Assembly: GCA_964419565.1 (NCBI GenBank)
Contig: CAYQPW010000008.1
Coordinates: 28,284-92,283 of the forward strand
DNA from: an uncultured bacterium
Lineage (GTDB): Bacteria; Hydrothermota; Tepidihabitantia; SM23-42
Direction: 5' to 3'
DNA: 64,000 nucleotides
Part shown: positions 1-64,000 of the stretch, piece after piece
Layout of the letters: each line of letters starts with the position of its first letter
Numbering within the stretch: the first letter of the stretch is position 1
The notes under the pieces: generated by a model
The model's database searches: none
Told to the model about the DNA's origin: nothing
Seen by the model: only the letters and a program-made list of their open reading frames with translations
Position numbers and translations under genes: made by a program

Positions 1-2094
1 TGCAATGAATACTTTGATTTTCTCAAGTTCTTTCTTCTTGGCCACAATTTCCTTGTCGAGCTTTTCTTTATCCGTTTTTAATCTTGAGATATTCGTTTTC
101 AAATCATCCATTTTTGCCACCATGGTGACGGTTTCTTTCTTCTGTTTCTGAAGCGCGGTCAGTTCTTGCTTGGTATCTTTTAACTCCTCTTTGAGTTGCT
201 CCTTCTTTTCATCGATTTCTTTATTGATATCAACGAGCTCCTGCCGTCTCTTATCCAGCTTGGATATCATATCCGCCTCAATGACTTTGGCCTTTTCTAT
301 CCCTCCTTCAAGCTCAGAATGTTTTATCTTTAAATCACCGAGTTTTTCTCCTACTTCCTCAACGTTTTTTGCCATTTTCTCGACATCAGCTCTATACTTA
401 TCCCGTTGTTTAATGAGTTCCTTGGTTTCTTTCTTCAATTCAACCGTCGAGGCTTCCTCCTCTTTTTTGAGCATTTCTAGTTTTTCGCTGAGTTTGTTCA
501 CTCTTTCTTCGCGCTCTGATATTTTTCCTTCGATCAGATTGAGTTCCTTCTTGCGCGTATCGAGCAATTGTTTGACCTTTTCATCTTGTTCGACAGCCAA
601 TTTGATCTCTTCGTATTCCTCTTTCATCTTCGGTAAAGAATTGGTTATTTCTTGATATTCGCTATCAACTTCCTTGAGTTTCGCTTCCTTTTCATCGAGT
701 TCTTCGGTTACCTTAGCGAGCGTAGCTTTTTTATCTTTGAGTTCCGCATCGATCGCTTCGTATTTATCGGCTTCCGGTTTTAATTCGGCTATTTTCTTTT
801 TTGCTAACTCGATGGATTCGCCTAATTCCTGGGCTTCTTTTTTCTTGTGATCAAAGTCAGATTTAATCTTTTCGTATTCAGGCTCCAACTTACGTAAATC
901 TTGTTCTTTTTCTTTGAGCTCCGTAACTCTAGGTTCAAGATCATCGTGATCTTCCCTCAACTTTTCCAGGTTCTCATTCAGGGTGTCGAATTCCTTTTGA
1001 TTTTTGGCTAATTCCTTTTCTAAAGAAACACTTTCCTTTTTGGAGGTTTTATATTTTTCATCAAGTTCTTTGAATGATGTCTCGAGGGTACTGAACTCCA
1101 GTTGAAACTGTGAAATATTCGAAACAAGTTCAGCCTCTTCTTCTTTCATATTTTTAAGGTCTGCAGCCACTTTGTCGTGTTCTTCTTTGAGCTTCGTAAA
1201 TTCGCTATTTTCTTTTTCAAGGTTTTGTTTTTCCGCAGTAAGGTTGCCAATGTCCTCGTTCAGCTGCTCAAGAGTCCCTGTTTTGTCCTTTATTTCGGCC
1301 TTTAATTCGCTAACCCTGGAAGTAAGCTCTGGCTTTTCCTTTTTCATTTCATCGATCAGGGATTCATCTTCTTCTTTTGTCTTGGTCAGGGTTTCTACCT
1401 CAGCGCTGAGTTCTTCGAATCTTGTTTGCTCTGAGTCCCTGCTCTTCTTCACCGTATCAAGTTCTTTGCTTAGCGAATTCTTCTCTTCGTTCATAATTTT
1501 CAGGTCTTTTTCTGTTGCTCGAAGATCCGCGAGAGCATTCCTCAATGTCTGTTCAATTTCCTGATATTCAGTCTTTAATTTTTCGGTTTTAACCTTGATG
1601 CCGTTATATTGTTTCTCCTGATCGCTTTGTCCCTTCTGTATTTTTGCCAATTCTTTTTCAGCGCTGCTGAGTTCTTTAGTCAGTGTAGAATGGCGGTTTC
1701 TCATCTCTTTCATTTGGCTGTCTATTTTTGATTTTTCATCATCCGTTTTCTCGATTTCTTTCCTAAGATCTTTTAAATTCTTTTCAAGTTTTTCTTTTTC
1801 TACGGATAATTTATTTATATCTTTTTGGGTTAACTCAATCTTCTTTGCATCTTTCCCGGTTGATTTCAGGGATTCCTTCAGAGATTTTTCCTCTTTCTTC
1901 AGTGCTTCGATATTCTTTTTTAAATCATCAAGTTCACCGGATATTTCCATCTGTGAGGAATATGTTTCAGCTATTTTATCCTCTATGTCTTTTAATTCCT
2001 TTTTCTTCGCAACCAGATCCTTTTCAGCTTGTTCTATTTTTCCGAGTTTTTCTTCGAGATCGGCTAATATATCGACATCATCTTTTTTTGCCAT
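1..2094 (-). CDS. Long K/E/L-rich coiled-coil protein, partial (C-terminus lies beyond the window edge)
   Basis: The minus-strand frame with codons aligned to window position 1 is open for all 698 codons. It runs from ATG at 2094 (MAKKDDVDILADLEEKLG...) to the window edge; I checked every 60-nt line for in-frame TTA/CTA/TCA and found none. GGGGG lies 5 nt upstream of the ATG. The S/F/L-rich + strand ORFs in the track (170..655, 1172..1564, 1845..2162) are its antisense shadows. No P-loop at the N-terminus. Confidence 0.8.
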   Translation of the reverse strand, partial: MAKKDDVDILADLEEKLGKIEQAEKDLVAKKKELKDIEDKIAETYSSQMEISGELDDLKKNIEALKKEEKSLKESLKSTGKDAKKIELTQKDINKLSVEKEKLEKNLKDLRKEIEKTDDEKSKIDSQMKEMRNRHSTLTKELSSAEKELAKIQKGQSDQEKQYNGIKVKTEKLKTEYQEIEQTLRNALADLRATEKDLKIMNEEKNSLSKELDTVKKSRDSEQTRFEELSAEVETLTKTKEEDESLIDEMKKEKPELTSRVSELKAEIKDKTGTLEQLNEDIGNLTAEKQNLEKENSEFTKLKEEHDKVAADLKNMKEEEAELVSNISQFQLEFSTLETSFKELDEKYKTSKKESVSLEKELAKNQKEFDTLNENLEKLREDHDDLEPRVTELKEKEQDLRKLEPEYEKIKSDFDHKKKEAQELGESIELAKKKIAELKPEADKYEAIDAELKDKKATLAKVTEELDEKEAKLKEVDSEYQEITNSLPKMKEEYEEIKLAVEQDEKVKQLLDTRKKELNLIEGKISEREERVNKLSEKLEMLKKEEEASTVELKKETKELIKQRDKYRADVEKMAKNVEEVGEKLGDLKIKHSELEGGIEKAKVIEADMISKLDKRRQELVDINKEIDEKKEQLKEELKDTKQELTALQKQKKETVTMVAKMDDLKTNISRLKTDKEKLDKEIVAKKKELEKIKVFIA

Positions 2095-2102
2095 TATACC
2101 CC

Positions 2103-5100
2103 CTATGGTTCAACGTAAACCATTTTAGCAGTTTTCTCCTCCCGAGCCATGGGTTTGGATAGTACAGACCAGCGTTTTCCTAATGGAGAGACATATTTTG
2201 TTCTAACCAAGCCCAGGGGATGTGGTTTTATTCCTAAGATATCTTTTTGTACAGCAAAATTTTGTAATCGGTGGTAAAGAAAAATACCCGGTGCTTCATC
2301 GAGTATCTTTCTCTCGATTTTTTGATATAATATATTTCTTTGGTTGAAATTTCTTAATTTCCTTGCTTGATCAATATCGTGATCAATGTCCGGTGATGAA
2401 AAGAAGAAAGTATTTCCAGAACGGCCGCGCGACGTTGAATGGAACAAGGGATAAACGAAATTATCCGGATCTCCATTATCACTTACCCAACCCCGAAAAG
2501 ACAGTAAAGAATCACCCGCATACGTTTTTTCGATCATATTATGCCACGGCATAGGATTTATCTCGATGCGTACGCCGATCTTCACAAGGCTTTGCTTGAT
2601 ATACTCAGCTCGCTTTATTGCTGTTGCCGTATCAGTTATATCGAGTTTGTAAATATCAGGTAATCCTTTGGCAAAACCGGCGTCCTTAAGTAAACTCATA
2701 CTTTTCCCGGGATCAAATGCATAACCCTCGAGTTGATGATTGAAAACCTTCATTGATGGGGGGAAGATACCTTTTGCTTTGATCGCAGAACCTTTGAGGA
2801 ATTTATTGACCAGCTCATTGGTATTAATGGCATAGGATAAAGCCTGCCTGATTAATCTATTATTAAAAGGTTCTTTCTCGCAATTGATACAGATATATTG
2901 TATTGAGAGCTCGGGTATCGTATAGAGCGATTTTGGCATTTCCGTTCTTATTCGTTTCAGCGCTTCGCCAGTGGGTTGGAAAATGGAAAGAGATCGATTC
3001 TTGAACAGCTCATAACCTACGGTTTCGTCCTTTATAATGAGAAAATAGAACTCATCTATAGTGGGTCTTCCTTCGAAGTAGTGGTCATTAGAATGAAGGA
3101 TAATTCTGTTGCCTTTTTCCCAGGCAACTAATTTAAAAGGTCCGGCGCCCACAGGTACTTCCTCATCCAGGTATGGGTCTGCGATATTGCATGCCAGGTT
3201 TGCCAGGATGGGTCGAAAGGGATATTCTAAATTAACTTTCAGGGTGGATTTGTTTATTACTTCTACTCCGATACCCTGCCCTTCGTTACTTTCAGCTAGT
3301 TCTTGGGCACCGCTGATCATATCATAGAAACTTTTATTCGGTCCTCTGAGAGCTCTTAAAATCGCTTCTTTGATGTCTTGGGCATGAATCGGGCGGCCAT
3401 TATGATACTTCAAATTGTCCCGCAGATGGAAGATATATTCTCGACCGTCTTTTGATATTGAATAATCCTGGCAGAGGCCTGGTATTATATCCGCTCCACT
3501 GCCAAATTGGAATAATCCTGCAGAACAATTACAAATTATCTGATGCGAATTGACATCTGTTTTGCGGTCCGGTTTTAAAGTCAGTGGTTCACTCGATAAG
3601 CTCGCGGTTAAGATCCTTTTAGCTTTGACGTAAACCGGAGTCTGATCCGAGGCTTTGATGAACAGTTTCTTCAGAACATTATTTAATTCAGAAATTTTTG
3701 TAATAATAGCTTCATAAGATTGCCATACATTGCTCAGTTTTTTGTTCTCCTTGTCCACAGCACTGACAACGTTGGAAATTGTTTCTGCTTGTTTTTTTTC
3801 TTCTCCGAAAACACGGCTGATATCGTCGAGGAATATTTTAATTTTTGAATAATCTGGGGGTCTGATCCTCATGGGCAATGCAACCGCTCTTTTCTTGCCC
3901 AGTGCATGGCTATTTTTTCGTACCAAGGTCAGTTGTGGAATTATACTGGCAAATGCCTGTTCAGTTTCTGCCTCAAGCTGGACAAATTCTTCAACAATAG
4001 GTGAGATCATATCTATATATATTGAACTTCTTCCTTGCTCAATTTTCGCAAATACTGATAGCGTCTTGATCCGGTTGAATATCTTGGCGGTGGATGAAAC
4101 GAGCTTTTCAACCTTTTTTATTTCAATATCAATTTCCTTCCCCAGATTGTCGAACCGATCATAAATCGTTTGGATCTCTTTAAGAAACTTTTCAATCTTC
4201 GTGCCGAGATCGATAATTTCAGTCATATCCCCGGCCAGGGTTTCTTTATACCCGTGGATTTCTTCAAGGGAATTATATAATACATCGATTTGTGCAGTCA
4301 TATTACCGATACTGTGGTAAATCTTGCTTGGAAAAAGCGGCGGTTTCTTGCGTCCCGAGAATTTTTCGATTGTTCTCATGTTTTCCTGTAAGAAAAAATT
4401 ATATTGCCCTTCTAAATATGACATATTCATCATTTCAACAAGACGCGGATCCTGATCTTTAGTTAGTAACATTGTTTCACTGAGGCTGCATAAAGTCTGA
4501 GCCAGGGAATTTATTTGATTACAATGAATTGAAATCTCATCGATCGTATTCAGTGAGGTGGTAAGCTGTTTTCTCAAGACGTCCAGACCTTCTGATACGC
4601 TCGATTGCAGTTGATTGTTGACGATACTGTTTTGTTCCAGCTGGGTTATTATATTTTGCAAGGATGCGGTTGTGTCATCTATTGTTCTTAGAGATTGGAA
4701 CGACTTCGTGAGTAATCCGCGCGCGCGCGAAGACAGTTCGATAGTCTTGCCGAGTTCCAGAATTACGGGTTTGGTAAGTTGCTCGAGATTATTCAATAGA
4801 TTAGTGAAATCCTGGAAAGGAAGTTGGGCAAGCCTGGCGAGTGATAGACACTCTTTAGCGATAATTGCCAGCCCCCTACCTTCTCTTTTTGCATGATGAG
4901 CGCATATCTCTGTATTTTTGGCGAGATTGGCGAGTGATTTAGCAGATTTCACAAAAAGATCTGCCTTATCCTGTATCTCTTGCAGCATATTGATCAAGGA
5001 TTTAAGTAATTCACTTATGGACAGTAACTGATCATTAATATCCTCCATCGTTGTTTCATATATGAAATATAAATCCTTTAATTTCAAAACATCCTGCTGC

Positions 5101-5288
5101 AATGTCTTAGAATAATCATGAATTATATGTATTAATTCATCACCCCGTGAGAAATGAGCAAAGAGAACCTCTAATTCACGAGTGAGCTTCTGAATATTAT
5201 CATTATTTTTGTTCAACAATTGTGAGACTTCATTTACGTTATCCCCCAGGATTACAGTCTTTTTTAAGTATTCATTTATTTCTGTCAT
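2103..5288 (-). CDS. Fusion protein: N-terminal chemoreceptor (MCP) signalling-domain-like coiled coil plus C-terminal family-5 solute-binding protein (DppA/OppA-like) domain. No signal peptide or TM segment seen.
   Basis: Residues about 118-155 (LANLAKNTEICAHHAKREGRGLAIIAKECLSLARLAQ) resemble the MCP hairpin tip ([33 protein letters not shown]). The C-terminal 470 aa or so (LKPDRKTDVNSHQII...KYHNGRPIHAQDIK...ADPYLDEEVPVGAGPFKLVAWEKGNRIILHSNDHYFEGRP) are typical SBP_bac_5. I trimmed the start from the track ORF (5354) to ATG 5288 (MTEINEYL) because 5297..5369 is a tRNA. Confidence 0.8.
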   Translation of the reverse strand: MTEINEYLKKTVILGDNVNEVSQLLNKNNDNIQKLTRELEVLFAHFSRGDELIHIIHDYSKTLQQDVLKLKDLYFIYETTMEDINDQLLSISELLKSLINMLQEIQDKADLFVKSAKSLANLAKNTEICAHHAKREGRGLAIIAKECLSLARLAQLPFQDFTNLLNNLEQLTKPVILELGKTIELSSRARGLLTKSFQSLRTIDDTTASLQNIITQLEQNSIVNNQLQSSVSEGLDVLRKQLTTSLNTIDEISIHCNQINSLAQTLCSLSETMLLTKDQDPRLVEMMNMSYLEGQYNFFLQENMRTIEKFSGRKKPPLFPSKIYHSIGNMTAQIDVLYNSLEEIHGYKETLAGDMTEIIDLGTKIEKFLKEIQTIYDRFDNLGKEIDIEIKKVEKLVSSTAKIFNRIKTLSVFAKIEQGRSSIYIDMISPIVEEFVQLEAETEQAFASIIPQLTLVRKNSHALGKKRAVALPMRIRPPDYSKIKIFLDDISRVFGEEKKQAETISNVVSAVDKENKKLSNVWQSYEAIITKISELNNVLKKLFIKASDQTPVYVKAKRILTASLSSEPLTLKPDRKTDVNSHQIICNCSAGLFQFGSGADIIPGLCQDYSISKDGREYIFHLRDNLKYHNGRPIHAQDIKEAILRALRGPNKSFYDMISGAQELAESNEGQGIGVEVINKSTLKVNLEYPFRPILANLACNIADPYLDEEVPVGAGPFKLVAWEKGNRIILHSNDHYFEGRPTIDEFYFLIIKDETVGYELFKNRSLSIFQPTGEALKRIRTEMPKSLYTIPELSIQYICINCEKEPFNNRLIRQALSYAINTNELVNKFLKGSAIKAKGIFPPSMKVFNHQLEGYAFDPGKSMSLLKDAGFAKGLPDIYKLDITDTATAIKRAEYIKQSLVKIGVRIEINPMPWHNMIEKTYAGDSLLSFRGWVSDNGDPDNFVYPLFHSTSRGRSGNTFFFSSPDIDHDIDQARKLRNFNQRNILYQKIERKILDEAPGIFLYHRLQNFAVQKDILGIKPHPLGLVRTKYVSPLGKRWSVLSKPMAREEKTAKMVYVEP

Positions 5289-5296
5289 AGCTCTAG

Positions 5297-5369
5297 TAGC
5301 GGCGGAGGGATTTGAACCCCCGACACAGAGATTATGATTCTCCTGCTCTGCCAACTGAGCTACGCCGCC
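5297..5369 (-). tRNA. tRNA-Met (anticodon CAT). Elongator type, or possibly tRNA-Ile2 if the C34 is lysidinylated. CCA not encoded.
   Basis: Reverse complement GGCGGCGTAGCTCAGTTGGCAGAGCAGGAGAATCATAATCTCTGTGTCGGGGGTTCAAATCCCTCCGCCGCTA folds as a 73-nt cloverleaf: 7-bp acceptor, GCTC/GAGC D stem, GGAGA/TCTCT anticodon stem, loop ATCATAA, TTCAAAT T loop. It lacks the initiator-specific three G-C pairs in the anticodon stem. Confidence 0.9.
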
Positions 5370-5378
5370 TCAATCAGA

Positions 5379-5406
5379 ATTATATCTATAAATATTGTAT
5401 TGTCAA
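5379..5406 (-). promoter_or_regulatory. Sigma70-type promoter for tRNA-Met and the downstream operon
   Basis: The minus strand reads TTGACA (5406..5401), a 16-nt spacer, then TATAAT (5384..5379). The tRNA 5' end lies 9 nt downstream. Confidence 0.5.
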
Positions 5407-5535
5407 TGACGATTGGAATCTACGCTTGATGCATACTGGGCGAATAGTCGAATGCTGAAATATTAGCAGTTACCGTTCAACGAATTGTATTGTTGTGTTC
5501 CTGGTTGACTTCATACAAAAAAATGGTATTCTTCT

Positions 5536-6861
5536 ATGCCGATTATGCGAATTCCGATAACGATAAAATTCAGCACTTTGATATTTCTTCTAATCGTAGT
5601 GATTACGGGCGTAATATTCTGGTTCACACTGAATCGGGTAAGAGATGCTTTAACTCAAGAAATAAAACTTCAGGGCGAAATATTGGCGAATCTCATTGCT
5701 TTAAATGCCGAAGATCCGATAATAGCCAAAGATGATCTATATCTTGCGCGGCTGGTAAACGACGCGATCAAGAATGAAGGTGTAAGGTATACATACATTG
5801 TTGATAGTGATCAAATCATTCTCGCTTATGATAAGATGGACTGGATAGGACGGTCTGCTGACTCGATTATTAGGCCGGAAAACACATACCATGTAACACG
5901 GCCAATTGTGTTGGCTGGTAGAAAAAAGATCGGGGAAGTCCACGTCGGGCTTGATATTGAACGAATAAGCAAAATAACGAATAATATGCAGATTATCCTT
6001 ATTCTGATTTCCGTCATGGGATTACTTCTTGGCACGTTTGGTGCTATGTTACTCTCAAGATATTTGACCCGACCCATTCATGAACTTGTCGATGGCTTCA
6101 AAGCGATCGCTAATGGTGATCTTCGCCAGGTGCTCAGTAAAAAATCTGATGATGAGATCGGTGATTTAATGTCCGCGTTCAACCAGATGACCCAAAGCTT
6201 AATGGAAAAAGAGCAGATTAAGGATGCTTTTCGGAGATATGTATCGCGTCAGGTAGCTGAAGAAATATTTAAGAATCCGGATCAGTATATCGATACCTTA
6301 CGCGGAACCAGGCGCAAAGTTACTATACTCTTTGCCGATATACGGGGGTTTACACCACTGACCGAACGTTTGTCTGCCGAGGATGTTGTTACACTACTCA
6401 ATGAAGTTCTAACTAGTATGACAAAGGTGATATTCAAGCATGAAGGCACCGTCGATAAATTCATAGGCGACTCTATAATGGCTGTTTTCGGCGCACCAAT
6501 TGCCCATGTTGATGACACGGATCGATCGATACATGCGGCAGTCGAGATTCAAAGAGCCGTTCAGGAAATGAGTGAACAACGTAGAAGGGAAGAACGCGAA
6601 ATGATCAATGTGGGCATTGGGATTAATGCTGGTGAGGTGGTCGTTGGGAATATCGGCGCAAAAGTTCGTCTTGACTATACTGTGATCGGCGCGTCAGTTA
6701 ATATCGCAAATAGACTTCAGGAAGTGGCGAGTGGAGGTGAAATAGTTATTTCAGAAAGCGTTTTTAAGGAGACTACCGCGCCTTATAAGTATTCTGAGCC
6801 CATGCTCATCAAGGTAAAAGGAAAAGAAGATCCGGTTAAGATTTACCGGGTCTTGTATTGA
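5536..6861 (+). CDS. Membrane-anchored class III adenylate/guanylate cyclase with HAMP domain
   Basis: N-terminal TM segment (FSTLIFLLIVVITGVIFWF), a second TM, a HAMP-like segment (RPIHELVDGFKAIANGDLRQVLSKKSDDEIGDLMSAFNQM), then a cyclase core (KVTILFADIRGFTPLTERL...KFIGDSIMAVFGAP...GINAGEVVVGNIG). Confidence 0.9.
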   Translation: MPIMRIPITIKFSTLIFLLIVVITGVIFWFTLNRVRDALTQEIKLQGEILANLIALNAEDPIIAKDDLYLARLVNDAIKNEGVRYTYIVDSDQIILAYDKMDWIGRSADSIIRPENTYHVTRPIVLAGRKKIGEVHVGLDIERISKITNNMQIILILISVMGLLLGTFGAMLLSRYLTRPIHELVDGFKAIANGDLRQVLSKKSDDEIGDLMSAFNQMTQSLMEKEQIKDAFRRYVSRQVAEEIFKNPDQYIDTLRGTRRKVTILFADIRGFTPLTERLSAEDVVTLLNEVLTSMTKVIFKHEGTVDKFIGDSIMAVFGAPIAHVDDTDRSIHAAVEIQRAVQEMSEQRRREEREMINVGIGINAGEVVVGNIGAKVRLDYTVIGASVNIANRLQEVASGGEIVISESVFKETTAPYKYSEPMLIKVKGKEDPVKIYRVLY

Positions 6862-6862
6862 T

Positions 6863-7951
6863 TTAACCGATGATCAAACTGAATATCGCTCCGCTCAAAA
6901 TTAAAAATATTGGTTCAATTTTGAGCAAAAGTAAGATTATTAAAATTATCAGGCCAAAAATTCCATAAGGTACATTAACCCAATTTAAAAGGACAAAACT
7001 AATCCCCGTAGATAGTAAGATAGCTACAACCGCAGATTTAATACCAGTAAAAAAGGACATAACGAATTTATTATTACAGATCCTTTTGTAGATTTTAACC
7101 AGGACAATCAACATAATAAAAGAAGGAATGAAAATGCAGAATGAAGCTATGATCGCACCCGGTATGCCCATTACTTTTAAACCGACAAAGGTCGCCGTTA
7201 TCGCTACCGGTCCCGGGGTCATTTGGCCTAATGCCATGCCGTTAAGAAATTCTTGGGGAGTGAGCCAGGTTCGAGTAGTGCAGACCTCGTTTTTAATAAA
7301 AGGTATAGCTGCATAACCGCCGCCAAAGATAATCGCGCCTATTTTAAGGAATATCGCAGCTAAAGTGAGCGCCTTTTTCGGTTCAAATACGAATAATGGA
7401 ACAGCAAGCAAGCAGCGCTCGACATTTTTGACATAATCTAACATGACTCTAAGAAAACCACAGAGAAGAACCGTGAAGATAGGGTCAAATTTTACTAAGA
7501 AAAGTACTAAAGCGAAGAAGAAAATAATAAGACCCTTAATATCTTTAATAAGAACCTTGCCCATATCATATGCAGCCCAGAGAATTATCGATGTCATGAC
7601 TGCGCTAATCCCTTTAAATATTTGTGCAACTCCTGGCAGTGACTGGTAAGTAAGATAGAACCATGATAGAATTACCATAAGAACGAAAGAAGGCAGGAGT
7701 AAGGCGATCGCGGCGATCGCCGCTCCTTTCATCCCGAATAGGTGATATCCTATATATTCACAGTAATTCGGGATGAAAGGACCTGGTAATATCTGTCCCA
7801 TTGCCACTGCCGTACAGAGATCATCGTCGTCTATCAATTTTTTCTTTTTTACACATTCATTCCGTAGAATAGCAAGCATGCCAATACCACCACCAAACCC
7901 AAAAAGGCCAACTTTAAAAAGGGCTTTTGCTAAATCTTTAAGGGTTTTCAC
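6863..7951 (-). CDS. chrA: Chromate ion transporter (CHR) family protein with two CHR repeats
   Basis: Duplicated CHR signatures: FGFGGGIGMLAILRNE...GQILPGP and FGGGYAAIPFIKNE...WLTPQEFLNGMALGQMTPGPV. Polytopic and hydrophobic. Confidence 0.85.
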   Translation of the reverse strand: MKTLKDLAKALFKVGLFGFGGGIGMLAILRNECVKKKKLIDDDDLCTAVAMGQILPGPFIPNYCEYIGYHLFGMKGAAIAAIALLLPSFVLMVILSWFYLTYQSLPGVAQIFKGISAVMTSIILWAAYDMGKVLIKDIKGLIIFFFALVLFLVKFDPIFTVLLCGFLRVMLDYVKNVERCLLAVPLFVFEPKKALTLAAIFLKIGAIIFGGGYAAIPFIKNEVCTTRTWLTPQEFLNGMALGQMTPGPVAITATFVGLKVMGIPGAIIASFCIFIPSFIMLIVLVKIYKRICNNKFVMSFFTGIKSAVVAILLSTGISFVLLNWVNVPYGIFGLIILIILLLLKIEPIFLILSGAIFSLIIG

Positions 7952-8748
7952 TTGTTATAACTAGCGGTTTGGTAACCGGCAAGATCGAGGACCACAGACT
8001 CATAACCGAGTCGCTTAAAGTACCTCACAATGCGCTTGCTATTATCTAATATGAAATTGAATTCCGCAGTATAGACTTCGATGCGGGCTACAGGGAAATG
8101 ATCGCGCACCCGGATTTGGGAAAGGTCTAATCGTCTTAAGTAGTTCTCTGCTCGATCGATCCGTTCCAGGATTTTTTTATCTATTTTTTCTCCATAAGGG
8201 ATTCTCGATGCTAAGCATGCCATCGATGGTTTATTCCAGTTGGGTAGCTGTAATTTTCTGGCAGTCAAGCGGATCTCTTGTTTGGTTAAACCAACTTCAA
8301 TAAAAGGAGATAAGACTTTTAGTTTTCTTAAAGCTCTGAGCCCTGGTCGATGATCCGAGAGATCAGATTTGTTGCTTCCTTCAAGAACACTGAAGCCAAA
8401 TTTCGCAGCGATTGATTTTATCTGTTTGAATAATTGAAGTTTGCAGAGATAGCAGCGGTTTTTTGCATTACTGATAAATCGTGGGTTCGCTAACTCGCGG
8501 GTTCTGAGACAAATGTGCTTAACGCCCAAAGACTTAGCCAATTTCTTGGCATAAATAATATCTCTTTTCGGCTGAATCGGTGAAACGGCAGTAACCGCGA
8601 CGACATTGTTCTTCAATACATCGATCGTTAGTTTCAGTAACAGGGTTGAGTCGACGCCTCCTGAAAAGGCAACGACAGCACCTGGATACCTTTTTAAAAT
8701 ATTTTTTATTTCTATGATTTTGCTCTGTACCACCAAAGCCCTCTGCAT
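7948..8748 (-). CDS. PP-loop ATP pyrophosphatase, LarE-like (TIGR00268-type) sulfur transferase family
   Basis: PP-loop motif AFSGGVDSTLLL near the N-terminus, a later SMACLASRIPYG motif resembling the LarE Cys-loop, and a length of 266 aa. Confidence 0.65.
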   Translation of the reverse strand: MQRALVVQSKIIEIKNILKRYPGAVVAFSGGVDSTLLLKLTIDVLKNNVVAVTAVSPIQPKRDIIYAKKLAKSLGVKHICLRTRELANPRFISNAKNRCYLCKLQLFKQIKSIAAKFGFSVLEGSNKSDLSDHRPGLRALRKLKVLSPFIEVGLTKQEIRLTARKLQLPNWNKPSMACLASRIPYGEKIDKKILERIDRAENYLRRLDLSQIRVRDHFPVARIEVYTAEFNFILDNSKRIVRYFKRLGYESVVLDLAGYQTASYNK

Positions 8749-8797
8749 ACAGGGTTTGTATTTATAAAACTAGGACAAAATAGGTATGATGTAGTTT

Positions 8798-9064
8798 TTA
8801 AACTAAATAAGGTAAAAATTCTTTGCTGATCGGCGGCTGCTTGACCCAGCGGACGAGTTCATTTTTGTCATCAAGGACGATAACCGTTGGGATATCACTA
8901 ACTTCATGAAACGCACCCTCGGTTAAGCCATCGATCGTTTCCATATCATAATATTCTATTTTGGCATCGAATTTTTCTTTTTCCTTAAAATACTCGATTT
9001 TTTTACGTGCATCTTTGCATACTGGACATGTCGGCTTTCCAAAAATGAAGACTTTTTTCATCAT
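8798..9064 (-). CDS. Glutaredoxin/thioredoxin-like small redox protein (CPVC active site)
   Basis: 88 aa beginning KVFIFGKPTCPVCKDARKKI, with a thioredoxin-fold CxxC motif. AGGAGG lies upstream of the ATG. Confidence 0.75.
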   Translation of the reverse strand: MMKKVFIFGKPTCPVCKDARKKIEYFKEKEKFDAKIEYYDMETIDGLTEGAFHEVSDIPTVIVLDDKNELVRWVKQPPISKEFLPYLV

Positions 9065-9236
9065 ACCTCCTCAAATTGCGGTTACTAAAAATATCTAATC
9101 TCCCAAACCCTGTTAGCTCCCAGCTATCTAAATGGCGCAAAACATACTTGTCGACACACAGCTATTTTTTCTATAGTGCCATATTCGCATCTAACACACT
9201 ATTCTAATCAGGATTCTGAAAATGTCAAGCGCAAAA

Positions 9237-9608
9237 TTACTCCCCTGTCTTTATTGATTTTAATTTAGCTTTGAAAACAACGGTTACAAGGAGTTCGATA
9301 AAAAAACCATAGATCATGCCCATTACGATTGAGCCGAAGAGAATGAATATTTCTTTTCCCGGAACCATAAAGCCGCTGAGCCCCATGGGGATGCTGAGAA
9401 CCGCACCCATTAGAATACCGTGAAACCACCACTTTATTCTCAAGACACTTATTCCGATTGCAAAGCCGATCAAACCACGACTAATAATGGTCGACAATAT
9501 TATTGCCCAGTGGAGAGGTTCTCCGCCTGAAGCGATCAACCACCAGCAGATAAACCCTGATACAAAACCGAAAAGTAGAGCGAGCCAGAATCTTTTTGCA
9601 TTGAACAT
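9237..9608 (-). CDS. Small integral membrane protein, unknown function (about 4 TM)
   Basis: Hydrophobic ORF. I chose the start at MFNAKRFWLALLF because AAGGAGG sits 5 nt upstream of that ATG. The track ORF starts 27 nt further up. Confidence 0.6.
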   Translation of the reverse strand: MFNAKRFWLALLFGFVSGFICWWLIASGGEPLHWAIILSTIISRGLIGFAIGISVLRIKWWFHGILMGAVLSIPMGLSGFMVPGKEIFILFGSIVMGMIYGFFIELLVTVVFKAKLKSIKTGE

Positions 9609-9895
9609 ATTGCCTCCTTTCCCTGATGAACGCAATACTAACCAAGATGGAGGGTAATGTCAAGACAACTGCTTCATTGACTGAGTAGCAATAATGAGTA
9701 AAATGATATCAGCGGTTATGCTGGTCCTGGAAAACGTAGTAAATGTTCGAGGGAGTTAACCTAAGGCAAGAAACCACTGTCTTATTGACGTTATGGTATT
9801 GCGAAACTTTTTGTTTAATCTTACGTATAGTATATATAGCACTTTGACGAGGGATTTTTGAGTAATTTTATTTATTAACAGAACAAGGAGTGGTA

Positions 9896-10573
9896 ATGAA
9901 AAGGTTATTAGATGTTTTTTCTGCACCAACAAGATTGTTTACCAGTATAAAGGAAAAACCAGAATGGATTTTGCCTTTTGTCATCGTCCTTGTCATTGTC
10001 GCAATTGCAGCATCGTCTACTGTCGTGCTGACGAAAGATGCGATGATCACTAGACAGGAAGAGGTTCTTAAGGAAAGGGGTTTGGACGATGCTCAGATCG
10101 AGCAGACCAAGAAATTCATGCAGGGACCTTTACCTGCAGTATTTGGTGGTATCAGTGGAGCGATCTTTGTCGGCATACTCTTATTATTGTTCACCGTGAT
10201 ACTCAACCTATTTGTACCTGTTTTTGGCGGCATCAGTGGTTTTAAAAGCGTTCTAACCGTGGTCAGTTTTGCAGCATTGATTAAGGTTCCATCAGCGATA
10301 CTTAAAATAATACTTATGGCGATAACAAAATCTCCATTTGTAACAACATCACTTGCGCTCATTACACCGAATTTAGAGAAAACATCGTTCGTTTATCAAC
10401 TGCTTGCGGGTTTTGATTTCTTTATCATCTGGGAAATGATACTCGTTGCGATCGGAATAAATATCATAAACGGCGTGAAAAAACAAAATGCCTATATTTT
10501 GGTGTTTTTAATCTGGGTTGTATCATTATTTATTGGTATCGGTCTCAGTTTTTTACGAGGACCTGCTGGCTAA
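9896..10573 (+). CDS. Yip1-domain family membrane protein
   Basis: MKRLLDVFSAPTRLFTSIKEKPEWILPFVIV... followed by 5 TM segments, a typical Yip1/DUF1282-like layout. ATG at 9896 is preceded by AAGGAG; the track start at 9890 is a GTG. Confidence 0.65.
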   Translation: MKRLLDVFSAPTRLFTSIKEKPEWILPFVIVLVIVAIAASSTVVLTKDAMITRQEEVLKERGLDDAQIEQTKKFMQGPLPAVFGGISGAIFVGILLLLFTVILNLFVPVFGGISGFKSVLTVVSFAALIKVPSAILKIILMAITKSPFVTTSLALITPNLEKTSFVYQLLAGFDFFIIWEMILVAIGINIINGVKKQNAYILVFLIWVVSLFIGIGLSFLRGPAG

Positions 10574-10617
10574 AGTTTCTTAAACATGTTTTTCAAAAGC
10601 GAGGATATTAAGAAAAG

Positions 10618-11853
10618 ATGATGGTTTTTTTACTTTTTTTTCAGATCGATTCCCTGTCTTTAAATAAGGCAATCGATATGGCACTTGCCCAGAGCCCGGC
10701 ATACTATGAAGCAAAAGTAACTTTCGAAAAATCCCGGATATTATACTATCAAACGCTGACCAGTTTGCTGCCAACAATATCAGCATCTGGAACTTATTCG
10801 AATAGTGAGTATCAGGGTGTTGAAAGTAGTGGCTATTCAGGTAATATTCAGTTGAACCAGCCTCTCTTTGACCTGGATATTTTAAGTTCTGTTTTTATCA
10901 GCCGCAGACAACAAAGGGGCAGCAGAATACAGTATGACGCACAGATCGCGGGGTTGATCCTCAATCTTAAAACCGCATATTATGATCTTATCAATGCACG
11001 AGAGCTTTTGGAATCATCAGAAGTTGCTATTGAAAGAGCCCGGGAAAATCTTGAATTAATAAAAACAAAATATGAGCTTGGTTCAGCATCGAGGCTTGAG
11101 ATGTTGCAGGGTGAGGTCTTTCACTTGAGTGCTTTGCAGGATAGGGCAAAAGCCCGGACCATGGAAATATCTGCACACGAGGAACTAAAATCAATACTCG
11201 GTACTCACGAGGAGATCAATGTGATAGATACCTTAACAATACCCGATAGCACAGATTTTCTGCCGCTCGACTCGATGTTCGTTATTCTCGCATCAGCGAA
11301 TTATAATATTCAAATCGCTCAGGAGTTAAGAAAAGCGGCAAAATTGGATCTGGTATCGTCTTACCTGAGATTCCTGCCAAGAATTTCATTATTTTACGGC
11401 TATACTTATAATTCAGATTCATTGGTTTTCGACTTTCAGCACGTTGAAGATAACGCAACTCGTAACTATGGGATAACGATGTCTTTTCCTATATTTGAGA
11501 TCAAATCTTTGATCTTCAATCACCTGAACGCGAAAAAGGAACTCGAGCTGCGAGAACATGAACAAAAACGTATTCTTCTGGAAAATGAAAAAAACCTGAG
11601 TACGACTTATTTTGCGCTGAAAGAATCATATGAACGAGTATATTTTGCCAGGAAAAGTTATGATGCCGCGACTGAGGCATCTGTTATTGCTCGAGAGCAA
11701 TATGCGCTGGGTATCATATCTTTTTTGGAATTTTTAGCGTCGGAAAAAGACCTTTATGGAGCCAAAGTTACATTTAAATCTGCTCTGAGTGATCTCTATA
11801 TTCAACGTGCTAACCTGTCTTATCTTCTCGGTCAGTCATTTAGTGAGGAATAG
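10618..11853 (+). CDS. TolC-family outer membrane efflux protein
   Basis: LSLNKAIDMALAQSPAYYEAK... with two repeat halves and typical OEP motifs (LLPTISASGTY, NLELIKTKYELGSASRLEMLQ). First gene of the efflux operon. Confidence 0.85.
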   Translation: MMVFLLFFQIDSLSLNKAIDMALAQSPAYYEAKVTFEKSRILYYQTLTSLLPTISASGTYSNSEYQGVESSGYSGNIQLNQPLFDLDILSSVFISRRQQRGSRIQYDAQIAGLILNLKTAYYDLINARELLESSEVAIERARENLELIKTKYELGSASRLEMLQGEVFHLSALQDRAKARTMEISAHEELKSILGTHEEINVIDTLTIPDSTDFLPLDSMFVILASANYNIQIAQELRKAAKLDLVSSYLRFLPRISLFYGYTYNSDSLVFDFQHVEDNATRNYGITMSFPIFEIKSLIFNHLNAKKELELREHEQKRILLENEKNLSTTYFALKESYERVYFARKSYDAATEASVIAREQYALGIISFLEFLASEKDLYGAKVTFKSALSDLYIQRANLSYLLGQSFSEE

Positions 11854-11890
11854 AAATGAAGTGCATTGGTAGTTTAACCAAAGGAGTGGG

Positions 11891-13051
11891 ATGAAAAAGA
11901 AGTTTTTATTTATAATCGGCGGTGTAGTTATTATTGCTATCGTGATCATACTCAATCTCTTGCAGGGCAATAAGGGCAAAGAAGTTGAGGTGAAAATAAT
12001 CCAAGAAGGCAATATCGTTTCCGAAGTCACGGCTTCTGGTGAGTTGCGAGCTAAGGCCCAAGTCGATATTTCTTCAGAAACGATCGGACGGATAAAAAAG
12101 ATATTTTTTCAAGAGGGTGATTACGTAAAAGAAAACGCCCTGCTTATAGAACTCGATGATGTTAAGGTCAAGGCAAGTAAAACACTTGCGGAAGCTCAGT
12201 TAAAACAAGCAGAACAAGATCTTGCTCGTGCTGAAAAGCTCTTTGAGAAGGACCTAATATCAAAGGAAAGCTACGAGAAAATTTTGTTGAGCTATGAAGC
12301 GACAAAAGCTCAATATGAACAGGCTGCAGATGCCTATAAAAAGACCAAGATCTATGCACCGATATCCGGGAAGATAATGAAGATAAACGTTGAAGAGGGT
12401 GAAACCGCAGTAATGGGCACGATGAACTACCAGGGAACCGTGCTCATGACCATAGCTGATATGTCGATGATGATCGCCGTGGTGACTATCGATGAAACAG
12501 ATGTTCCTACTGTATCAGTGGGGCAAGAGGTGCAAGTTATAGCAGACGCATTACCTGATTCGATATATTCCGGAAAGGTGACGAGAGTCGGTCTGATGCC
12601 TATTACCAGTCAACTCACTACTGAAAAAGTGACTGATTTTGAAGTTGAGATAGAGCTTGGTAAATTTTCGCCATTGCTGCGACCGGGGATGAACGTAAAG
12701 ACCGAGATAATAACCAGTGAAAAAAGTGATGTACTTATTGTCCCGATCCAGGCTTCAGGTAAAAGAAAGATCGAGGAAAAAACAGCGGAAACAGTTTTCA
12801 AAGTTGAGGGTGGCAATGCTGTTCTTAAAGAGATAGTCACTGGCGCCTCGAGCGATACTGATGTTGAAATCATTTCAGGCGTTGAACAAGGCGATACTAT
12901 TATTATCGGACCTTATCGCGTTCTTTCAAAACTGAAGGATGGTGAACATGTGCAATTTAAAATTGACGAAAAAGATACGTCATCTTCTAAATTGCCTCAA
13001 AGCACGGTTGCCCCCAGGCGCGTGCTAGGAGCAATAAAAAAAAGGATATAA
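11891..13051 (+). CDS. Efflux periplasmic adaptor subunit (HlyD/MacA family)
   Basis: N-terminal TM anchor, a coiled-coil hairpin (LKQAEQDLARAEKLFEKDLISKESYE), the YAPISGKIMKINVEEGE lipoyl-like motif, and a beta-barrel domain. Confidence 0.85.
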   Translation: MKKKFLFIIGGVVIIAIVIILNLLQGNKGKEVEVKIIQEGNIVSEVTASGELRAKAQVDISSETIGRIKKIFFQEGDYVKENALLIELDDVKVKASKTLAEAQLKQAEQDLARAEKLFEKDLISKESYEKILLSYEATKAQYEQAADAYKKTKIYAPISGKIMKINVEEGETAVMGTMNYQGTVLMTIADMSMMIAVVTIDETDVPTVSVGQEVQVIADALPDSIYSGKVTRVGLMPITSQLTTEKVTDFEVEIELGKFSPLLRPGMNVKTEIITSEKSDVLIVPIQASGKRKIEEKTAETVFKVEGGNAVLKEIVTGASSDTDVEIISGVEQGDTIIIGPYRVLSKLKDGEHVQFKIDEKDTSSSKLPQSTVAPRRVLGAIKKRI

Positions 13052-13734
13052 TGGGTGATAGAAATACGATTTGCCGAGCGCTCGATCTGAAGAAAACTTA
13101 TTGGCGTGGCAAAGTTGCGGTCGATGCATTACGGGGTGTAAGTATAAAGATATTGCCGAATGATTATATTTCGATCATGGGGCCATCTGGATCCGGAAAA
13201 TCAACGCTGGTCCACATCCTCAGCTGCTTGGATTCCCCAACATCGGGAGAGTACTATCTTGAGGATAAATTGGTTTCAAATTATACAGACCAGGAATTAG
13301 CTAAGGTCAGAAATATATTTTTTGGTTTTGTTTTTCAGAGTTTCAGTTTGTTGCCGAGACTTACCGCGCTTGACAATGTCGCAATGCCCCTTATTTATGC
13401 GGGCGTGAAAAAACAGGAAAGGAAAATCAGGTCTCAGACAATACTCAAGCGAGTTGGTCTCGAGGACAGAATGCTCCACCGCCCCAATGAAATGTCTGGT
13501 GGTGAATGCCAGCGTGTAGCTATCGCCCGATCGTTGGTTAATAACCCAAAGGTAATATTCGCCGATGAGCCGACTGGAAATCTTGATTCCAAGACCGGGA
13601 TGGAGATCATGGAACTTTTTGATAGTCTGGTTAAAGAAGGCAATACTGTAGTAATGGTGACTCATGATCTCAGTGTTGCTGATCATGCAAACCGGATCAT
13701 CAAATTAAAGGACGGGCTTATCGAAAATGATTGA
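13051..13734 (+). CDS. ABC transporter ATP-binding protein (MacB/LolD/FtsE-like)
   Basis: Walker A GPSGSGKST, signature MSGGECQRVAIAR, Walker B VIFADEPTGNLD. The start overlaps the upstream stop (TAATG). Confidence 0.92.
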   Translation: MGDRNTICRALDLKKTYWRGKVAVDALRGVSIKILPNDYISIMGPSGSGKSTLVHILSCLDSPTSGEYYLEDKLVSNYTDQELAKVRNIFFGFVFQSFSLLPRLTALDNVAMPLIYAGVKKQERKIRSQTILKRVGLEDRMLHRPNEMSGGECQRVAIARSLVNNPKVIFADEPTGNLDSKTGMEIMELFDSLVKEGNTVVMVTHDLSVADHANRIIKLKDGLIEND

Positions 13735-14977
13735 AATTCTTGCAAAAATCGCCCTCTCTTTTCAGACATTCAAAACCCACAGACTGAGGTCTGTGCTTAC
13801 CGCCCTGGGTATCATAATTGGCGTAACGACGGTTATTGCTATCCTTTCTTTGATCGAGGGGTTGAATAATAGTGTTGCCGAACAGGTGAAATCGATCGGG
13901 TCAGATTTGATTTTTCTTCAAAAATTTACATGGGTATCGACTGGCCACCGCGATCTTGAAAAACTTGCAGATCGCCCTGATTTAACCCCAGATGATGCTG
14001 TGGCGATCACTAAATTACCATCCGTCGAAATAGCGATTCCTGATATCGATCAACGGATTACCAAGATAAAATACAGGAATAATGAAGTAAGTAACCCAAC
14101 GATTACTGGTTCCGATGAAAATTATTCATGGGTAAATAATCATATTATCGAGAGTGGTCGGGATTTCACAAAGGATGATGTTCTTCACCGTCGACCAATG
14201 GGTATTATCGGATCTTTTATAGCCGCACAATTATTCCCCGATGAATCCCCGATTGGCAAGGATCTATATATCGATGGGCATCGGATAAAGATAATTGGCG
14301 TATTCAAAGAAAAAGGCTCTTTTCTCGGTAATAGTCTTGATAATTTTATACTCATTCCTTATACGGTCTATGAGAAATTTTATCCGAGAAGCAGAGGATC
14401 TATTTTCTCTCGTATTTACGGTGGATACTCAATAGATATAAAACCAAAATCCGGGGAAAAGATGGAAGAGACTATCGATGAAGTTAGGGAACTCATGCGG
14501 CGTAGACATGGTCTTGGTTTTGATGAAGAAGATGATTTTGAGATGAACACCCAGCAATTACTCATGGAGCTCTACCAGAACATAACCAGGGTAGGCTTTA
14601 TTGCGATCGTTGCGATCGCTGCTATTTCGTTAGTGGTTGGGGGAATTGGCATTATGAATATTATGCTTGTTTCTGTAGCCGAGAGGACAAGGGAAATCGG
14701 TATTCGAAAAGCAGTTGGCGCTTCAAATCAATATATCCTTTCGCAATTTCTTGTTGAGTCGGTCATGCTTGCTCTGGCCGGTGGTATTATCGGAATATTT
14801 TTTGGTATGTTACTCGCTGCCTTGATCTCAATTGCATCACCCCTGAAAGCAGCCGTATCTTTCTGGATGATCCTTTTGGGTTTTGGATTTTCCGCGTCGG
14901 TCGGTATATTCTTTGGTATTTATCCAGCGCGGCGTGCCGCGTCACTAAACCCGATAGAAGCTCTCAGGTATGAATAG
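13727..14977 (+). CDS. ABC transporter permease, MacB/FtsX family
   Basis: MacB_PCD-like periplasmic domain followed by an FtsX C-terminal 3-TM domain (RTREIGIRKAVGAS...YPARRAASLNPIEALRYE). Confidence 0.9.
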   Translation: MIEILAKIALSFQTFKTHRLRSVLTALGIIIGVTTVIAILSLIEGLNNSVAEQVKSIGSDLIFLQKFTWVSTGHRDLEKLADRPDLTPDDAVAITKLPSVEIAIPDIDQRITKIKYRNNEVSNPTITGSDENYSWVNNHIIESGRDFTKDDVLHRRPMGIIGSFIAAQLFPDESPIGKDLYIDGHRIKIIGVFKEKGSFLGNSLDNFILIPYTVYEKFYPRSRGSIFSRIYGGYSIDIKPKSGEKMEETIDEVRELMRRRHGLGFDEEDDFEMNTQQLLMELYQNITRVGFIAIVAIAAISLVVGGIGIMNIMLVSVAERTREIGIRKAVGASNQYILSQFLVESVMLALAGGIIGIFFGMLLAALISIASPLKAAVSFWMILLGFGFSASVGIFFGIYPARRAASLNPIEALRYE

Positions 14978-15120
14978 CGGGGTGAGGTCTTGAAACTTAA
15001 AAATAGATTCTTAACGCGATCTTCAGTTAGCAATAACCTTGAGGGTGTATCTTAAATTTCAAGACCTGACCCCACTATGTCGTCTTGACATAAGAATAAT
15101 TTAGCATAAAATTATTTTAG

Positions 15121-18100
15121 ATGCGAGAAATCTATTACGACGAACTCACCGGTAGCTATAATCGCCGGTTCCTGCACTATTGGATAGACAATGAAATAAA
15201 AAGAGCGACCCGGTTCCCCGCCAAATTTGCTATATTAATGCTCGATATAGATGATTTTCGCAATATAAATAATAGCTGTGGTCATTTAGAGGGTGATAAA
15301 GTACTCATCGAGTTCAGCCGTGTATTAGATATCAACATAAGAGAAGTCGACAGCCTTGTTCGTTATGGTGGCGATGAATACCTCATCTTAATGCCGAATA
15401 CCGATGAAAGTGGTGCGATCGAGCTGGCGCAAAGGGTCATGGATTATCTGAACGAGTCTGATATTGTCGGACACAAGATACACTGCAGTATTGGATATGC
15501 GATATTTCCTGAAGATGGAATTACTTCTGAACCTTTGATCAATCAGGCAGACAATTTAATGTACAATGCAAAGGAACAGGGGAAAAATCGGATCGGCTCA
15601 AAGCAGCAGGCAGTGAAAAACCTTCAGATCCCTTCATTAGAGACGATCGGACGAGAAGATGAAACAAACTGGTGTCTTGGTGAGCTTAAGGATTATGATA
15701 CGTTATTTGTTGCCGGTGGAGCTGGTATAGGAAAAACAAGGCTTGTGCTTGAAATCAAAGATCGAATCAATGCGCCGGTTTTTCTTAGGGGTAATGCCTA
15801 TGCAGCGTTAACATCGGTTCCTTATCACCCGTTTAAGAATATGTTCAGCGAGATGATTAAACGGGATTTTGGTCTAGTCCAGCGGGTTTTTAAGCAATTA
15901 CCGGCAATATCACAGGCTGAGATCATGAAGATCTTTCCGGCCGAGAGTGCACTTAAAGTCACTTATGCGGAAAGTCTTGACAAGTACAGGTTATATAATT
16001 CGGTCAGCGAATTCCTTCAAAGAGTTTATGACATTCATGCTCCCGGTAAAATATTATTGTTACTCGATGATCTTCACTGGTTAGATAAGCCAAGTTGTGA
16101 GTTGATGGATTTTGTGATAAGAAGCACTCATGGAAACTGTAAGATTTTTGGAACATACCGGATTGAAGAAATAAAGAATTCAGCGATTGAGGAATTCTAT
16201 AACGTTTGGATAAGAGAGAAACTTTATACACAAATAACGGTTTCTCCATTGAACGAAACCCAGACTGAGCGTTTATTAAAGGCGATCATGGGTAAGGCGC
16301 CGGGGTCGGGGTTCAAACATATTTTCAAACAAAGCGGCGGTAATCCATTTTATCTTGAGGAGATCATAAGGGAAATGGAAAGGCAGGGAAAACTCTACTG
16401 GAATGGCAAAGAGTGGGTTTTTGCCAGGAGGCTTGAAATAACGATCCCGAGTACAATTGAAGCAACGATCAATAGAAAACTCAAATTTCTTGACTCGGAA
16501 ATAAAGAAGTATCTTGAAATTGCTGCTGTTTACGGGCAGGAATTCGGTGCCGAAATCATCGCCTTAGCGAGTAATAGAAATGTTGGGCAGATCCTTGATG
16601 CGATTGATGAATTATCGAGACTTGGATTCCTGAAGGAACGTAGCCACGATAATCATTTTTTCTCTGAAGATCTGGTTCGTCAAATCGTATATAATAATAT
16701 CAATCGTCAGGATCTGATCAAATATCACCGGGCTGTTGGCGTAACCATAGAAACTATTTATCGCAATGTGCTGCCCAATTATTACGAACAACTGGCAACT
16801 CACTTCATGATCGCTAACGAAGTAAGTAAAGCGCTTTACTATTCCAAAGAAGCGGCTCGCAAAGCACAAAATAATTATGCGCACAGCGCAGCGATCAAAT
16901 TTTATGAGAATGCTTTGAAATACGAAGATAATATCGACGAAATATTCAAGATCAAATTTGCGTTGGCTGAAATATTTTTTTTGATAGGCAAGTTCGACAA
17001 AGCGATCGAGCAGCTGAACGTCTGTTTGAAAATAAACCCGAATTCGTATCGAGTACACGAGAAGCTTGGCAATGTTTATGAAGATATGGGTGATTACAAG
17101 CAGAGTATAAAACAATATCAGGTAGGATTGAAGCTAACCAGAGGAACTGATGCTGTCTATTCATTCGAGAGTGATATCGCCTGGGTGCATACCCGTCTGG
17201 GCGATTATAATAAAGCGGAAATTAAATGCCACAAAGTTTTGACGAAAAGAAGACATCTAAGCAAACAAACCCTTGGTGATACCTATTTGATATTGGGTGT
17301 TGTGTATCTCCGTCTGGGTAAATTCAAAAAAGCAGAATCATATATCAGAAAGGCGTTGAAGATCCGTGAGTCCAGTGGAGATAAAAAACGCATTGCCGCG
17401 TGTTATCTTGATCTTGGCTTGAACTACTATGAAAAATTAGACGAGGAGAAAAGCCATCATTTCTATAACCGGGCTTTGAAAATCTACAAGGAAATCGGTC
17501 ACCAGCAGGGTATCCTTATTGCGTATAATAATATCGGTGCACTTTATGCAAACACTGATTTAACCAAGGCCGAAGAATATTATCTGGAAGCTTTAAAACA
17601 GGCAAAATTGGTGAACGCAAAACAGTCGATCGTCTACCTGTACTCCAATCTTGGTGCCATTGAGTTTAACCGCATGATGTATGACCAGACGCTGCTTCAC
17701 TACAAAGAAGCGTTAAAACATGCAAAGCTCATGAATTATCCTGCAGGGATTGTTTTTAGTAATATTGGATTGAGTGATTTCTATCGAGAACAGGGAAAGA
17801 TAAAACGCGGCAAGCTGCATTTGGAGCGAGCGATCAAAGCGGCAGAACGAGTGGACATGAAGTACCTTCATCTTGACTGCATGAAAGAGGAAATAGACTA
17901 TCTGCTCCTTGAGCGGAAATTGAAAAAAGCAGATGCCCTTTCTAAAAAAATGTTATCAGCGCTACGTATGGAGCGAAAGGGTTCATACAAGGTCAATAGC
18001 TTCATTTATCGGGGAAAGGTATTCACCGAACAGAAGAAATATCCCAAAGCCCTTGAGCATTACACAAAAGCTTTCTCATATTTAAAAACATACCCCAGTA

Positions 18101-18270
18101 CGCGCTTAGCTGGCGAAATTTACTTTTTGCGGGGCATTGTGTACAAAAAACAAAAAAAGACAAGAGAAGCTCTGAAGATGTTCCTTGAGGCGACCAATAT
18201 TTTCCGGGCTAAAGGCAATCTGAGATTCGTCGATAAGATCGAGCGGGAGATTACCGAAGCACATATTTAA
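15121..18270 (+). CDS. Diguanylate cyclase (GGDEF) fused to a STAND/AAA16-type P-loop NTPase and a C-terminal TPR array
   Basis: The GGDEF domain starts at residue about 7 (DELTGSYNRRF). I-site REVD lies 5 residues before RYGGDEY. P-loop AGGAGIGKTRLV at about residue 198-209, Walker B LLLLDDLHWLD, then about 450 aa of TPR-like repeats (AIKFYENALKY, GNVYEDMGDYKQSIKQYQ...). Confidence 0.85.
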   Translation: MREIYYDELTGSYNRRFLHYWIDNEIKRATRFPAKFAILMLDIDDFRNINNSCGHLEGDKVLIEFSRVLDINIREVDSLVRYGGDEYLILMPNTDESGAIELAQRVMDYLNESDIVGHKIHCSIGYAIFPEDGITSEPLINQADNLMYNAKEQGKNRIGSKQQAVKNLQIPSLETIGREDETNWCLGELKDYDTLFVAGGAGIGKTRLVLEIKDRINAPVFLRGNAYAALTSVPYHPFKNMFSEMIKRDFGLVQRVFKQLPAISQAEIMKIFPAESALKVTYAESLDKYRLYNSVSEFLQRVYDIHAPGKILLLLDDLHWLDKPSCELMDFVIRSTHGNCKIFGTYRIEEIKNSAIEEFYNVWIREKLYTQITVSPLNETQTERLLKAIMGKAPGSGFKHIFKQSGGNPFYLEEIIREMERQGKLYWNGKEWVFARRLEITIPSTIEATINRKLKFLDSEIKKYLEIAAVYGQEFGAEIIALASNRNVGQILDAIDELSRLGFLKERSHDNHFFSEDLVRQIVYNNINRQDLIKYHRAVGVTIETIYRNVLPNYYEQLATHFMIANEVSKALYYSKEAARKAQNNYAHSAAIKFYENALKYEDNIDEIFKIKFALAEIFFLIGKFDKAIEQLNVCLKINPNSYRVHEKLGNVYEDMGDYKQSIKQYQVGLKLTRGTDAVYSFESDIAWVHTRLGDYNKAEIKCHKVLTKRRHLSKQTLGDTYLILGVVYLRLGKFKKAESYIRKALKIRESSGDKKRIAACYLDLGLNYYEKLDEEKSHHFYNRALKIYKEIGHQQGILIAYNNIGALYANTDLTKAEEYYLEALKQAKLVNAKQSIVYLYSNLGAIEFNRMMYDQTLLHYKEALKHAKLMNYPAGIVFSNIGLSDFYREQGKIKRGKLHLERAIKAAERVDMKYLHLDCMKEEIDYLLLERKLKKADALSKKMLSALRMERKGSYKVNSFIYRGKVFTEQKKYPKALEHYTKAFSYLKTYPSTRLAGEIYFLRGIVYKKQKKTREALKMFLEATNIFRAKGNLRFVDKIEREITEAHI

Positions 18271-18310
18271 AAGTCATTAGCAGGATAGCAAAAAACAGGA
18301 GGCTTTAATT

Positions 18311-18340
18311 AAAAAGGGGGCATATACATGCCCCCTTTTT
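18311..18340. terminator. Bidirectional intrinsic terminator between convergent genes
   Basis: AAAAAGGGGGCAT-ATAC-ATGCCCCCTTTTT: a 13-bp perfect stem flanked by A and T runs, so it can work on both strands. Confidence 0.8.
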
Positions 18341-18361
18341 AATTAGATTAATTCCGCATTA

Positions 18362-20425
18362 TTACCAGCTGAGAACCTTGAATTCGATTCTTCTATTCTC
18401 ATCACGGCCATATTTCGTACGATTGTCTGCGATAGGTTGTGATTCACCATAGCCAACCGCGATCAAGCGGGTCGGGTCGATATTATGGTATCTAATGAGA
18501 TAATCTCTTACTGCATTCGCTCTCTGGTATGAAAGCTTCTGGTTATAAGAATCAGAACCAACGCTATCTGTATGTCCACTGATCTCAACTCTCATGCCGG
18601 GTTTTGCTGATAGTACTTTGGCAGCATCATCGAGTACTGGGTATGACATCGGTTTGATGACTGCGGAGTTGAAGTCGAAGGTTATACCTTTGAGAACGAC
18701 CTTTTCGCCGACCTTTGGTACTGGTTTCAGACTGAAATTTTGTATTTTGGTTTCGTCTTTTGCCAGGACTACTGGTGCGCTTTCCGGCACGTAATCAGCT
18801 GCTTCGATCTTGACCGAATAAGTTCCAGGTGGTACCGTGACCTTGTATATACCAGTGCTGGGATCGGTCGTGACCTTCGGGATATTGGTGTCGATGAAGA
18901 TAAGTTGAGCAAGCAAAGGTTTGCCAGATTCAACTTCAGAGATCTTCCCTGTGAGCGTTGCCTGATCGACTCCGATCTTGGTCAGCGCGATATCAATAAC
19001 CTTTGATTCATCTTCCTGAACAGTAACGACCTTTTCATTGAACTGGTAATTAGTGGCTTCGACATGGAGTCGATAAGTACCAGGATCCAATGTTATATTA
19101 TACATGCCGGCAGTGTCTGAGTTGATCGCTTTTATCTCGGTTTGCGGGAATGTTATTTCAGCAACGATCGGTGCCTTTGTTTCGAGATCATAGATCTTGC
19201 CGATGATCTTTGATACTGGTTTTTGATTCAGAGCAAAATCAAGAACGATCTGGTCACCATCTTTTAAAACCATACCCTGTTCTTTCCATCGATACCCAGG
19301 TGCCTCAACATGAAAACGGTAACTCCCTGGTGTAAAAGATGTTTCATAAAAACCGACATCACCAGTCTGGATCGCTTCTTTCTCTGATCCAGGGAAAGAC
19401 AATGTCGCGGTAATCGGTTCATTGGTTTTTGCGTCATAGACTTTACCCGACATTTTAGCGATTGGAATATGAATTTCCACTTTCTTGACCAGGTCAGTTC
19501 CTGCTGAGAAATTGAAGAATGCTTTCCAATATGATTCATCCGATTCGTTCAGAATACCTAGTTCACAGCCGACATCAAAATTCACACTCTGACCGCCAAA
19601 GCGCAGGCCTGGTGTAACCCAGAGAGACTCGGCGCTCTGGTCAGTATCGAAGATACCATATGCTTCGAACATGATCCGTGCTGCTTCTGCGGGGATCAAC
19701 TGGATCCCGATACCATGCGTAATATAGTTCGGTCGTTCGTGAAAATCCGCCGCCGCGACATAGGCAGGCTGTTCATCAATACCGGTCACCCAATAACCAA
19801 CATTCAAATGCGTGCCAAATGGACCGACCCTGAAATCGAATAACCCGGTGAATGTGAAATCTGGACTATGGGGTATATAGGGCGGGAAATTCGGCGCGAT
19901 GCCGTAAAATGAATCGGCATAGAACATTCGGTCATTGGCATATGCATTTGAGAAATATTCGGTTGATAATCCTGGACCAAAGTTAACATGACCGTCAACC
20001 CCGATTGCCCAGAACATCGGTGATAATTCATCGAGCATAAAAGCATGTCCAAATTTAGTACCCACCTCGATATCTTTGAAACCGATTGGTGGGTAGGGAT
20101 CACCTCTTTCAACTGGATAGTCGTTTGCCTCGTACCATTTACAGAACGGTGTGATATGAACACGTGTTTCAAAAAAGTCAGTTACTGCATAAGAAAGACC
20201 GGTGGTTATCTGGAAATAATGTTTTCGGTCAGTAGTCGTTTGTCCCTGAACATGGACATCGAAACTCTCAAACCGTTCTTCAGGAGCGAGGTGGAATGCG
20301 AACACACCCATATTATGGGGTTGTGCGTATTGAATCTTGAACATTCCATGGTTGCCGTTTATTGATATCTCCTGAGCAGATACCAGAATAGGCAGTAAAC
20401 ATAATACAGCTAACGTCTTCTTCAT
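18362..20425 (-). CDS. OmpA-family outer membrane protein with an N-terminal beta-barrel-like region and three CarboxypepD_reg-like repeats
   Basis: C-terminal OmpA domain (ITFDFNSAVIKP...EISGHTDSVGSDSYNQKLSYQRANAVRDYL...NRRIEFKV). Three repeats of the GKIYD..T..PI...I.F......T...G.Y...L.PGTY.....A.GY type. Signal peptide MKKTLAVLCLLPILVSAQE, with AAAGGAGG upstream of ATG 20425. Confidence 0.85.
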   Translation of the reverse strand: MKKTLAVLCLLPILVSAQEISINGNHGMFKIQYAQPHNMGVFAFHLAPEERFESFDVHVQGQTTTDRKHYFQITTGLSYAVTDFFETRVHITPFCKWYEANDYPVERGDPYPPIGFKDIEVGTKFGHAFMLDELSPMFWAIGVDGHVNFGPGLSTEYFSNAYANDRMFYADSFYGIAPNFPPYIPHSPDFTFTGLFDFRVGPFGTHLNVGYWVTGIDEQPAYVAAADFHERPNYITHGIGIQLIPAEAARIMFEAYGIFDTDQSAESLWVTPGLRFGGQSVNFDVGCELGILNESDESYWKAFFNFSAGTDLVKKVEIHIPIAKMSGKVYDAKTNEPITATLSFPGSEKEAIQTGDVGFYETSFTPGSYRFHVEAPGYRWKEQGMVLKDGDQIVLDFALNQKPVSKIIGKIYDLETKAPIVAEITFPQTEIKAINSDTAGMYNITLDPGTYRLHVEATNYQFNEKVVTVQEDESKVIDIALTKIGVDQATLTGKISEVESGKPLLAQLIFIDTNIPKVTTDPSTGIYKVTVPPGTYSVKIEAADYVPESAPVVLAKDETKIQNFSLKPVPKVGEKVVLKGITFDFNSAVIKPMSYPVLDDAAKVLSAKPGMRVEISGHTDSVGSDSYNQKLSYQRANAVRDYLIRYHNIDPTRLIAVGYGESQPIADNRTKYGRDENRRIEFKVLSW

Positions 20426-20457
20426 TATACCTCCTTTAATTACAATCGCCAATAATG

Positions 20458-20529
20458 CGGCCCCAACGGGAATCGAACCCGTGTCTCCACCTTGAAAGAG
20501 TGATGTCCTAACCGCTAGACGATGGGGCC
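20458..20529 (-). tRNA. tRNA-Glu (anticodon TTC), CCA not encoded
   Basis: Reverse complement GGCCCCATCGTCTAGCGGTTAGGACATCACTCTTTCAAGGTGGAGACACGGGTTCGATTCCCGTTGGGGCCG folds as a 72-nt cloverleaf with anticodon loop CTTTCAA. Confidence 0.9.
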
Positions 20530-21023
20530 TTGTGCGTCAGAATGTACAAATTTCTGAAGGATTCATTGTCGACGATTGCCTGGTTTATTAAAAAATAGTT
20601 CTCGAGATTTGAATTGGTTGCCATGATTCGGTTACTCAAATCTTCACCCATTGCTAAAAGGAACTTTGCGGCAACTTTCGGATTCTCACTTAAAATTTCC
20701 ATGAAATCCTGTTTCTTCAAGGTCAACAACCGGCAATTTGTCTTGGCTTTGACTGTAGCAGACCTTGGTTTTTCGGTAAGCAGAGCCATTTCACCAAAAA
20801 ATGACGCTTCCTGCAATTCCGATAAAAGCAAAACAACATCACCGCGCGTCAAGTAAACTTCAACTCTCCCGGATTCAATTATGTACATCTCATCGCCGGT
20901 CGTACCTTCTTTAATAATCACCGTATTCTCTTGTATGTCTCGTGTTTTCCATTTAACGAGCATCCAATCAATCTCCTGAGGAGTCAGGTATTTAAAAAGC
21001 CTAACCTTTGTAATATCCTTCAT
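20508..21023 (-). CDS. Cyclic nucleotide-binding domain protein (stand-alone cNMP-binding)
   Basis: cNMP-binding fold motifs: IIKEGTTGDEMYIIESGRVEV...FFGEMALLTEKPRSATVKA. The last 7 codons and the TAG stop overlap the 5' part of tRNA-Glu. Confidence 0.8.
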   Translation of the reverse strand: MKDITKVRLFKYLTPQEIDWMLVKWKTRDIQENTVIIKEGTTGDEMYIIESGRVEVYLTRGDVVLLLSELQEASFFGEMALLTEKPRSATVKAKTNCRLLTLKKQDFMEILSENPKVAAKFLLAMGEDLSNRIMATNSNLENYFLINQAIVDNESFRNLYILTHKAPSSSG

Positions 21024-21074
21024 AAACCCATTCTATTCATATTTGGCTAATTGTCAAGACCACTATTTTGGAAG

Positions 21075-22730
21075 CTACAATAAAACAAACTTCTTTACGA
21101 TCGATGATCTTCCGATCTTAAAACAGCAAAAATATATACCTTTCTGAGCGTATAAGTTGTTATCTGTATATCGATCCCATGTAACCATATGCCCGGGGTT
21201 TTCAAAGATCTTGACGGTTCGTCCACACGCATCATAGATCTCAAGCTGTGTCTGATCAAACCCCGCGTATTGTGAACTAATAATTAATGTGATTTTTCCT
21301 GATCCTGGATTTGGCACAACCAGCAGACTTTTCTCACCAGGTAAATATTCGGGGATTTCTTGAACATAAGGTGAAGCCGTGTCTTTGATGGCTAAAAAGG
21401 CATCCTGGTCACCGAGTCTAGTATCAGTCCAGAGGGGGTGAATGTCATCTATCGACGATGCCGTGAGGCCGATATATTCACCGAGAAGCCCAGCCCGGTC
21501 AGCGAGTATAAAAGGGGTGTCATACTTGACCGGATAACCATCCAGACCCGCCCAGGAACCAGCCGTTGGATCCGATGAAATCGTTGTTATTCTTTCATTA
21601 GTAGACCAGGTAGTACCACCATCAGTCGATATTGTCATGTATAGGTCCATGAGCAGATTTCCAGAGTCAAGCCTTCGATCAAGAAAAACAACGATAATAT
21701 CACCAGCAGGCGTAACTGTGAGCCAGGGGTGGAACTGATCACAGCCATTGTTTTGAGGGTCATCATTAATGCGTATTTTCTGACTCCAGGTAGAGCCACC
21801 GTTTGTTGAACGGGTAAAAAAGATATCAGTATCAGTATATCCAGGTCCATCATCCATGTATGCCACATACATATGACCACTATTCGGCCCGCCGGTTATA
21901 TCGACATCGAGTGCTGGAAAAGAAAAGACTGCGATATTACCGTTGATAGACCCGGAGACAAAAGTGACATTTTGAATTGTAATATCGTTTCCAAAAGTCT
22001 GCCCGCCATCAGTCGAGATATCCAAACGGATCGAACCGGGGTAATAATGCACCCAGGCCACATAGACTTCGCTATTTGGTCCGACCGCAGGGACTGGCCA
22101 CTGGACTCCATTATAATCACTTACCGATACCGGACCGACAAAAGAGCTTCCGCCATCAGTTGAACGGCATAAAAGGATTTGGGTATTATTGAATCTTGCC
22201 CATGCTACATAGAGGTTATTAGTATATGGGCCTGCTGAACGGTCACAAGCGATGAGTTCCTTGTCCTCAAAGACACCGGCAACTCCATTAATAACGGTAA
22301 CCGGGCTACTCCATGTTGCTCCGCCGTCAGTTGATTTATAAACGAACAATCCATTAGGTTCTGAGGTTGAGTTATACGAAAGGATAACTGCATAAAAATT
22401 CCCTGCTGTATCTACGGTCAAACCAGGATCACTATCCCAAACATATTGAGGTTCGTAAAATAGATCCTGATCCCAGGTTAGACCTCCATCATAGGTATAT
22501 GCATAAGCAACTTGGCGATAGCCAAGTCTGAAATCACGCCATACTGCGACCATATTAGTCGTATCAGTAGGGTTCATCACGATCTGCTCTTCATTTTGTA
22601 CCTGATTTGTCGTGTCATTATTGACACGAATATTGAGATACGCTGAATCGCGTTGCCATATAGATCCGATAAGGTATGACGGTACAGCGATTCCCCAAAT
22701 AATACCTATTAGTAGAGAAAATTTTCTCAT
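21075..22730 (-). CDS. BNR/Asp-box repeat (sialidase-fold) secreted protein with T9SS C-terminal sorting domain
   Basis: Five Asp-box repeats (STDGGATWS, STDGGSSF, STDGGQTF, STNGGSTWS, STDGGTTWS). CTD-like tail (LEIYDACGRTVKIF...GIYFCCFKIGRSSIVKKFVLL). Start chosen at MRKFSLLIGIIWG, which has GGAGG upstream. Confidence 0.8.
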   Translation of the reverse strand: MRKFSLLIGIIWGIAVPSYLIGSIWQRDSAYLNIRVNNDTTNQVQNEEQIVMNPTDTTNMVAVWRDFRLGYRQVAYAYTYDGGLTWDQDLFYEPQYVWDSDPGLTVDTAGNFYAVILSYNSTSEPNGLFVYKSTDGGATWSSPVTVINGVAGVFEDKELIACDRSAGPYTNNLYVAWARFNNTQILLCRSTDGGSSFVGPVSVSDYNGVQWPVPAVGPNSEVYVAWVHYYPGSIRLDISTDGGQTFGNDITIQNVTFVSGSINGNIAVFSFPALDVDITGGPNSGHMYVAYMDDGPGYTDTDIFFTRSTNGGSTWSQKIRINDDPQNNGCDQFHPWLTVTPAGDIIVVFLDRRLDSGNLLMDLYMTISTDGGTTWSTNERITTISSDPTAGSWAGLDGYPVKYDTPFILADRAGLLGEYIGLTASSIDDIHPLWTDTRLGDQDAFLAIKDTASPYVQEIPEYLPGEKSLLVVPNPGSGKITLIISSQYAGFDQTQLEIYDACGRTVKIFENPGHMVTWDRYTDNNLYAQKGIYFCCFKIGRSSIVKKFVLL

Positions 22731-22858
22731 GAAACCTCCTGAAATAATTATATGAAGCATCATGTGTTTGTCAACACAGGTGAATTATCGGGCACAAAGA
22801 TTTGACAACAGAGCATTTGCATCTTGATTTTTTCTTAATGCCAAGTATAATACCAGAG

Positions 22859-23587
22859 ATGTCTAAAAAGTCGATATACGACACGTTGAACCAAAAAAAG
22901 CCTGGTGTACTGGCACTTTTTGACCCTGATCGCATGGCTATTGATCAAGTTGGAGAAATAACAGAGTATGTTAGCGCCCGAGGTGTTGCAGGTATTCTTG
23001 TCGGCTCATCTATCCTTATATCACCACACCTCGATACTTTTATTGCCGAAGTAAAAAATCATACAAAGAAACCCGTGATTCTTTTTCCTGGAGGTTCTCA
23101 TCAAGTTTCGGCAAATGCCGATGCGATATTCTTTTTGTCATTATTGAGTGGAAGGAATGCCGAGTATCTGGTGGGCGAACAGGTCAAGGCAGTATTCCTG
23201 GTCAAGGAATATGGTCTTGATGTTATCCCGGTAGGTTATATTCTTATTGAATCAGGACATTGCACAGCAGTCGAGTACATGTCAAATACTCGTTCAATCC
23301 CCCGTTTAAAACCCGAGATCGCCATGGCGCATGCACTGACCGGTGAATATTTCGGGATGAAATACATATACCTTGAAGCAGGTAGCGGTGCTGAGCAAGC
23401 AGTCCCTATTGAGGTGGTGAAAAAGGTAAAAGAGACTATCTCTATCCCGCTGATCGTTGGCGGGGGTATAAGAAGTGCCGAGACTGCTCAGGGGTTAATC
23501 AAAGCTGGTGCTGATTACATTGTACTTGGTAGCATTATAGAACGATCCAAGGAACAATTTGAAGTAATTATGAAAGGAGCGGGATGA
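22859..23587 (+). CDS. Geranylgeranylglyceryl/heptaprenylglyceryl phosphate synthase family protein (GGGPS/PcrB)
   Basis: Family motifs: LFDPDR, ADAIFFLSLLSGRNAEYLVGEQ, YIYLEAGSGA, PLIVGGGIRS. Start set at MSKKSIYD (ATG 22859), 7 nt after a TTGATT-16-TATAAT promoter. Confidence 0.8.
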   Translation: MSKKSIYDTLNQKKPGVLALFDPDRMAIDQVGEITEYVSARGVAGILVGSSILISPHLDTFIAEVKNHTKKPVILFPGGSHQVSANADAIFFLSLLSGRNAEYLVGEQVKAVFLVKEYGLDVIPVGYILIESGHCTAVEYMSNTRSIPRLKPEIAMAHALTGEYFGMKYIYLEAGSGAEQAVPIEVVKKVKETISIPLIVGGGIRSAETAQGLIKAGADYIVLGSIIERSKEQFEVIMKGAG

Positions 23588-24870
23588 AGATCTTAATTGT
23601 CGGCGGTGGTGGTCGGGAACATGCTCTTGCCTGGAAACTGAGTAAAGCAAAAAAGGTTAAAAAGATCTATGCTGCACCAGGTAATCCTGGTATTGCGGAA
23701 CTCGGAACATGTGTTAATATTCTATCTTCGGACATCAAAGGTTTGGTCCGTTTTGCTGAAGAAAAGAAGATTGATCTGACTGTTATCGGGCCTGAAGTTC
23801 CTCTTGCTTTGGGTATTGTCGATGAGTTCGAGCAGAGCGGATTGAAAATATTCGGCCCTAACAAGAGTGCAAGCCGCATCGAGGCTGACAAATCCTTTGC
23901 CCGTGATTTCATGCACCGGTTCGGCATACCGGCACCGAAATTCCAGGTGTATGATACTGCTTCTGAGGCTCTTAAATATACCAAAACGATCAGCAAATAC
24001 CCAGTTGTTATTAAAGCATCAGGATTAGCCTCAGGAAAGGGCGTATTTATCGCTAATACCAAGAAAGATTACGAAAAGCAGATCGATGAAATTTTGGTAC
24101 AGCACCGTCTCGGTGAAGCAGGTAAGCGGGTAGTCGTCGAGGAATTCCTCACCGGACAGGAGGCTTCGATATTTATCTTGACTGATGGTATGGCGATCAC
24201 CTATTTACCATCTTCACAAGACCATAAAAAACTTTATGATCGCAATCGGGGCCCTAATACCGGCGGCATGGGAGCTTATGCTCCTTATCCGACAAACCGC
24301 CGTGTTAGTACTATTATTGAACAGGTTATTATTCAGCCGACAGTTCTATCCTTAAGAGATCAGGGGATTAACTATAAAGGCGTGCTCTATGCGGGTATAA
24401 TAATAACTTCGTTAGGACCAAAAGTCCTGGAATTCAACTGCCGTTTTGGCGATCCTGAAGCCCAGGTGATCCTGCCCATAATTGAAGGAGATATGCTTGA
24501 AATGATGCTTGCCGTGGTCGACGGTAAGCTTGCTGACGTTGAGGTTAAGACGAAAAATCAGTGGTCGATATGTGTTGTTTTAGCGTCAGGCGGATATCCA
24601 TTTGATTATCGAGTCGGCGAGGAGATACAGTTTAAAGAGAAATTATCCACTAAGACGATTATTTTCCAGGCCGGGACAAAAAAAGAGAATTCAAAGCTCG
24701 TTACTGCATCTGGACGGGTATTGAATGTCGTTACAACACATGAAAATTTGAAAGTGGCTAAACAGAAAGTCTATAGTGAAATTAAGAAAATACACTTTAA
24801 AGGCATGTACTACCGCAAGGATATCGGTAATTCAGGCATGAAGAAGATGAAAAGAAAGAGGCGAAAATGA
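23584..24870 (+). CDS. purD: Phosphoribosylamine--glycine ligase
   Basis: MKILIVGGGGREHALAWKL...PGNPGIA...ATP-grasp...EFNCRFGDPE: canonical PurD. Confidence 0.95.
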   Translation: MKILIVGGGGREHALAWKLSKAKKVKKIYAAPGNPGIAELGTCVNILSSDIKGLVRFAEEKKIDLTVIGPEVPLALGIVDEFEQSGLKIFGPNKSASRIEADKSFARDFMHRFGIPAPKFQVYDTASEALKYTKTISKYPVVIKASGLASGKGVFIANTKKDYEKQIDEILVQHRLGEAGKRVVVEEFLTGQEASIFILTDGMAITYLPSSQDHKKLYDRNRGPNTGGMGAYAPYPTNRRVSTIIEQVIIQPTVLSLRDQGINYKGVLYAGIIITSLGPKVLEFNCRFGDPEAQVILPIIEGDMLEMMLAVVDGKLADVEVKTKNQWSICVVLASGGYPFDYRVGEEIQFKEKLSTKTIIFQAGTKKENSKLVTASGRVLNVVTTHENLKVAKQKVYSEIKKIHFKGMYYRKDIGNSGMKKMKRKRRK

Positions 24871-25277
24871 AGGTTTGGATATTCATGGGCAGTAAGTCTG
24901 ACAATGAGGTTATGATGAATGCCGAGGAGATTCTTAAAAAAGAATCTGTTCCTTTTGAAACTTTCATCTATTCAGCACACCGTGAGCCCGAAAAAATTAA
25001 AGCATTACTGGTCAAGGCAAAAGATGAAGAAGTCATCGCAATTATTGCGGGCGCTGGATTAGCTGCCCACCTGCCAGGTTTTGTCGCATCCCAGACAGAC
25101 ATCCCGGTTTTGGGTGTGCCCTTACCAGGTTCGACACTGGGTGGTATTGATTCATTGCTTTCGATCGTCCAGATGCCATCAGGTGTGCCAGTCGCATGTT
25201 TCGGGATCGGAAAACACGGGGTGAAGAACGCGGCGCTATTTGCCGCGCGACTATACCATCTTTTAGATAAAAAGTAA
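24867..25277 (+). CDS. purE: 5-(carboxyamino)imidazole ribonucleotide mutase (PurE family), short form
   Basis: MGSKSD...SAHREPEK...AGLAAHLPGFVASQTDIPVLGVPL...SIVQMPSGVPVA. The start overlaps the purD stop. Confidence 0.85.
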   Translation: MKVWIFMGSKSDNEVMMNAEEILKKESVPFETFIYSAHREPEKIKALLVKAKDEEVIAIIAGAGLAAHLPGFVASQTDIPVLGVPLPGSTLGGIDSLLSIVQMPSGVPVACFGIGKHGVKNAALFAARLYHLLDKK

Positions 25278-25305
25278 TAAAACCTTAGTTTTTTAATTAA
25301 CTCCT

Positions 25306-26397
25306 ATGTTGATAAATATCAAAGATACAAAAGAGTTTTATTCCCGGATCATAGAGAATCTTAAAAAGGGACGGATCATAGCATTACCCACGGATACAAT
25401 ATATGGTTTTGCAGTTGATGGGGTCAATACAAAGGCATTGGAAAGATTAACGAAAATCAAAGAGCGCGAAGATAAGCCGTTTACATTCTTCACATCAAGG
25501 AATCGTATAGAAGATTATGCACATATTACCAAAAGAAATATCATTGAGTGTTTTGTGCCCGGACCGATTACCGTCATATTGAGAAGAAACAAGGGGAAAC
25601 CATTGCCCGTGGAAAAAGATAAGATCGGTATCAGAATTCCGCAGGTTGATTTTATCATTAAACTTCTGAGTAAATATGATAACCCCTTGGCAGTAACGAG
25701 TGCAAATCGATCAGGAGAGTTAACACTCCATTCAGCTTTGGATATTGTCGAGCAATTCCCCGGAGTCGATCTGGTTATCGATGGCGGTAGGCTTATTTCA
25801 GAGCCATCGACAGTTATTGATCTTGCGACTACGCCACCGGTCGTAAAAAGAAAAGGAGTTGTCCCGATCCTTGAAATAGAAAGAGTCTATGGACACAATA
25901 TAATGCTCGAGCATTCCCTTAAATTCAACGTGCTTTTTGTATGCAGCGGCAATACTTGCCGAAGCCCTATGGCCGAAGGTCTTCTAAAAACTATGGTCGA
26001 TGAAGACTACTGTGTTGTCAAATCAGCTGGCACATTACCGATGAACGGGCTGCCGCCTTCAGCGAACAGTGTGCAGGTCGTTAAAGAGTACGAGGGGTCT
26101 ATTAGGGATCACTTATCTCAAACCGTGAGTAAAGAATTGATAGGCTGGGCTGATTTGATCCTGGTAATGGGTTATAAGCATTTCCAGCACATTATTGATA
26201 TCCAACCCGCGGCTGTCATTAAAACCTCACTTCTAAAAGAATATAAAAGGAAAGTCAAGTATAATGAAATTTCTGACCCGGTCGGGCAGGATATCGACGC
26301 TTACCGGGATAGCGCAGAGAGTATGCTGCCTTCACTCAAACTCATTGCGCGAGATATCAAGAGAAGATTTGAAAAAAGAGTAAAGAGTAAGGAGTAA
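25306..26397 (+). CDS. Fusion of L-threonylcarbamoyladenylate synthase (TsaC/YwlC/Sua5 YrdC domain) with a low-molecular-weight protein phosphatase
   Basis: N-terminal YrdC-domain motifs (ALPTDTIYGFAVD, KEREDKP, AVTSANRSGE). The C-terminal half carries the LMW-PTP P-loop FVCSGNTCRSPMAEG and a DP motif. Confidence 0.85.
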   Translation: MLINIKDTKEFYSRIIENLKKGRIIALPTDTIYGFAVDGVNTKALERLTKIKEREDKPFTFFTSRNRIEDYAHITKRNIIECFVPGPITVILRRNKGKPLPVEKDKIGIRIPQVDFIIKLLSKYDNPLAVTSANRSGELTLHSALDIVEQFPGVDLVIDGGRLISEPSTVIDLATTPPVVKRKGVVPILEIERVYGHNIMLEHSLKFNVLFVCSGNTCRSPMAEGLLKTMVDEDYCVVKSAGTLPMNGLPPSANSVQVVKEYEGSIRDHLSQTVSKELIGWADLILVMGYKHFQHIIDIQPAAVIKTSLLKEYKRKVKYNEISDPVGQDIDAYRDSAESMLPSLKLIARDIKRRFEKRVKSKE

Positions 26398-26473
26398 GGA
26401 GTAAACAGTATGGAGTATTGGAATACGAATACGACACACGAATCACGAATACGGAGCAATAATCTGTAATCAT

Positions 26474-27961
26474 ATGAAGGTATTATTAGCCGGCTTTAAT
26501 GTCGACCTCGGTGCGCTTAAAGAATACAAGAAAAAGAACGTTATTTTAACACCCGAGTCGATATCCGCAGCTTATGCCCGGATCAGCCGAAGTCCTAAAG
26601 AAGTAGATAAACTGAGACAGGAATCAAGAAAAGAGGTCGCTAAAGCGCGGCGTTCTAACCGGACGATTATTTTTGAGATGGGGCACCATTCAGTCGCCGA
26701 ACACGCAGTCTTTAATTTTGATATAATCGGTATTTCACGTATCGCCATCGAAGAACTCGAAAAATTCCGTTTGTGTTCTTATACGGAAAAATCCCAGCGT
26801 TATGTAAGATTAAAAGGTGATTTTGTCATTCCCGAAGAATTAGCTAAATCCGATTTAGTCGATGAGTACTGTGCGATGATAAAAATCCAGAACGACACTT
26901 ATAAAGAACTATATGAAAAAATCAGTGCCCATAACATCGAGAGACTTTCCGGTAAAGAAATAAACAAAAAACAGACGAAGATATTATATAATTTAGCCAA
27001 GGAGGATGCAAGATATATCCTTTCTATGGCGACACAAACCCAGGTCGGCGCGACGATAAATGCACGTAACCTCGAATTAATGATCAGGCGATTTGCTTCC
27101 CATAATTTAAAGGAGGTCAACGAGCTTGGACAAAAATTCTATGCATTAGTACACAAGATCGCGCCTTCGATCATATTATTCCATAAAGCCAATGACTATG
27201 ACCAAAAAACATACCCTGGTTTGCAGAAACACATGAGAAATTTTGAGGTTGAGAAGATCAGAAATTCTGAAAAGAAAAAAAACAGTGACGTTGAGCTTGT
27301 CGATCATACGCCAGATGGAGATAATAAAATACTCACGGCACTTTTATTCAAGTCGTCGAAATTAACTTATAAACAAGCACTACAAGCTATAAAGAAGATG
27401 TCAAAAAAGAAGAAAATTGAATTTTTTAAGAAAGCATGTTCTAATATGGAGTTATACGATGTCGCATTGAGAGAATTTGAATATGCTAACCTGACGTATT
27501 CCTTGATCGTTTCTGCTGGTTGTTTTGGCCAGCTTAAGCGCCACCGTCTTGCTTCAATGACATGCCAGGATTATGACCCCGCACTCGGTTTTACGATCCC
27601 CGATTCAGTGATAGATGTCAATGAGGAGAAAAAATTTGTTGATATAATAAAGAAATCCGAAGAAGTCTACGAAAAAATAGAAAAAAAACACCCGCATCTT
27701 GGTGCATACATCCTCACTAATGCGCACCGCAAAAGAGTACTTTTAAGAGTCAATCTCAGAGAGCTCTATCACATATCCCGTTTGCGCGAAGATCCTACAG
27801 CACAGTGGGATATAAGAGATAAAGCAAAAAAAATGTCGGCACTTGCCAGAAAGGTCATGCCCATAACCGCGTCACTGCTCGCAGGCAAATCAGATTATCC
27901 AAAGATCTACAAAGCTGTATATGGAAAAAACCCAAAGATAACAGAAGTTCCCCCGTTATAA
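26474..27961 (+). CDS. thyX: FAD-dependent thymidylate synthase ThyX, double-length (tandem ThyX-like halves)
   Basis: The first half has HHSVAEHAVFNF...SRIAIEEL..SYTEKSQRYV with a degenerate RHR. The second half has the intact ThyX motif LKRHRLASM and REDPTAQWDIR. Confidence 0.8.
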   Translation: MKVLLAGFNVDLGALKEYKKKNVILTPESISAAYARISRSPKEVDKLRQESRKEVAKARRSNRTIIFEMGHHSVAEHAVFNFDIIGISRIAIEELEKFRLCSYTEKSQRYVRLKGDFVIPEELAKSDLVDEYCAMIKIQNDTYKELYEKISAHNIERLSGKEINKKQTKILYNLAKEDARYILSMATQTQVGATINARNLELMIRRFASHNLKEVNELGQKFYALVHKIAPSIILFHKANDYDQKTYPGLQKHMRNFEVEKIRNSEKKKNSDVELVDHTPDGDNKILTALLFKSSKLTYKQALQAIKKMSKKKKIEFFKKACSNMELYDVALREFEYANLTYSLIVSAGCFGQLKRHRLASMTCQDYDPALGFTIPDSVIDVNEEKKFVDIIKKSEEVYEKIEKKHPHLGAYILTNAHRKRVLLRVNLRELYHISRLREDPTAQWDIRDKAKKMSALARKVMPITASLLAGKSDYPKIYKAVYGKNPKITEVPPL

Positions 27962-28017
27962 TTATATAATCCTTGACACCTACACTGTATCGTTGATAAT
28001 AAGGCAAGGAGAGGATC

Positions 28018-29526
28018 ATGAAAAAAAATATGCTCCTTTTGATTGTTTTGCTCGGCAATTCACTTTTTGCTGCAAATTATTTTGTCGCACCGTGGGGTAA
28101 TGACGGTTATAGCGGGCTCTCATGGGATTCTGCCTTTGTGACCCTACAGCATGCTGCAGATATCGTTGTACCGGGTGATTCCGTATTTGCTGAGAGCGGC
28201 GCGTATGTGGGTTTTGACTTGAGGACCAGCGGTACGATGTCGCTGCCCATAGTTTTTATCGGTTATGGCGATACAACGACGATCATTACCCAAAATAACG
28301 AGACTCCGGACGGTATAAATATTGAAAACGCTGATTGGGTCGTGATCGATGGTTTTTATGTCGTCGGCATACAAAGAGCCGGTATCCGGGTTGCAGTGTC
28401 CGAGCATGTCGTTGTAAAAAACAATGTATGCAGTAATAATGGAACATGGGGGATTTTCACGGGCTTTGCTGATTTTGCAGTCATTGAAAATAATCTGTGT
28501 ATGTATTCACAGCAAGAACACGGCATTTATTTTTCCAATAGCGCCGACCATCCGACAATAAGATACAATACTTGCCATCACAACAACGCAAATGGCATCC
28601 ACATGAACGGTGACGAGTCTATGGGTGGTGACGGGCTGATAACCGATGCCACGGTTGAAGGAAATATTATATATGAAAATGGCCAGGCCGGAGGCTCCGG
28701 GATTAATTGCGATGGTGTTGCCGATTCAAAGATCTTCAATAACCTTTTATATATGAATCATGCAAGCGGTATCAGCCTTTACCGCATAGACGCTTCAGCT
28801 GGTTCCTATAATACAAAGGTTTTTAATAATACGATAATCAATGCATCAGACGGAAGGTGGTGTCTGAATATCAATAATGGTTCTTATGCAGATACAGTTT
28901 ATAATAATATCCTGATCAATCTCCACACCTGGCGCGGCAGTATCGCTATAGATGCTTCTTCACTTTCTGATTTCTGCAGTGACTATAATATCGTCGTTAA
29001 TAGGATGAGTAATGACGGCGGTAATACGAGCATGTCACTCGCGCAGTGGCAGGTATTGGGTTATGATCTCAATTCGTTCCTTGCCGACCCTCTTGATAGC
29101 ATTTTTACTGACTGGTCAGGTGGTGATTACCATTTACAGGATAATTCCCAGGCCATCGATGCGGGCACTGATCTGGTCAGTCTGGTAGTTCAATATGACC
29201 TCGATGGTGTTATAAGACCCCAGGGTGCAGGATATGATATCGGCGCTTATGAAAAACTGCAAACCGGGATTTTCCAGGTGCATGATCTAAACAAATCTGG
29301 ATTCTGCATAATCCACCAGGCATCGAAAAATATACTATTCAAAAACCTAAGTAACGGCGATATGATCAAGCTTTATAATACCCAAGGTCGATTGATCCGT
29401 GATTCAGGCAGAATATCTTGTGCTGAATATGAATTACACACGAGGAGTTTGGCAAATGGTGTTTATTTCTGTGTTATTCACCGGGGATCACAAATACTCA
29501 AAGGCAAGATAGTCTTGATTAGATAG
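28018..29526 (+). CDS. Right-handed parallel beta-helix repeat protein with T9SS C-terminal sorting domain
   Basis: Signal peptide, then repeated beta-helix turns (NNVCSNNGTWGIF, ENNLCMYSQQEHGIYF, NTCHHNNANGIHM, GNIIYENGQAGGSGINC). CTD tail IKLYNTQGRLI...NGVYFCVIHRGSQILKGKIVLIR. SD AAGGAGAGG. Confidence 0.8.
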   Translation: MKKNMLLLIVLLGNSLFAANYFVAPWGNDGYSGLSWDSAFVTLQHAADIVVPGDSVFAESGAYVGFDLRTSGTMSLPIVFIGYGDTTTIITQNNETPDGINIENADWVVIDGFYVVGIQRAGIRVAVSEHVVVKNNVCSNNGTWGIFTGFADFAVIENNLCMYSQQEHGIYFSNSADHPTIRYNTCHHNNANGIHMNGDESMGGDGLITDATVEGNIIYENGQAGGSGINCDGVADSKIFNNLLYMNHASGISLYRIDASAGSYNTKVFNNTIINASDGRWCLNINNGSYADTVYNNILINLHTWRGSIAIDASSLSDFCSDYNIVVNRMSNDGGNTSMSLAQWQVLGYDLNSFLADPLDSIFTDWSGGDYHLQDNSQAIDAGTDLVSLVVQYDLDGVIRPQGAGYDIGAYEKLQTGIFQVHDLNKSGFCIIHQASKNILFKNLSNGDMIKLYNTQGRLIRDSGRISCAEYELHTRSLANGVYFCVIHRGSQILKGKIVLIR

Positions 29527-29590
29527 TCAATTCATAATTTGATATACACTCTATTTCTATGTCATTTCCCCTATTACAGTTACTGTGTCA

Positions 29591-29611
29591 TTCCCCGATT
29601 TAATCGGGGAA
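29591..29611 (+). terminator. Probable intrinsic terminator after the beta-helix gene
   Basis: TTCCCCG-ATTTAAT-CGGGGAA hairpin followed by TCCATTTTCTTATTTT. Confidence 0.55.
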
Positions 29612-29625
29612 TCCATTTTCTTATT

Positions 29626-29654
29626 TTGACAATACAAATACCTGGTGATATAAT
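29626..29654 (+). promoter_or_regulatory. Perfect-consensus sigma70 promoter
   Basis: TTGACA (29626..29631), a 17-nt spacer, then TATAAT (29649..29654), 20 nt upstream of the TTG-initiated remnant ORF. Confidence 0.55.
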
Positions 29655-29674
29655 CAATAGTAGAGGGAAATATA

Positions 29675-30018
29675 TTGAAAAGAATTGTATTCGTTGGAAT
29701 ACCATTATTGACTACATTGTTATTTGCACAAACACCTGATACGCTGTGGACCAAGACGTATATTGGGATTGAAAACGATGGGGGCTTCTTAAAATCGCAC
29801 CTGATACCTTTGCTGTGGAGGAAGCAAAGGGAAATATCATAGCAAATCACTCACTTGGTGCGTCAATCTTACAAGGATCATTAATCCTACCCGAAGGCAA
29901 AACCTGCAAAGTTTTTGACATCATAGGACGAGTAGTATTACCTCAACATATTAAACCAGGGATTTATTTTATTGAGGTCGATGGAAAGATCACACAGAAA
30001 GTTATTAAGATTCGTTAG
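29675..30018 (+). pseudogene. Remnant of a T9SS-secreted protein gene: signal peptide and CTD in different frames, interior missing
   Basis: The TTG 29675 frame gives (M)KRIVFVGIPLLTTLLFAQTPDTLWTKTY... and stops at 29840. A different frame (29815..30018) ends in a CTD-like tail: KVFDIIGRVVLPQHIKPGIYFIEVDGKITQKVIKIR. Confidence 0.55.
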
Positions 30019-30061
30019 ATAACGCGTAAAACAGTAGTGTCTTAATTTATTTGTGACAACG

Positions 30062-30089
30062 TTGACACGGAAATATTGTTGATTATAAT
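30062..30089 (+). promoter_or_regulatory. Sigma70-type promoter for tRNA-Leu
   Basis: TTGACA (30062..30067), a 16-nt spacer, then TATAAT (30084..30089), about 19 nt before the tRNA. Confidence 0.5.
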
Positions 30090-30108
30090 AGAGTGCTTAG
30101 TAGATAGC

Positions 30109-30192
30109 GCCGGGATGGCGGAATTGGGAGACGTGCTAGGTTCAGGACCTAGTGCCTGAAAGGGCGTAGGGGTTCAAATCCCCTTCCCGGCA
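30109..30192 (+). tRNA. tRNA-Leu (anticodon CAG), long variable arm, CCA not encoded
   Basis: GCCGGGATGGCGGAATTGGGAGACGTGCTAGGTTCAGGACCTAGTGCCTGAAAGGGCGTAGGGGTTCAAATCCCCTTCCCGGCA is close to the E. coli tRNA-Leu(CAG) pattern. It is followed by the hairpin ATGCCACC-TTT-GGTGGCAT. Confidence 0.9.
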
Positions 30193-30255
30193 TATGCCAC
30201 CTTTGGTGGCATCGATTACAATGATAACGACAGATTACAGTGATGTAGTATTTCA

Positions 30256-30765
30256 ATGAAAAAACACTTAATTCAAGCTGGGCGAATTTTATTTAAATAC
30301 CGCGCATTTATCGCGGTTCCTTTTTTTATCCTGCTCTTTATCTTCTCAAAGCCTGCGCCTATCAAAGTCATCCCTTATTTTATAATATTTATCGGCTTGT
30401 TCATAAGAATCTGGGCAGCGGGCTATATCGGTCAAAAGGCCCGGGCAACAGGATTTACCACTGGATGCAGGATAATGAACGCGCCCTATAAATATTTGAA
30501 ACATCCTTTATATATTGGAAATTTCTTTCTTGTTTTGGGCATTGTTATACTTTTTAATCCGGCAACATGGTTTGCTGTTTTGCTCATGATACTATTCTTG
30601 CTTATATATACAGTGATCATTATAAGCGAATTACATTATTTAAAGGATTTGCCCAAGATAAAAGCACAATTTAAGTTGACGAATTGCAAAGGTGAGATAT
30701 CAACGATAGTCATTGTTATAATTATTCTCATCATCTACCATATTTTAACATATACCATAAAATAA
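30256..30765 (+). CDS. Isoprenylcysteine carboxyl methyltransferase (ICMT/PEMT)-family membrane protein
   Basis: Polytopic 169-aa protein with the family motif LKHPLYIGNFFLVLG. Confidence 0.65.
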   Translation: MKKHLIQAGRILFKYRAFIAVPFFILLFIFSKPAPIKVIPYFIIFIGLFIRIWAAGYIGQKARATGFTTGCRIMNAPYKYLKHPLYIGNFFLVLGIVILFNPATWFAVLLMILFLLIYTVIIISELHYLKDLPKIKAQFKLTNCKGEISTIVIVIIILIIYHILTYTIK

Positions 30766-30821
30766 TAATACCTATTTGGTAGATGTATTAACGAATAATG
30801 TGGAGATTTATCTGTTGATGT

Positions 30822-32915
30822 TTAGTAGTTGTCGATATCCAGATCGTTTATTTTATTGAAATCATCCTGATAATCAAAACCGCCTTCAAAACTATGGACG
30901 TCGCATGAATCCTGTGGTTCAGTGCCGGCGATAAAGACTTCTTCACTTACATTCGGACAAAACTGCCGTGCTAAAAGACCGGTTTGTGAACAGACCTTGC
31001 GATCGACCAGGCCGCTCGGTTTAGGGAACACGCCATGGGGTGGTTTATCTATTACTTTCATGAGGTCACCCCATATCGGTGAAGAAACATTGCCGCCCGT
31101 TGCGCCTCTGAATATCCGGTCATTGTTATCATTTCCAACCCAGACACCGCAGATGTATTTTGGTGTATAACCGATAAACCAGGCATCAGAGTAGTTGTTC
31201 GTTGTACCTGTTTTTCCGGCCGCAGGTCCTGTATAGTATCTTCTGATATAATAGGCTGTACCACCGTCGACAACAGAGCACATCATATTGGTCATGATAT
31301 AACTTATCTGGGGAGACAATATCTTTTCAGGGATGGGGTTATTCATTTCAATGATCGTACCATCACGGTCAGTTATCTTGCGGATATATGTCGTTTCCAG
31401 CCTTTCACCAAGATTGGCTATTGTACCGACCGCGCCGACCATTTCTATGAGACTAACATCGCAGGAACCAAGCGCTAGAGATACAACCGCGAGCAATGGC
31501 GAATTGACACCAAGGTTATGTGCATACTGGACAACGAGCTCAGGTCCGATATTGCGGATCAAACGTATCGCCGCGAGATTTCTGGAATGTTTCAGTGCCT
31601 GTTTTATGGTTATCGGACCCATGAACTTACGGTCGTAATTCGAGGGGCGATATATACTGTCCATACCCGGTACTTCAAGTACGATCGGTAGATCGAGCAC
31701 GACATCAGACGGCGTAAACCCATTATCGATCGCCGCGGTGAAGACAAACACCTTAAAAGCACTTCCTGCCTGACGTGTTGCTTGCGTGGCCCGATTCCAT
31801 TTACTCTGGGCAAAATCACGGCCACCGACCAGGGCTTTGACCTCACCAGTATGATAATCCATCACTGCTATTGCGCCCTGGAGATAGGGTGAATATGTTA
31901 ATGTATCAGGGATACCTATCGAATCGTATTTTGCTTTGGTTTCTTTAAAGTGATAATCTTTTTCGATCTGAACCAGGTGCTTTTCCATTATTTCTTCAGC
32001 TGCTTTTTGGATTTCCGTGTTCAACGTCGTGTAAATATGGGCACCGCTTCGATACAGGAATTCTGGTCCATATTTGAGTTCAAGATACCTTCTAATCTCT
32101 TCAACATAATATTCGCCAAAACGCTTCTGCGGTTTATGTTCGATGACGATAATCGATTCAGCTACTGCTTCCTCGTACTGGCTATTCGAAATAAGATTAT
32201 TTTCAAGCATTACTTTAAGCACAAGGTCTCTTCTTTGTCTGGCAATATCAGGATGCTTGTATGGCGAGTAATTTTCCGGCGATTTTGGTAAGGCGATCAA
32301 AAGAGCACATTCCGTAAGCGTTAATTCAGTGATATCTTTGTCAAAATAATATCTTGCCGCAGTAGCTACGCCGTACCTGCCCTGACCAAAATTTATTTGG
32401 TTCAAATACCGCTCCAGGATTTCGTCTTTAGTATAAGCCCGTTCAATACGAATAGCCAATGCCATTTCCTTGAGTTTTCTGTCCATGGTCTGTTCAAGCG
32501 TAAGGAACATATTCCTGGCCAATTGCATCGTTATCGTACTTCCGCCCTGGACAACACTCATATGCAGAATATTTGTGATCAACGCCCGAACCAGGGCGAG
32601 AATATCAACACCCCAGTGTTTGTAGAACGTTTTATCCTCAATACAGATCACCCCGTCTTTTAAGTAATCCGGGACCCGTTCTATTTGCGCTAATTCCCGT
32701 CGTTCAATAAAAAACTCGCTGATCAGGTTATCATTATCATCATAGACTCTCGATGAAACCGGTGCCATGAAGAATGATATCGATTCTGTAGGCGGTAGAT
32801 CCTGGACGATCGACAGATAGCCCCCGGCACAAAGACCGAGAAATAACGAGATCAATATGATTATCGCCCAACGAACGCGATGGCGTTTATTTGAGCGCGT
32901 GTTTATTTTTTGCAT
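30822..32915 (-). CDS. Penicillin-binding protein 1A (bifunctional glycosyltransferase/transpeptidase)
   Basis: GT51 motifs EDKTFYKHWGVD, GGSTITMQLARN and RKLKEM. Transpeptidase motifs SAFK, SRN and KTGTT. N-terminal TM anchor. Confidence 0.93.
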   Translation of the reverse strand: MQKINTRSNKRHRVRWAIIILISLFLGLCAGGYLSIVQDLPPTESISFFMAPVSSRVYDDNDNLISEFFIERRELAQIERVPDYLKDGVICIEDKTFYKHWGVDILALVRALITNILHMSVVQGGSTITMQLARNMFLTLEQTMDRKLKEMALAIRIERAYTKDEILERYLNQINFGQGRYGVATAARYYFDKDITELTLTECALLIALPKSPENYSPYKHPDIARQRRDLVLKVMLENNLISNSQYEEAVAESIIVIEHKPQKRFGEYYVEEIRRYLELKYGPEFLYRSGAHIYTTLNTEIQKAAEEIMEKHLVQIEKDYHFKETKAKYDSIGIPDTLTYSPYLQGAIAVMDYHTGEVKALVGGRDFAQSKWNRATQATRQAGSAFKVFVFTAAIDNGFTPSDVVLDLPIVLEVPGMDSIYRPSNYDRKFMGPITIKQALKHSRNLAAIRLIRNIGPELVVQYAHNLGVNSPLLAVVSLALGSCDVSLIEMVGAVGTIANLGERLETTYIRKITDRDGTIIEMNNPIPEKILSPQISYIMTNMMCSVVDGGTAYYIRRYYTGPAAGKTGTTNNYSDAWFIGYTPKYICGVWVGNDNNDRIFRGATGGNVSSPIWGDLMKVIDKPPHGVFPKPSGLVDRKVCSQTGLLARQFCPNVSEEVFIAGTEPQDSCDVHSFEGGFDYQDDFNKINDLDIDNY

Positions 32916-33957
32916 CGAATTTATAAATTCTAGTGGGATCGATACGGAGAGTGAATATTTCTCCAGTATGCGGTATCTGCCCTTCAGGTAAGCAGGCGGA
33001 TAGAGCTATTTTCCCCCGACGACCATATATATAATGTTCATTGCCAAGTGGTTCTACGACATCGATCGTGATCTTAATAGTCGAACCTTTCTTCGTTGAA
33101 AAATCCGTTGGTCTTATGCCGATGGTCATCTCCTGACCAACATATTTAACGAATTTGCGGTTTAGTTTTAGCACGATATCTTCATTTTCAAAAATAATCT
33201 CCTTGCCTTTTCTTTTGATCCTTCCGGTCATGAAATTCATCGGTGGAGTGCCGATAAATCCAGCGACAAAGCTGTTCTTTGGTTCCCGATACAACTCGCC
33301 CGGGTCAGCTACTTGTTGTATTTCACCGTCTTTGATCACAATAATCTTCTGTCCCAGAGTCATTGCCTCGATTTGATCATGCGTTACGTAGATGATTGTC
33401 GCCTGAAGTTTTCTGTGGAGCCTCGAAAGTTCGGCGCGCATCTGTACTCGCAGTTTAGCATCGAGGTTAGATAGAGGTTCATCAAAAAGAAAGAGTTTTG
33501 GTTGTCTTACTATCGCCCGACCGACCGCGACGCGTTGGCGCTGACCTCCGGATAATTGCTTTGGTTTTCTCGCCAGAAGATCATCAATACCCAGAATCAC
33601 CGCCGTTTCATTGACCCTTTTTTTAATTTCGTTTTTTGGATATTTGCGCATTTTTAGTCCGAAAGCCATATTATCGAAGACATTCATATGCGGATATAAC
33701 GCATAATTTTGAAAGACCATCGCAACATTGCGGTCCTTTGGCGAAAAATCATTGACACAGCTGCCATCGATATAGATCTCTCCTGAGGTTAGTTCTTCAA
33801 GGCCAGCGATCAAACGTAATGCCGTGGTTTTACCACAACCAGAAGGACCGACGAGAACAGCGAATTCTTTATCGCATACTTCAAAGGAAAGATCCTTTGC
33901 TGCATAGACATTCTTGTCGTATATTTTGGTGACCTTATTTAGTTGGAGTCTCGCCAT
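32887..33957 (-). CDS. ABC transporter ATP-binding protein, MalK/UgpC/MsmK type, with a C-terminal regulatory/TOBE-like domain
   Basis: Walker A GPSGCGKTT, LSGGQRQRVAVGRA, LFLFDEPLSNLD, and an MalK-like C-terminal domain. No cognate permease or binding protein is adjacent. Confidence 0.9.
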   Translation of the reverse strand: MARLQLNKVTKIYDKNVYAAKDLSFEVCDKEFAVLVGPSGCGKTTALRLIAGLEELTSGEIYIDGSCVNDFSPKDRNVAMVFQNYALYPHMNVFDNMAFGLKMRKYPKNEIKKRVNETAVILGIDDLLARKPKQLSGGQRQRVAVGRAIVRQPKLFLFDEPLSNLDAKLRVQMRAELSRLHRKLQATIIYVTHDQIEAMTLGQKIIVIKDGEIQQVADPGELYREPKNSFVAGFIGTPPMNFMTGRIKRKGKEIIFENEDIVLKLNRKFVKYVGQEMTIGIRPTDFSTKKGSTIKITIDVVEPLGNEHYIYGRRGKIALSACLPEGQIPHTGEIFTLRIDPTRIYKFDAKNKHALK

Positions 33958-34780
33958 GCTTCCAGATAATACTCAATATCCGTATCAGGGTATTTCGGAG
34001 TTCTTTTCTCGATACGACAATGTCGATCATCCCGTGGGCTAGCAGATTCTCTGACCGCTGTAATCCCGGTGGAAATTTCTCACCGATGGTTTGTTCCGCG
34101 ACCCGGGCACCGGTAAATCCAAGCAAAGCGCCGGGTTCGGTAATAATAATATCGCCTAAAGAAGCATAAGAGGCCATAACACCGGCTGTTGTCGGGTGGG
34201 TGAGGATAGAGATGTAAGGCAGTTTATTCTGAGCCAGGAGGGCCAATTCCGCGGATGTTTTTGCCATTTGCATTAAAGATAATATCCCTTCTTGCATCCG
34301 GGCACCACCCGATGCCGACAGGATTATCAAAGGCAGTTTTTTCTCGCGTGCTGTCCGAATAGCCCGGGCTATTTTTTCACCTATTACTGAACCCATACTA
34401 CCACCCATAAAAGCAAAATCCATTGCCGCAAAAACAACTTCTATACCGCCGATCGTAGCAAGACCATAGACGACGCCTTCTTTCATGCCGGTTTTTTCCT
34501 GGGCGGTTTTGATTTTTTTCTTGTATTCAGGAAAGTCTAGAGGATCCAGGGCTTCGAGGTTCTCGTCTTTTTCATTGAGATGAGCATTGTCAAACAATAG
34601 GGAGATGTACTTACGGTTATTTATCCTGAAATGAAAATTGCATTTTGTGCAAATCCACAGATTTTTCTCGAGTTCCTTACGATAAAGGATCTCCCCGCAG
34701 GTTTCACATTTAACCCATATTCCGTCGGGGAGTTTTAATTTCTCTTCCGGCTTTGCTTTTACCTTTTTCTTAAACCACAT
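33935..34780 (-). CDS. accD: Acetyl-CoA carboxylase carboxyltransferase beta subunit
   Basis: N-terminal zinc ribbon CETCGEILYRKELEKNLWICTKCNFHFR plus the carboxyltransferase domain (FAFMGGSMGSVIGEK). Confidence 0.93.
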   Translation of the reverse strand: MWFKKKVKAKPEEKLKLPDGIWVKCETCGEILYRKELEKNLWICTKCNFHFRINNRKYISLLFDNAHLNEKDENLEALDPLDFPEYKKKIKTAQEKTGMKEGVVYGLATIGGIEVVFAAMDFAFMGGSMGSVIGEKIARAIRTAREKKLPLIILSASGGARMQEGILSLMQMAKTSAELALLAQNKLPYISILTHPTTAGVMASYASLGDIIITEPGALLGFTGARVAEQTIGEKFPPGLQRSENLLAHGMIDIVVSRKELRNTLIRILSIIWKHGETPTK

Positions 34781-34824
34781 AGGCTTTATTTTAACTTAAA
34801 TTAGGAAAATGTCAAGATAAGCTG

Positions 34825-35904
34825 CTAGCGCGGTACTCTGAAAATAAGGACAATACCAACGATACCAAAGAGCATATTGGGAAACCAGGCAGCTAGAAAG
34901 GGGTCTATTAAACCCGCGACTCCATAAGCACGACATGACTGTATGAGGCCCCAATAAGTAAAGGCAAGAGCAACACTTATGCCCAGTCCTATGGCAATAC
35001 CTCCCTTTTTTAATACCACAGAAAGAGGAAGGGTTATCAGGAGGATTATCAGCGTGATTATCGGGTAGGAAAAACGATAATTCAGTTCCACCTCTTCTTT
35101 TGCTACGTTTTCACCGCCCCTTGCTCGCTTCTGGACAAACCGGTAGATCTCTATAAAATTCATTTCTTCAAGCGGCTTTATTCTTTTTAAAAAATCTTCT
35201 GGTTTTTCCTGTAATTCCGGCATTTCCAGAACTTTGTAGGACTTTACAGTTTCATTTCCCTGGTCATCGAATTCACGGAACGTTGCTTCGCTGAATTTCC
35301 ATGAGCCGTCATAGATCGCAGCATCAGCATCGATCCTCTTTTTAATCTTATTTTCCCGAGAGATCTGCCATAAGATAACGACATTGATTCTCTGTGTTGA
35401 AGAATCAAATTTTTTGATGAAATAGATCCAATTATTCTCACCATTATAGAAAAAATTACTTCGAGTGTTCTGTGGTCGCTTGGGCCGCTTGTCGATTTTC
35501 TCCTGTTGGTGCGTGAACAACTGTGCGTGGGACCAGACCCCCACGGTTTCCTGAAAGACAAAGGTCAGTAAACAGATCACGATCCCGGCGAAAAGGATCA
35601 AGTAAAAAAGGCGATTCGTATTCAAACCGCACGTTTTCAAAGCGACCATTTCCTTATTTTTGGTCATAATCCCAAAAACAAAAAAGACCGCCATTATCGA
35701 CGCGACCGGAATGAGAAGCACAATATAAGACGGAGTCAGGTATAAATAATAGATGAGGATATCTTTTGCTAGAGCATCTTTGACCAGAAATTTCCCCAGA
35801 TTATCAAACAGGTTTATGATTATATATATGAATATTAGGACAGCGAGACAGATAAACAGATACTTTACGAAATTTCTAAGTACATAACGGTTAATGACTT
35901 TCAT
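34825..35904 (-). CDS. LPS export ABC transporter permease, LptF/LptG (YjgP/YjgQ) family
   Basis: MKVINRYVLRNFVKYLF..., the typical YjgP/YjgQ N-terminus, with 6 TM segments and a periplasmic beta-jellyroll insert. Confidence 0.85.
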   Translation of the reverse strand: MKVINRYVLRNFVKYLFICLAVLIFIYIIINLFDNLGKFLVKDALAKDILIYYLYLTPSYIVLLIPVASIMAVFFVFGIMTKNKEMVALKTCGLNTNRLFYLILFAGIVICLLTFVFQETVGVWSHAQLFTHQQEKIDKRPKRPQNTRSNFFYNGENNWIYFIKKFDSSTQRINVVILWQISRENKIKKRIDADAAIYDGSWKFSEATFREFDDQGNETVKSYKVLEMPELQEKPEDFLKRIKPLEEMNFIEIYRFVQKRARGGENVAKEEVELNYRFSYPIITLIILLITLPLSVVLKKGGIAIGLGISVALAFTYWGLIQSCRAYGVAGLIDPFLAAWFPNMLFGIVGIVLIFRVPR

Positions 35905-37148
35905 TTTAATAATTTTCTAAAAGGAGATCTCTCGTATTCGGCGAGCAGAAATAAATATACGCCAGAGACAAAAAGCACAATATTGGGCAACCACATCGCC
36001 CAGTAAGGCGAAAAGCCGCGGCGATCAGCAAATTCCTCGCCGGCTAGGATAAGGATGTAATAGGAAGAAAACAACAGGATGCCGATAAGTACGCCGGCGA
36101 TCCCGCCACGACGGAAAAGATAACCTAAGGGCGCACCGATCAGGACAAAAAGGATACAGGCGACAGCTAATGAGAATTTTTTATTGAACTCAACGATATA
36201 TCGAGAAACCCTTCTCTCTTTGCCCTTTATAACGTTTATTTTTTTCTCGATCTTAAAACGCGCGGCATCGAGGTTGCTGACATTACCATTAACGAATCCG
36301 GTAATCGCCTCACTGCCAATGGCGGCTATTTCATCATTTAAAACCGCGATCTCTTTTCTCGCTTCGTCAATTTTCGCCCGAAGTCCAAAGACATTCAACT
36401 CATTTTGATTCCGGCTTGTTCGTTCTTTTCTTATGAGTTCAGTATTTACCGCCATGTTAATTGTCTGTTTGCTGAAATCTGTTTTCTGGTATTTGATCTC
36501 ATCGATAAGCTGGTGTAATTCACCATTGTAGAGAGTGAATTGAAGTATGCCCTCATCTTCAAAATCATTAAGATCCCCGTTGGGCGCGGTCATCATCAAA
36601 TTATTACGAAGATCATAGATCGTAATATCATAGAGTTTCGAACGATGTTCGTCTTTTCTACCTACATAAACCATATAACCGGGAAACTCATTTGTAAAGA
36701 CACCTTCAGGTAATCTTATCGCTGGTCTTTTACGCGAGACATCGAGCATAAGATTCCTTACGCGATGGTTAGATTCTGGGAGAATGAAGCTGTTGAAAAA
36801 GATAAGAAAGAGCATAAAAATAAGAGTAGCTATTAAAGGCGTCTTCATGAGCGAAAAGAAAGTCTGACCACTGACCTTTAGAGCGAGAATTTCATTGTCC
36901 TGGGCAAAGCGTCCGAAGGTCATGACGATAGCGACAAGAATCGCCATTGGTGCAGTATAAGAAATGATCAAGGGCAGTGTATAGACGAGTATCTGACCGA
37001 CGATGTCAAAAGGTAGGCCTTTTCTTACAAAAAGATCAATAAGGCGGAACAGTTGATCCATCAGCAGGATAAAGGTTAACGCGATCAAAGAAAAAAAGAA
37101 AGGGGGTATGAACTCGCGAAGGAAATAGCGGTCTATTAATCTATTCAA
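35901..37148 (-). CDS. LPS export ABC transporter permease, LptF/LptG (YjgP/YjgQ) family
   Basis: MNRLIDRYFLREFIPPFFFSL..., a paralog of the downstream gene. The 4-nt overlap suggests translational coupling. Confidence 0.85.
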   Translation of the reverse strand: MNRLIDRYFLREFIPPFFFSLIALTFILLMDQLFRLIDLFVRKGLPFDIVGQILVYTLPLIISYTAPMAILVAIVMTFGRFAQDNEILALKVSGQTFFSLMKTPLIATLIFMLFLIFFNSFILPESNHRVRNLMLDVSRKRPAIRLPEGVFTNEFPGYMVYVGRKDEHRSKLYDITIYDLRNNLMMTAPNGDLNDFEDEGILQFTLYNGELHQLIDEIKYQKTDFSKQTINMAVNTELIRKERTSRNQNELNVFGLRAKIDEARKEIAVLNDEIAAIGSEAITGFVNGNVSNLDAARFKIEKKINVIKGKERRVSRYIVEFNKKFSLAVACILFVLIGAPLGYLFRRGGIAGVLIGILLFSSYYILILAGEEFADRRGFSPYWAMWLPNIVLFVSGVYLFLLAEYERSPFRKLLK

Positions 37149-37905
37149 TCAATCCTCTCTTTTTGAGTTGCGCAACTCCGGTCACTGCTGAGGTGAGCGG
37201 TGCCCACTTGCCGGGATCAAGATCGGCATTGAAAGGCATGATCCCAAGGTGAACAAGTCTCATATAGGGGATGTAAAGATATGAATTATTTTGTATTTTT
37301 TTCATAGCAAAGAAATCTTTAGGATAGATCGGGTCAACCAACCGGTCAAAAAGAATGATCAGATTACCATTTGTCAGGGTATCATACTCATAGAATTTAC
37401 TGTCCGGGAATAATGGTAAGTAGTTTTCCGATACCGCAAAGACCATCGGGTCAGCGTATATTGGACGATCACTTGCACCACACACGATTTCTGCAAAAAG
37501 CCTTCTGGTGAGAGTGTATTTTTCATTGACAACGCGATTGATCGACGGCTGCAAGCCGTTGAGAAAAGCAAACATTTCCTGGTATTTCTTGTTTCTTCGA
37601 TAAAAGAGAAACAGATTCAAATATGCATTTTCGTCAGTACTACCGATATTGATCAATTGTTCCAAAACATGCACGGATTTAATCTCATCTTTGAGCTTCT
37701 TATAGCAATCATATAGATAATACAAGGTAGTCTGGGATTCTGGATGTTCATTATAATAAGCGTCGAAGTGGATTACCGCTTGTTGGTAATGGTCTTTTTG
37801 ATACTCGATCAACCCTTTTTCAAACTCGCTTCGGCGTTTGAAAAATGTTGAGCAGCTTATGCAAATGAGGAGTACTAAGGTCCAAAAATAATGGCGAGAC
37901 GGCAT
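37141..37905 (-). CDS. Hypothetical lipoprotein with TPR-like helical N-terminal half
   Basis: Lipobox-like LLICISC. Helical repeats (YQQAVIHFDAYYNEHPES, YYLYDCYKKL). I recognise no family. Confidence 0.6.
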   Translation of the reverse strand: MPSRHYFWTLVLLICISCSTFFKRRSEFEKGLIEYQKDHYQQAVIHFDAYYNEHPESQTTLYYLYDCYKKLKDEIKSVHVLEQLINIGSTDENAYLNLFLFYRRNKKYQEMFAFLNGLQPSINRVVNEKYTLTRRLFAEIVCGASDRPIYADPMVFAVSENYLPLFPDSKFYEYDTLTNGNLIILFDRLVDPIYPKDFFAMKKIQNNSYLYIPYMRLVHLGIMPFNADLDPGKWAPLTSAVTGVAQLKKRGLIE

Positions 37906-38663
37906 TCTCTTAAAAGGTTCAAGTTATTTTTCGAACCGTGTATGCGTTGTCCATTCGAGACAGTAACTTTGATATCGGTTCGCGAGCTACCGACGACATC
38001 GGTTGCCCTAATTCTAAGGGGGTTTTGCCCGATTCTCGGATCATTGTGCGGTTCTTGCATTGTGTAAAGGACTAAACCCTGATCGATAATGAAATTCTGG
38101 TCAGCAAAATTCACCGAGTATATCTCATCCAGAGCCTCATTATAAATCTTTGGGAAAAGACATGGTTTCAAGTTGAGACCTCGACAATCGATGATAATAC
38201 CGGTATACACAGCAGTTTCAATCTGTTTCGGAACAAGCTTTATGTCCGGATGCACTGGTTTACCTTCAGGCCATTCCTGGCCGCAGTAAGGACACAGCAT
38301 GGGCACAACGAGTTTTACCGGCGAGGGTTTCGGCAAGATATAGAGCATTATTTTATTAGTTAAAGAAAGATTGTAGACATATTCGGTACTGCCGTCGGTC
38401 AGGTAATTCTGCTTGAGAACACGGTATTCTGCAAGAAGGCTGGATACTTGATCACTGTATTGAGTATTGGTCTTGAGAAAATCCCTGACCAACATGCTTT
38501 GATCGTATTGCAGATTGCTGAATTCTTTTTTCAAAAGATCAAATGCAGTTACCTGGTCAGTTGCTGATGCCTTGAGTGTGTAAGTTTCCCAGTCCATATC
38601 TCCGGAAGTCGGTCCGGTAGCAAGAAGACAAAATAAAATAAAGAAAAACTTCAATTTCAACAT
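37875..38663 (-). CDS. Hypothetical secreted protein (contains a CPYCGQEW motif)
   Basis: Signal peptide MLKLKFFFILFCLLATGP with GGAGG upstream. I recognise no family. Confidence 0.6.
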   Translation of the reverse strand: MLKLKFFFILFCLLATGPTSGDMDWETYTLKASATDQVTAFDLLKKEFSNLQYDQSMLVRDFLKTNTQYSDQVSSLLAEYRVLKQNYLTDGSTEYVYNLSLTNKIMLYILPKPSPVKLVVPMLCPYCGQEWPEGKPVHPDIKLVPKQIETAVYTGIIIDCRGLNLKPCLFPKIYNEALDEIYSVNFADQNFIIDQGLVLYTMQEPHNDPRIGQNPLRIRATDVVGSSRTDIKVTVSNGQRIHGSKNNLNLLRECRLAIIFGP

Positions 38664-38673
38664 AATACCTCCA

Positions 38674-38695
38674 TGCGATCCATATATGGATCGCA
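38674..38695. promoter_or_regulatory. 22-nt perfect palindrome abutting the RBS of the 37875..38663 gene
   Basis: TGCGATCCATATATGGATCGCA is its own reverse complement. On the coding (minus) strand it ends 1 nt before the GGAGG Shine-Dalgarno. Confidence 0.4.
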
Positions 38696-38799
38696 GCTAA
38701 TAGTAGATAGCTTCTGGCAGATAACCGATAACGAGTCTCTTATAAGCCATTAACTATGAGCTATCTGTGGTGTCACTTTGGGTGACACGCCACATACAC

Positions 38800-38871
38800 A
38801 GCGGGCGACGGGATTCGAACCCGCGACCCTCGGCTTGGGAAGCCGATGCTCGACCCCTGAGCTACACCCGC
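38800..38871 (-). tRNA. tRNA-Gly (anticodon CCC), CCA not encoded
   Basis: Reverse complement GCGGGTGTAGCTCAGGGGTCGAGCATCGGCTTCCCAAGCCGAGGGTCGCGGGTTCGAATCCCGTCGCCCGCT. Anticodon loop TTCCCAA. Confidence 0.9.
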
Positions 38872-38923
38872 AACTTTGCAAAAATTATATGCCAAATGCT
38901 TAACATGTCAAGATTAATGATTT

Positions 38924-40075
38924 TTAAAAAAGATATTTAACACAAATAGACCAGTTTGAAAGAATATTTAGATGCTCCTGGTTGCACAAGTCGATCGATA
39001 GATCTTTATTAGGCTGCCAGCCGATACCGAAAGAATAATTATAGCCAAACTCGTGAGTGATATCTTCCTGAATAAGCCCGGTATCATTTGACTCTCTTAA
39101 TCTTGTAAAATCATAAACAAAACTCGTGCCGAAACGCACATAGACTTTGTTGATCAGGTATTCAACAGCCAGCGGGATCCTCATGCTATTAGTGATCGCC
39201 TTGAGAATGTTATCGGTTACATAATTATGCGTCGGTTGATAGACGAAATCATTGCGCAGTCCGATGGCAAAAAAACCATTCTCGGTCAAAGGACATACTC
39301 TTGCCCAGCCGAATCGGGATATAAAGGTATTCCCAAAATATTTGATTTTCCTTTCATGATCTGCGATATCGCTGTAGATAGAATAGGGCAAGGAATTTAT
39401 CTCGGCCCTTGATATTGGACCGCCGAGAGTAAGATAGCATGATGTAAACCGCTTATCATTTGGCGGAGTCATACCAACATAATACAGTCCGATGCGTCCA
39501 CTTGTGATCCCGATGCGTTGGTTATAGTTATCAATATGATTGTACTGGTCAACCCTTTCGTAAAAGCCAGCGGCAACTTTGAAGTCAATATCTACTCTAC
39601 CGATAAAAAAAGATGTTTGAGCTCTTATAAAGTATTCAAGGTCCTTGAACAAATGATTATTATATGTTTGCGCATTATCTAATTCATAACGGCGGATGCA
39701 ACCATCATTGGAAAAATTCCAGACTTCATCTTTGATCCTGACCATCCAGAGGTCTTCGAATTCTATCGTATAATCTTCAGTGCTTTGCCAGCCCGGATAA
39801 CTCTGTTCGAGTTCATAATCATATTCTAACCAGTACCTTGCGAGAACACCCATACGCCGTGAACATAACAGTATACTCAAGGGCGTTGGTTCACTTTCAT
39901 CATAGGCTATACCGATCATTTTTGCACAAAAACACTGCGGGCTGCGATAGAGATCAGTCTGATAATCAGGGATAAGCCAGGCAAGATCAGTACCCAGAGC
40001 TTTAATCCGGGATGAGAACTCTAAGGCATGAGTTGAACTTATCAGAAGAACCAAACATATTGCAGAATATCTCAT
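38924..40075 (-). CDS. Hypothetical outer-membrane beta-barrel-like protein
   Basis: Start set at MRYSAICLVLLISSTHA (GAGGAGG upstream); the 67-aa extension in the track looks spurious. Composition is rich in alternating aromatic and polar residues, and the C-terminus ends ...ICVKYLF with a terminal Phe, as in OMP beta-signals. Confidence 0.6.
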   Translation of the reverse strand: MRYSAICLVLLISSTHALEFSSRIKALGTDLAWLIPDYQTDLYRSPQCFCAKMIGIAYDESEPTPLSILLCSRRMGVLARYWLEYDYELEQSYPGWQSTEDYTIEFEDLWMVRIKDEVWNFSNDGCIRRYELDNAQTYNNHLFKDLEYFIRAQTSFFIGRVDIDFKVAAGFYERVDQYNHIDNYNQRIGITSGRIGLYYVGMTPPNDKRFTSCYLTLGGPISRAEINSLPYSIYSDIADHERKIKYFGNTFISRFGWARVCPLTENGFFAIGLRNDFVYQPTHNYVTDNILKAITNSMRIPLAVEYLINKVYVRFGTSFVYDFTRLRESNDTGLIQEDITHEFGYNYSFGIGWQPNKDLSIDLCNQEHLNILSNWSICVKYLF

Positions 40076-40211
40076 GATTTCCTCCTCTTTACTTGAATTT
40101 ATCGAATTAAGTGTAATGAGGAAAGTCTGATTGTCAATATAACCGATTGACAGCAGATGGTTTCTTATTATAATTCCCTCAGGTCCTATTAGAAGAAAGG
40201 AGGTTGATAGA

Positions 40212-40619
40212 ATGAAGTACCAAAGACATCTTTTAATAGTATTGCTTTTGGCGGTGTTTTTTATCTGCTGCGACAAGAAAGATGACCGTCAAAAAGCAGG
40301 TGACTATACTCCTTTGGCTGAACAATTTGTCAAGCTGCTAATTAATGAAGAGTATGAAAAAGCCATACAGAGTTTTGATGATACCATGAAAAACACCTTA
40401 CCGTCAGATAAACTTGAAATTGCATGGCAGAATTTGATCACCCAGGTGGGTCATTATAAAAGGCAGCTCGGTGTGCGTCAGACAAAAGAGCAGGGTTATG
40501 ATATAGTTTTTGTATCCTGCGAGTTTGAAAAAAATAATGCAGATATTAAGATAGTATTCAATAATACGAAAGAAATCGCCGGATTGTGGTTTGTTCCGCC
40601 GATAGAATACAAACCATGA
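40212..40619 (+). CDS. DUF3887-like lipoprotein
   Basis: Lipobox LLLAVFFICC, then FVKLLINEEYEKAIQSFDDTMKNTLPSDKLEIAWQNLITQVGHYK..., the DUF3887 pattern. SD AAGGAGG. Confidence 0.6.
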   Translation: MKYQRHLLIVLLLAVFFICCDKKDDRQKAGDYTPLAEQFVKLLINEEYEKAIQSFDDTMKNTLPSDKLEIAWQNLITQVGHYKRQLGVRQTKEQGYDIVFVSCEFEKNNADIKIVFNNTKEIAGLWFVPPIEYKP

Positions 40620-40802
40620 CAATATTTTGGTTAGGGGTGAACCCTAAACATAAGTGATAACGAGGGCAGGTTCACCCTATGGAGTGTCCTGTCAGTTAAT
40701 AATAATAAGAGGAGTTTTTCTCGTAACTATGTCAAAATCCGTGGTAAAAGCACGGCTTTGACCTTAAGGTAATGCTTGACGACTGGGGGAAAATCAGTAT
40801 AA

Positions 40803-43007
<2,205 letters not shown>

Positions 43008-43011
<4 letters not shown>

Positions 43012-44231
43012 TCGCGGATCTGCATATACATTCACGGTATTCAAGGGCGACATCAAAAGAAATGATGATCCCAAAAATTGCCGAATATGCGAAACTCAAG
43101 GGTATCAATCTGGTAGCTACTGGTGATTTTACGCATCCGGAATGGTTAAAGCAGTTAAAGGCGAATCTGGAAGAGGCCGGCAATGGGATTTATCAACACG
43201 GCGGCGTAAAATTCATATTGAATGTAGAGGTCAATAACATATACACCAAGAAAGGTAAATTACGGCGTTTACACAATCTAATTTTTGCTCCTGATTTTGC
43301 CACGGTCGAAAAGATCAACAGCTATTTGACTAAATATGGAAAACTCGCTTCGGACGGTAGACCGATTCTGTCACTTGATAGCCTTGAAATGTTCAAAGCG
43401 CTGCTCGATATTTCTTCAGACATAATGCTCATCCCGGCGCATATCTGGACACCGTGGTTTTCTATGTTCGGTTCCAACTCGGGTTTTGATACGATCGACG
43501 AGTGTTTCGGGGATCTGAAAGACGATATTTTTGCCATGGAAACCGGGCTGTCATCTGACCCGGCCATGAACTGGCGTTTGTCAGTACTCGATAATTATAC
43601 CCTGGTGTCGAATTCTGATGCTCACTCACCTTCACGCCTGGGGCGTGAGGTCAATGTTTTTAAAGAAGACCTGGATTATTTCCAGCTTCGGGATGTACTA
43701 AAGCAAAAAGATAAAAGCAGATTTTTATATACGATCGAATTCTATCCAGAAGAGGGGAAATACCATTATGATGGACACCGTAAATGCGATGTCCGGCTGT
43801 CTCCGAAAGAAGCGCGATTCAACAATAATCTTTGTCCAGTCTGCTCACGCAGCTTAACGATCGGCGTACTGCATCGCGTTGAATCCCTTTCTGACCGTGA
43901 TGAAGGTTTTGTCCCGGATAGTTCAATACCCTATAAAAAAATGATCCCTTTAGAAGAGATCATCGCTGAAGCAAAAGGGTGCGGACGCGACACGGTCGGC
44001 GTGAAAAACGAATACCGCAGACTGTGCGGCATCTTTGGCAATGAATTTGAAATATTATTACATGCCTCGGCCGATGAATTAAAAAATAATGCTGATGAGC
44101 GCATCGCCCTTGCCGTCGAACGCGTACGCCGGGGTGATCTTATAATAAACCCTGGTTATGACGGTGAATTCGGTACGGTGAGGATATTCGAAGAGCAAAA
44201 GCCAAAAGAATCACAATTAGGTCTGTTTTAA
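43008..44231 (+). CDS. PHP-domain protein, endonuclease Q-like (TIGR00375-type)
   Basis: N-terminal PHP motif MIADLHIHSRYSRATS, later HIWTPWFS and NSDAHS metal-ligand motifs, and a zinc-finger-like segment (HRKCDV...CPVCSRSLTIGVLHRV). Confidence 0.6.
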
Positions 44232-44253
44232 ATTCCCCCTGTTACATTGCCTT

Positions 44254-44736
44254 TTAGAAAGCTGCTGTACAGTACCAGTAGTCGGGTTTCGGAACGTCCG
44301 TTGTTTGTTGTGAAACGTTCTGAATTTCCAATCTGCCGTCGCTTGACACGACCCTGAAATAACAGGCGCCGATCGGTATTTCTCCAAAGAATATCTTCAG
44401 GTAATAATCACCTAATACGTACGGACCAAAAACTTCAACGGAATAAGCGGTAATTCCTAATTGACCAGTGAATTCGATTTCAGTGCGAAGACTTGCTCCT
44501 TCATAGAACTCGTGATACAAAGGCAGGTCTTTTTCGAATCGATCGGTAAAATCTATTTGCATACGTACGCCGCAGAGGTTGCCATAGATATCGTAATAGG
44601 CAGCGGAAACCCAGGTATCCCATATATGTGGAGGTGCCATGAAATCATCGCTATGAATGTCAAACAAATTGGTTCTTTCACGGCAGCTTAACAGACAGAG
44701 TATCATAATAGGTAATATATAAGAAAAGCGCTTCAT
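44254..44736 (-). CDS. Hypothetical lipoprotein, cassette copy 2 (paralog of 45311..45754)
   Basis: Lipobox LLSC followed by RERTNLFD...DDF.APP.I, and C-terminal FGEIPIGACYFRVV. It shares these motifs with the other copy. Confidence 0.65.
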   Translation of the reverse strand: MKRFSYILPIMILCLLSCRERTNLFDIHSDDFMAPPHIWDTWVSAAYYDIYGNLCGVRMQIDFTDRFEKDLPLYHEFYEGASLRTEIEFTGQLGITAYSVEVFGPYVLGDYYLKIFFGEIPIGACYFRVVSSDGRLEIQNVSQQTTDVPKPDYWYCTAAF

Positions 44737-44745
44737 CTTATCTCC

Positions 44746-45159
44746 TCAAAGAATCGTTTTGATGCCTAATGACAATTTATTTCGGTAAGAATACTGGAAA
44801 TCAAATGTTGGTGTGTGCTTTGCTGATTTTGATGCCTTAACATGCTTCAGTTGATAATACAGCGCCCGCAACGTAAATACCACTGCACCGACTGCGCAGA
44901 TATTCCTTAGATTATCATAGCGTATTGTTTTATCCCAGTTTTCAATTGAGCTTCTTATTGAATCACTATAAATATAATCCTCGTACGCTTTTTTACCAAG
45001 GGTGTGGAAAATGCCTGTGCCGATCCCGAATCCAATACCAACAAAACCATTCAACAATACTTGTTTTGTGTAGCTCTTTGGTTTTACGACATTAGCCTGT
45101 TGTATTAAGGTATCAGCAGAGGTATTAAAACAAAATACAAAGATCAGTAAATGTGTCAT
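44746..45159 (-). CDS. Hypothetical small membrane/secreted protein, cassette copy 2 (paralog of 45764..46180)
   Basis: Shared motifs with the paralog: NGF..G.GI..GIFH, AY.DY, ENW..T, DN.RNICA.GAV.F, R.LYY..K, FDF.Y. Own promoter TTGACA-16-TATACT (45203..45176) and SD AAGGGGG. Confidence 0.65.
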   Translation of the reverse strand: MTHLLIFVFCFNTSADTLIQQANVVKPKSYTKQVLLNGFVGIGFGIGTGIFHTLGKKAYEDYIYSDSIRSSIENWDKTIRYDNLRNICAVGAVVFTLRALYYQLKHVKASKSAKHTPTFDFQYSYRNKLSLGIKTIL

Positions 45160-45310
45160 TTTTCCCCCTTATCTCAGTATAATATTAAGAAACCCGATGT
45201 CAACCATGATCAATCAAATGTCCGTGCGGATCTTACTGCCCGATAATAAAATTGCGATTGGCTTGTGATTATTTATTAACTGATAAGATTACTGTATTGT
45301 TTATACGTAA

Positions 45311-45754
45311 TTATTCTGCGATCGGCTTGATGACCCTGGCGCCATTATCATCTACAATCGCAAAGGTTGCTGCACCGATCGGTATGCCGCCAAAATAGAC
45401 AGTCAAACAAAAAAGCCCGATATCATACGTGGCATATACATCCCGGTCATAGATACGATCACCATAATTCATCCGAACGTCAAAACTTGTCATCTCAGTC
45501 TTTACACTGTCGACAAATTCATAGAGTATATTATGTAAAATAGTTTCTTTTTCAAATTCTTCAACGAAATTTACAGTAAAATGAACGCCGATCAAAATCC
45601 ACTGCTCATTATATATCGCTGAATCAGCAAGCGCGGAAAAGATAGCTGGAGGCGGTGTAAAATCATCACAGCCCGGATCGAACATATTGTCTCGTTCCCG
45701 GCACCCCGCCAGTAAAAGCAATAGCATTCCGAGGATTTTAACATTAGATCTCAT
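45311..45754 (-). CDS. Hypothetical lipoprotein, cassette copy 1
   Basis: Lipobox LLAGC followed by RERDNMFDPGCDDFTPPPAI, and C-terminal FGGIPIGAATFAIV. Confidence 0.65.
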   Translation of the reverse strand: MRSNVKILGMLLLLLAGCRERDNMFDPGCDDFTPPPAIFSALADSAIYNEQWILIGVHFTVNFVEEFEKETILHNILYEFVDSVKTEMTSFDVRMNYGDRIYDRDVYATYDIGLFCLTVYFGGIPIGAATFAIVDDNGARVIKPIAE

Positions 45755-45763
45755 ACGATATCC

Positions 45764-46180
45764 TCACAACGCTTTTTGTATGCAGAACACCCATTTTGAA
45801 GTATCGATATATTTGAAGTCGAACAAGGACGGTGATTTGAGAGCGTCAGATTGTTTTGTCTGCCTGTTTTTTATGTGATAATACAAGGTTCGAGCAGCAA
45901 ATAAAACAGCTCCGCCAGCACAGATATTGCGTACATTATCATTGAGTTTTGTTCTTTCCCAGTTTTCGACCGCCTCAGCGACGGTCGTGCTATTTTGATA
46001 ATCAGTATAAGCGTGATTGCCGCGGAGATGAAAGATACCGGCTGTGATGCCAAGTCCAGCACTTAGAAAACCGTTGATAATAACCTGTCTAGAATGAGTC
46101 TTGCGCAATACTCGTTGATCGACTTTCAAGCTGTCATTATTTAGATTAAAAAAACAAAGAATGAGCATGCACTGCGCCAT
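45764..46180 (-). CDS. Hypothetical small membrane/secreted protein, cassette copy 1
   Basis: ATG 46180 is preceded by GGAGG; the track start at 46183 is a TTG. Promoter TTGACT-16-TATACT (46226..46199). See the paralog motifs at 44746..45159. Confidence 0.65.
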   Translation of the reverse strand: MAQCMLILCFFNLNNDSLKVDQRVLRKTHSRQVIINGFLSAGLGITAGIFHLRGNHAYTDYQNSTTVAEAVENWERTKLNDNVRNICAGGAVLFAARTLYYHIKNRQTKQSDALKSPSLFDFKYIDTSKWVFCIQKAL

Positions 46181-46284
46181 CAAACCTCCATTCGGTCAAG
46201 TATATATCAGTAAATCGTGAAGTCAAGACCAAGCTGAGATTAACGAATGAGTTGAAATCCAATACAGGACAGATATAATGACGA

Positions 46285-46971
46285 ATGATCGGGGTAATCG
46301 CAAATACCATGCTTGTTCTTGTCGGTAGCGTGATAGGACTTATTCTAAAAAAAGGTATCCCTGAAAATATAAAGAAATCCATTATGACAGGCCTAGGTCT
46401 TTTTACATGTGTCCTCGGCATGAAATTCGGGCTCGAGCTGAATAACGGTCTGGTCGTTGTATTGAGTATTATTACCGGCGGTGCACTCGGTCAATTGATC
46501 GGCATTGAAGAAGGTATTGAAAGACTCGGTCTAAAACTAAAGAAACTAATAAATACACAAGATAAGGGTCTTTTTGCTCAAGGTTTTGTATTCGCCAGTC
46601 TGCTCTTTTGTATCGGACCTATGACCGTGCTCGGTTGTGTCCAGGCTGGTCTGGGAAATAACCCGGAACTTCTCTTTATTAAATCATTAATGGACGGCGT
46701 GTCGGCGATCATCTTAGCATCCTCTTTTGGCATAGGCGTGCTTTTTTCAGCACTTACGGTTCTTTTTTATCAGGGGGGATTGGTCTTGCTTGCCGGTCAG
46801 ATGGGTTTCTTAACGATACCTAAATACTTAAATGATTTTACGAGTGTCGGCGGGATAATAATCTTCAGTATAGGTATCAAATTATTAGGGCTCAAGCCGA
46901 TAAAAAGCGGAAATTTTTTGCCAGCTCTGGTCTTAGTTATTTTGATTACTTTTTTGATGAGCATCATTTAA
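46285..46971 (+). CDS. DUF554-family membrane protein (YqgA/YdfK-like)
   Basis: MIGVIANTMLVLVGSVIGLILKKGIPE...MTGLGLFTCVLGMKF, the typical DUF554 N-terminus. Polytopic. Confidence 0.7.
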   Translation: MIGVIANTMLVLVGSVIGLILKKGIPENIKKSIMTGLGLFTCVLGMKFGLELNNGLVVVLSIITGGALGQLIGIEEGIERLGLKLKKLINTQDKGLFAQGFVFASLLFCIGPMTVLGCVQAGLGNNPELLFIKSLMDGVSAIILASSFGIGVLFSALTVLFYQGGLVLLAGQMGFLTIPKYLNDFTSVGGIIIFSIGIKLLGLKPIKSGNFLPALVLVILITFLMSII

Positions 46972-46976
46972 TTATC

Positions 46977-47004
46977 TTGACTAAATAGATTTTCCATTTA
47001 TAAT
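46977..47004 (+). promoter_or_regulatory. Sigma70-type promoter for the riboswitch and TonB-dependent receptor transcript
   Basis: TTGACT (46977..46982), a 16-nt spacer, then TATAAT (46999..47004). Confidence 0.5.
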
Positions 47005-47011
47005 ACTCCAG

Positions 47012-47182
47012 GTTGGTGGATCCAAGGGAAGCACCGTGAGAATCGGTCGCGGTCGCCGCCACTGTGATTCTTTGTAAGACTCTGATCACTTAAAGTCACT
47101 GACGTCCACACACTGATCTTATTAGTGTCGGGGTTGGGAAGACTGATTAGAGCAAGATAAGTCAGGAGACCTATCCATCAAC
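47012..47182 (+). promoter_or_regulatory. Cobalamin (B12) riboswitch
   Basis: Conserved elements in order: GGTGG, AAGGGAAGC, CGTGAGAATCGG, GCCGCCACTGTGA, GGGAAGA, and a B12 box AGTCAGGAGACCTATCC. Closing P1 is GTTGGTGGAT (47012..47021) with ATCCATCAAC (47173..47182), including one G-U pair. It sits directly upstream of a TonB-dependent receptor. Confidence 0.8.
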
Positions 47183-47218
47183 ATCGCGAGAAAATCCTTC
47201 GGACGAAAGGGGGTAATA

Positions 47219-49174
47219 ATGATACCTTTGGCTTTTCTTGTCATACTCATTGCTCAACCGATCTATGAACTGGATGAGATCGTCGTTACTGCTACGCGTT
47301 ATCCTGCAGCTTTACAGGATGTCGCATTAGCAACGATAGTCATTGATCGGGAAGAACTCGACGAGTTCAATCCATCGAGTCTCACGGATGTTTTACAAAC
47401 ATACGCTGGTACTGATACCAAAGATTATGGTGTTCCAGGGACAGTGTCGAGCATATCTATCCGCGGCATTCCATCGAATGGCACACTGGTGCTCATTAAT
47501 GGTCATCCATTGAACTCGATAACCGTGGGGATGGCCGATCTGAGTGCGATAAATCTCAGTACAATCGAGCGTATTGAAATCGTTAAAGGACCGGTTTCAA
47601 GCTTGTACGGCGCGAATGGTCTTGGTGGTGCAGTAAATATCATAACAACAAAAGGTTATAAAAAGCCTGAATTCAAAATGTCCTTTTGTCCATCAACGAC
47701 CGATATAGATGTTCCCTTACAATCAAGAGAATTCTTTGCCAAACTGGGTTTACCAGCAGGTAGAATGATCTTTGACATTGCCGCAACATACGGTGCTTCT
47801 GATGGTTTCAGAGAAAACAGTGAATATACCGGCTATTATCTAACAGGTTCACTCGGCTATGAACTCGATAATACAAAGTTCATATCATCGCTGGTTTATA
47901 GTAATAGAGAATACGGATTGCCCGGACCAATGCTTGCCGATTCTACTTCCTCTTCTTTACTCGACCATGAGAAAGATGAATACCTTTTAGGAGATATAAA
48001 CATTTCATGGAACTTTTTAGAGAATTTTGCATGGGATAATACTTTATTTGCGGATCGTCGTTTTATCAAGTATCATACCGCGTATACGGATCTAAGTCAG
48101 GATACGCTGGAGAGTGATTATGATTACCTGACCTATGTTGTTGGCGTCAATTCGATCGCTCATTTTAAAAGCGGTAGGACTGATTTGACGATCGGTATTG
48201 ATACCCACTTTGACACCCTGGAAACGACTGAGACCCATGAGCTGTCGCGCGATACAATTTGGAATGCTTCTTCACATAATATCGGCGCCTGGCTTGAATT
48301 CAAATACCGAATAAAACATATTATTCTTGCGCCGAGCCTGAGATATGACCGGAATTCAAGGTTTGGGAATTTCCTTTCACCTGGGGTAGGTCTTATCAGC
48401 CCGCTTATTGATAATCTCTGGATTAAATTATCTGCGGGCAAGGCCTTTCGTGCACCGACATTCAATGACTTGTTCTGGCCTAATGCTGGCAATCCAGATC
48501 TTAAACCAGAACATGGCTGGGCATATGAATTACGCTTTGAAAGTTCTCCTTCACCGACGCTCTTCGCAGCATTATCTTTGTTTGCACGTTCTGTAAATGA
48601 CCGGATAGCCTGGCTTCCGGGCGATAATAATATGTGGCAGCCGCAGAATGTTAACCATATTTCAGTTCGTGGTGTGGATTTCGAAATGAACAAACAGATC
48701 AATGATTTCACAAACATTTATCTTGAAGGGTCTTATTTACAAGCAAAACAGAGAAACAATGAGATTACCTATGATTTTTATGATTGGGTAGCTGATACAA
48801 GCCTTACAATTATTGAAGAAGTAAAAAGAGATGCTGCTTTTACCCCAAAATATACGGCTTCAGCAAGACTCCATTTCAGTTTACCTTATGGATATGATTT
48901 TAATATCGAAGGTTTGTACGTCGCTGCGCAGGTCAACTATTATGTTAGTTATGATGAATACCCTGATATAACGATGGATACTAAAACACTCGATTCCTAT
49001 ATAATGCTCAATATAGGTTTTAGTAAAAAGGTCTTGAATTACCTGAAACTATCAGTCGGTGCGAAAAATCTACTAGACAAAGACCATGCGAAACAATTCG
49101 GTAATAGTATGACCGACTTGGATTATCCGATGCCTGGACGCCTGTTCTTTGCCCGGATCTCCATGGATTATTGA
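47219..49174 (+). CDS. btuB: TonB-dependent receptor, probable vitamin B12/cobinamide transporter (BtuB-like)
   Basis: Plug domain with a TonB-box-like DEIVVTATR and IEIVKGPVSSLYGANGLGGAVNIIT. A 22-strand-type barrel that ends ...FFARISMDY with a terminal aromatic. The riboswitch context supports B12 specificity. Confidence 0.8.
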   Translation: MIPLAFLVILIAQPIYELDEIVVTATRYPAALQDVALATIVIDREELDEFNPSSLTDVLQTYAGTDTKDYGVPGTVSSISIRGIPSNGTLVLINGHPLNSITVGMADLSAINLSTIERIEIVKGPVSSLYGANGLGGAVNIITTKGYKKPEFKMSFCPSTTDIDVPLQSREFFAKLGLPAGRMIFDIAATYGASDGFRENSEYTGYYLTGSLGYELDNTKFISSLVYSNREYGLPGPMLADSTSSSLLDHEKDEYLLGDINISWNFLENFAWDNTLFADRRFIKYHTAYTDLSQDTLESDYDYLTYVVGVNSIAHFKSGRTDLTIGIDTHFDTLETTETHELSRDTIWNASSHNIGAWLEFKYRIKHIILAPSLRYDRNSRFGNFLSPGVGLISPLIDNLWIKLSAGKAFRAPTFNDLFWPNAGNPDLKPEHGWAYELRFESSPSPTLFAALSLFARSVNDRIAWLPGDNNMWQPQNVNHISVRGVDFEMNKQINDFTNIYLEGSYLQAKQRNNEITYDFYDWVADTSLTIIEEVKRDAAFTPKYTASARLHFSLPYGYDFNIEGLYVAAQVNYYVSYDEYPDITMDTKTLDSYIMLNIGFSKKVLNYLKLSVGAKNLLDKDHAKQFGNSMTDLDYPMPGRLFFARISMDY

Positions 49175-49199
49175 CACCATAAATCATTTTGATTATACT
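49171..49199 (+). promoter_or_regulatory. Sigma70-type promoter for rnpB, overlapping the btuB-like stop codon
   Basis: TTGACA (49171..49176, containing the TGA stop at 49172..49174), a 17-nt spacer, then TATACT (49194..49199). The P1 5' strand begins about 6 nt downstream. Confidence 0.55.
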
Positions 49200-49252
49200 G
49201 ATATGTGGGGTGACTGGATAGCCGCTCCCACACTTTTAGGGAATAATGAATT

Positions 49253-49513
49253 ATGTTCTATGTCTATTTAATAAGAAGCAAAAAGGACAAGAGATTATAC
49301 ACTGGTTATGCTAATGACCTTAAACGAAGATTCAATGAACATAATTCAGGTTTCAACAAATGCACCAAGGGACGTGGACCGTTTGAGCTGATGTGTTATG
49401 AAGCATATGAAGCCAAACAAGATGCAGTACATCGGGAGAAAATGTTAAAGCTTAGAGCAAAAGCTCTCGGTCAATTAAAAAGACGTCTCCAATATAGTCT
49501 GGATATTCCCTAA
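49253..49513 (+). CDS. Small GIY-YIG nuclease-domain protein (86 aa) encoded inside the rnpB P3 loop
   Basis: MFYVYLIRSKKDKRLYTGYANDLKRRFNEHNSG... carries the GIY-YIG hallmarks (YVY...YTG, R, EHN). Confidence 0.8.
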   Translation: MFYVYLIRSKKDKRLYTGYANDLKRRFNEHNSGFNKCTKGRGPFELMCYEAYEAKQDAVHREKMLKLRAKALGQLKRRLQYSLDIP

Positions 49514-49614
49514 TAGTGTGGGAGAGGAAAGTCCGGGCTTCAAAGGGCAAGATGCTTCCTAACAGGAAGCCCCGCACCTTCTTTGTCATATGAGATTAGG
49601 GATGGATTATCGCT

Positions 49615-49848
49615 ATGCATTATGTTTACATTTTTAAGAAACGGAATAATGAAGAGATCTATATCGGTTGTACGAACAATCTCAAGAGAAGATCTCGAGA
49701 ACATAATGTCCACGGTATGAAGTGGGATTTGATTTATTATCAAGCATACAAGGCGCGAAAAGATGCTTACTTACGGGAAGAAAGGCTCAAGTATTATGGT
49801 CAGGCGCTTGGTCAACTTAAGAGGCGCATTAAGAATAGCCTTGTATGA
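49615..49848 (+). CDS. Small GIY-YIG nuclease-domain protein (77 aa) encoded inside the rnpB P9 loop
   Basis: MHYVYIFKKRNNEEIYIGCTNNLKRRSREHNVHG... is a paralog of the P3-loop ORF. Shared motifs are NxLKRR, EHN and the C-terminal ALGQLKRR. Confidence 0.8.
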   Translation: MHYVYIFKKRNNEEIYIGCTNNLKRRSREHNVHGMKWDLIYYQAYKARKDAYLREERLKYYGQALGQLKRRIKNSLV

Positions 49849-50167
49849 CAAAGAAGGTGCGGGGGGAAAGTGCCACAGAAAATATACCTCCAGCTACATT
49901 AGTGGTTGGTAAGGGTGAAATGGCGAGGTAAGAGCTCACCGCTTTAGTGGCGACACTAAAGGCACGGTAAACCCCATCTGAAGCAAAACCAAATAAGCCC
50001 CGTATGAAATGGCCCGTTTCTACTGCTTTGCAGTGACGGGGTGGGTAGGTTGCACAGAGCATAGTAGTGATACTATGCCAAGACAAATGGCTATCCTTGA
50101 CAGAACCCGGCTTATAGGTCACCCCGCTTGTTGGTTTATTCGGTAATTCCCGAAGAAATACGGAGGT

Positions 50168-51862
50168 ATGTTGACTGAGTGGGTGCCTAAGAATGAAGCT
50201 ATCGAGGCGAGTGATATAGAAATTCGCCATAAAAAGATCCCCAAACTCATTGTTCAAATTTTAAAAACGCGGGGTTATGATACACCCGAGAAAATAGAGA
50301 AATATTTTGCGCCGTCTTTGTCTGAATTACACGATCCGTTTTTATTGAGCGGTATGAAAAAAGCAGTGGAAAGGATAAAAAAAGCAATTGACCATAAAGA
50401 GAAAATATTAGTCCACGGCGATTATGACACTGATGGTATTACCGGTTCGGCACTCATAATCGAGAACCTGAGAAGATTCGGGCTCGAGGTTGAATATTAT
50501 ATCCCGAACCGGCTCATTGAAGGTTATGGACTTTCATCCGATGGGGTAAAGTATGCGATAGAAAAGAAATGTACCTTGGTAATTACGGTTGATTGTGGTA
50601 TTACCGCGATCCAGGAGATCCAGGAGGCAAAAGACAAAAATATCGATGTAATAATCTGTGATCACCATAAACCCCATTTAGAAATCCCTGATGCATATGC
50701 CATTCTCAATCCAAAATTACCCAGTGATAAATATCCTTTCAAAGAATTAGCCGGGATCGGCGTCGCCTTTAAAATGATACAGGGTCTATTAATGGATCTG
50801 GAACAACCGATTGAACGATCATACGATGACCTGGACCTTGTCGCTCTTGGCAGTGTTGTCGATGTCGTACCCCTGATCGACGAAAACCGCGTGCTCGTCA
50901 AGTACGGTATGAAAAAGATCGGTAAAAGCAAGAAAGTCGGTTTACAAGCGATGCTAAAACAAGTCGGTCTAAGGGGTGATATAACCGCATACCATCTCGG
51001 ATTTATAATAGGGCCAAGGATCAATGCATGCGGCCGGCTGCGTCATGCAGAAGAAGCCCTGGAACTCTTTCTGACCAATGATATGAAAAAGGCGACTGAG
51101 CTTGTGGGGAATCTTTCAGCTGACAATCAAGAGAGACGATCGATCGAGGGGAAAATTTATCGGGAAGCCAGGTCGATGATCGAAGAACTTGGCTATGCTA
51201 AAGACCGCATAATTATCGCGCAAAAACAAGGTTGGCATGAGGGTGTCGTCGGGATCGTTGCCTCGACAATAAGCGAGGATTTTTACCGGCCTTCGATCCT
51301 GTTATCTGCTAAAGAGAATGTTTTAAAGGGCTCGGCCCGGTCCATCCCGGGTATCGATATCACCGAAGGACTCAGTGTTTGTCAGGAATATCTTAGTAGA
51401 TACGGCGGTCACAGCCAGGCTGCTGGTTTGGAATTGGAAATCAGTAAAATCACGCAATTGCGTGTTTGTATTAATGAATATGCGCAGAAATTTGACGATA
51501 CGATCTTTACAAAAAAACGTTCTTATGATGCGCAGGTATCGCTCGATCAATTGACTGAAGATGTCGTATATTTCTTGAAGTATTTTGAACCGACCGGTTT
51601 GGCAAATCCTCAACCGGTTTTTTTAGGCAAAAACCTTGAAGTCGTCGGTGTACCGAGAGTAGTTGGCAGCGACCATTTGAAATTCGCGCTAAGGGATAAT
51701 AACAGAGTGCTCGATGCCATCGCTTTTTGCCAGGCTGGTAAGATCCTCGATATCGAGGTCGGGAAAACCCGACTCGATTGTCTTTTTTCAATATCCGAGG
51801 ATTCATTTACCGGCAAGAAAAAAACGACCCTCAAGATCAAAGAAATAAAGGTAAGTATTTGA
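50168..51862 (+). CDS. recJ: Single-stranded-DNA-specific exonuclease RecJ
   Basis: DHH motifs (ILVHGDYDTDGITGSA, ITVDCGI, ICDHH), the DHHA1 domain (GGHSQAAG) and a C-terminal OB-like domain. SD GGAGG. Confidence 0.93.
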   Translation: MLTEWVPKNEAIEASDIEIRHKKIPKLIVQILKTRGYDTPEKIEKYFAPSLSELHDPFLLSGMKKAVERIKKAIDHKEKILVHGDYDTDGITGSALIIENLRRFGLEVEYYIPNRLIEGYGLSSDGVKYAIEKKCTLVITVDCGITAIQEIQEAKDKNIDVIICDHHKPHLEIPDAYAILNPKLPSDKYPFKELAGIGVAFKMIQGLLMDLEQPIERSYDDLDLVALGSVVDVVPLIDENRVLVKYGMKKIGKSKKVGLQAMLKQVGLRGDITAYHLGFIIGPRINACGRLRHAEEALELFLTNDMKKATELVGNLSADNQERRSIEGKIYREARSMIEELGYAKDRIIIAQKQGWHEGVVGIVASTISEDFYRPSILLSAKENVLKGSARSIPGIDITEGLSVCQEYLSRYGGHSQAAGLELEISKITQLRVCINEYAQKFDDTIFTKKRSYDAQVSLDQLTEDVVYFLKYFEPTGLANPQPVFLGKNLEVVGVPRVVGSDHLKFALRDNNRVLDAIAFCQAGKILDIEVGKTRLDCLFSISEDSFTGKKKTTLKIKEIKVSI

Positions 51863-51866
51863 TCCA

Positions 51867-52532
51867 ATGAAATTGCAGGGGAATAAAGGAGCGCCTTTTA
51901 TAGAATGGAAGCTTATTGAAGAAGATAATATGAAATTCTTCCAATTCAAATCAGGTAATTGGATCATGAATTATTCAACGATAGGGACAGATGATAGATT
52001 CCTTGAGCATTTTAAACCGTTCCTTCTCAAACAGATCCATTCAGATACAATTATTAATATAGACAATACAGAAAACAGGATCGGAGACGGGTTGATTACG
52101 CACAAGAAAAATCAATTTTTAGGGATCAAGATCGCAGATTGCTTGCCGGTTTTCTTATTTAATGAACAAAAAATGTGTATGATCCACTGTGGCTGGCGCG
52201 GGATCATCAAAAAGATAACACAAAGAGCAAAAATACTCATGGGTGACTACAAATATGTACTCGGCGCATGTATAGGACCATGCTGCTATGAAGTTGGTGA
52301 TGAAATTGCACACCTTTTTAAAGCGCAGTATAAGAATGCAGTGATCAACAGCGATAAGAAATCTTTTATCGATCTTAAAACCGCAGTTATAGAAGATCTT
52401 GGCAAAGACAGACTCATCGGTAACCTTGACCTTTGTACAAAATGCCATCCTGAGTATTTTTATTCATATCGCCGGGGCGATATGAAAAAGCGAAATTATT
52501 CTATCGCTACAGAAGTCAAGAGCAAATATTGA
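51867..52532 (+). CDS. pgeF: YfiH/PgeF (DUF152, laccase-domain) family protein
   Basis: KQIHSD..., GDGLIT, LGIKIADCLPVFLF, MIHCGWRG, GPCCYEVG, SYRR. The start is uncertain: ATG 51867 or the internal MKFFQF. Confidence 0.8.
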   Translation: MKLQGNKGAPFIEWKLIEEDNMKFFQFKSGNWIMNYSTIGTDDRFLEHFKPFLLKQIHSDTIINIDNTENRIGDGLITHKKNQFLGIKIADCLPVFLFNEQKMCMIHCGWRGIIKKITQRAKILMGDYKYVLGACIGPCCYEVGDEIAHLFKAQYKNAVINSDKKSFIDLKTAVIEDLGKDRLIGNLDLCTKCHPEYFYSYRRGDMKKRNYSIATEVKSKY

Positions 52533-52562
52533 CTTGCATGTGAAACCCGATAAAATGGATTG

Positions 52563-54638
52563 ATGTCGAGGTCACTTTTTTTCCTTATTTTTCCTTTAAT
52601 GCTATTGGCACGAGAATGGACTGCGCTCGTTTATATGGCAGCAGATAATGATCTTGCCCAGTGGGCTGATTCAGACCTTGTAGAAATGGAAACAGTCGGT
52701 TCAAGCGATGATTTTTCCATTATCGTCCAGGTCGATAAACCATATATCGGTGCAAAACGGCTTCTTGTCAGTAATGGAACCTCTTATGAACTGCAGAATC
52801 TGGGCATTGTCGATATGTGTGATCAGGAGACCCTCGTCGATTTTCTCGAATGGGGGATGCGTAACTATCCAGCAGAAAAATACTTTGTGATCCTGTGGGA
52901 CCACGGTTCAGGGTGGACATTCATGCCCAAGTACTCTTTTGGAAGCGATTGGTCGAGCGGCAATGAACTTGGGGTTTACAATGGTGATCTGCGCAACGCA
53001 TTGAGATCGCTTTATACTTATACCGAAAAAAGAATCGACCTTTTCGCATTCGATGCGTGTTTGATGCAGCAGATCGAAGTCGCCTTTGAATTAATAGATT
53101 ATGCAGATATTTTCCTTGCTCCCCAATCATTATGTCCGACACAGGGTTTTTGTTATGATAAGATATTTGCCTATCTTGATGCTGATCCAAAAAAAGATGC
53201 AAAGGATATCGCTCAAGCATCAATCCCTTTATTAATGGAAACCTACAGCAATGTGCAGCCGGTCGCCTTTTCCGCGCTTGAACTGACAAAACTCGATGGT
53301 TTCAAGGCTGCTCTTGATAAATTCGCAGATGCGATGATAAACGGAACACCAAATCCGTTATTGATCAATATCCGTGATAATGTCCAGACGATACCGATAC
53401 GAGATCAAGCACCATCACCAGATGATGAATTCATTGATCTGGGAGATTTGACACAAGGATTAGATGCGCTTTATGGCATTAGTGAAACACAGTCGCTCAC
53501 TCAAGCTTATGATCAGGTGATATTAGAATCTGGTTTTTGGGGTGATGATTTTTCCGGTGTCACTGGTCTAACGATCTGGTTTCCACGCGAATACCGACTA
53601 TTCAAACAGCTCGTCGATGAATACAGCGGACTCGATTGGGCATATTCAAGGTGGCGTCAATTTCTCAATTGGTATTACAATGCCGATGATATCAGACCGA
53701 CATCAGTGAGCTGGTTGAACACGAGTAATGTCGGCAATAATAATGATTTTGAGTTATCCTGGGGTACATCACATGATCTTGCTCCAGTCACATATAGTAT
53801 ATTTGAAATATTCTCTGATAGCACGATAGACATTTTACTTGACCCGTGCGAGGATTCAAACCAGTGGAATTTCCAGGGGTTTGTTATCGATTCGAGCAAT
53901 ACATATTCAGGTACCGGATGTTTTTTCTCGGGCAATGCCAGTAATCTGCAAAATTCCATCGAGACCAAGCAAGTAATTTCATTACAGAATATGTCGATCC
54001 TCGATCTTTATCTTTATTATAATACTGAAGATATGACTGATTCTTTGATCATCGAATTTGCCGGGTTTCAGGATATCCATTATGGCTGGTCAAATGGCTG
54101 GCAAAGACGTCGGGTCATACTGCCTTCGGGCAGCGACCGATTGACTATTTCTTACCGGACAAATGGCTCGATCAATCGAGGAGGATGCTATCTTGATGAG
54201 ATCGAGGTCAACGAGATGAAAAATAGTAAGTTGATCCGGGAATTTCTATTAGACACAACCTTGTATATTTTTGGGAAAACAAGAGGGGATTATGGATATG
54301 CGGTTATTGCAAAAGATAGTTATGGCAATACCAACAATTTAAGTGATTTTCTTAACGTATCGATCGAACGCTATGCCACGCCGTATTCAGTCCCAGGACC
54401 GTTTCAAACAAATTGCCAGATTGTCCTGGATTTTCCGGATTCTCTTGCGCCAGTCATTAAGATCTTCTCAATATCTGGAAGATTGGTAAAGAGTTTTGAC
54501 CCAGAGCTGATCGATAATAAACGCATATTTTGGGACGGCAAAGACAAAAGTGGTAAGGATGTCGGGTCTGGGCTTTATTTTGTCTTGGTTCAAGGAGATG
54601 GTTTTAAAAAACTTGGTAAAATAGCGAGGCAAAGATGA
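52563..54638 (+). CDS. Clostripain-family (peptidase C11) cysteine protease with C-terminal T9SS-type sorting domain
   Basis: Signal peptide, then C11 motifs WTALVYMAADNDL, ILWDHGSGW and FAFDACLMQQIEV (catalytic His/Cys context). CTD-like tail IKIFSISGRLV...GSGLYFVLVQGDGFKKLGKIARQR. Confidence 0.8.
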   Translation: MSRSLFFLIFPLMLLAREWTALVYMAADNDLAQWADSDLVEMETVGSSDDFSIIVQVDKPYIGAKRLLVSNGTSYELQNLGIVDMCDQETLVDFLEWGMRNYPAEKYFVILWDHGSGWTFMPKYSFGSDWSSGNELGVYNGDLRNALRSLYTYTEKRIDLFAFDACLMQQIEVAFELIDYADIFLAPQSLCPTQGFCYDKIFAYLDADPKKDAKDIAQASIPLLMETYSNVQPVAFSALELTKLDGFKAALDKFADAMINGTPNPLLINIRDNVQTIPIRDQAPSPDDEFIDLGDLTQGLDALYGISETQSLTQAYDQVILESGFWGDDFSGVTGLTIWFPREYRLFKQLVDEYSGLDWAYSRWRQFLNWYYNADDIRPTSVSWLNTSNVGNNNDFELSWGTSHDLAPVTYSIFEIFSDSTIDILLDPCEDSNQWNFQGFVIDSSNTYSGTGCFFSGNASNLQNSIETKQVISLQNMSILDLYLYYNTEDMTDSLIIEFAGFQDIHYGWSNGWQRRRVILPSGSDRLTISYRTNGSINRGGCYLDEIEVNEMKNSKLIREFLLDTTLYIFGKTRGDYGYAVIAKDSYGNTNNLSDFLNVSIERYATPYSVPGPFQTNCQIVLDFPDSLAPVIKIFSISGRLVKSFDPELIDNKRIFWDGKDKSGKDVGSGLYFVLVQGDGFKKLGKIARQR

Positions 54639-55522
54639 AAAAGTACAAACCAGTCATTATCGCTCATGGCGGCGCCGGTGGTATTAACCACCCGAATCGG
54701 CGCTTGCAAGGGTTGATCAAAGCATGCAGTATCGGGTATGGTATGTTGATGCAAGGTAGCTCAAGCCTTGATGCGGTCGAGCGCGCAATCATGATACTTG
54801 AAGATATTTCGATCTTCAATGCGGGCAGGGGTTCTTCGTTCAATCTTGAAGGCATCCCTGAAATGGATGCATCGATAATGACGAGTGAAATGAGATTCGG
54901 CGCGGTCGCAGCGATTACCGATGTACAATACCCGATAAAGGTAGCGCGCATGGTTATGGAAAAAACCGACCACCTTGTGCTCGGCGGTAAGCATGCGGTA
55001 CGGTTCGCACGCATCATGGGTATGCCTAAGTTTGATTGTCGGACAAAAGAAAAAAAGCGCATTTGGCAGAGAATGCACAAAAAGCTGCGCAGTGCATATT
55101 TTCAGAAACTCGCCGACCTTGCTGAATACTATGGTACGGTCGGGGTCGTGGCGATCGATAAGAATGGATCGATCACTGCCGGGACATCGAGCGGTGGTAT
55201 TACCATGCGTTTACCCGGACGTATCGGCGATACACCCTCGCCTGGCGCCGGTACTTTTGCCGATAAAAACGGGGGCGTGGGTGCGACCGGACACGGTGAG
55301 GAGATATTACGCCACCTCTTATCATTCCGCGCCGTGCAGCTCATGGCGCGTTACCCAGCACCAACAGCCGGTAAAAAGATGATCGAATATGCTTCAACAC
55401 ATAAATGCCGCTGCGGTCTCATCGGTATCGATAAAAAAGGCCGGATCATGTGCGTGAATAATACCAAGGCGATGTCCTGGTGCTATATCAAGCATGGACG
55501 CATGCACATGTTCAAATACTAG
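54635..55522 (+). CDS. Isoaspartyl peptidase/L-asparaginase (Ntn-hydrolase, asparaginase-2 family)
   Basis: IIAHGGAG, NAGRGS, the autoprocessing site GTVGVVAIDKNGSITAGTSSGG, and GATGHGEEI. Confidence 0.88.
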   Translation: MKKYKPVIIAHGGAGGINHPNRRLQGLIKACSIGYGMLMQGSSSLDAVERAIMILEDISIFNAGRGSSFNLEGIPEMDASIMTSEMRFGAVAAITDVQYPIKVARMVMEKTDHLVLGGKHAVRFARIMGMPKFDCRTKEKKRIWQRMHKKLRSAYFQKLADLAEYYGTVGVVAIDKNGSITAGTSSGGITMRLPGRIGDTPSPGAGTFADKNGGVGATGHGEEILRHLLSFRAVQLMARYPAPTAGKKMIEYASTHKCRCGLIGIDKKGRIMCVNNTKAMSWCYIKHGRMHMFKY

Positions 55523-55543
55523 CAGCCGTATATTTTTTTGTCA

Positions 55544-55564
55544 TTATCCAGTTCAACTGGATAA
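55544..55564 (+). terminator. Probable terminator hairpin after the asparaginase gene
   Basis: TTATCCAGT-TCA-ACTGGATAA, a 9-bp perfect stem followed by a T-rich TCCATATTTCT. Confidence 0.45.
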
Positions 55565-55714
55565 TCCATATTTCTGGAAGTCAATGGGCTCAAATCTTTG
55601 CAATTCACAATTGAGATAATCAGATTCTGAAAAAGAGCTTTTTAGAATGACCCCGACGGATTGTACGGTTTATGCATAGCATTGACAAGTCTGGTGTGTT
55701 TGCTATAATAACCC

Positions 55715-55912
55715 ATGGCTAAGATCGATAAGGTACTGTGTCCCTTTTGTATGTTTACCTCAAAATATATAGATCTAACGATAACTGATGAAGGTTTTTA
55801 TATATGTCCAAGCTGCAATGCAACTTTTTCTTATGAAGAGCTTATGCAGCTATACAGCTTCACTCAATTTACTTTTGAATTGAAGGACAGCAAATTCAAT
55901 CCAACTATATAA
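55715..55912 (+). CDS. Small zinc-ribbon protein (65 aa), hypothetical
   Basis: CPFC...CPSC pairs. The ATG lies 5 nt after a TTGACA-16-TATAAT promoter (55682..55709). Confidence 0.5.
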   Translation: MAKIDKVLCPFCMFTSKYIDLTITDEGFYICPSCNATFSYEELMQLYSFTQFTFELKDSKFNPTI

Positions 55913-55932
55913 TAGAAGGTCCAGATTGCAGT

Positions 55933-56904
55933 TTACTTTTCAAAAATTTCTACTACTTCATTGACCGCCGGCATGCGGTTATGTTTATAAAAGAAAATCC
56001 TCTGATAATGCGCGTGGTCGGTCACGTAAAAATCATCGTTGATTAAATCAATAGCAACTGTTTTGTTACTCGCAAAATAGTTGCCGATAATAAATTCCAA
56101 GATGAGAACAACAACCGCAATTGCCAGGGTGATCGGCATTCGCAGAGCCTTAATAGAGAAATCCTTTTTCTGCCGTATCTTCTTTGGCGTTGGTTTTGCA
56201 TAGGCCATGGTAATTTGACCTGTGGACAGAAGACGATACAAGTATGAGTAAGTACGGAACTTGCCCAATCCTGAAATCTCGATCATATCATCGACGCTGC
56301 GATGACCATTGAGCAATGATAAAACACGTTCTTCCTCGGCTGATGGTTTCAATTTAAGTTCCGGACGTTCGACCTTTTTAAAAACGATATCACCAGAGGT
56401 AATAGATTTACTGATCTTGGACCATTCATCAAAACGACGTGCAGCTTCAAGGATCAGACCTTCGGTATTCATGCGTATTCTTATCACACTTTTTGGATAG
56501 ATAATCGAGTTCTGTTCGAATTTAAAAGCGCCGTCGTTCCATGTAAAGATCTCGTCAATGACTTCCTGTATTTTAAATTTTATAAGGCTTTCCACTTGAT
56601 CCCTGGTAACGTACTTGTCTTCCAGGATAATATTCATAATAGGTCTTTTTGTTTCCTGGTGGATTTCTTCGACGAGTTCGTAGACATTCTTACCGATAAT
56701 CCCAGATCTTACCAGATACTTCTCCATCCTTTCTGCTTTCTCACCCTTTTCGTAGAAAGCTCCGGTAACCTGTCCAGTAGAAAAACCGATATCAACTACC
56801 TCATTACGGCGTTTGATCTTTAATACGCCGGTGAGATTCTCCTGCGATATTAGTTGCATAACACTCGACAGATTAAGACTTTTTAGATCACCCTCAATCG
56901 GCAT
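55933..56904 (-). CDS. DUF4388 (PATAN-like) domain protein with C-terminal TM segment
   Basis: N-terminal GDLKSLNLSSVMQLISQENLTGVLKIKRRNEVVDIGFSTGQVTGAFY matches the DUF4388 pattern. Confidence 0.7.
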   Translation of the reverse strand: MPIEGDLKSLNLSSVMQLISQENLTGVLKIKRRNEVVDIGFSTGQVTGAFYEKGEKAERMEKYLVRSGIIGKNVYELVEEIHQETKRPIMNIILEDKYVTRDQVESLIKFKIQEVIDEIFTWNDGAFKFEQNSIIYPKSVIRIRMNTEGLILEAARRFDEWSKISKSITSGDIVFKKVERPELKLKPSAEEERVLSLLNGHRSVDDMIEISGLGKFRTYSYLYRLLSTGQITMAYAKPTPKKIRQKKDFSIKALRMPITLAIAVVVLILEFIIGNYFASNKTVAIDLINDDFYVTDHAHYQRIFFYKHNRMPAVNEVVEIFEK

Positions 56905-58618
56905 GGTGCTCCCTTATCATAGAAAAAGATATTATATAAGAAATAATTGCGATAATCGCGGCGAAGAGGAAAACAACTGGACCAAGGGGCAGAGTTATCC
57001 AACCGGTTGGTTTTACGAAGATATACGGGGAGAAAAGAGGGATATAACCGATCAGCACCAGGCATACGAGGATCGAACCGACCAGATGTTTTTTAATATA
57101 TATCAAACCTGCACCGGGGATGATGATATTGAGTGCGTAAAGTATGATCTTTTTAATCACTCTTCTTCGTCTGCCAACAGTTCTTCGTAAGGCTTGTTCG
57201 ATTTCATCCTTTTTTGTCGACTTAAATCTTGTAAAACAGTCCTTGCAGATTACCTCTTGATCGATTTCTTGCGAACAGTCTTTGCATATCGGACGCCCAC
57301 AGCTGCTGCAAAAGAAGGGCGGGGATAATTTGAAAGGGATAAAACTCATGATCAGAATAAGAACCAAGGGTATAATATAAGCAGTTTTGACGATGCCATT
57401 GCTTTCCAAATTCTCGGCCATAACATATTTGTAAAGATCATTATTATCCGGTGTTATATCAACAAAATCTTCATAGGGGCTAATAAATCCTCGACGGCGG
57501 GCTTCCTCCATATACCTGGAGGATTCTGAATATTCGATATTTCTCAGCTTCAACAGACCCATATTAAAATATGCTTCCCCCCGGTCTTGTATTAATATCG
57601 CCATGTTATATAACGATTCGGCGAGTGCCGTTTCATCATATGCTGCATAGATGTTAGCCAGATTATTGACGATGGCGATATTCCGGTTGCCGTCATAGAA
57701 AAGGTCTTCATAAAGCTCCATTGCTTCTTCTGTGTTGCCTTCCTGTTTTAAGCCATAGGCTAAGAATTCCCGGTCAATATCATGCATTTCCTGTGCATTG
57801 ATCGCCGTGTCGTATGTTACGAGTTCATATATTTGATAGCTTTGATTATTTTCTTTGAGGAAAACTATGAAATTATTGATAGGCAGAGAAAGTACGAAAA
57901 TTAGCAACAATATAAGGAGATCTAATCTTAACCAGTTTTTTTCCCGTTTTGTCATCACCAGCATGAGGAGAAAAGCATAGCATACAAAAATAAGGTATGG
58001 ATTGCGCAATACTATGATCGGTATTAGAAGCACCAGAATTTTCAGAATATCCGCGAAGCGAAAGTGAAATCGCGGCCAGATCTGGTGGCTCAAAGCCGGT
58101 AAATAGTAAACAATTTTCACGATAACATAGATCACTCCCCAAAGGAATGCTGTGGCAAAGAGCAATATTATCAGATTAGTCATAGTAAAAAGCTGATTTC
58201 TAAAATCAGATAATACCGGAAGAAATAATGCCGTTCGAACGTTGCTTAAGTCACGATGCATGACAGCTAAGGATATGAACGATAAGAAATTCTCAACCGC
58301 CGCCGAATCGAAGTGAGTGGCAAGCTGTAATTTACTGACTTTTGTGTCATAATCAGTTGCTTCTTTGGCTTCCCAACGAAGAACTGCTGACAAGTTAAAA
58401 TTTCTCCTCATATGGAGTTTCTTGAGCAGGGAGTCAGCCTCGGAGTTACCTGAAGTGCTGCGCCAGAACCAGAGTACAACCGGATCATCAGCAAACTCGG
58501 ATATGCTCTGATAGCCACGCGTAAGATTGATAAATACCGAATCGCTTGCCGGTGAATTGACAAAATGCTGATAATTTTTACTGAATTGAGCGACAAAAAG
58601 CAGTAGAAAAATCGACAT
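56894..58618 (-). CDS. Polytopic membrane protein with TPR-like region and a cytoplasmic Cys-rich zinc-ribbon motif
   Basis: Multiple TM segments, TPR-like helices (EEAMELYEDLFYDGN..., AESLYNMAILIQDRGEAYFNMGLL), and CSSCGRPICKDCSQEIDQEVICKDCF. It overlaps the downstream DUF4388 gene by 11 nt. Confidence 0.6.
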   Translation of the reverse strand: MSIFLLLFVAQFSKNYQHFVNSPASDSVFINLTRGYQSISEFADDPVVLWFWRSTSGNSEADSLLKKLHMRRNFNLSAVLRWEAKEATDYDTKVSKLQLATHFDSAAVENFLSFISLAVMHRDLSNVRTALFLPVLSDFRNQLFTMTNLIILLFATAFLWGVIYVIVKIVYYLPALSHQIWPRFHFRFADILKILVLLIPIIVLRNPYLIFVCYAFLLMLVMTKREKNWLRLDLLILLLIFVLSLPINNFIVFLKENNQSYQIYELVTYDTAINAQEMHDIDREFLAYGLKQEGNTEEAMELYEDLFYDGNRNIAIVNNLANIYAAYDETALAESLYNMAILIQDRGEAYFNMGLLKLRNIEYSESSRYMEEARRRGFISPYEDFVDITPDNNDLYKYVMAENLESNGIVKTAYIIPLVLILIMSFIPFKLSPPFFCSSCGRPICKDCSQEIDQEVICKDCFTRFKSTKKDEIEQALRRTVGRRRRVIKKIILYALNIIIPGAGLIYIKKHLVGSILVCLVLIGYIPLFSPYIFVKPTGWITLPLGPVVFLFAAIIAIISYIISFSMIREHHAD

Positions 58619-58835
58619 AATCGGTTATATTATAGGGTATATTTTTGTTCTGTCAATACCATAATTGATCTAAGCCTGAGTTCATCCTGGAGTTGTAAAC
58701 CTCTATATTTCATGGGGAAGCTTGACTTCGAAATGTTTTCGGATATAATATATTTATGTGAATCAGCGAAGAATCATTTTTTAAAACTGTGTTTAAAATA
58801 GTAAGTTAGTTCATAGCATTGGAAAGGAGGCTTCA

Positions 58836-59045
58836 ATGCCTGAAGTCAAGATTTTGGAAGAAGTTTGCAAAGGATGCGGCCTATGCTGTGATGATGTATG
58901 TCCTGAGGGCATCCTTATCCTTGCACCTGACCGGATCAACTCAAGTGGTTACCACCCAGCGATGGTTACGGATATGGAAAAATGTAAAGGTTGCGGATTC
59001 TGTTATATGGTGTGTCCAGAACCAGCGATTGAAGTCTACAAATAA
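58836..59045 (+). CDS. 2-oxoacid:ferredoxin oxidoreductase delta subunit (2x[4Fe-4S] ferredoxin)
   Basis: CKGCGLCCDDVCP and CKGCGFCYMVCP cluster motifs. SD AAGGAGG. Promoter TTGACT-16-TATAAT at 58722..58749. Confidence 0.85.
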   Translation: MPEVKILEEVCKGCGLCCDDVCPEGILILAPDRINSSGYHPAMVTDMEKCKGCGFCYMVCPEPAIEVYK

Positions 59046-59055
59046 GGGGAGTGAC

Positions 59056-60123
59056 ATGGCTGATAAGAGATTAATGTATGGTAATCACGCAATAGTCGAG
59101 GGTGTGCTTGCAGCAGGTTGCCGTTTTTTTGCTGGTTACCCGATCACACCACAAAATGAGATCCCAGAATTAATGTCAATAAGAATGAATGAAGAAGGCG
59201 GCGTTTTTATTCAGACTGAAAGTGAAATCGCGGCTATTAATATGCTTTTTGGCGCCGCGGCGGCAGGTAAGAGAGCGATGACGTCATCATCCTCCCCAGG
59301 TATCAGTCTTATGCAGGAAGGGATTTCATATTTGGCGGGCGCTGATATACCAGTTCTCGTTGTCAACGTCGTTAGAGGCGGTCCTGGACTCGGTAATATA
59401 GCACCAGCGCAGTCTGATTATTACCAGGCAACCAGGGGTGGCGGACATGGTGATTACTTCACTATTACCCTAGCGCCAAATTCGGCTCAGGATCTATACG
59501 AATTTCCTAAACTTGCCTTTGATTTAGCCGAGCAGTACCGAACTCCGGCTCTGCTTTTAGCCGACGGTCTATTGGGTCAGATGATGGAACCGGTGGAATT
59601 TTCTTTTAAACCGATCGATCCAGAGAGTCTGCCGGAAAAAGAGTGGGCTTTGAGCGGGTGTAGTGGTAGGGAAAGAAGGGTGGTCCGTTCATATGACCTG
59701 AAACCGGGTAAGCTCGAGGAAATGAATGTCCGCAGATTTGAGAAATACGACATTATTAGGAAAAAAGAACAACGCTTCAAAGCCGAGTATTGTAATGATG
59801 CCGATTTAATCATTGTTGCTTACGGCACCTGTTCGCGCGTCTCAGGTGCAGCAATGAGAATGGCCCGGGACAAAGGGTTGAAAGTTGGTCTGCTAAGACC
59901 GGTTACGCTATGGCCTTTTCCAACCGATGTGTTTGCTGATCTGTCAAAGAGTACTGAGAACTTCCTCGTTGTGGAAATGAGCTGTGGTCAGATGATTGAT
60001 GATGTGAAGCTTGCTACTGAATGTCGTTCAAAGATTCACTTTCACGGGCGTCCAGGCGGCGGCGTACCGACACCACCTGAAATCTATGAGAAGATCGAGA
60101 AGATATTAGGGGGTGCCAAATGA
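59056..60123 (+). CDS. 2-oxoacid:ferredoxin oxidoreductase alpha subunit
   Basis: MADKRLMYGNHAIVEGVLAAGCRFFAGYPITPQNEI... is the canonical KorA/PorA/VorA N-terminus. The upstream part of track ORF 58819.. overlaps the ferredoxin gene in another frame and is discarded. Confidence 0.9.
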   Translation: MADKRLMYGNHAIVEGVLAAGCRFFAGYPITPQNEIPELMSIRMNEEGGVFIQTESEIAAINMLFGAAAAGKRAMTSSSSPGISLMQEGISYLAGADIPVLVVNVVRGGPGLGNIAPAQSDYYQATRGGGHGDYFTITLAPNSAQDLYEFPKLAFDLAEQYRTPALLLADGLLGQMMEPVEFSFKPIDPESLPEKEWALSGCSGRERRVVRSYDLKPGKLEEMNVRRFEKYDIIRKKEQRFKAEYCNDADLIIVAYGTCSRVSGAAMRMARDKGLKVGLLRPVTLWPFPTDVFADLSKSTENFLVVEMSCGQMIDDVKLATECRSKIHFHGRPGGGVPTPPEIYEKIEKILGGAK

Positions 60124-60869
60124 AAAAGGTTTTTTCAAGACCAGGGGGATTGACCGATACCTTAATGAGATACTGTCCAGGATGTGGGCATGGAATCGTA
60201 CACCGTATAATCGGTGAACTACTCGTCGAATTGAACATCCGAGAAAAAGCTGTCGGTATTGCACCAGTTGGATGTTCAGTTTTTGCAGATGAATATTTCA
60301 ATTGTGACATGATTCAACCACCCCATGGTCGGGGACCGGCTGTATCAACCGGGATAAAAAGAGCCCGACCCGACTGCATAGTGTTCAGCTATCAGGGCGA
60401 TGGTGACCTTGCCTCGATAGGTACTGCCGAGATCATCCATGCAGCAGCACGTAATGAGAATATAACCGTTGTTTTTATAAACAATGCGATTTTTGGCATG
60501 ACCGGTGGTCAAATGGCACCGACAACACTGCCCGGGATGAGGTCAACAACATCAGTAAAAGGGCGTGATATAAAGAAACAGGGTTACCCCATGAAAATTT
60601 GCGAAATGCTTGCAAGCCTCGATGGTCCTTATTACCTGGAACGGTGTGCGGTTGATATCCCGAAAAATGTCGTCAAAACGAAAAAAGCCCTGAAAAAAGC
60701 ATTTAATAACCAGATTAATGGCAATGGTTTTTCACTCGTTGAGATCCTCTCAATGTGCCCTACAGGATGGGGACAAACCCCGGTACAGTCGAAAAGATGG
60801 ATTCAAGAAACGATGTCAAAGTATTACCCCCTGGGAACATATCGCGATCAGTCTAAGGAGGCAGAATGA
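60120..60869 (+). CDS. 2-oxoacid:ferredoxin oxidoreductase beta subunit (TPP-binding)
   Basis: YCPGCGHG, and GDGDLASIGTAE...NNAIFGMTGGQ (the TPP motif). Confidence 0.9.
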   Translation: MKKVFSRPGGLTDTLMRYCPGCGHGIVHRIIGELLVELNIREKAVGIAPVGCSVFADEYFNCDMIQPPHGRGPAVSTGIKRARPDCIVFSYQGDGDLASIGTAEIIHAAARNENITVVFINNAIFGMTGGQMAPTTLPGMRSTTSVKGRDIKKQGYPMKICEMLASLDGPYYLERCAVDIPKNVVKTKKALKKAFNNQINGNGFSLVEILSMCPTGWGQTPVQSKRWIQETMSKYYPLGTYRDQSKEAE

Positions 60870-61399
60870 CTAAAGAAATAATCATTTCAGGTTTTGGCGG
60901 ACAGGGGATCGTTAGTTCAGGGATCATTCTTGCCCATGGTGGTTTAATAGAAAACAAACACGTAACCTTTTTCCCTTCTTATGGTGCTGAAATGCGTGGG
61001 GGAACAGCAAATTGCTCAGTAGTCATATCTGCTGAACCGGTTGCATCACCAATTGTCGCATCCCCTGATGTGGTTATTATTATGAATGAACCTTCTTTGA
61101 CACGTTTTGAACCTACCGTGAAAACCGGGGGTATGCTTTTTTTCAACAAAACTTTGATCAAATCAAAACCGAAGCGTACAGACATTACAGTTATTCCAGT
61201 CGAGGCAAATGCTCTGGCCGAAGAGCTGGGACAGGGACGCGTTGCCAATATGATCATGCTTGGGGCCATGGCAAAGAAGACTGGCATGCTTAGTCTGAAA
61301 ACACTACAAAAAGCACAGCGTAAGCGATATACAAAAGCAAGTGATGAGCAATTAACCTTAAATGATAAGGCTTTGGAAAAAGGATATGGACTTTTATAG
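60866..61399 (+). CDS. 2-oxoacid:ferredoxin oxidoreductase gamma subunit
   Basis: IIISGFGGQGIVSSG...YGAEMRGG... is the typical gamma subunit pattern. Confidence 0.88.
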   Translation: MTKEIIISGFGGQGIVSSGIILAHGGLIENKHVTFFPSYGAEMRGGTANCSVVISAEPVASPIVASPDVVIIMNEPSLTRFEPTVKTGGMLFFNKTLIKSKPKRTDITVIPVEANALAEELGQGRVANMIMLGAMAKKTGMLSLKTLQKAQRKRYTKASDEQLTLNDKALEKGYGLL

Positions 61400-61552
61400 G
61401 GGAATTTCTAAATCCGAAATCCTAAATACTAAACAAATTTTAGTTGGCGAAAGGTAATATTCGGAACACGATCTTTAAAGAAAAATGGTTTGAACATTCG
61501 AGTTTTGATATTGTTTAGAATTTAGAGATTAGCATTTAGTATTTGATAAAAG

Positions 61553-63967
61553 ATGTTTGATAAGATACTTCCGCTTGTAAAAAAGCCAATACGTTATACT
61601 GGTGGCGAGTATAACATAACAATAAAGAAACAGCCAGTCATCCGCACTGGTATTGTTTTTCCCGAAGTATATGAAATTGGTATGTCTAATCTTGGGATAA
61701 GGATACTTTACCATATCCTGAATAGTGAAGCTGGTATACAGTGTGAGCGAATATTTGCGCCGTGGCCGGATTTTGGCGAGAAACTAAGTACAAACGAACT
61801 TCCGCTTTACGGTTTAGAGACGAAAAAACCGGTACATGATTTCGATATGCTGGGTTTTTCCTTGCAGAGTGAATTATGTTATACTACTGTACTCTATATG
61901 TTAGAACTTGCCCAGATACCATTTCGCAGTTCTGACCGGGATCACAGCCATCCGATTCTTATCGCTGGTGGTCCTGCGGTCTTGAATCCATCACCACTTT
62001 CCCCGGTTTTTGATGCATTTGTCATAGGTGACGGCGAAGAAGTCATCCGAACGATTGGACAAATACTGAAAGATATTCCTAGAAATAAAAAAAATGATCG
62101 CCTTACCGAAATGTCGAAACTCGAGGGCATTTGGGTTCCTCAAATACACGGCAGTGAAAAAACAATTAAGAAATTAGCGGTACGAGAACTCACCGAGCAG
62201 GCATTGCCCTTACCGCCGATCCTGCCCATTTGTGAAATAACCCACGACCGTTTAGCTATCGAAGTAATGAGAGGATGCACCTGGGGCTGTCGTTTTTGCC
62301 AGGCCGGGTATGTTAATCGGCCACAAAGGATTCGATCAGAACAGGAAATTCTAAAAGCGGTCGAAAAAGGCATAAGAGATACTGGCTGGGAAGAAATATC
62401 ATTGCTTTCGTTCTCGATTCTTGATTATCCAGACCTGCTAAATATGATAAGACGACTGAATGCGATCTTGCGGAAGAAAATGATAAATATCTCTCTTCCT
62501 GCTATGCGTGGTGAATTGTTCAGTGAAGATCTGGGGTTACTCCTTAAAGAAATTAAGAAAACAGGTTTAACATTCGCCCCGGAAACAGCAAGTGAAGACT
62601 TAAGACGTAAATTGAACAAGTCGTTTTCAAATGACAGACTTATTAATTCAATTCAGTCGGCTCATAAACTTGGCTGGAAACAAGTAAAACTTTATTTTAT
62701 GGTGGGATTACCCTTTGAAAGTAATTCCGATATTATGGAAATGGAGAAACTTGTCGGACAGATACTAAAGGCATACCCGAAAGGTGGTATAAAACTTTCG
62801 ATTAACCCCTTCGTGCCTAAACCTCACACGCCATTCGAGAACGTTGCCATGGCTCCCTTAAGCGAATTAAGAGAAAAAATAGATATCATAAAAGAAATGA
62901 GGCGCCGCCGCGTCGAGGTAAAATATCAGGATCCAGAAGTGTCTTTTGTTGAAGCGGTTATGTCGAAAGCAGATGCGAAGGTATTTCCAGTCATAGAAAC
63001 TGTGTACCGACAGGGCGGAAAATTCGAAGAATGGCGTGAAGGATTTAATTTTGAGCGGTGGCAGCATGCTTTTGATGAAAATGGCATTGACCCGATGGAT
63101 TATTTGAGACCAAAAGACAAACATCCATGGGATTTTCTTGATGTTGGTGTCAGCAAGGATTTTCTTAAGGCAGAATTTTCGCGTGCAGAAAAATCAGTGA
63201 CAACTGAAAACTGTTTCTATAATAATTGCTCGAACTGTGGAGCCTGTGATGGGGATATGGTGAAGCATTCAACAAGCTCTGAGAAATTCGTTCACTATGG
63301 GCGATTCCCCAAGAGAAAGATCCAAGCCAAGTCTTATCGAGTGAAGTATTCAATCGGTGAAATATTCCGCTACGCTTCGCACCTGGATATTACAAGAACA
63401 ATATATCGCGCACTGCGCAGGTCGGATCTGCCTGTACAGTTTACCCAGGGATTTGCGCCGATACCTAAGGTGTCTTTTTGCCCGCCCAAGAGCGTTGGTC
63501 AGACGACAAAAGGTGATTTTTTTGATTTTTCGCTCGCCGCTGAGTATTACGGTAACATATCGATGGAGCTTAACTCCCGATTTCCTTCCGGGATCCGGGT
63601 ACTTGAAGTTCGGCCTATGTCTGCTAATACACCATCACTTTCCAGTTCGATAAACTTGATCTACTACGAAGTCATGGTGCCCAAGGATCTGTTAAAAAAG
63701 CCCTTGGATTTTCCACTGGATAATCCAATATATGTTCAGGCAAAATCGGGGATGAAAAAAGTACAGGATGGTCTAGAATCAATAAGTTATGATGGTGACA
63801 TTCTATCCTGCGGCATAAGATTTGGAGGCGGGAAGATAAATATCTACGATCTAGTCAGTTATTTAACCGATCTTTCTGCTGAGGAAAGCAAGATTTTTAA
63901 GACAACAAGGACCACAATGTTTATAAAGAAGGAAGGGATACTGTACTCTCCAATGGAGGTAAAGTGA
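61553..63967 (+). CDS. B12-binding-domain radical SAM protein (TIGR03960-like) fused to a DUF2344 (TIGR03936-like) C-terminal domain
   Basis: N-terminus MFDKILPLVKKPIRYTGGEYN. Radical SAM cluster motif RGCTWGCRFCQAG. C-terminal RVKYSIGEIFRYASHLDITRTIYRALRRSDLPVQFTQGFAPIPKVSF. Confidence 0.85.
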   Translation: MFDKILPLVKKPIRYTGGEYNITIKKQPVIRTGIVFPEVYEIGMSNLGIRILYHILNSEAGIQCERIFAPWPDFGEKLSTNELPLYGLETKKPVHDFDMLGFSLQSELCYTTVLYMLELAQIPFRSSDRDHSHPILIAGGPAVLNPSPLSPVFDAFVIGDGEEVIRTIGQILKDIPRNKKNDRLTEMSKLEGIWVPQIHGSEKTIKKLAVRELTEQALPLPPILPICEITHDRLAIEVMRGCTWGCRFCQAGYVNRPQRIRSEQEILKAVEKGIRDTGWEEISLLSFSILDYPDLLNMIRRLNAILRKKMINISLPAMRGELFSEDLGLLLKEIKKTGLTFAPETASEDLRRKLNKSFSNDRLINSIQSAHKLGWKQVKLYFMVGLPFESNSDIMEMEKLVGQILKAYPKGGIKLSINPFVPKPHTPFENVAMAPLSELREKIDIIKEMRRRRVEVKYQDPEVSFVEAVMSKADAKVFPVIETVYRQGGKFEEWREGFNFERWQHAFDENGIDPMDYLRPKDKHPWDFLDVGVSKDFLKAEFSRAEKSVTTENCFYNNCSNCGACDGDMVKHSTSSEKFVHYGRFPKRKIQAKSYRVKYSIGEIFRYASHLDITRTIYRALRRSDLPVQFTQGFAPIPKVSFCPPKSVGQTTKGDFFDFSLAAEYYGNISMELNSRFPSGIRVLEVRPMSANTPSLSSSINLIYYEVMVPKDLLKKPLDFPLDNPIYVQAKSGMKKVQDGLESISYDGDILSCGIRFGGGKINIYDLVSYLTDLSAEESKIFKTTRTTMFIKKEGILYSPMEVK

Positions 63968-64000
63968 AAAAGAAAGATATAGTCATTAACGTTTCGAATA
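63964..64000 (+). CDS. Start of the next gene (partial, 12 codons), possibly an RNase E/G-family protein
   Basis: The GTG overlaps the upstream stop (GTGA). VKKKDIVINVSN resembles Rne/Rng N-termini, and such genes commonly follow this radical SAM gene. The stretch is very short, so support is weak. Confidence 0.3.
   Translation, partial: MKKKDIVINVSN

Follow-up and report, generated by a model that had tools for sequence, protein, structure and literature searches.

A probable cytoplasmic chemoreceptor with two signaling hairpins and a C-terminal SBP_bac_5 domain in candidate division WOR-3

A fusion gene behind a tRNA-Met

The window, by which we mean the whole 64-kb stretch of DNA that was analyzed, begins with part of a conserved minus-strand unit (Table 1). 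In group A, the orthologous group to which the window copy belongs, this unit runs in the order promoter, tRNA-Met, 7-nt gap, fusion gene, coiled-coil gene (approximately 717 codons), and the gene for the membrane protein YitT. A first-pass annotation of the window had the coordinates of the fusion gene and the 1,061-amino-acid length of its product right; the strand is refined here to minus.

Table 1. Features of the fusion gene and its surroundings (window coordinates)
Feature	Positions	Strand	Details and basis
Consensus sigma-70 promoter, TTGACA-16 nt-TATAAT	5379..5406	-	12/12 consensus positions; 10 nt upstream of tRNA
tRNA-Met(CAT), elongator-like	5296..5369	-	Ends 7 nt before fusion ATG; ARAGORN
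Fusion gene, group A, soluble double MCP-type hairpin plus SBP5	2103..5288	-	1,061 aa; ATG start
Predicted signaling domain 1, residues 1-278	4455..5288	-	Family-profile match to solved MCPs; AF2; hhalign
Tip 1, residues 122-146, LAKNTEICAHHAKREGRGLAIIAKE	4851..4925	-	Gapless alignment to canonical tip; HMMER alignment to 2ch7
Predicted signaling domain 2, degenerate MCP hairpin, residues 286-545	3654..4433	-	hhalign; AF2
Tip 2, residues 403-435, IFNRIKTLSVFAKIEQGRSSIYIDMISPIVEEF	3984..4082	-	Invariant residues; paralogue equivalent ITERSRLLGLYAGIESARSGKYAEPLGVVTSEIKTLS
DppA-like SBP_bac_5 (SBP5) domain, cytoplasmic by prediction, residues ~557-1040	2169..3620	-	Pfam; NCBIfam; 1DPP; Foldseek
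K/E-rich coiled-coil partner, first 698 codons	1..2094	-	Starts 8 nt after fusion stop; runs past window edge

A tRNA-Met(CAT) gene lies immediately upstream of the fusion gene, on the same strand, at all 18 orthologous loci, and at 16 of these it is preceded by a TTGACA...TATAAT/TATACT pair. The spacer between tRNA and ATG is A/T-rich, measures 7 to 10 nt at most loci, and contains no Shine-Dalgarno sequence. The fusion gene would be expressed from this sigma-70 promoter on a transcript led by tRNA-Met, and 3' processing of the tRNA would then yield an almost leaderless fusion mRNA. That the operon is headed by a tRNA-Met and a consensus promoter had been overlooked in the first-pass annotation.

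The tRNA also fixes the N terminus. TTG at position 5354, which would be a longer alternative start, is not a real one because it falls inside the tRNA-Met gene, and a tRNA directly ahead of the ATG at 18 of 18 loci rules out a missed upstream start that could supply a signal peptide or transmembrane (TM) segment. Neither a signal peptide nor a TM helix is present in the 1,061-residue protein, as had been noticed initially; in a Kyte-Doolittle scan of 34 orthologues, no 19-residue window scored above 1.6. Since the fusion protein has neither, its SBP5 domain should remain in the cytoplasm. No Dpp/Opp permease or ATPase genes adjoin the fusion gene in the annotation of the window or in the neighbor lists of relatives.

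The coiled-coil gene begins at position 2094 and encodes 717 amino acids in identical JGI contigs, in agreement with the earlier description of a product of more than 698 residues starting 8 nt downstream. The proposal that the two genes share an operon is likewise borne out by conservation: the coiled-coil gene lies directly 3' of the fusion gene at 15 of 16 GTDB loci, where its product has 712 to 738 residues. The protein is reduced to about half this length (387 residues) in CP070664.1 and is absent at loci L115 and L129. A Pfam search with the coiled-coil protein returned nothing but generic coiled-coil matches; conserved patches extend over its entire length, and its C terminus reads ...ISF.

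Domains of the fusion protein

The N-terminal 278 residues are predicted to fold into a long hairpin of two antiparallel helices whose U-turn tip is highly conserved, the arrangement of a chemoreceptor (MCP) signaling domain. Two AF2 models agree on its helices (residues 2-132 and 134-277/278); the model of the fusion protein has a mean pLDDT of 81.7 and a pTM of 0.62. The expected match of the N-terminal half to Pfam MCPsignal (PF00015) was obtained in part. The single sequence aligns over residues 80 to 222 (E=9.7e-6) with 26.0 bits, under the Pfam gathering score of 34.6, whereas a family profile built from the N-terminal 560 amino acids of 15 sequences is significant against solved MCP cytoplasmic domains, namely T. 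maritima TM1143 (2ch7/3ja6; E=7e-14, covering profile positions 62-275), TM14 (3g67; E=4e-9), and Tsr (1qu7; E=3e-4). The six best matches among solved structures are all MCPs, aligned in register about the hairpin tip. Against 1.84 billion representative sequences, the same profile gave 35,494 matches at E<=1e-3; the non-family matches listed resemble ordinary chemoreceptors in length and matched stretch (profile positions ~10-270), the library itself carrying no names. The divergent hairpin-tip motif reported earlier (residues 130-155, nt 4824-4901) is thus genuine, as its profile match and gapless tip alignment attest. Tip 1 is nearly canonical and is the best-conserved stretch of the N-terminal half, with N125, A133, G137, G139, I143, and A144 invariant.

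What had been put forward as a possible second degenerate tip (residues 413-435, nt 3984-4052) belongs to what is, judged by sequence, a true but degenerate second MCP signaling domain, with helices at residues 286/288-309, 321/322-420, 425-464, and 481-540/542 in the AF2 models. Pfam does not recognize this hairpin in the window protein. A paralogue of the same architecture, group B, provides the connection: hhalign pairs the second hairpins of the two groups at 95.8% (E=7e-9) and the first hairpins at 97.9% (E=6e-13), and hairpin 2 of the paralogue, taken alone, passes the MCPsignal threshold (53.8 and 42.7 bits). The paralogue's tip 2, ITERSRLLGLYAGIESARSGKYAEPLGVVTSEIKTLS, is identical to the canonical tip at 17 of 40 positions without a gap. 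In tip 2, K408, L410, and E417 are invariant, as is R420 in the 15-sequence subset.

The two hairpins of the chain are matched in length, with arms of approximately 140 residues. Measured between the starts of the matched motifs, the tips are 279 residues apart in group A and approximately 275 in the paralogue; with tip 2 set in register with the canonical GRGF turn, our arithmetic gives ~288 and ~284. Entry into a receptor array requires length matching (PMC7534058), and the near-equal spacing of the tips is compatible with co-assembly in one array.

The C-terminal part is a complete SBP5 domain of the DppA/OppA type, as first described. Pfam SBP_bac_5 matches residues 601 to 953 (E=8.8e-77), the top NCBIfam match is DppA (1.3e-56), E. 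coli DppA (1DPP) aligns at E=1.9e-58, and Foldseek gives TM(target) values of 0.75 to 0.87 to DppA, GbpA, and OppA. The equivalent of DppA Asp408, D937, is invariant in the family; Arg355 aligns to an Asp and Tyr357 to a gap, and, in a departure from the dipeptide pocket of DppA, neither is conserved. In that pocket, Asp408 binds the amine of the ligand, and Arg355 and Tyr357 its carboxylate.

A che-linked paralogue and its bearing on function

A search for the same domain architecture found it preserved in about 36 protein clusters, all confined to candidate division WOR-3/Ca. Stahlbacteria. The first-pass statement that che genes are missing stands for the 64-kb window, and none were seen near any group-A locus; it does not extend further. 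At about 35 loci in WOR-3 genomes, the group-B paralogue, approximately 29% identical to the window copy, is the first gene of a che operon, followed by CheW (144 amino acids, single domain), CheY, a P2-less CheA, CheC, a 794-residue TPR protein, and a TPR+Roadblock protein. In the che cluster of CP070664.1, neither CheR nor CheB was observed. Both hairpins of the paralogue reach the MCPsignal threshold, and the scores of relatives are higher than that of the window copy (60.6 bits for paralogue L039; 79.5 bits for L042). With a paralogue built in the same way at the front of a che operon, these proteins probably form a genuine family of chemoreceptors.

Nine MAGs, among them the complete genome CP070664.1, contain both groups. 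A genome scan detected the che-linked paralogue in 9 of 12 MAGs of other clades and in none of the seven species-level MAGs from the clade of the window itself (68 to 86% identity), so the organism from which the window derives may be without that operon.

It is conceivable, and in our view unlikely, that group A has left chemotaxis and that its co-opted tip or bundle now binds the coiled-coil partner, YitT, or another non-Che protein; this would make it a cytoplasmic sensor, or a structural assembly, that works without CheA and is a chemoreceptor by descent only. Group A never lies beside che genes and nearly always lies beside the coiled-coil gene and YitT. However, bacterial chemoreceptor genes are mostly found far from che operons, and the coiled-coil partner is dispensable in some lineages, the tip being invariant even where the partner is missing (L115 and L129) or shortened (CP070664.1). 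Co-option would also account for the departure of the group-A tip from the canonical and group-B tips at known contact positions (Tsr E385 to C/R, R388 to H, and F396 to L, by our mapping), for a second tip that has degenerated much further than its group-B counterpart, and for the lack of any paralogue in the seven MAGs scanned from the window's clade. Against it stand the nine MAGs that keep both paralogues and the agreement of A and B helix lengths to within ~4 residues when tip 2 is placed in register with the canonical turn.

Very improbable is the view that the N-terminal half is a generic coiled coil whose MCP likeness is compositional, leaving the SBP5 domain on a structural rod. The subthreshold single-sequence MCPsignal score would suit it, as would weak matches to many unrelated coiled-coil families (e.g., ATG17_like and TMP_3) and a Foldseek search with the N-terminal model that returned mostly SMC/Rad50 arms in meaningless superpositions. 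Such a protein is hard to reconcile with profile matches that are MCPs in all six best cases, with a gapless tip motif, or with a paralogue that sits in a che operon and has two hairpins above the Pfam threshold; we rejected the idea on the homology of the A and B N-terminal halves established by hhalign. An exported or membrane-anchored ABC-importer binding protein with a missed start or signal peptide is scarcely tenable, since, for all that family members are annotated in databases as "ABC transporter substrate-binding protein" and SBP5 domains are normally extracytoplasmic (PMC8050422), the sequence contradicts it: the tRNA 7 nt before the ATG leaves no space for an N-terminal extension, hydrophobic segments and adjoining Dpp/Opp permease or ATPase genes are lacking, and the SBP5 domain follows a 560-residue helical bundle that in the paralogue must reach cytoplasmic CheW/CheA.

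We therefore regard the window protein as probably a cytoplasmic chemoreceptor with two signaling domains, specific to WOR-3, in which the SBP5 domain is the likely sensor. The soluble MCP-like/SBP5 fusion proposed at the outset is real as an architecture, conserved and free of export signals, and the binding fold would serve it as an intracellular sensor. The SBP5 domain would close on a small amine-bearing ligand inside the cell, perhaps a metabolite resembling a peptide, or a peptide that has been imported; a standard dipeptide is not expected, since the Arg with which DppA binds the carboxylate is replaced. This movement would pass into the fused four-helix bundle and on to the conserved hairpin tip, which may, as in soluble chemoreceptors, modulate a partner of the CheW/CheA type. 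The signal would likely enter the Che pathway of WOR-3, which has the group-B paralogue as its own receptor. The coiled-coil protein might, quite speculatively, scaffold or position a cluster of such receptors in the cytoplasm.

Comparison with known systems

The closest known kind, as far as sequence can tell, is the DosM-type double-signaling-domain cytoplasmic chemoreceptor, because both hairpins of the paralogue reach the MCPsignal threshold. DosM (F9 class, V. cholerae VC1403) is likewise soluble, free of TM segments, and built with two tandem MCP signaling domains; it also belongs to a chemosensory system, a likeness that holds in the case of the paralogue only. In F9 clusters, DosM is encoded alongside the triple-domain CheW3, and a sensory domain is missing from 98% of its homologues (PMC9321776). 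In contrast, CheW in the operon of the paralogue has a single domain and CheA there is P2-less, outside any F9/CheW3 context, and the WOR-3 family carries a C-terminal SBP5 domain of 500 residues and a second tip that is degenerate, in the window copy to a marked degree. The DosM molecule is an extended rod that has a tip at either end and reaches across two CheA/CheW baseplates (PMC7534058); the hairpins described here may instead pack side by side as a single-chain pseudo-dimer.

What is new is the combination and not the principle, as cytoplasmic SBP5 domains and soluble DosM-type receptors both have precedents. Among soluble class IV chemoreceptors whose sensor is C-terminal, H. pylori TlpD, which bears a CZB domain, is an example. 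TlpD resembles the family in being a cytoplasmic MCP and in having its sensor module behind the signaling domain; the sensor of the family differs in having an SBP_bac_5 fold in place of a small zinc-binding or PAS domain, and there are two signaling domains per chain. For the SBP5 fold as an intracellular sensor, SgrR-type regulators are the precedent: these fuse a cytoplasmic SBP_bac_5 domain to a winged-helix DNA-binding domain. Their output is thus a DNA-binding domain and not an MCP bundle, and sequence kinship is negligible (NCBIfam E=0.019). E. coli DppA, the best sequence and fold match of the SBP5 domain, is known to feed into chemotaxis by way of the receptor Tap (PMC8050422). DppA, however, is free in the periplasm and docks there on Tap's periplasmic domain, whereas the SBP5 domain of the family is covalently fused and cytoplasmic.

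Two further arrangements combine the same modules. P0037 (GCA_037441225.1), a distant relative with 28% identity over 44% of the query, also joins MCPsignal and a C-terminal SBP_bac_5 domain in one chain, but it has hydrophobic N-terminal segments (Kyte-Doolittle 2.73), a HAMP-like stretch, and a fully canonical tip. The L042 and L043 proteins follow the order hairpin-SBP5-hairpin-SBP5 and so have one more SBP5 domain, placed between the hairpins; in L042, two MCPsignal and two SBP5 stretches are recognized.

Domain architecture and chemoreceptor ancestry

The fusion of a chemoreceptor-like signalling domain with a family 5 solute-binding (SBP5) domain proved real and conserved, largely as the first-pass annotation had described it. 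Pfam places SBP_bac_5 at residues 601-953 (E=8.8e-77) and the top NCBIfam match is DppA (1.3e-56), bearing out the DppA/OppA-type C-terminal domain that had been proposed. No 19-residue window exceeded a Kyte-Doolittle value of 1.6 in the fusion protein or in the 34 orthologues scanned, in agreement with the earlier reading that the protein has neither signal peptide nor TM helix. A missed upstream start supplying one is excluded, since a tRNA-Met(CAT) gene ends 7 nt before the ATG and leaves no space for an overlooked signal peptide. The longer reading from TTG 5354 (ORF 2103..5354) was discarded because it falls within this same-strand tRNA gene and would translate it. Several orthologues (database proteins P0004, P0007, P0019, and P0016) have public gene calls that begin within the tRNA gene preceding them; the N-terminal residues in these entries (MAEQENHNLCV.GSNP...) are translated tRNA sequence, and the database starts are therefore mis-called. 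No second copy was found in the 64-kb window by tblastn.

Support for the MCP assignment depended on the method used. Searched as a single sequence, the protein matched Pfam MCPsignal at residues 80-222 with 26.0 bits, short of Pfam's gathering threshold (34.6 bits), whereas a family profile (15 sequences, residues 1-560) reached solved chemoreceptors: its six best PDB matches are all chemoreceptor cytoplasmic domains, including Thermotoga maritima TM1143 (E=7e-14, aligning profile positions 62-275 with chain residues 79-303), TM14 (4e-9), and Tsr (3e-4). The best-conserved stretch of the N-terminal half, LAKNTEIRAHHAKxEGKGLAIIAKE (residues 122-146), is tip 1, the U-turn of the first hairpin, and aligns without gaps to the canonical MCP tip, so the divergent tip recognized in the first-pass annotation stands. 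Full-length homologues form about 36 clusters of 37-86% identity, each about 1050-1090 aa. In a search of 1.84 billion representatives the profile gave 35,494 matches at E<=1e-3; among the matches listed below about 12 family clusters, most match via profile positions ~10-270 and have chemoreceptor-typical lengths, and by length and matched region we judge the listed non-family matches in this nameless library to be ordinary chemoreceptors.

The AF2 model (mean pLDDT 81.7 over the full length and 82.7 in the N-terminal half) has helices at 2-132 and 134-277 in hairpin 1 and at 288-309, 321-420, 425-464, and 481-540 in hairpin 2; the alpha/beta SBP domain lies C-terminal to these. The second hairpin was assigned through a paralogous, che-linked family of the same architecture (group B; the fusion protein and its orthologues are group A). 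MCPsignal scores 60.6 bits on group B in two stretches, and in three members the second hairpin of group B, taken alone, reaches 53.8, 42.7, and 32.7 bits. By hhalign, hairpin 1 of group A matches that of group B with 97.9% probability (E=6e-13) and hairpin 2 with 95.8% (E=7e-9), and hairpin 1 matches hairpin 2 inside one group weakly (18% in group A, 27% in group B). Because Pfam finds the paralogue's second hairpin and the relationship carries over from A to B, the fusion protein is, as judged by sequence comparison, a member of a true chemoreceptor family and carries a pair of MCP signalling domains, of which the second is degenerate; the possible second tip of the first-pass annotation had been correctly seen.

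A tRNA-led expression unit

The fusion gene belongs to a conserved unit composed, in order, of a promoter, tRNA-Met, the fusion gene, a coiled-coil gene, and YitT. A same-strand tRNA-Met(CAT) lies just 5' of the gene in 18 of 18 orthologous loci (L005, L007-L010, L012-L018, L020-L023, L025, and L041), 16 of which share its promoter hexamers. The gap between tRNA and ATG is 7-10 nt in most loci, A/T-rich and without a Shine-Dalgarno sequence, and the promoter/tRNA/ATG arrangement is kept down to 39% protein identity. We infer that the unit is co-transcribed and that tRNA 3' processing yields a near-leaderless mRNA; the fusion gene offers a clean natural case in which an mRNA 5' end would come from tRNA processing.

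The K/E-rich coiled-coil neighbour noted in the first-pass annotation starts at 2094, 8 nt past the fusion stop codon, and extends beyond the window edge; identical JGI contigs give the full protein (717 aa), followed by a YitT-family membrane protein. Conserved patches run over its entire length to the C-terminus (...KELEKIKxFIARLxEAQ...ISF). A homologue search was blank at E<=1e-5, the query itself included, probably because of composition filtering and candidates saturated with coiled coil. The partner is not indispensable, because it measures 387 aa in the complete genome CP070664.1 and is absent from two metagenome loci. The divergently oriented cyclase gene on the other side was discarded as a member of the unit, as it is not conserved beside orthologues.

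Coordinates of features in the window and in relatives' loci (L-numbers)
Feature	Location	Strand	Remarks
Sigma-70 promoter	5406..5379	-	TTGACA-16-TATAAT, consensus 12/12; 10 nt 5' of tRNA
tRNA-Met(CAT)	5296-5369	-	3' end 7 nt before fusion-gene ATG
Fusion-protein CDS	5288..2103	-	1061 aa; N-terminus MTEINEY
Membrane HAMP adenylate/guanylate cyclase	5536-6861	+	divergent from tRNA-led operon
GGDEF-AAA_16-TPR protein	15121-18270	+	1049 aa; second-messenger cluster
cNMP-binding protein	20511-21023	-	second-messenger cluster
Por_Secre_tail-like pair and clostripain peptidase	21078-22763, 28018-29523, 52560-54635	-, +, +	HMM matches
DUF4388/PatA_N (PATAN) protein	55936-56904	-	323 aa; overlaps 574-aa gene
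574-aa protein	56897-58618	-	no Pfam family; overlaps PATAN gene
WOR-3 che operon	L039 (CP070664.1) 9896-19806		also carries second Roadblock protein
CstA (peptide/pyruvate transporter)	L039 7517-9193	-	5' of group-B gene, divergent in L039
P0037 (GCA_037441225.1)	L006 10001-13174		MCP ending in SBP_bac_5; YjbQ gene next
Hairpin-SBP5-hairpin-SBP5 protein	L042 767-5584		1605 aa; other uncultured bacterium
Hairpin-SBP5-hairpin-SBP5 protein	L043 7562-12022		1486 aa; other uncultured bacterium

The che-linked paralogue and models of signalling

When genomes were scanned, one for each species, group A orthologues were seen only in MAGs of candidate division WOR-3 / Ca. Stahlbacteria, the nearest being 86% identical. 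Group B proteins of WOR-3 MAGs (~1047 aa) share ~29% identity with the fusion protein over nearly the full length, with the same architecture and no TM segment. Directly 3' of the group-B gene lie CheW (144 aa, Pfam 1.7e-30), CheY (119 aa), a P2-less CheA of about 505-510 aa (Hpt, dimerisation, HATPase, and CheW domains), CheC, a 794-aa TPR protein, and a TPR+Roadblock/LC7 protein, in an order kept in ~35 genome and metagenome loci; the che cluster of L039 contains neither CheR nor CheB. The WOR-3 che operon appears to have this soluble double-MCP/SBP5 receptor type as its dedicated input, and the MglB-like Roadblock domains encoded in the operon hint that it controls polarity or pili, not flagella. 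The output of the pathway may be pili or polarity, since the one WOR-3 strain in culture is piliated and motility was not seen (PMC12285271); the TPR and Roadblock genes of the operon are loosely consistent with this. CstA was dropped as ligand evidence because no more than 5 group-B loci (L039, L085, L088, L090, and L094) have it next to the paralogue gene.

The best-supported model is one in which a ligand would make the cytoplasmic SBP5 domain close, the helical bundle would relay this closure to the conserved tip, and the tip would control a CheW/CheA partner. Linkage to che genes was never observed at group A loci, and all seven species-level MAGs from the window's clade were negative for group B in the scan, compared with 9 positives among 12 MAGs from other clades, so that this clade appears to be without the che-linked paralogue. 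These observations make a co-opted, CheA-independent role of group A with its coiled-coil partner the main rival, although an unlikely one. Against it, both families occur together in nine MAGs, the complete genome CP070664.1 among them, and with tip 2 brought into register the distance between the tips is almost equal in the two (about 288 and 284 residues), which supports a single shared pathway; matched lengths are needed for array entry (PMC7534058).

The WOR-3 proteins resemble DosM, the double-signalling-domain soluble receptor of the F9 class, in having tandem signalling domains and no membrane anchor. DosM builds an elongated rod, tipped at both ends, that bridges two CheA/CheW layers (PMC7534058). 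Its gene is accompanied by one for a triple-domain CheW3, and a sensor domain is missing from 98% of DosM homologues (PMC9321776), whereas the WOR-3 che operon has a single-domain CheW and the WOR-3 proteins have a degenerate second tip and an attached 500-aa SBP5 domain. By gene context they therefore stand outside the F9/DosM family, as a variant of the DosM design. Three features hint weakly at side-by-side packing over a DosM-like rod: the tips have degenerated complementarily, tip 1 retaining the C-arm GxGxxxIAxE and tip 2 the N-arm LxxxAxIExxR; in the L042 lineage the arms of both hairpins are roughly 15-26 residues longer, the hairpins lengthening together; and the hairpin-SBP5-hairpin-SBP5 proteins of L042 and L043 look like head-to-tail fusions of two hairpin-SBP5 subunits, that is, fused homodimers. 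With the tight helix break at residues 278-287 in AF2 models as a further hint, the hairpins might form a single-chain, pseudo-dimeric four-helix bundle with one distal SBP5 domain, signalling without CheA in the window's clade through the coiled-coil partner and YitT, an arrangement we consider distinctly improbable. Such a monomer may mimic the obligate MCP homodimer and may represent a previously undescribed chemoreceptor-derived cytoplasmic sensory assembly. Foldseek gave only low-TM matches for the N-terminal model (SMC/Rad50 arms; 2ch7, TM(target) 0.40), which favour neither packing.

Soluble chemoreceptors, two signalling domains per chain, and intracellular SBP5 domains are each known separately; what is new is their combination in one chain. 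Our literature search brought up no account of an MCP-SBP_bac_5 fusion, and a review of SBPs in chemotaxis treats only free SBPs docking on receptors (PMC8050422). P0037, an MCP anchored in the membrane, combines hydrophobic segments at its N-terminus with a HAMP-like stretch, a fully canonical tip, and a C-terminal SBP5, and therefore a cytoplasmic C-terminal SBP5 on an MCP is not confined to WOR-3. The family provides a handle on the job of a chemosensory pathway in peptide-degrading WOR-3 sediment bacteria, a phylum whose first isolate was obtained only recently (PMC12285271), and may serve to test how signals can enter at the "wrong" end, with a large periplasmic-type binding domain driving an MCP bundle from the cytoplasm. 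If the hairpins form a single-chain bundle, nature would have supplied a single-chain chemoreceptor of use in structural studies and engineering, and the interest of the finding would be greater were the single-chain, CheA-independent model true.

The sensor domain and nearby genes

The nearest solved relative of the SBP5 domain is Escherichia coli DppA (1DPP, E=1.9e-58), and its model matches DppA, GbpA, OppA, and MppA with a Foldseek TM(target) of 0.75-0.87. The motif GWVSDNGDPDNF is invariant across groups A and B, and its first Asp aligns with DppA Asp408, which we take to be the anchor of the peptide amine; DppA Arg355 is replaced by Asp and Tyr357 by a gap. These alignments suggest a ligand that would be amine-bearing and peptide-like, not a standard dipeptide. 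SgrR is a precedent for an intracellular SBP5 domain. In E. coli DppA is a free protein that serves as a chemotaxis input via Tap (PMC8050422), whereas the WOR-3 domain has the same fold but is cytoplasmic and fused to its receptor.

Elsewhere in the window, one BNR and one beta-helix protein have sub-threshold Por_Secre_tail (T9SS) matches (25.6 and 26.7 bits, cutoff 27), and a 692-aa clostripain-family peptidase is encoded. These genes fit a bacterium that lives by degrading proteins or peptides, a trait of possible relevance to a peptide-like ligand. No Pfam match at E<=1e-4 was obtained for five ORFs of 160-450 aa (37144-40276, minus strand; 43008-44228, plus; 44257-44736, minus). PATAN domains are known from motility-taxis regulators, and the overlapping PATAN and 574-aa genes of the window recur as a pair near the fusion gene in CP070664.1 (L004 16852-19537).

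Follow-up and report, generated by a model that had tools for sequence, protein, structure and literature searches.

Leaderless initiation in Escherichia coli is known from single mRNAs, such as lambda cI transcribed from PRM and the Tn1721 tetR message, whose transcripts start at the A of the AUG. Initiation on these mRNAs needs a 5'-terminal AUG, and such messages are rare in a genome where SD sites dominate. Leaderless promoters of Actinobacteria and Deinococcus have a weak -35 element. In the GeneMarkS-2 classification, frequent leaderless transcription combined with SD sites defines group C, which includes Mycobacterium tuberculosis, Streptomyces, Corynebacterium, and Deinococcus deserti and is drawn mainly from the Actinobacteria and Deinococcus-Thermus; FCB-group genomes fall mostly into group B (PMC6028130). 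Thermotoga maritima has a class of minimal, SD-only 5' UTRs of 11 to 17 nt (PMC3636130). Here we analyze a 64,000-nt stretch of DNA (the window) that belongs to candidate phylum WOR-3 ("Stahlbacteria"). In this uncultured bacterium, a housekeeping promoter placed at the start codon very probably gives rise to leaderless initiation beside genes with SD sites.

Number, spacing, and placement of the promoter motif

Sites resembling TTGACA and TATAAT with a 16-nt spacer were compared with chance expectation from first-order Markov simulations of the window. With at least 11 of 12 matches, 17 sites were observed (0.55 expected), and 7 of 12/12 (0.02 expected), whereas spacers of 15, 17, and 18 nt occur at chance level. 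Spacer-16 sites with at least 10 of 12 matches and an ATG 5 to 8 nt after the -10 that opens an open reading frame of at least 60 codons number 8, against 0.03 expected. A loose threshold of at least 9 of 12 yields 57 sites versus 50 in shuffles, which is no difference and is what mere coincidence of motif and ATG in AT-rich intergenic DNA would produce. The signal separates only at stringent thresholds, where the excess of strong sites and of the joint event, along with the conservation of the arrangement in 33 species and a flat reversed-hexamer control in the 617 kb of WOR-3 DNA described below (1 case in 169 sites), refutes coincidence and leaves it virtually no probability.

All strong sites with spacers of 16 or 17 nt are intergenic and aimed at a gene or an RNA. 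The hexamers are the sigma-70 consensus, and the spacer lies inside the range of 17 +/- 1 bp, yet across the window and all four WOR-3 clades alike it is nearly always 16 bp. The optimum reported to predominate in 49 other species is 17 bp, one bp longer. Promoters also stand directly upstream of independently defined RNA 5' ends, which served as internal controls:

5379..5406, minus strand: perfect promoter, with tRNA-Met (5296-5369) 9 nt downstream
30062..30089, plus strand: perfect promoter, with tRNA-Leu (30109-30192) 19 nt downstream
38884..38911, minus strand: perfect promoter, with tRNA-Gly (38800-38871) 12 nt downstream
46977..47004, plus strand: promoter abutting the cobalamin riboswitch (47001-47192), with the SD-led TonB receptor gene 47219 downstream
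49171..49199, plus strand: promoter TTGACA-17-TATACT, 5 nt ahead of where P1 of RNase P RNA begins

Since all five of these RNA elements have the motif in front of them, TTGACA-16-TATAAT is, on this sequence evidence, the housekeeping promoter of this WOR-3 bacterium. In six species, RNase P RNA has its first P1 base 5 nt after the -10, which independently places the predicted TSS at about the sixth nucleotide after the -10. The RNase P RNA gene also carries two GIY-YIG ORF insertions; at none of the three loci checked in CPR bacteria do GIY-YIG homologues lie inside an Rfam-detectable RNase P RNA.

Candidate leaderless genes and their start codons

The promoters nearest to start codons, and the genes that they precede, are as follows:

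15085..15112, plus strand: promoter TTGACA-16-TAAAAT, leaderless class, 8 nt from ATG 15121
15121..18270, plus strand: GGDEF-AAA-TPR protein of 1049 aa, leaderless candidate, GGDEF profile from residue 5
22824..22851, plus strand: promoter TTGATT-16-TATAAT, 7 nt from ATG 22859, divergent from the SD-led promoter 22774..22747
22859..23587, plus strand: GGGP/heptaprenylglyceryl phosphate synthase (PcrB family; NCBIfam NF003198), leaderless candidate
40776..40803, plus strand: promoter TTGACG-16-TATAAT, 5 nt from ATG 40809, geometry conserved in 33 WOR-3 species
40809..42272, plus strand: guaB (IMP dehydrogenase), leaderless candidate, TIGR01302 position 1 aligned to residue 9
46252..46279, plus strand: promoter TTGAAA-16-TATAAT, 5 nt from ATG 46285
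46285..46971, plus strand: DUF554 membrane protein, leaderless candidate, Pfam PF04474 position 1 aligned to residue 2
52529..52556, plus strand: promoter TTGACT-16-TAAAAT, 6 nt from ATG 52563, overlapping the upstream gene's stop codon
52563..54638, plus strand: Clostripain-family (C11) peptidase with an N-terminal hydrophobic segment, leaderless candidate, Peptidase_C11 domain from residue 23
55682..55709, plus strand: perfect promoter TTGACA-16-TATAAT, 5 nt from ATG 55715
55715..55912, plus strand: Cys-rich small protein of 65 aa, leaderless candidate, 93% identical to an orthologue (locus L005)
34788..34815, minus strand: promoter TTGACA-16-TAAAAT, 7 nt from ATG 34780, filling a 45-nt gap behind the upstream gene
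33935..34780, minus strand: accD (acetyl-CoA carboxylase beta subunit), leaderless candidate, residue 2 at position 6 of 285 in TIGR00515
21030..21057, minus strand: promoter TTGACA-16-TAGAAT, 6 nt from ATG 21023
20508..21023, minus strand: cNMP-binding protein, leaderless candidate; tRNA-Glu and the SD-led gene 20425 come next on this strand
58629..58656, minus strand: perfect promoter TTGACA-16-TATAAT, 10 nt from ATG 58618, no SD site, predicted leader 0 to 4 nt
56894..58618, minus strand: protein of 574 aa, leaderless or near-leaderless candidate
5505..5532, plus strand: weak promoter-like site TTGACT-16-(TGg)TATTCT, 3 nt from ATG 5536 and 12 nt from ATG 5545

The original prediction had listed the first six promoter/ATG pairs and the weak 5536 case. 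Each is exact and has a 16-nt spacer, and the recomputed gaps between -10 and ATG are 8, 7, 5, 5, 6, and 5 nt for the six and 3 nt for 5536. All are real, but the list was incomplete, having missed the minus-strand sites at 34780, 21023, and 58618. The gap at the resulting nine genes is 5 to 10 nt and contains no GGAGG-like run. At the longer gaps of 8 to 10 nt (15121 and 58618), leaders of 1 to 4 nt are likelier than transcripts beginning strictly at the AUG. The case at 5536 had rightly been called weaker: its -10 is TATTCT (though TG precedes it), and the 3-nt gap is off the geometry. The start at ATG 5545 is equally possible, with residue 14 of the 5536 protein aligning to profile position 14 and fitting both starts alike. 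No orthologue was found in the comparison loci fetched around guaB, and we regard 5536 as a doubtful leaderless case.

Three starts differ, as had been claimed, from the longest-ORF calls (TTG 22802, 40803, and 52560 versus ATG 22859, 40809, and 52563). For the GGGP synthase, the alternative starts TTG 22802 and ATG 22838 both lie inside the promoter. If the promoters were real and translation began further downstream, at an in-frame codon served by a separate SD site, the proximal ATG would lie within a leader. Room for such a start exists at 58618 and 55715, where no family match fixes the N terminus (profile searches with the 574-aa protein gave none), and at 5536 with its alternative ATG 5545. 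Against it, the profile alignments begin within the first few residues in guaB, accD, the GGGP synthase (residue 4 at position 7 of 249 in NF003198), the DUF554 protein, and the GGDEF protein (residue 5 at position 2 of the Pfam GGDEF profile and position 6 of TIGR00254). N termini of orthologues are conserved from the first Met, and the ATG is invariant in 33 guaB loci. Downstream initiation is thus very improbable. Judged from profile alignments and orthologue N termini, the predicted protein N termini fit the promoter-proximal ATGs, and with N termini at these positions neither an SD site nor a longer leader fits.

SD-led starts form a contrast class, exemplified by three promoter regions:

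22747..22774, minus strand: perfect promoter, ATG 22730 lying 16 nt downstream, and AGGAGG at the extreme 5' end of the predicted transcript
27973..28000, plus strand: promoter, ATG 28018 lying 17 nt downstream, and AAGGAGAGG between
40110..40174, both strands: back-to-back divergent promoters with -35 boxes 9 nt apart, predicted to drive the SD-led genes 40075 (minus) and 40212 (plus)

A GGAGG-type site precedes every one of the six genes originally quoted as SD-led (20425, 22730, 28018, 40075, 50168, and 58836). At 50168, the SD site ends just 1 nt before the ATG, and because of this short distance the real start may be TTG 50171. Among 54 curated starts in the window, 27 are SD-like (site at -4 to -12) and 9 are leaderless-type. 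With the conserved geometry, from which the TSSs are read, this supports the proposal that two initiation modes operate side by side.

Conservation across WOR-3

The comparative sample consisted of guaB neighborhoods, 617 kb of WOR-3 DNA in all. In 33 WOR-3 species, guaB is preceded by TTGAC(G/A/C), a spacer of mostly 16 nt, TATAAT, and 5 nt to the ATG. The alignment is gap-free, and -35, -10, and ATG are at least 90% conserved, while the spacer and the 5-nt gap drift in sequence. Outside the phylum (loci L033 and L040; Armatimonadota and Treponema), guaB has an SD site instead. The arrangement is also kept in 5 orthologues of accD, from as many species, at 7 to 9 nt; in 7 orthologues of the DUF554 gene, again one per species, at 5 to 6 nt (one with a GTG start); and in one species for the 65-aa gene (the L005 orthologue), with promoter and 5-nt gap unchanged. 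The 15121 orthologue (locus L018) keeps the consensus promoter, but 12 nt from the ATG.

A scan of the distance from motif to ATG had been set beforehand as a test that might refute the proposal, and its outcome was favorable, with a sharp enrichment at 5 to 7 nt. Without guaB, an ATG lies 5, 6, or 7 nt after the -10 in 16, 19, and 11 cases (46 in total), compared with about 1 to 3 per position elsewhere. GTG occurs at 5 to 7 nt in 6 cases, 5 of them at 5 nt, all in orthologues of ATG-leaderless genes; TTG, CTG, and ATC show no peak at these distances in the 617 kb (2, 0, and 2 scattered cases).

These distances bear on a further explanation, namely, that transcription comes mainly from further upstream and that the A/T-rich TATAAT is an unstructured landing site for SD-independent ribosomes rather than a -10. 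The promoters at 34780, 21023, and 52563 would suit it, lying in 45- to 50-nt gaps behind same-strand genes, and read-through transcripts with an internal ATG may also exist there. A landing site would not account for a peak only 3 nt wide, for a -35 hexamer conserved at a fixed 16 bp, or for the identical bipartite motif before untranslated RNAs. Moreover, the upstream neighbors of 22859, 46285, and 58618 are divergent genes and supply no transcription for read-through. We consider this explanation very improbable.

Leaderless-type arrangements were found in 33 distinct protein families, guaB included, and extend in relatives to obg, tgt, and pdxJ. Of the strong promoters that could be assigned in WOR-3, about half are leaderless-type, and most of the remainder have an SD site in a very short leader; -10-to-ATG distances of 15 to 20 nt in this SD-led class correspond to predicted leaders of about 9 to 14 nt. 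N-terminal hydrophobic segments occur in 31% of leaderless and 59% of SD-led families (Fisher p = 0.054), a difference that is only suggestive.

Proposed initiation mode and comparison with known systems

Here, the housekeeping sigma factor would recognize TTGACA-16 bp-TATAAT, and RNA polymerase would start about 6 to 8 nt downstream of the -10 hexamer, a position that the A of the ATG would occupy at nine to ten window genes. The primary transcript of such genes should begin at, or within a few nucleotides of, the start codon and carry no SD site, in which case the ribosome must bind the 5'-terminal AUG directly, as in leaderless initiation. Other transcription units would have the same promoter 15 to 40 nt or more upstream, leaving a short leader with a GGAGG-type SD site, and operon-internal genes would use SD sites or overlapping stop/start coupling. 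We infer the exact TSS positions from promoter geometry alone, and the translation mechanism likewise follows by inference.

The whole phylum may follow a rigid grammar, with near-consensus TTGACA-16 bp-TATAAT on nearly every transcription unit, a start 6 to 7 nt after the -10, leaderless mRNAs making up about half of the primary transcripts, and most others beginning at the SD site; we put the chances of this at about even. If true, it implies a lineage-specific geometry of sigma factor and RNA polymerase, and transcription units and true starts would be predictable from sequence alone in an almost uncultured phylum. The fixed 16-bp spacer leads to a concrete, testable prediction for the sigma factor and the polymerase that the WOR-3 lineage uses. 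For annotation, gene callers that take the longest ORF or require an SD site will misplace WOR-3 starts (3 of the 6 main genes are affected), and the near-consensus promoter can serve as an anchor for annotating transcription units in WOR-3 MAGs.

We found no published report of a leaderless architecture in WOR-3, and a broader literature search gave only general surveys. The groups documented to use leaderless initiation as a major mode are mainly Actinobacteria, Deinococcus-Thermus, and archaea, to which a deep, nearly uncultured phylum would be added. The predicted WOR-3 transcripts would start at the A of the AUG as the single E. coli cases do, but the proposed WOR-3 mode is conserved phylum-wide and covers housekeeping genes (guaB and accD here; obg, tgt, and pdxJ in relatives). 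T. maritima resembles WOR-3 in its near-consensus promoters, its minimal SD-only class of 5' UTRs (11 to 17 nt, with about 9 to 14 nt predicted for WOR-3), and its small intergenic space (PMC3636130). It differs in that most of its promoters rely on an extended -10, whereas those of WOR-3 use -35 plus -10, and in having no leaderless transcripts, the leaderless type being a major class in WOR-3 (PMC3636130). We therefore rejected a Thermotoga-like compact organization, although strong promoters and SD-only leaders are present.

The WOR-3 arrangement matches the group C architecture, in a phylum for which we found no earlier report of it: a Pribnow box lies about 6 to 8 nt before the start of first-in-operon genes that lack an SD site, and SD sites serve the remaining genes. 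Leaderless transcripts make up about 25 to 50% of the total in group C genomes, and the WOR-3 share, counted over assignable strong promoters, is about half. Besides belonging to another phylum, WOR-3 differs from group C in a -35 element that is as conserved as the -10 and in a spacer that is almost always 16 bp.

Promoter-adjacent start codons in the window

The original prediction described seven promoter/ATG pairs, one of them weak, as leaderless genes existing beside genes with Shine-Dalgarno (SD) sites. All seven are correctly placed, each with a 16-nt spacer, and the six SD sites quoted as examples (20425, 22730, 28018, 40075, 50168, and 58836) are real. We also identified three leaderless-type sites absent from that prediction, all on the minus strand. 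The gap is counted in nucleotides from the end of the -10 hexamer to the start codon.

15085..15112, plus, ATG 15121, gap 8 nt
22824..22851, plus, ATG 22859, gap 7 nt
40776..40803, plus, ATG 40809 (guaB), gap 5 nt
46252..46279, plus, ATG 46285 (DUF554), gap 5 nt
52529..52556, plus, ATG 52563, gap 6 nt
55682..55709, plus, ATG 55715 (65-aa gene), gap 5 nt
5505..5532, plus, ATG 5536 (weak case), gap 3 nt
34815..34788, minus, ATG 34780 (accD), gap 7 nt, additional
21057..21030, minus, ATG 21023 (cNMP-binding protein), gap 6 nt, additional
58656..58629, minus, ATG 58618, gap 10 nt, additional

To judge from the encoded proteins, the promoter-adjacent ATGs are probably the true starts. Family profiles begin aligning at the first residues of these products: residue 2 falls at profile position 1 for DUF554, residue 5 at position 2 (Pfam PF00990) or 6 (TIGR00254) for GGDEF, residue 9 at position 1 for IMP dehydrogenase (TIGR01302), residue 2 at position 6 of 285 for AccD (TIGR00515), and residue 4 at position 7 of 249 for GGGP synthase (NF003198). 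The 5 to 10 nt between the -10 and the ATG is too short for an SD site. As predicted, three of these ATGs differ from the longest-ORF starts (22859, 40809, and 52563 versus TTG 22802, 40803, and 52560, respectively), and each of the three longer ORFs begins within the promoter. In the weak case, the -10 is poor (TATTCT, preceded by TG) and the gap short; ATG 5545 is as plausible a start as ATG 5536, and profile alignments fit either. The 54 curated starts in the window comprise 9 of leaderless type, 27 with an SD-like site, and 18 of neither class, which are mostly operon-internal or overlapping starts.

Near-perfect TTGACA/TATAAT pairs are abundant in the window (41.6% G+C), nearly all with a 16-nt spacer. 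First-order Markov simulations of the window predict 0.55 spacer-16 sites with at least 11 of 12 consensus matches and 0.02 with all 12, versus 17 and 7 observed. Sites with at least 10 matches and an ATG at 5 to 8 nt opening at least 60 codons number 8, versus 0.03 expected. Spacers of 15, 17, and 18 nt show no excess over chance in the window, and a loose scan of the window at 9 or more matches does not separate signal from noise.

Divergent gene pairs in the window carry back-to-back promoters (40110-40174, 9635-9704, 46199-46279, 22747-22851, and 58629-58749) with -35 boxes merely 9 to 65 nt apart, leaving little space for regulator binding sites. The gene at 22859-23587 (plus) encodes a geranylgeranylglyceryl/heptaprenylglyceryl phosphate synthase of the PcrB family (NCBIfam NF003198, 277 bits); such enzymes are connected with archaeal-type ether lipids.

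Conservation and start distances in related loci

A guaB-based scan with one genome per species yielded 46 loci, the best matches being metagenome-assembled genomes of Candidatus Stahlbacteria/candidate division WOR-3 (93 to 71% protein identity). The region upstream of guaB aligns without gaps in 33 WOR-3 species, with TTGAC, TATAAT, and ATG each at least 90% conserved. Nearly all have a 16-nt spacer (locus L026 has 17 nt), and the gap is always 5 nt, while spacer and gap sequences vary between clades. The guaB genes of an Armatimonadota genome (L033) and a Treponema (L040) have a classical SD instead. The arrangement is also kept in orthologues of accD (5 species, gap 7 to 9 nt), DUF554 (7 species, gap 5 to 6 nt, GTG in one), and the 65-aa gene (WOR-3 locus L005, gap 5 nt); the L018 orthologue of 15121 has a gap of 12 nt.

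The close motif-to-ATG distance originally claimed recurs beyond the window. In 616,811 bp from 36 WOR-3 loci, scanned with a relaxed motif (at least 5 of 6 matches per hexamer), the first ATG opening an ORF shows a sharp peak 5 to 7 nt after the -10, and a reversed-hexamer control is flat. With guaB excluded and the window included, ATG is found 16, 19, and 11 times at 5, 6, and 7 nt, respectively, versus roughly 1 to 3 times per position elsewhere; GTG occurs 5 times at 5 nt, and TTG, CTG, and ATC show no peak. Four GTG starts at this 5-nt gap (L012:14393, plus; L014:7035, L017:7036, and L031:7075, all minus) belong to DUF554 and to an unnamed family in which the N-terminal motif NxFISFDIEG is conserved. 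Their orthologues elsewhere have ATG, suggesting that GTG may be usable as a leaderless start codon in WOR-3.

Spacer-16 promoters with at least 11 of 12 matches comprise 51 of leaderless type plus a further 32 for guaB itself, 55 with an SD-led start within 150 nt, and 49 serving RNA genes or unassigned. The leaderless cases span 33 distinct protein families, guaB included; from their N-terminal sequences, we take these to include obg, tgt, pdxJ, an aspartokinase, and an SDR. Across the window and L001 to L043, promoters approach the consensus unusually closely; one site with at least 11 matches occurs about every 3.6 kb, with A or C directly before the -35 and T four nt before the -10 as further promoter bases. 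The 16-bp spacer prevails in every WOR-3 clade (16:17:18 bp = 46:10:1, 72:4:0, 49:7:6, and 7:0:0).

A second ATG peak lies 15 to 20 nt after the -10. Here GGAGG stands at the extreme 5' end of the predicted transcript, whose leader would be about 9 to 14 nt long. There are many such cases in L004 to L043 and four in the window:

22747-22730, minus
27973-28018, plus
45203-45159, minus
46226-46180, minus

Genes of this class tend to have products with predicted N-terminal hydrophobic, signal-like segments (59% of families versus 31% of leaderless ones, p = 0.054).

Two further loci deserve mention. At 29626-30018 (plus), a TTG-start ORF (29675..29842) with an SD and a signal peptide is driven by a promoter that matches at all 12 positions and has a 17-nt spacer. 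To the eye, an overlapping second frame (29815..30018) resembles a T9SS C-terminal sorting domain, and the whole gives the impression of a secreted-protein remnant left by a frameshift or an internal deletion. At 52529-55522 (plus), a TTGACT-16-TAAAAT promoter drives a C11 peptidase gene, followed by 54635..55522, which by eye is apparently of the isoaspartyl-peptidase/asparaginase type. In L005, the orthologue of the latter (L005:20251) lies 6 nt behind a TTGACT-16-TAAAAT promoter. This looks like gene gain or loss immediately behind a retained promoter.

RNA gene promoters and the RNase P RNA gene

The TTGACA-16-TATAAT motif is, by its placement, the housekeeping promoter, since this bipartite motif also stands immediately before untranslated-RNA genes, including that for RNase P RNA:

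5406..5379, minus, promoter of tRNA-Met (from 5369)
30062..30089, plus, promoter of tRNA-Leu (from 30109)
38911..38884, minus, promoter of tRNA-Gly (from 38871)
46977..47004, plus, promoter of a cobalamin riboswitch (Rfam match 47001-47192)

When the RNase P RNA gene is aligned with those of five relatives, its promoter is conserved as TTGACA-17-TATAYT, and helix P1 has its first nucleotide 5 nt past the -10. The transcription start is thereby calibrated independently to roughly the sixth nucleotide past the hexamer, the same position occupied by the A of the ATG in the commonest leaderless class.

Two tRNA genes adjoin protein-coding starts. A 1,061-aa gene (ATG 5288, minus), with an SBP_bac_5 domain and a weak, sub-threshold match resembling MCP signalling, begins 8 nt past the 3' end of tRNA-Met (5296-5369) and lacks an SD. 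The perfect promoter ahead of the tRNA is the only one within 5288-5406, so tRNA 3' processing could yield a near-leaderless mRNA. At 20425-21057 (minus), the leaderless-type cNMP-binding gene (21023..20508), tRNA-Glu (20529..20457, overlapping the final 22 nt of that ORF), and an SD-led gene (ATG 20425) apparently form one transcription unit.

The RNase P RNA gene in the window (49205-50130, plus) is about 926 nt long, versus 372 to 422 nt in the close relatives L001, L002, L003, L005, and L008, owing to two inserts in terminal hairpins:

49253..49513, small GIY-YIG nuclease ORF enclosed by the insert in P3
49615..49848, small GIY-YIG nuclease ORF enclosed by the insert in the hairpin after P8

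The two proteins share 43% identity, and a perfect stem of about 20 to 25 bp closes each insert in the minimum-free-energy fold; in this predicted fold, the inserts resemble rRNA intervening sequences. A related element occupies the site after P8 in L006, L012, and L047 to L050 (RNase P RNA genes L006:17545-18197, L012:17507-18284, L047:2398-3050, and L050:1871-2523); the one in L006 closely matches the window's P3 element (87% amino acid identity). Among other homologues, the nearest are from CPR bacteria (60 to 66%). A literature search found no published report of GIY-YIG inserts in RNase P RNA.

Proposed initiation and comparison with known systems

A highly conserved promoter thus stands at a fixed distance from conserved, profile-supported starts, is used for RNA genes, and coexists with SD sites. 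By analogy with well-studied bacteria and from the RNase P calibration, RNA polymerase would start 6 to 8 nt after the -10, placing the mRNA 5' end at the AUG or within a few nucleotides of it, and translation would proceed by direct ribosome binding to the 5'-terminal AUG. Gaps of 8 to 10 nt (15121 and 58618) probably give leaders of 1 to 4 nt. At 34780, 21023, and 52563, transcripts may also read through from upstream genes on the same strand.

This dual arrangement matches "group C" of the GeneMarkS-2 study, in which leaderless first genes have a Pribnow box about 6 to 8 nt away and other genes use SD sites; group C is frequent in Actinobacteria and Deinococcus-Thermus, and FCB-group genomes are mostly group B (PMC6028130). 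Our literature search found no paper pairing "leaderless" with "WOR-3." Like WOR-3, Thermotoga maritima is compact, with near-consensus promoters and minimal SD-only leaders, but leaderless transcripts, a predicted class in WOR-3, were undetected there (PMC3636130). The most distinctive feature of the WOR-3 arrangement is its near-consensus promoter grammar with a spacer of almost always 16 bp, whereas 17 bp predominates across 49 surveyed species (PMC12641261).

What the first reader, a model, noticed from the sequence alone, without database searches (positions are those of the whole stretch)
44254..46226. Tandemly duplicated two-gene cassette of unknown function (small GxxxG-type membrane protein plus CRER-lipoprotein)
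Two consecutive minus-strand units have the same architecture.

In each unit, gene A (138 and 137 aa) has a hydrophobic leader, a glycine-zipper-like NGF..G.GI..GIFH segment, then AY.DY, ENW..T, DN.RNICA.GAV.F, R.LYY..K and FDF.Y. Gene B (147 and 160 aa) lies 9-10 nt downstream. It is a lipoprotein whose mature end starts C-RER-x-N-x-FD...DDF..PP.I and which ends with FG.IPIGA..F..V.

Each unit has its own near-identical promoter (TTGACT-16-TATACT at 46226..46199 and TTGACA-16-TATACT at 45203..45176) and its own SD. By eye, identity between copies is only about 30-40%, so this is an old duplication with both copies kept intact.

I cannot assign either protein to a family I know. A conserved, duplicated pair of envelope proteins is a candidate for a two-component envelope module, for example an anchor plus partner or a toxin/immunity-like pair.
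Basis: seen in the sequence. Interest (0 to 1): 0.6.

Follow-up and report, generated by a model that had tools for sequence, protein, structure and literature searches.

The report
Duplicated membrane-hairpin plus lipoprotein gene pair
An uncultured sediment bacterium (WOR-3/Stahlbacteria group) carries two diverged tandem copies of a two-gene operon, a small membrane helical-hairpin protein followed by a lipoprotein with an Ig-like domain; the two genes are always adjacent in relatives and probably form an envelope complex whose role is unknown.

Summary
Four intact minus-strand genes form two paralogous A-B units: A1/A2 are 44% identical and B1/B2 34%. Each unit has a 9-nt A-B gap, its own Shine-Dalgarno sequences and a sigma-70-like promoter. 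The hexamers of the pair-2-type promoter are the only invariant upstream bases across eight diverged relatives.

No Pfam, NCBIfam, PADLOC, PHROGs or PDB sequence match exists for either protein. A models as a short leader, a long helical hairpin with a glycine-zipper helix, and a C-terminal beta-hairpin. It is a remote relative of DUF5683 proteins and of the C-terminal anchor of PEGA-domain proteins. B is a lipoprotein with a conserved tether (C-RER-x-N-x-FD...PPP) and a generic Ig/FN3-like sandwich.

In every locus examined, an A gene is followed directly by a B-type lipoprotein. A confirmed DUF5683 gene precedes an NHL-repeat lipoprotein that shares only the tether. A and B trees are congruent, so the whole pair duplicated within the lineage and was then differentially lost. 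dN/dS is 0.07-0.14.

Best reading: an anchor-plus-partner envelope module in which A docks B's tether. Toxin/immunity is disfavoured. Membrane, topology and physiological role remain unknown.

The parts
46199..46226 (-). Promoter-like site P1 (TTGACT-16-TATACT) upstream of A1
   Evidence: Scores 10/12 in the consensus scan. Both hexamers are invariant in four orthologous upstream regions.
45764..46180 (-). A1: 138-aa small membrane helical-hairpin protein (type 1)
   Evidence: ORF. 44% identical to A2. Scores 173 bits against the A-family profile. A GGAGG Shine-Dalgarno sequence and the ATG are conserved in orthologs.
45311..45754 (-). B1: 147-aa lipoprotein (type 1) with signal peptide and lipobox (LLAG-C18), conserved tether and Ig-like beta-sandwich
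45644..45703 (-). B1 tether (residues 18-37, CRERDNMFDPGCDDFTPPPA), the most conserved segment of the B family
   Evidence: Contains invariant or near-invariant C18, R19, E20, R21, D26, F32, P35 and P36. It is unstructured in the model, pLDDT 58-68. The motif is also present in partners of remote A-like proteins.
45176..45203 (-). Promoter-like site P2 (TTGACA-16-TATACT) in the 151-nt B1-A2 spacer
   Evidence: Scores 11/12. TTGAC and TAnAnT are the only invariant upstream blocks across eight diverged loci.
44746..45159 (-). A2: 137-aa small membrane helical-hairpin protein (type 2)
   Evidence: ORF. The AlphaFold model has helices 31-63 and 68-112 forming a hairpin (pLDDT 80-91) and a C-terminal beta-hairpin at 118-134 (pLDDT about 50).
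44824..45069 (-). A2 helical hairpin (residues 31-112): glycine-zipper helix, conserved tip (AY.DY / NW / YDNLRN) and second hydrophobic helix
   Evidence: Model, conservation and hydropathy. hhalign against the DUF5683 protein P0077 gives probability 93.9% and E=1.5e-7 over 65 columns.
44254..44736 (-). B2: 160-aa lipoprotein (type 2) with the same tether (C18-RERTNLFD...APP) and sandwich, plus a 16-aa C-terminal extension typical of type 2
   Evidence: ORF. 34% identical to B1. The type-2 clade of 158-164-aa proteins appears.

Best explanation
The region holds two paralogous copies of an obligate two-gene envelope operon.

Gene A encodes a small protein built around a long alpha-helical hairpin. 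Its first helix is a weakly hydrophobic glycine zipper and its second is a short hydrophobic helix, so the hairpin probably sits in a membrane. A short N-terminal hydrophobic leader precedes it and a basic C-terminal beta-hairpin follows.

Gene B is translated 9 nt downstream. It encodes a lipoprotein whose lipidated Cys is followed directly by a strongly conserved, unstructured tether (C-RER-x-N-x-FD...F-x-PPP), then a single Ig/FN3-like beta-sandwich.

Proposed mechanism (inferred): A is the membrane-embedded docking or oligomerising subunit. It binds the membrane-proximal tether of B and holds the beta-sandwich at a fixed place on the periplasmic face of a membrane. In trans, this is what the homologous hairpin does in cis at the C-terminus of PEGA-domain and DUF5683 proteins. 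The complex would be structural or organisational (envelope architecture or stability, or presentation of a binding domain), not enzymatic.

The whole A-B unit, promoter included, duplicated within the Stahlbacteria-like lineage. The two copies diverged to 34-44% identity, and most descendants kept only one type while this genome kept both.

Shown: the genes, their paralogy, the promoter footprint, strict A-B adjacency, co-duplication, purifying selection, the fold predictions, and the remote link of A to DUF5683.

Inferred: physical A-B contact through the tether, which membrane is involved, the topology, and the physiological role.
For: 1. Strict linkage. With A- and B-family profiles, every full-length A hit in the fetched loci has a B hit directly downstream. 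This includes L018 and L031, where the flanking genes are unrelated. The gaps are 9 nt, or the genes overlap.

2. Remote A-like proteins behave the same way. P0067 and P0072 (library-wide E of 4e-5 and 5e-4) are followed by overlapping lipoproteins, SCRKHERNNPFDPGSPDFIPPP and GCENRIWENQYDPQSP.

3. A Pfam-confirmed DUF5683 protein, P0071, is followed by an NHL-repeat lipoprotein, SCNERIFNNPFDP. This lipoprotein shares only the signal peptide and tether with B (hhalign E=2.6e-5 over 31 columns). The tether, not the globular domain, therefore co-occurs with the hairpin gene.

4. Motif specificity. Among 43 distinct lipobox ORFs in about 370 kb of fetched loci, 13 carry N-x-[FYW]-D within 12 residues of the Cys. 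Twelve of those lie directly downstream of an A gene and the thirteenth lies next to an A pseudogene; 28 other lipobox ORFs have neither feature.

5. Fused relatives. The A profile hits the C-terminal two-helix module of PEGA proteins (P0068, P0069) and of DUF5683 proteins with N-terminal beta-rich domains (P0076, P0077). The one fused protein examined has no tether lipoprotein downstream.

6. Co-evolution. A and B trees are congruent, so the pair duplicated as a unit.

7. Selection. dN/dS is 0.07-0.14 for all four genes.

8. Structure. The A hairpin core has pLDDT 80-91. The B sandwich has pLDDT above 93 with a disordered tether.

9. Cell type. The organism is a diderm: the window carries LptF/LptG and a TonB-dependent receptor.
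Against: - No direct test of A-B contact was possible. No multimer prediction was available, and there are too few sequences for residue coevolution.
- A's hydrophobicity is marginal. Family-averaged Kyte-Doolittle 19-residue peaks are 1.56 and 1.24, so true membrane spanning is not assured.
- Topology cues conflict. The C-tail has a net charge of +4.2, suggesting it is cytoplasmic. Fused relatives with N-terminal signal peptides suggest the opposite orientation.
- The link to DUF5683 is only transitive. None of 32 A-family members hits the Pfam model, even at E<=1.
- The loci were collected through A, and many are orthologs, so the adjacency counts are not independent events.
- P0073, a weak A-like hit, has no adjacent lipoprotein.
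- The biological role is not indicated by any conserved third gene.
Confidence: 0.5

Rival explanations
1. Toxin/immunity or bacteriocin-like pair. A is a glycine-zipper membrane-perturbing peptide and B is its lipoprotein immunity factor. The tandem copies would be diversified cassettes.
For: - A is a small glycine-zipper protein with a lipoprotein encoded immediately downstream, and the cassettes are in tandem.
- A and B evolve faster than their flanking genes: against L012, A1 is 72% and B1 63% identical, versus 86-93% for neighbours.
- Pair types are present or absent in different relatives.
- A is inactivated in two MAGs.
- Glycine-zipper toxins exist (literature hit PMC12955049).
Against: - The pair keeps a fixed chromosomal slot between housekeeping genes, with vertical, congruent A and B trees.
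- No mobile element, secretion system, delivery domain or rearrangement hotspot is nearby.
- There are no PADLOC or PHROGs hits.
- dN/dS of 0.07-0.14 gives no sign of diversifying selection.
- A's hairpin is homologous to the C-terminal anchor of large multidomain envelope proteins (PEGA, DUF5683), which are not toxins.
- In L015 the B1 copy has also lost its ATG, so this is decay of the whole pair rather than a retained orphan immunity gene.
Confidence: 0.1
2. Split SlyB-like outer-membrane stabiliser. A's glycine-zipper hairpin inserts into the outer membrane and oligomerises into rings, and B supplies the lipid anchor and the beta domain. In SlyB/YfgH-type lipoproteins these parts are fused in one chain. 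This is a specific version of the main model that places the complex in the outer membrane.
For: - The parts list matches: lipid anchor, glycine-zipper helical hairpin and a beta-rich domain. SlyB/YfgH are described as outer-membrane transmembrane glycine-zipper lipoproteins that form oligomeric discs (bioRxiv 10.64898/2025.12.22.696046).
- The host is a diderm with LPS export genes.
- A and many relatives end in an amphipathic beta-strand with a terminal F/L/I, reminiscent of outer-membrane targeting signals.
- A's weak hydrophobicity is atypical for inner-membrane helices.
Against: - No family member has a Pfam hit to any glycine-zipper family, namely PF05433, PF13488 or PF13441.
- A's hairpin tip extends about 30 polar, conserved residues beyond the hydrophobic zone, unlike my recollection of the short SlyB loop. 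That recollection was not tested here.
- A has no clear signal peptide: no basic n-region and a hydrophobic run of only 9 residues.
Confidence: 0.15
3. Dedicated lipoprotein handling factor. A (and DUF5683-like hairpins generally) recognises the C-x-ER...N-P-F-D-P tether as a sorting, retention or surface-export signal, and acts transiently on its cognate lipoprotein rather than forming a stable structural complex.
For: - The tether sits at the position, directly after the lipidated Cys, where lipoprotein sorting or export signals lie in other bacteria. This rests on established knowledge of the Lol +2 rule and the Bacteroidota lipoprotein export signal, and was not tested here.
- The tether is conserved while the cargo varies between an Ig-like sandwich and an NHL propeller.
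- The motif is restricted to partners of A.
Against: - One handler gene per cargo gene, duplicated together with its cargo, fits a stoichiometric partner better than a catalytic sorter.
- A has no ATPase, no channel-sized domain and no link to Lol genes.
- Fused homologs argue for a permanent anchor role.
Confidence: 0.15
4. A and B are functionally unrelated small envelope proteins that merely share an operon.
For: No direct interaction data exist. Both folds are generic.
Against: - Adjacency with a 9-nt gap or overlap is kept from 100% down to about 25% identity and across unrelated neighbourhoods.
- The pair duplicated as a unit and the trees are congruent.
- The tether motif occurs only next to A-type genes.
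Confidence: 0.05

Closest known systems
DUF5683 (Pfam PF18935), an uncharacterised membrane protein family of Bacteroidota/FCB-type bacteria
   Same: Both have two hydrophobic helices joined by a conserved helical tip of the form N.AY..Y ... W/F..k...D..R/K. The A profile finds Pfam-confirmed DUF5683 proteins P0071 and P0077 at library-wide E of 9e-5 and 8e-4. hhalign of the A alignment against P0077 gives 93.9% probability. Many members of both groups end in a beta-hairpin with a terminal F or L. P0071 also has a tether-bearing lipoprotein downstream.
   Different: No A-family member reaches, or even registers against, the Pfam model. A lacks the N-terminal PGLGQ-type helix of DUF5683 (seen in P0071 and P0077). 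DUF5683 itself has no known function: one incidental literature hit only.
C-terminal membrane module of PEGA-domain (PF08308) envelope proteins
   Same: The A profile aligns to the last roughly 100 residues of P0068 (caspase + PEGA) and P0069 (5x PEGA), which have the same glycine-rich helix, N.AY.DY tip and second helix. The architecture is a beta-sandwich domain plus a hairpin anchor.
   Different: In those proteins the sandwich and hairpin are one polypeptide with an N-terminal signal peptide. Here they are two genes and the sandwich carries its own lipid anchor. B shows no sequence similarity to PEGA.
SlyB / YfgH-type glycine-zipper 2TM outer-membrane lipoproteins
   Same: The component list is the same: lipid anchor, glycine-zipper helical hairpin in a membrane, and an envelope location in a diderm (for the SlyB/YfgH description).
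   Different: No sequence or fold match was detected. The components are split over two proteins, and A has a long polar hairpin tip. This is an analogy only.
PilP-PilN/PilO (type IV pilus alignment complex) and GspC-type arrangements
   Same: From my own knowledge of these systems, not tested here: a lipoprotein whose disordered N-terminal segment binds small membrane-anchored partners, and whose C-terminal beta-sandwich domain is thereby positioned in the periplasm.
   Different: There is no homology. No pilus or secretion genes are nearby. A is a helical hairpin, not a bitopic ferredoxin-like protein.

Membership tests
DUF5683 (PF18935) | Match to the Pfam HMM at or above the gathering score (26.7 bits) | tested here: not met
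   None of 32 A-family members shows any DUF5683 hit, even at E<=1. A1 and A2 scanned individually also show none.
DUF5683 (PF18935) | Profile-level similarity of the two-helix hairpin to confirmed members | tested here: inconclusive
   The A profile hits confirmed members P0071 (E=9e-5) and P0077 (E=8e-4) in a 1.8-billion-protein library. hhalign gives 93.9% probability and E=1.5e-7 over 65 columns. This supports superfamily-level kinship, not family membership.
Glycine-zipper families (PF05433 Rick_17kDa_Anti/2TM, PF13488 Gly-zipper_Omp, PF13441 Gly-zipper_YMGG; SlyB-like) | Match to any of the Pfam glycine-zipper models, or fold similarity to SlyB | tested here: not met
Bacterial lipoprotein (Lgt/LspA substrate) | N-terminal basic n-region, hydrophobic h-region and a lipobox [LVI][ASTVI][GAS]C within about the first 25 residues | tested here: met
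   B1 reads MRSNVKILGMLLLLLAG-C18 and B2 reads MKRFSYILPIMILCLLS-C18. C18 is invariant in 26 family members. Residues 2-17 form a helix in the model. No SignalP or LipoP tool was available, so this rests on the sequence pattern.
PEGA domain (PF08308) | Sequence or profile match of B's sandwich to PEGA | tested here: not met
   No Pfam hit in 26 members. hhalign of the B profile against the 5x PEGA protein P0069 gives 0.3% probability.
Toxin-immunity / anti-phage defence cassettes | Match to known toxin, immunity or defence models; a delivery domain or secretion system; a mobile or hypervariable context | tested here: not met
   PADLOC and PHROGs give no hits. The pair sits in a conserved syntenic slot among IMPDH, methyltransferase, PHP-domain and TonB-receptor genes. 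dN/dS is 0.07-0.14. Toxicity itself cannot be tested here.
Tandem segmental duplication of an operon | Both genes paralogous in the same order and orientation; gene trees showing co-duplication | tested here: met
   Paralogy is shown. The A and B NJ trees are congruent, each with two clades that both contain a window copy, and single-pair L018 lies outside. Other genomes carry both pairs (L024, L015).

The most novel reading that the evidence does not exclude
The A/DUF5683-type helical hairpin is a dedicated membrane receptor for a previously unrecognised lipoprotein tether signal, C-x-E-R-x(1-4)-N-x-[FY]-D-(P). Hairpin-plus-tethered-lipoprotein would then be a general cargo-variable docking system of WOR-3/FCB-type diderms, carrying Ig-like sandwiches, NHL propellers and others. 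This would give DUF5683 its first function and define a new rule for positioning lipoproteins in the envelope.
Probability: 0.3. Interest if true: 0.6.

Novelty: new variant of a known kind. Interest (0 to 1): 0.35.

Why it matters
The practical gain is modest but concrete.

- It defines two unannotated protein families with no Pfam or NCBIfam model. About 40 A clusters and 27 B clusters were found in libraries of billions of proteins, essentially confined to uncultured WOR-3/Stahlbacteria-like bacteria.
- It shows that the two families are an obligate pair.
- It links A to the function-less DUF5683 family and to the C-terminal anchor of PEGA proteins.
- It points to a short, conserved lipoprotein tether motif as the likely docking element. 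That gives a testable first hypothesis for DUF5683-type proteins.

The locus is also a clean natural example of whole-operon duplication with promoter retention, followed by reciprocal loss among sister lineages.

It does not bear on a long-standing open question. No phenotype, ligand or pathway is implicated.

Tried and rejected
- Pfam and NCBIfam scans of the four proteins found only sub-threshold noise, such as Rhomboid_2, TMEM127, DUF3021 and LIC_12238 at E>0.03. Pfam scans of all 32 A and 26 B family members found the same.
- PADLOC and PHROGs gave nothing.
- PDB sequence profile searches gave nothing below E=0.3.
- The afdb50 fold library was unavailable.
- Literature searches for DUF5683, and for PEGA with lipoprotein, returned nothing relevant.
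- The metagenome scan with the broad A alignment failed for lack of a conserved block. It was repeated with the narrow alignment.
- Homology between B and the N-terminal beta domain of fused DUF5683 proteins, or PEGA, was rejected.
- The idea that C...N.FD is a lineage-wide lipoprotein feature was rejected, because 28 other lipobox ORFs in the loci lack it.
- An orphan-immunity reading of L015 was rejected, because its B1 copy has also lost its ATG.
- A conserved third partner gene was sought, but none is shared between the Stahlbacteria slot, L018, L020, L021, L023 and L031.
Full report
**1. Observation**

The minus strand of 44254..46226 carries four intact ORFs in the order A1, B1, A2, B2:
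- A1: 45764..46180, 138 aa
- B1: 45311..45754, 147 aa
- A2: 44746..45159, 137 aa
- B2: 44254..44736, 160 aa

Each B start lies 9 nt after the stop of its A. All four genes have purine-rich Shine-Dalgarno sequences.

The two units are paralogous. A1 and A2 are 44% identical (E=1e-25). B1 and B2 are 34% identical (E=4e-27).

They are the best minus-strand consensus hits in the region: 11/12 at 45203..45176 and 10/12 at 46226..46199.

I aligned the upstream regions of pair-2-type and single-pair A genes from eight diverged loci. The only invariant bases are TTGAC, TAnAnT (16-17 nt downstream), one base of the Shine-Dalgarno region and the ATG; everything else is scrambled. That is good evidence for a working sigma-70-type promoter. 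The A1 upstream region is 87% conserved in four orthologous loci. It shows that the ATG, not the upstream TTG, is the A1 start.

**2. Source organism and distribution**

Identical copies of the locus occur on sediment-metagenome contigs. The species-representative genome scan found relatives in only four MAGs, one of them titled Candidatus Stahlbacteria (WOR-3 group). Several metagenome hits come from White Oak River samples.

The window itself encodes LptF/LptG and a TonB-dependent receptor, so the host is a diderm with LPS.

Both families are tiny:
- The indexed search of 5.8 billion clusters found 13 A clusters and 27 B clusters.
- The exhaustive profile search of 1.84 billion representatives found 38 A hits at E<=1e-3, 24 of them at E<=1e-10.

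None carries a name other than "hypothetical protein". There is no Pfam, NCBIfam, PADLOC, PHROGs or PDB sequence match for any of the four proteins or for any aligned family member.

**3. Anatomy**

*Protein A.* The AlphaFold model of A2 was built with a 32-sequence alignment. It shows:
- a short N-terminal helix, residues 3-11 (the hydrophobic leader);
- a disordered stretch;
- a long helical hairpin, helices 31-63 and 68-112, with core pLDDT 80-91;
- a C-terminal beta-hairpin, residues 118-134, with pLDDT of only about 50.

Helix 1 begins with the glycine-zipper segment NGfvGiGfGiGtGiF. Helix 2 carries the second hydrophobic stretch. The polar hairpin tip carries the most conserved residues: AY.DY, NW and YDNLRN.

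Family-averaged hydropathy is only moderate, with 19-residue Kyte-Doolittle peaks of 1.56 and 1.24. The C-terminal tail has a net charge of +4.2 and the tip -0.8. A is therefore probably membrane-embedded, but neither the membrane nor the topology can be fixed from sequence.

*Protein B.* B1 models with mean pLDDT 88. It shows:
- a signal helix, residues 2-17, ending in a lipobox with invariant C18;
- an unstructured but highly conserved tether, residues 18-37 (C-RER-x-N-x-FD...F-x-PPP);
- an eight-strand beta-sandwich, residues 38-144, with pLDDT above 93.

**4. Linkage of A and B**

I searched all ORFs of the fetched loci with profiles built from the two family alignments. Every full-length A hit has a B hit immediately downstream. 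This includes:
- the syntenic Stahlbacteria-like loci;
- L018, whose A is 31% identical and whose flanks are unrelated: C11 peptidase and asparaginase on one side, and KsgA-, TatD- and MetRS-like genes (my reading of the translations) on the other;
- L019 and L020;
- L031, on a 483-kb contig with a different gene neighbourhood.

Two very remote A-like proteins, at library-wide E of 4e-5 and 5e-4, are also followed by overlapping lipoprotein genes. Their mature ends read SCRKHERNNPFDPGSPDFIPPP and GCENRIWENQYDPQSP.

No third gene is shared across these neighbourhoods. The conserved unit is the pair.

**5. Wider kinship of A and the tether motif**

The weak tail of the exhaustive A search contains three kinds of protein:
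- the C-terminal roughly 100 residues of PEGA-domain proteins: P0068 (caspase + PEGA) and P0069 (5x PEGA);
- Pfam-confirmed DUF5683 proteins: P0071 and P0077;
- a KSB1 protein with two tandem hairpins.

hhalign of the A alignment against P0077 gives 93.9% probability (E=1.5e-7, 65 columns) over exactly the hairpin. No A member reaches the DUF5683 Pfam model. I therefore call this superfamily-level kinship, not membership.

The informative case is P0071, a free-standing DUF5683 protein. Its overlapping downstream gene encodes a 240-aa lipoprotein, SCNERIFNNPFDP..., whose globular part is NHL-repeat-like rather than Ig-like. It shares with B only the signal peptide and tether.

Conversely, P0077 has a beta-rich domain fused in front of the hairpin. 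Its downstream gene is a signal-peptide caspase-like protein, not a tether lipoprotein.

In about 370 kb of fetched loci there are 43 distinct lipobox ORFs:
- 13 carry N-x-[FYW]-D within 12 residues of the Cys;
- 12 of those 13 lie directly after an A gene, and the thirteenth lies after an A pseudogene;
- 28 other lipobox ORFs have neither the motif nor an adjacent A gene.

These counts are not independent events, because the loci were chosen through A and many are orthologs. The pattern is nonetheless consistent: what travels with the hairpin gene is the tether, not a particular cargo domain.

**6. Evolution of the duplication**

NJ trees of A and of B are congruent. Both show:
- a type-1 clade: window A1/B1, L010, L012, L015;
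- a type-2 clade: window A2/B2, L015, L016, L017, L007, L013;
- single-pair L018 outside both clades.

The whole unit therefore duplicated inside this lineage.

| Locus | Pair content |
|---|---|
| Window genome, L024 | both pairs |
| L010, L012 | type 1 only |
| L017, L007, L013, L026 | type 2 or type-2-like only |
| L015 | losing type 1: A1 reduced to a 45-aa remnant, B1's ATG replaced |

Two histories remain open. Either the duplication predates L007/L013/L026, or type 1 simply evolved faster after a later duplication.

Against L024, dN/dS is 0.07-0.14 for all four genes, so both copies are under purifying selection. dS is above 1, however, so these values are rough.

A and B evolve faster than their housekeeping neighbours. 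Against L012, A1 is 72% and B1 63% identical, compared with 86-93% for IMPDH, the PHP-domain protein, DUF554 and the TonB receptor.

**7. Mechanism**

I commit to an anchor-plus-partner model. A is a membrane-embedded, probably self-associating helical hairpin. B is a lipoprotein whose membrane-proximal tether docks on A, fixing an Ig-like domain at the periplasmic face of a membrane. The same arrangement exists in cis in PEGA and DUF5683 proteins.

The steps that are shown:
- gene structure and the promoter footprint;
- obligate adjacency;
- co-duplication;
- purifying selection;
- the predicted folds;
- A's remote kinship to DUF5683;
- co-occurrence of the tether with the hairpin gene.

The steps that are inferred:
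- physical contact through the tether;
- which membrane holds the complex;
- topology;
- a non-enzymatic, structural role.

Confidence is about 0.5 for the complex and lower for the role.

Rivals:
- A split SlyB-like outer-membrane stabiliser. The parts list is analogous, but there is no sequence or fold match.
- A lipoprotein-handling factor that reads the tether as a sorting signal.
- Toxin/immunity, which is disfavoured by the fixed syntenic slot, vertical congruent trees, low dN/dS, the absence of delivery or mobile elements, and A's kinship to anchors of large envelope proteins.
- Mere co-transcription of unrelated proteins, which is disfavoured by the depth of the linkage.

**8. Novelty and verdict**

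Both proteins belong to unannotated, lineage-restricted families, and the pair as such has not been described in anything I could search. In kind it is a small membrane protein plus a lipoprotein partner, with generic folds and no implied pathway.

I rate it a new variant of a known kind, with moderate-to-low interest (0.35). The more interesting reading treats DUF5683-type hairpins as receptors for a new lipoprotein tether signal with variable cargo. It is not excluded, and I give it a probability of about 0.3.

Noticed in passing
L015:7193-7855 (MAG Candidatus Stahlbacteria JAUWCU010000012.1): The type-1 pair is decaying in this genome. A1 is reduced to a 45-aa C-terminal remnant ORF (7268..7405). 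The B1-type gene has an Ile codon where relatives have the ATG start, with a TTG two codons downstream. The type-2 pair next to it is intact, and the DUF554 gene is also missing here.
   Followed up: partly
L016:8001-8414 (MAG CBFDDH010000002.1): The only A gene of this locus has an in-frame stop at codon 63, where relatives have K, E or another sense residue, while the downstream B gene is intact. I did not resolve whether this is a real nonsense mutation, a population variant or an assembly error.
   Followed up: no
window 44254-46180 vs 46285-49174: Against L024, synonymous divergence of the four cassette genes (dS 1.16-1.53) is about twice that of the directly adjacent DUF554 and TonB-receptor genes (0.56-0.60). 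Possible causes are weaker codon bias, older or recombined alleles in the cassette, or saturation noise.
   Followed up: no
window 49253-49513 and 49615-49848 (+): Two small tandem GIY-YIG-domain genes (86 and 77 aa; Pfam E of 9e-18 and 2e-10) lie between the TonB-dependent receptor and the RecJ-like gene. Relatives L010 and L012 have an HTH_5/ArsR-like gene in this slot instead.
   Followed up: partly
window 34825-37148 (-): An adjacent LptF/LptG permease pair (Pfam E of 2e-76 and 2e-83) shows that the host exports LPS and is therefore a diderm.
   Followed up: partly
window 46252-46279 (+): A near-consensus promoter-like site (TTGAAA-16-TATAAT, 11/12) faces the DUF554 gene. The 104-nt A1/DUF554 intergenic region therefore holds two back-to-back divergent promoters. 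This region is 87% conserved among four relatives.
   Followed up: no
P0068 (577 aa) and L035:3389-5631: A caspase-like Peptidase_C14 domain recurs with the A-like hairpin. It is fused in one chain in P0068 (C14 + PEGA + hairpin). It is encoded directly downstream of the DUF5683 protein P0077 on L035. This suggests the hairpin anchors varied periplasmic modules.
   Followed up: no
L021:5218-5589: In this remote locus a third small gene (123 aa, no Pfam hit) overlaps the end of the B-like lipoprotein gene by 4 nt. This locus may therefore have a three-gene operon. The third gene is not seen in the Stahlbacteria-type loci.
   Followed up: no
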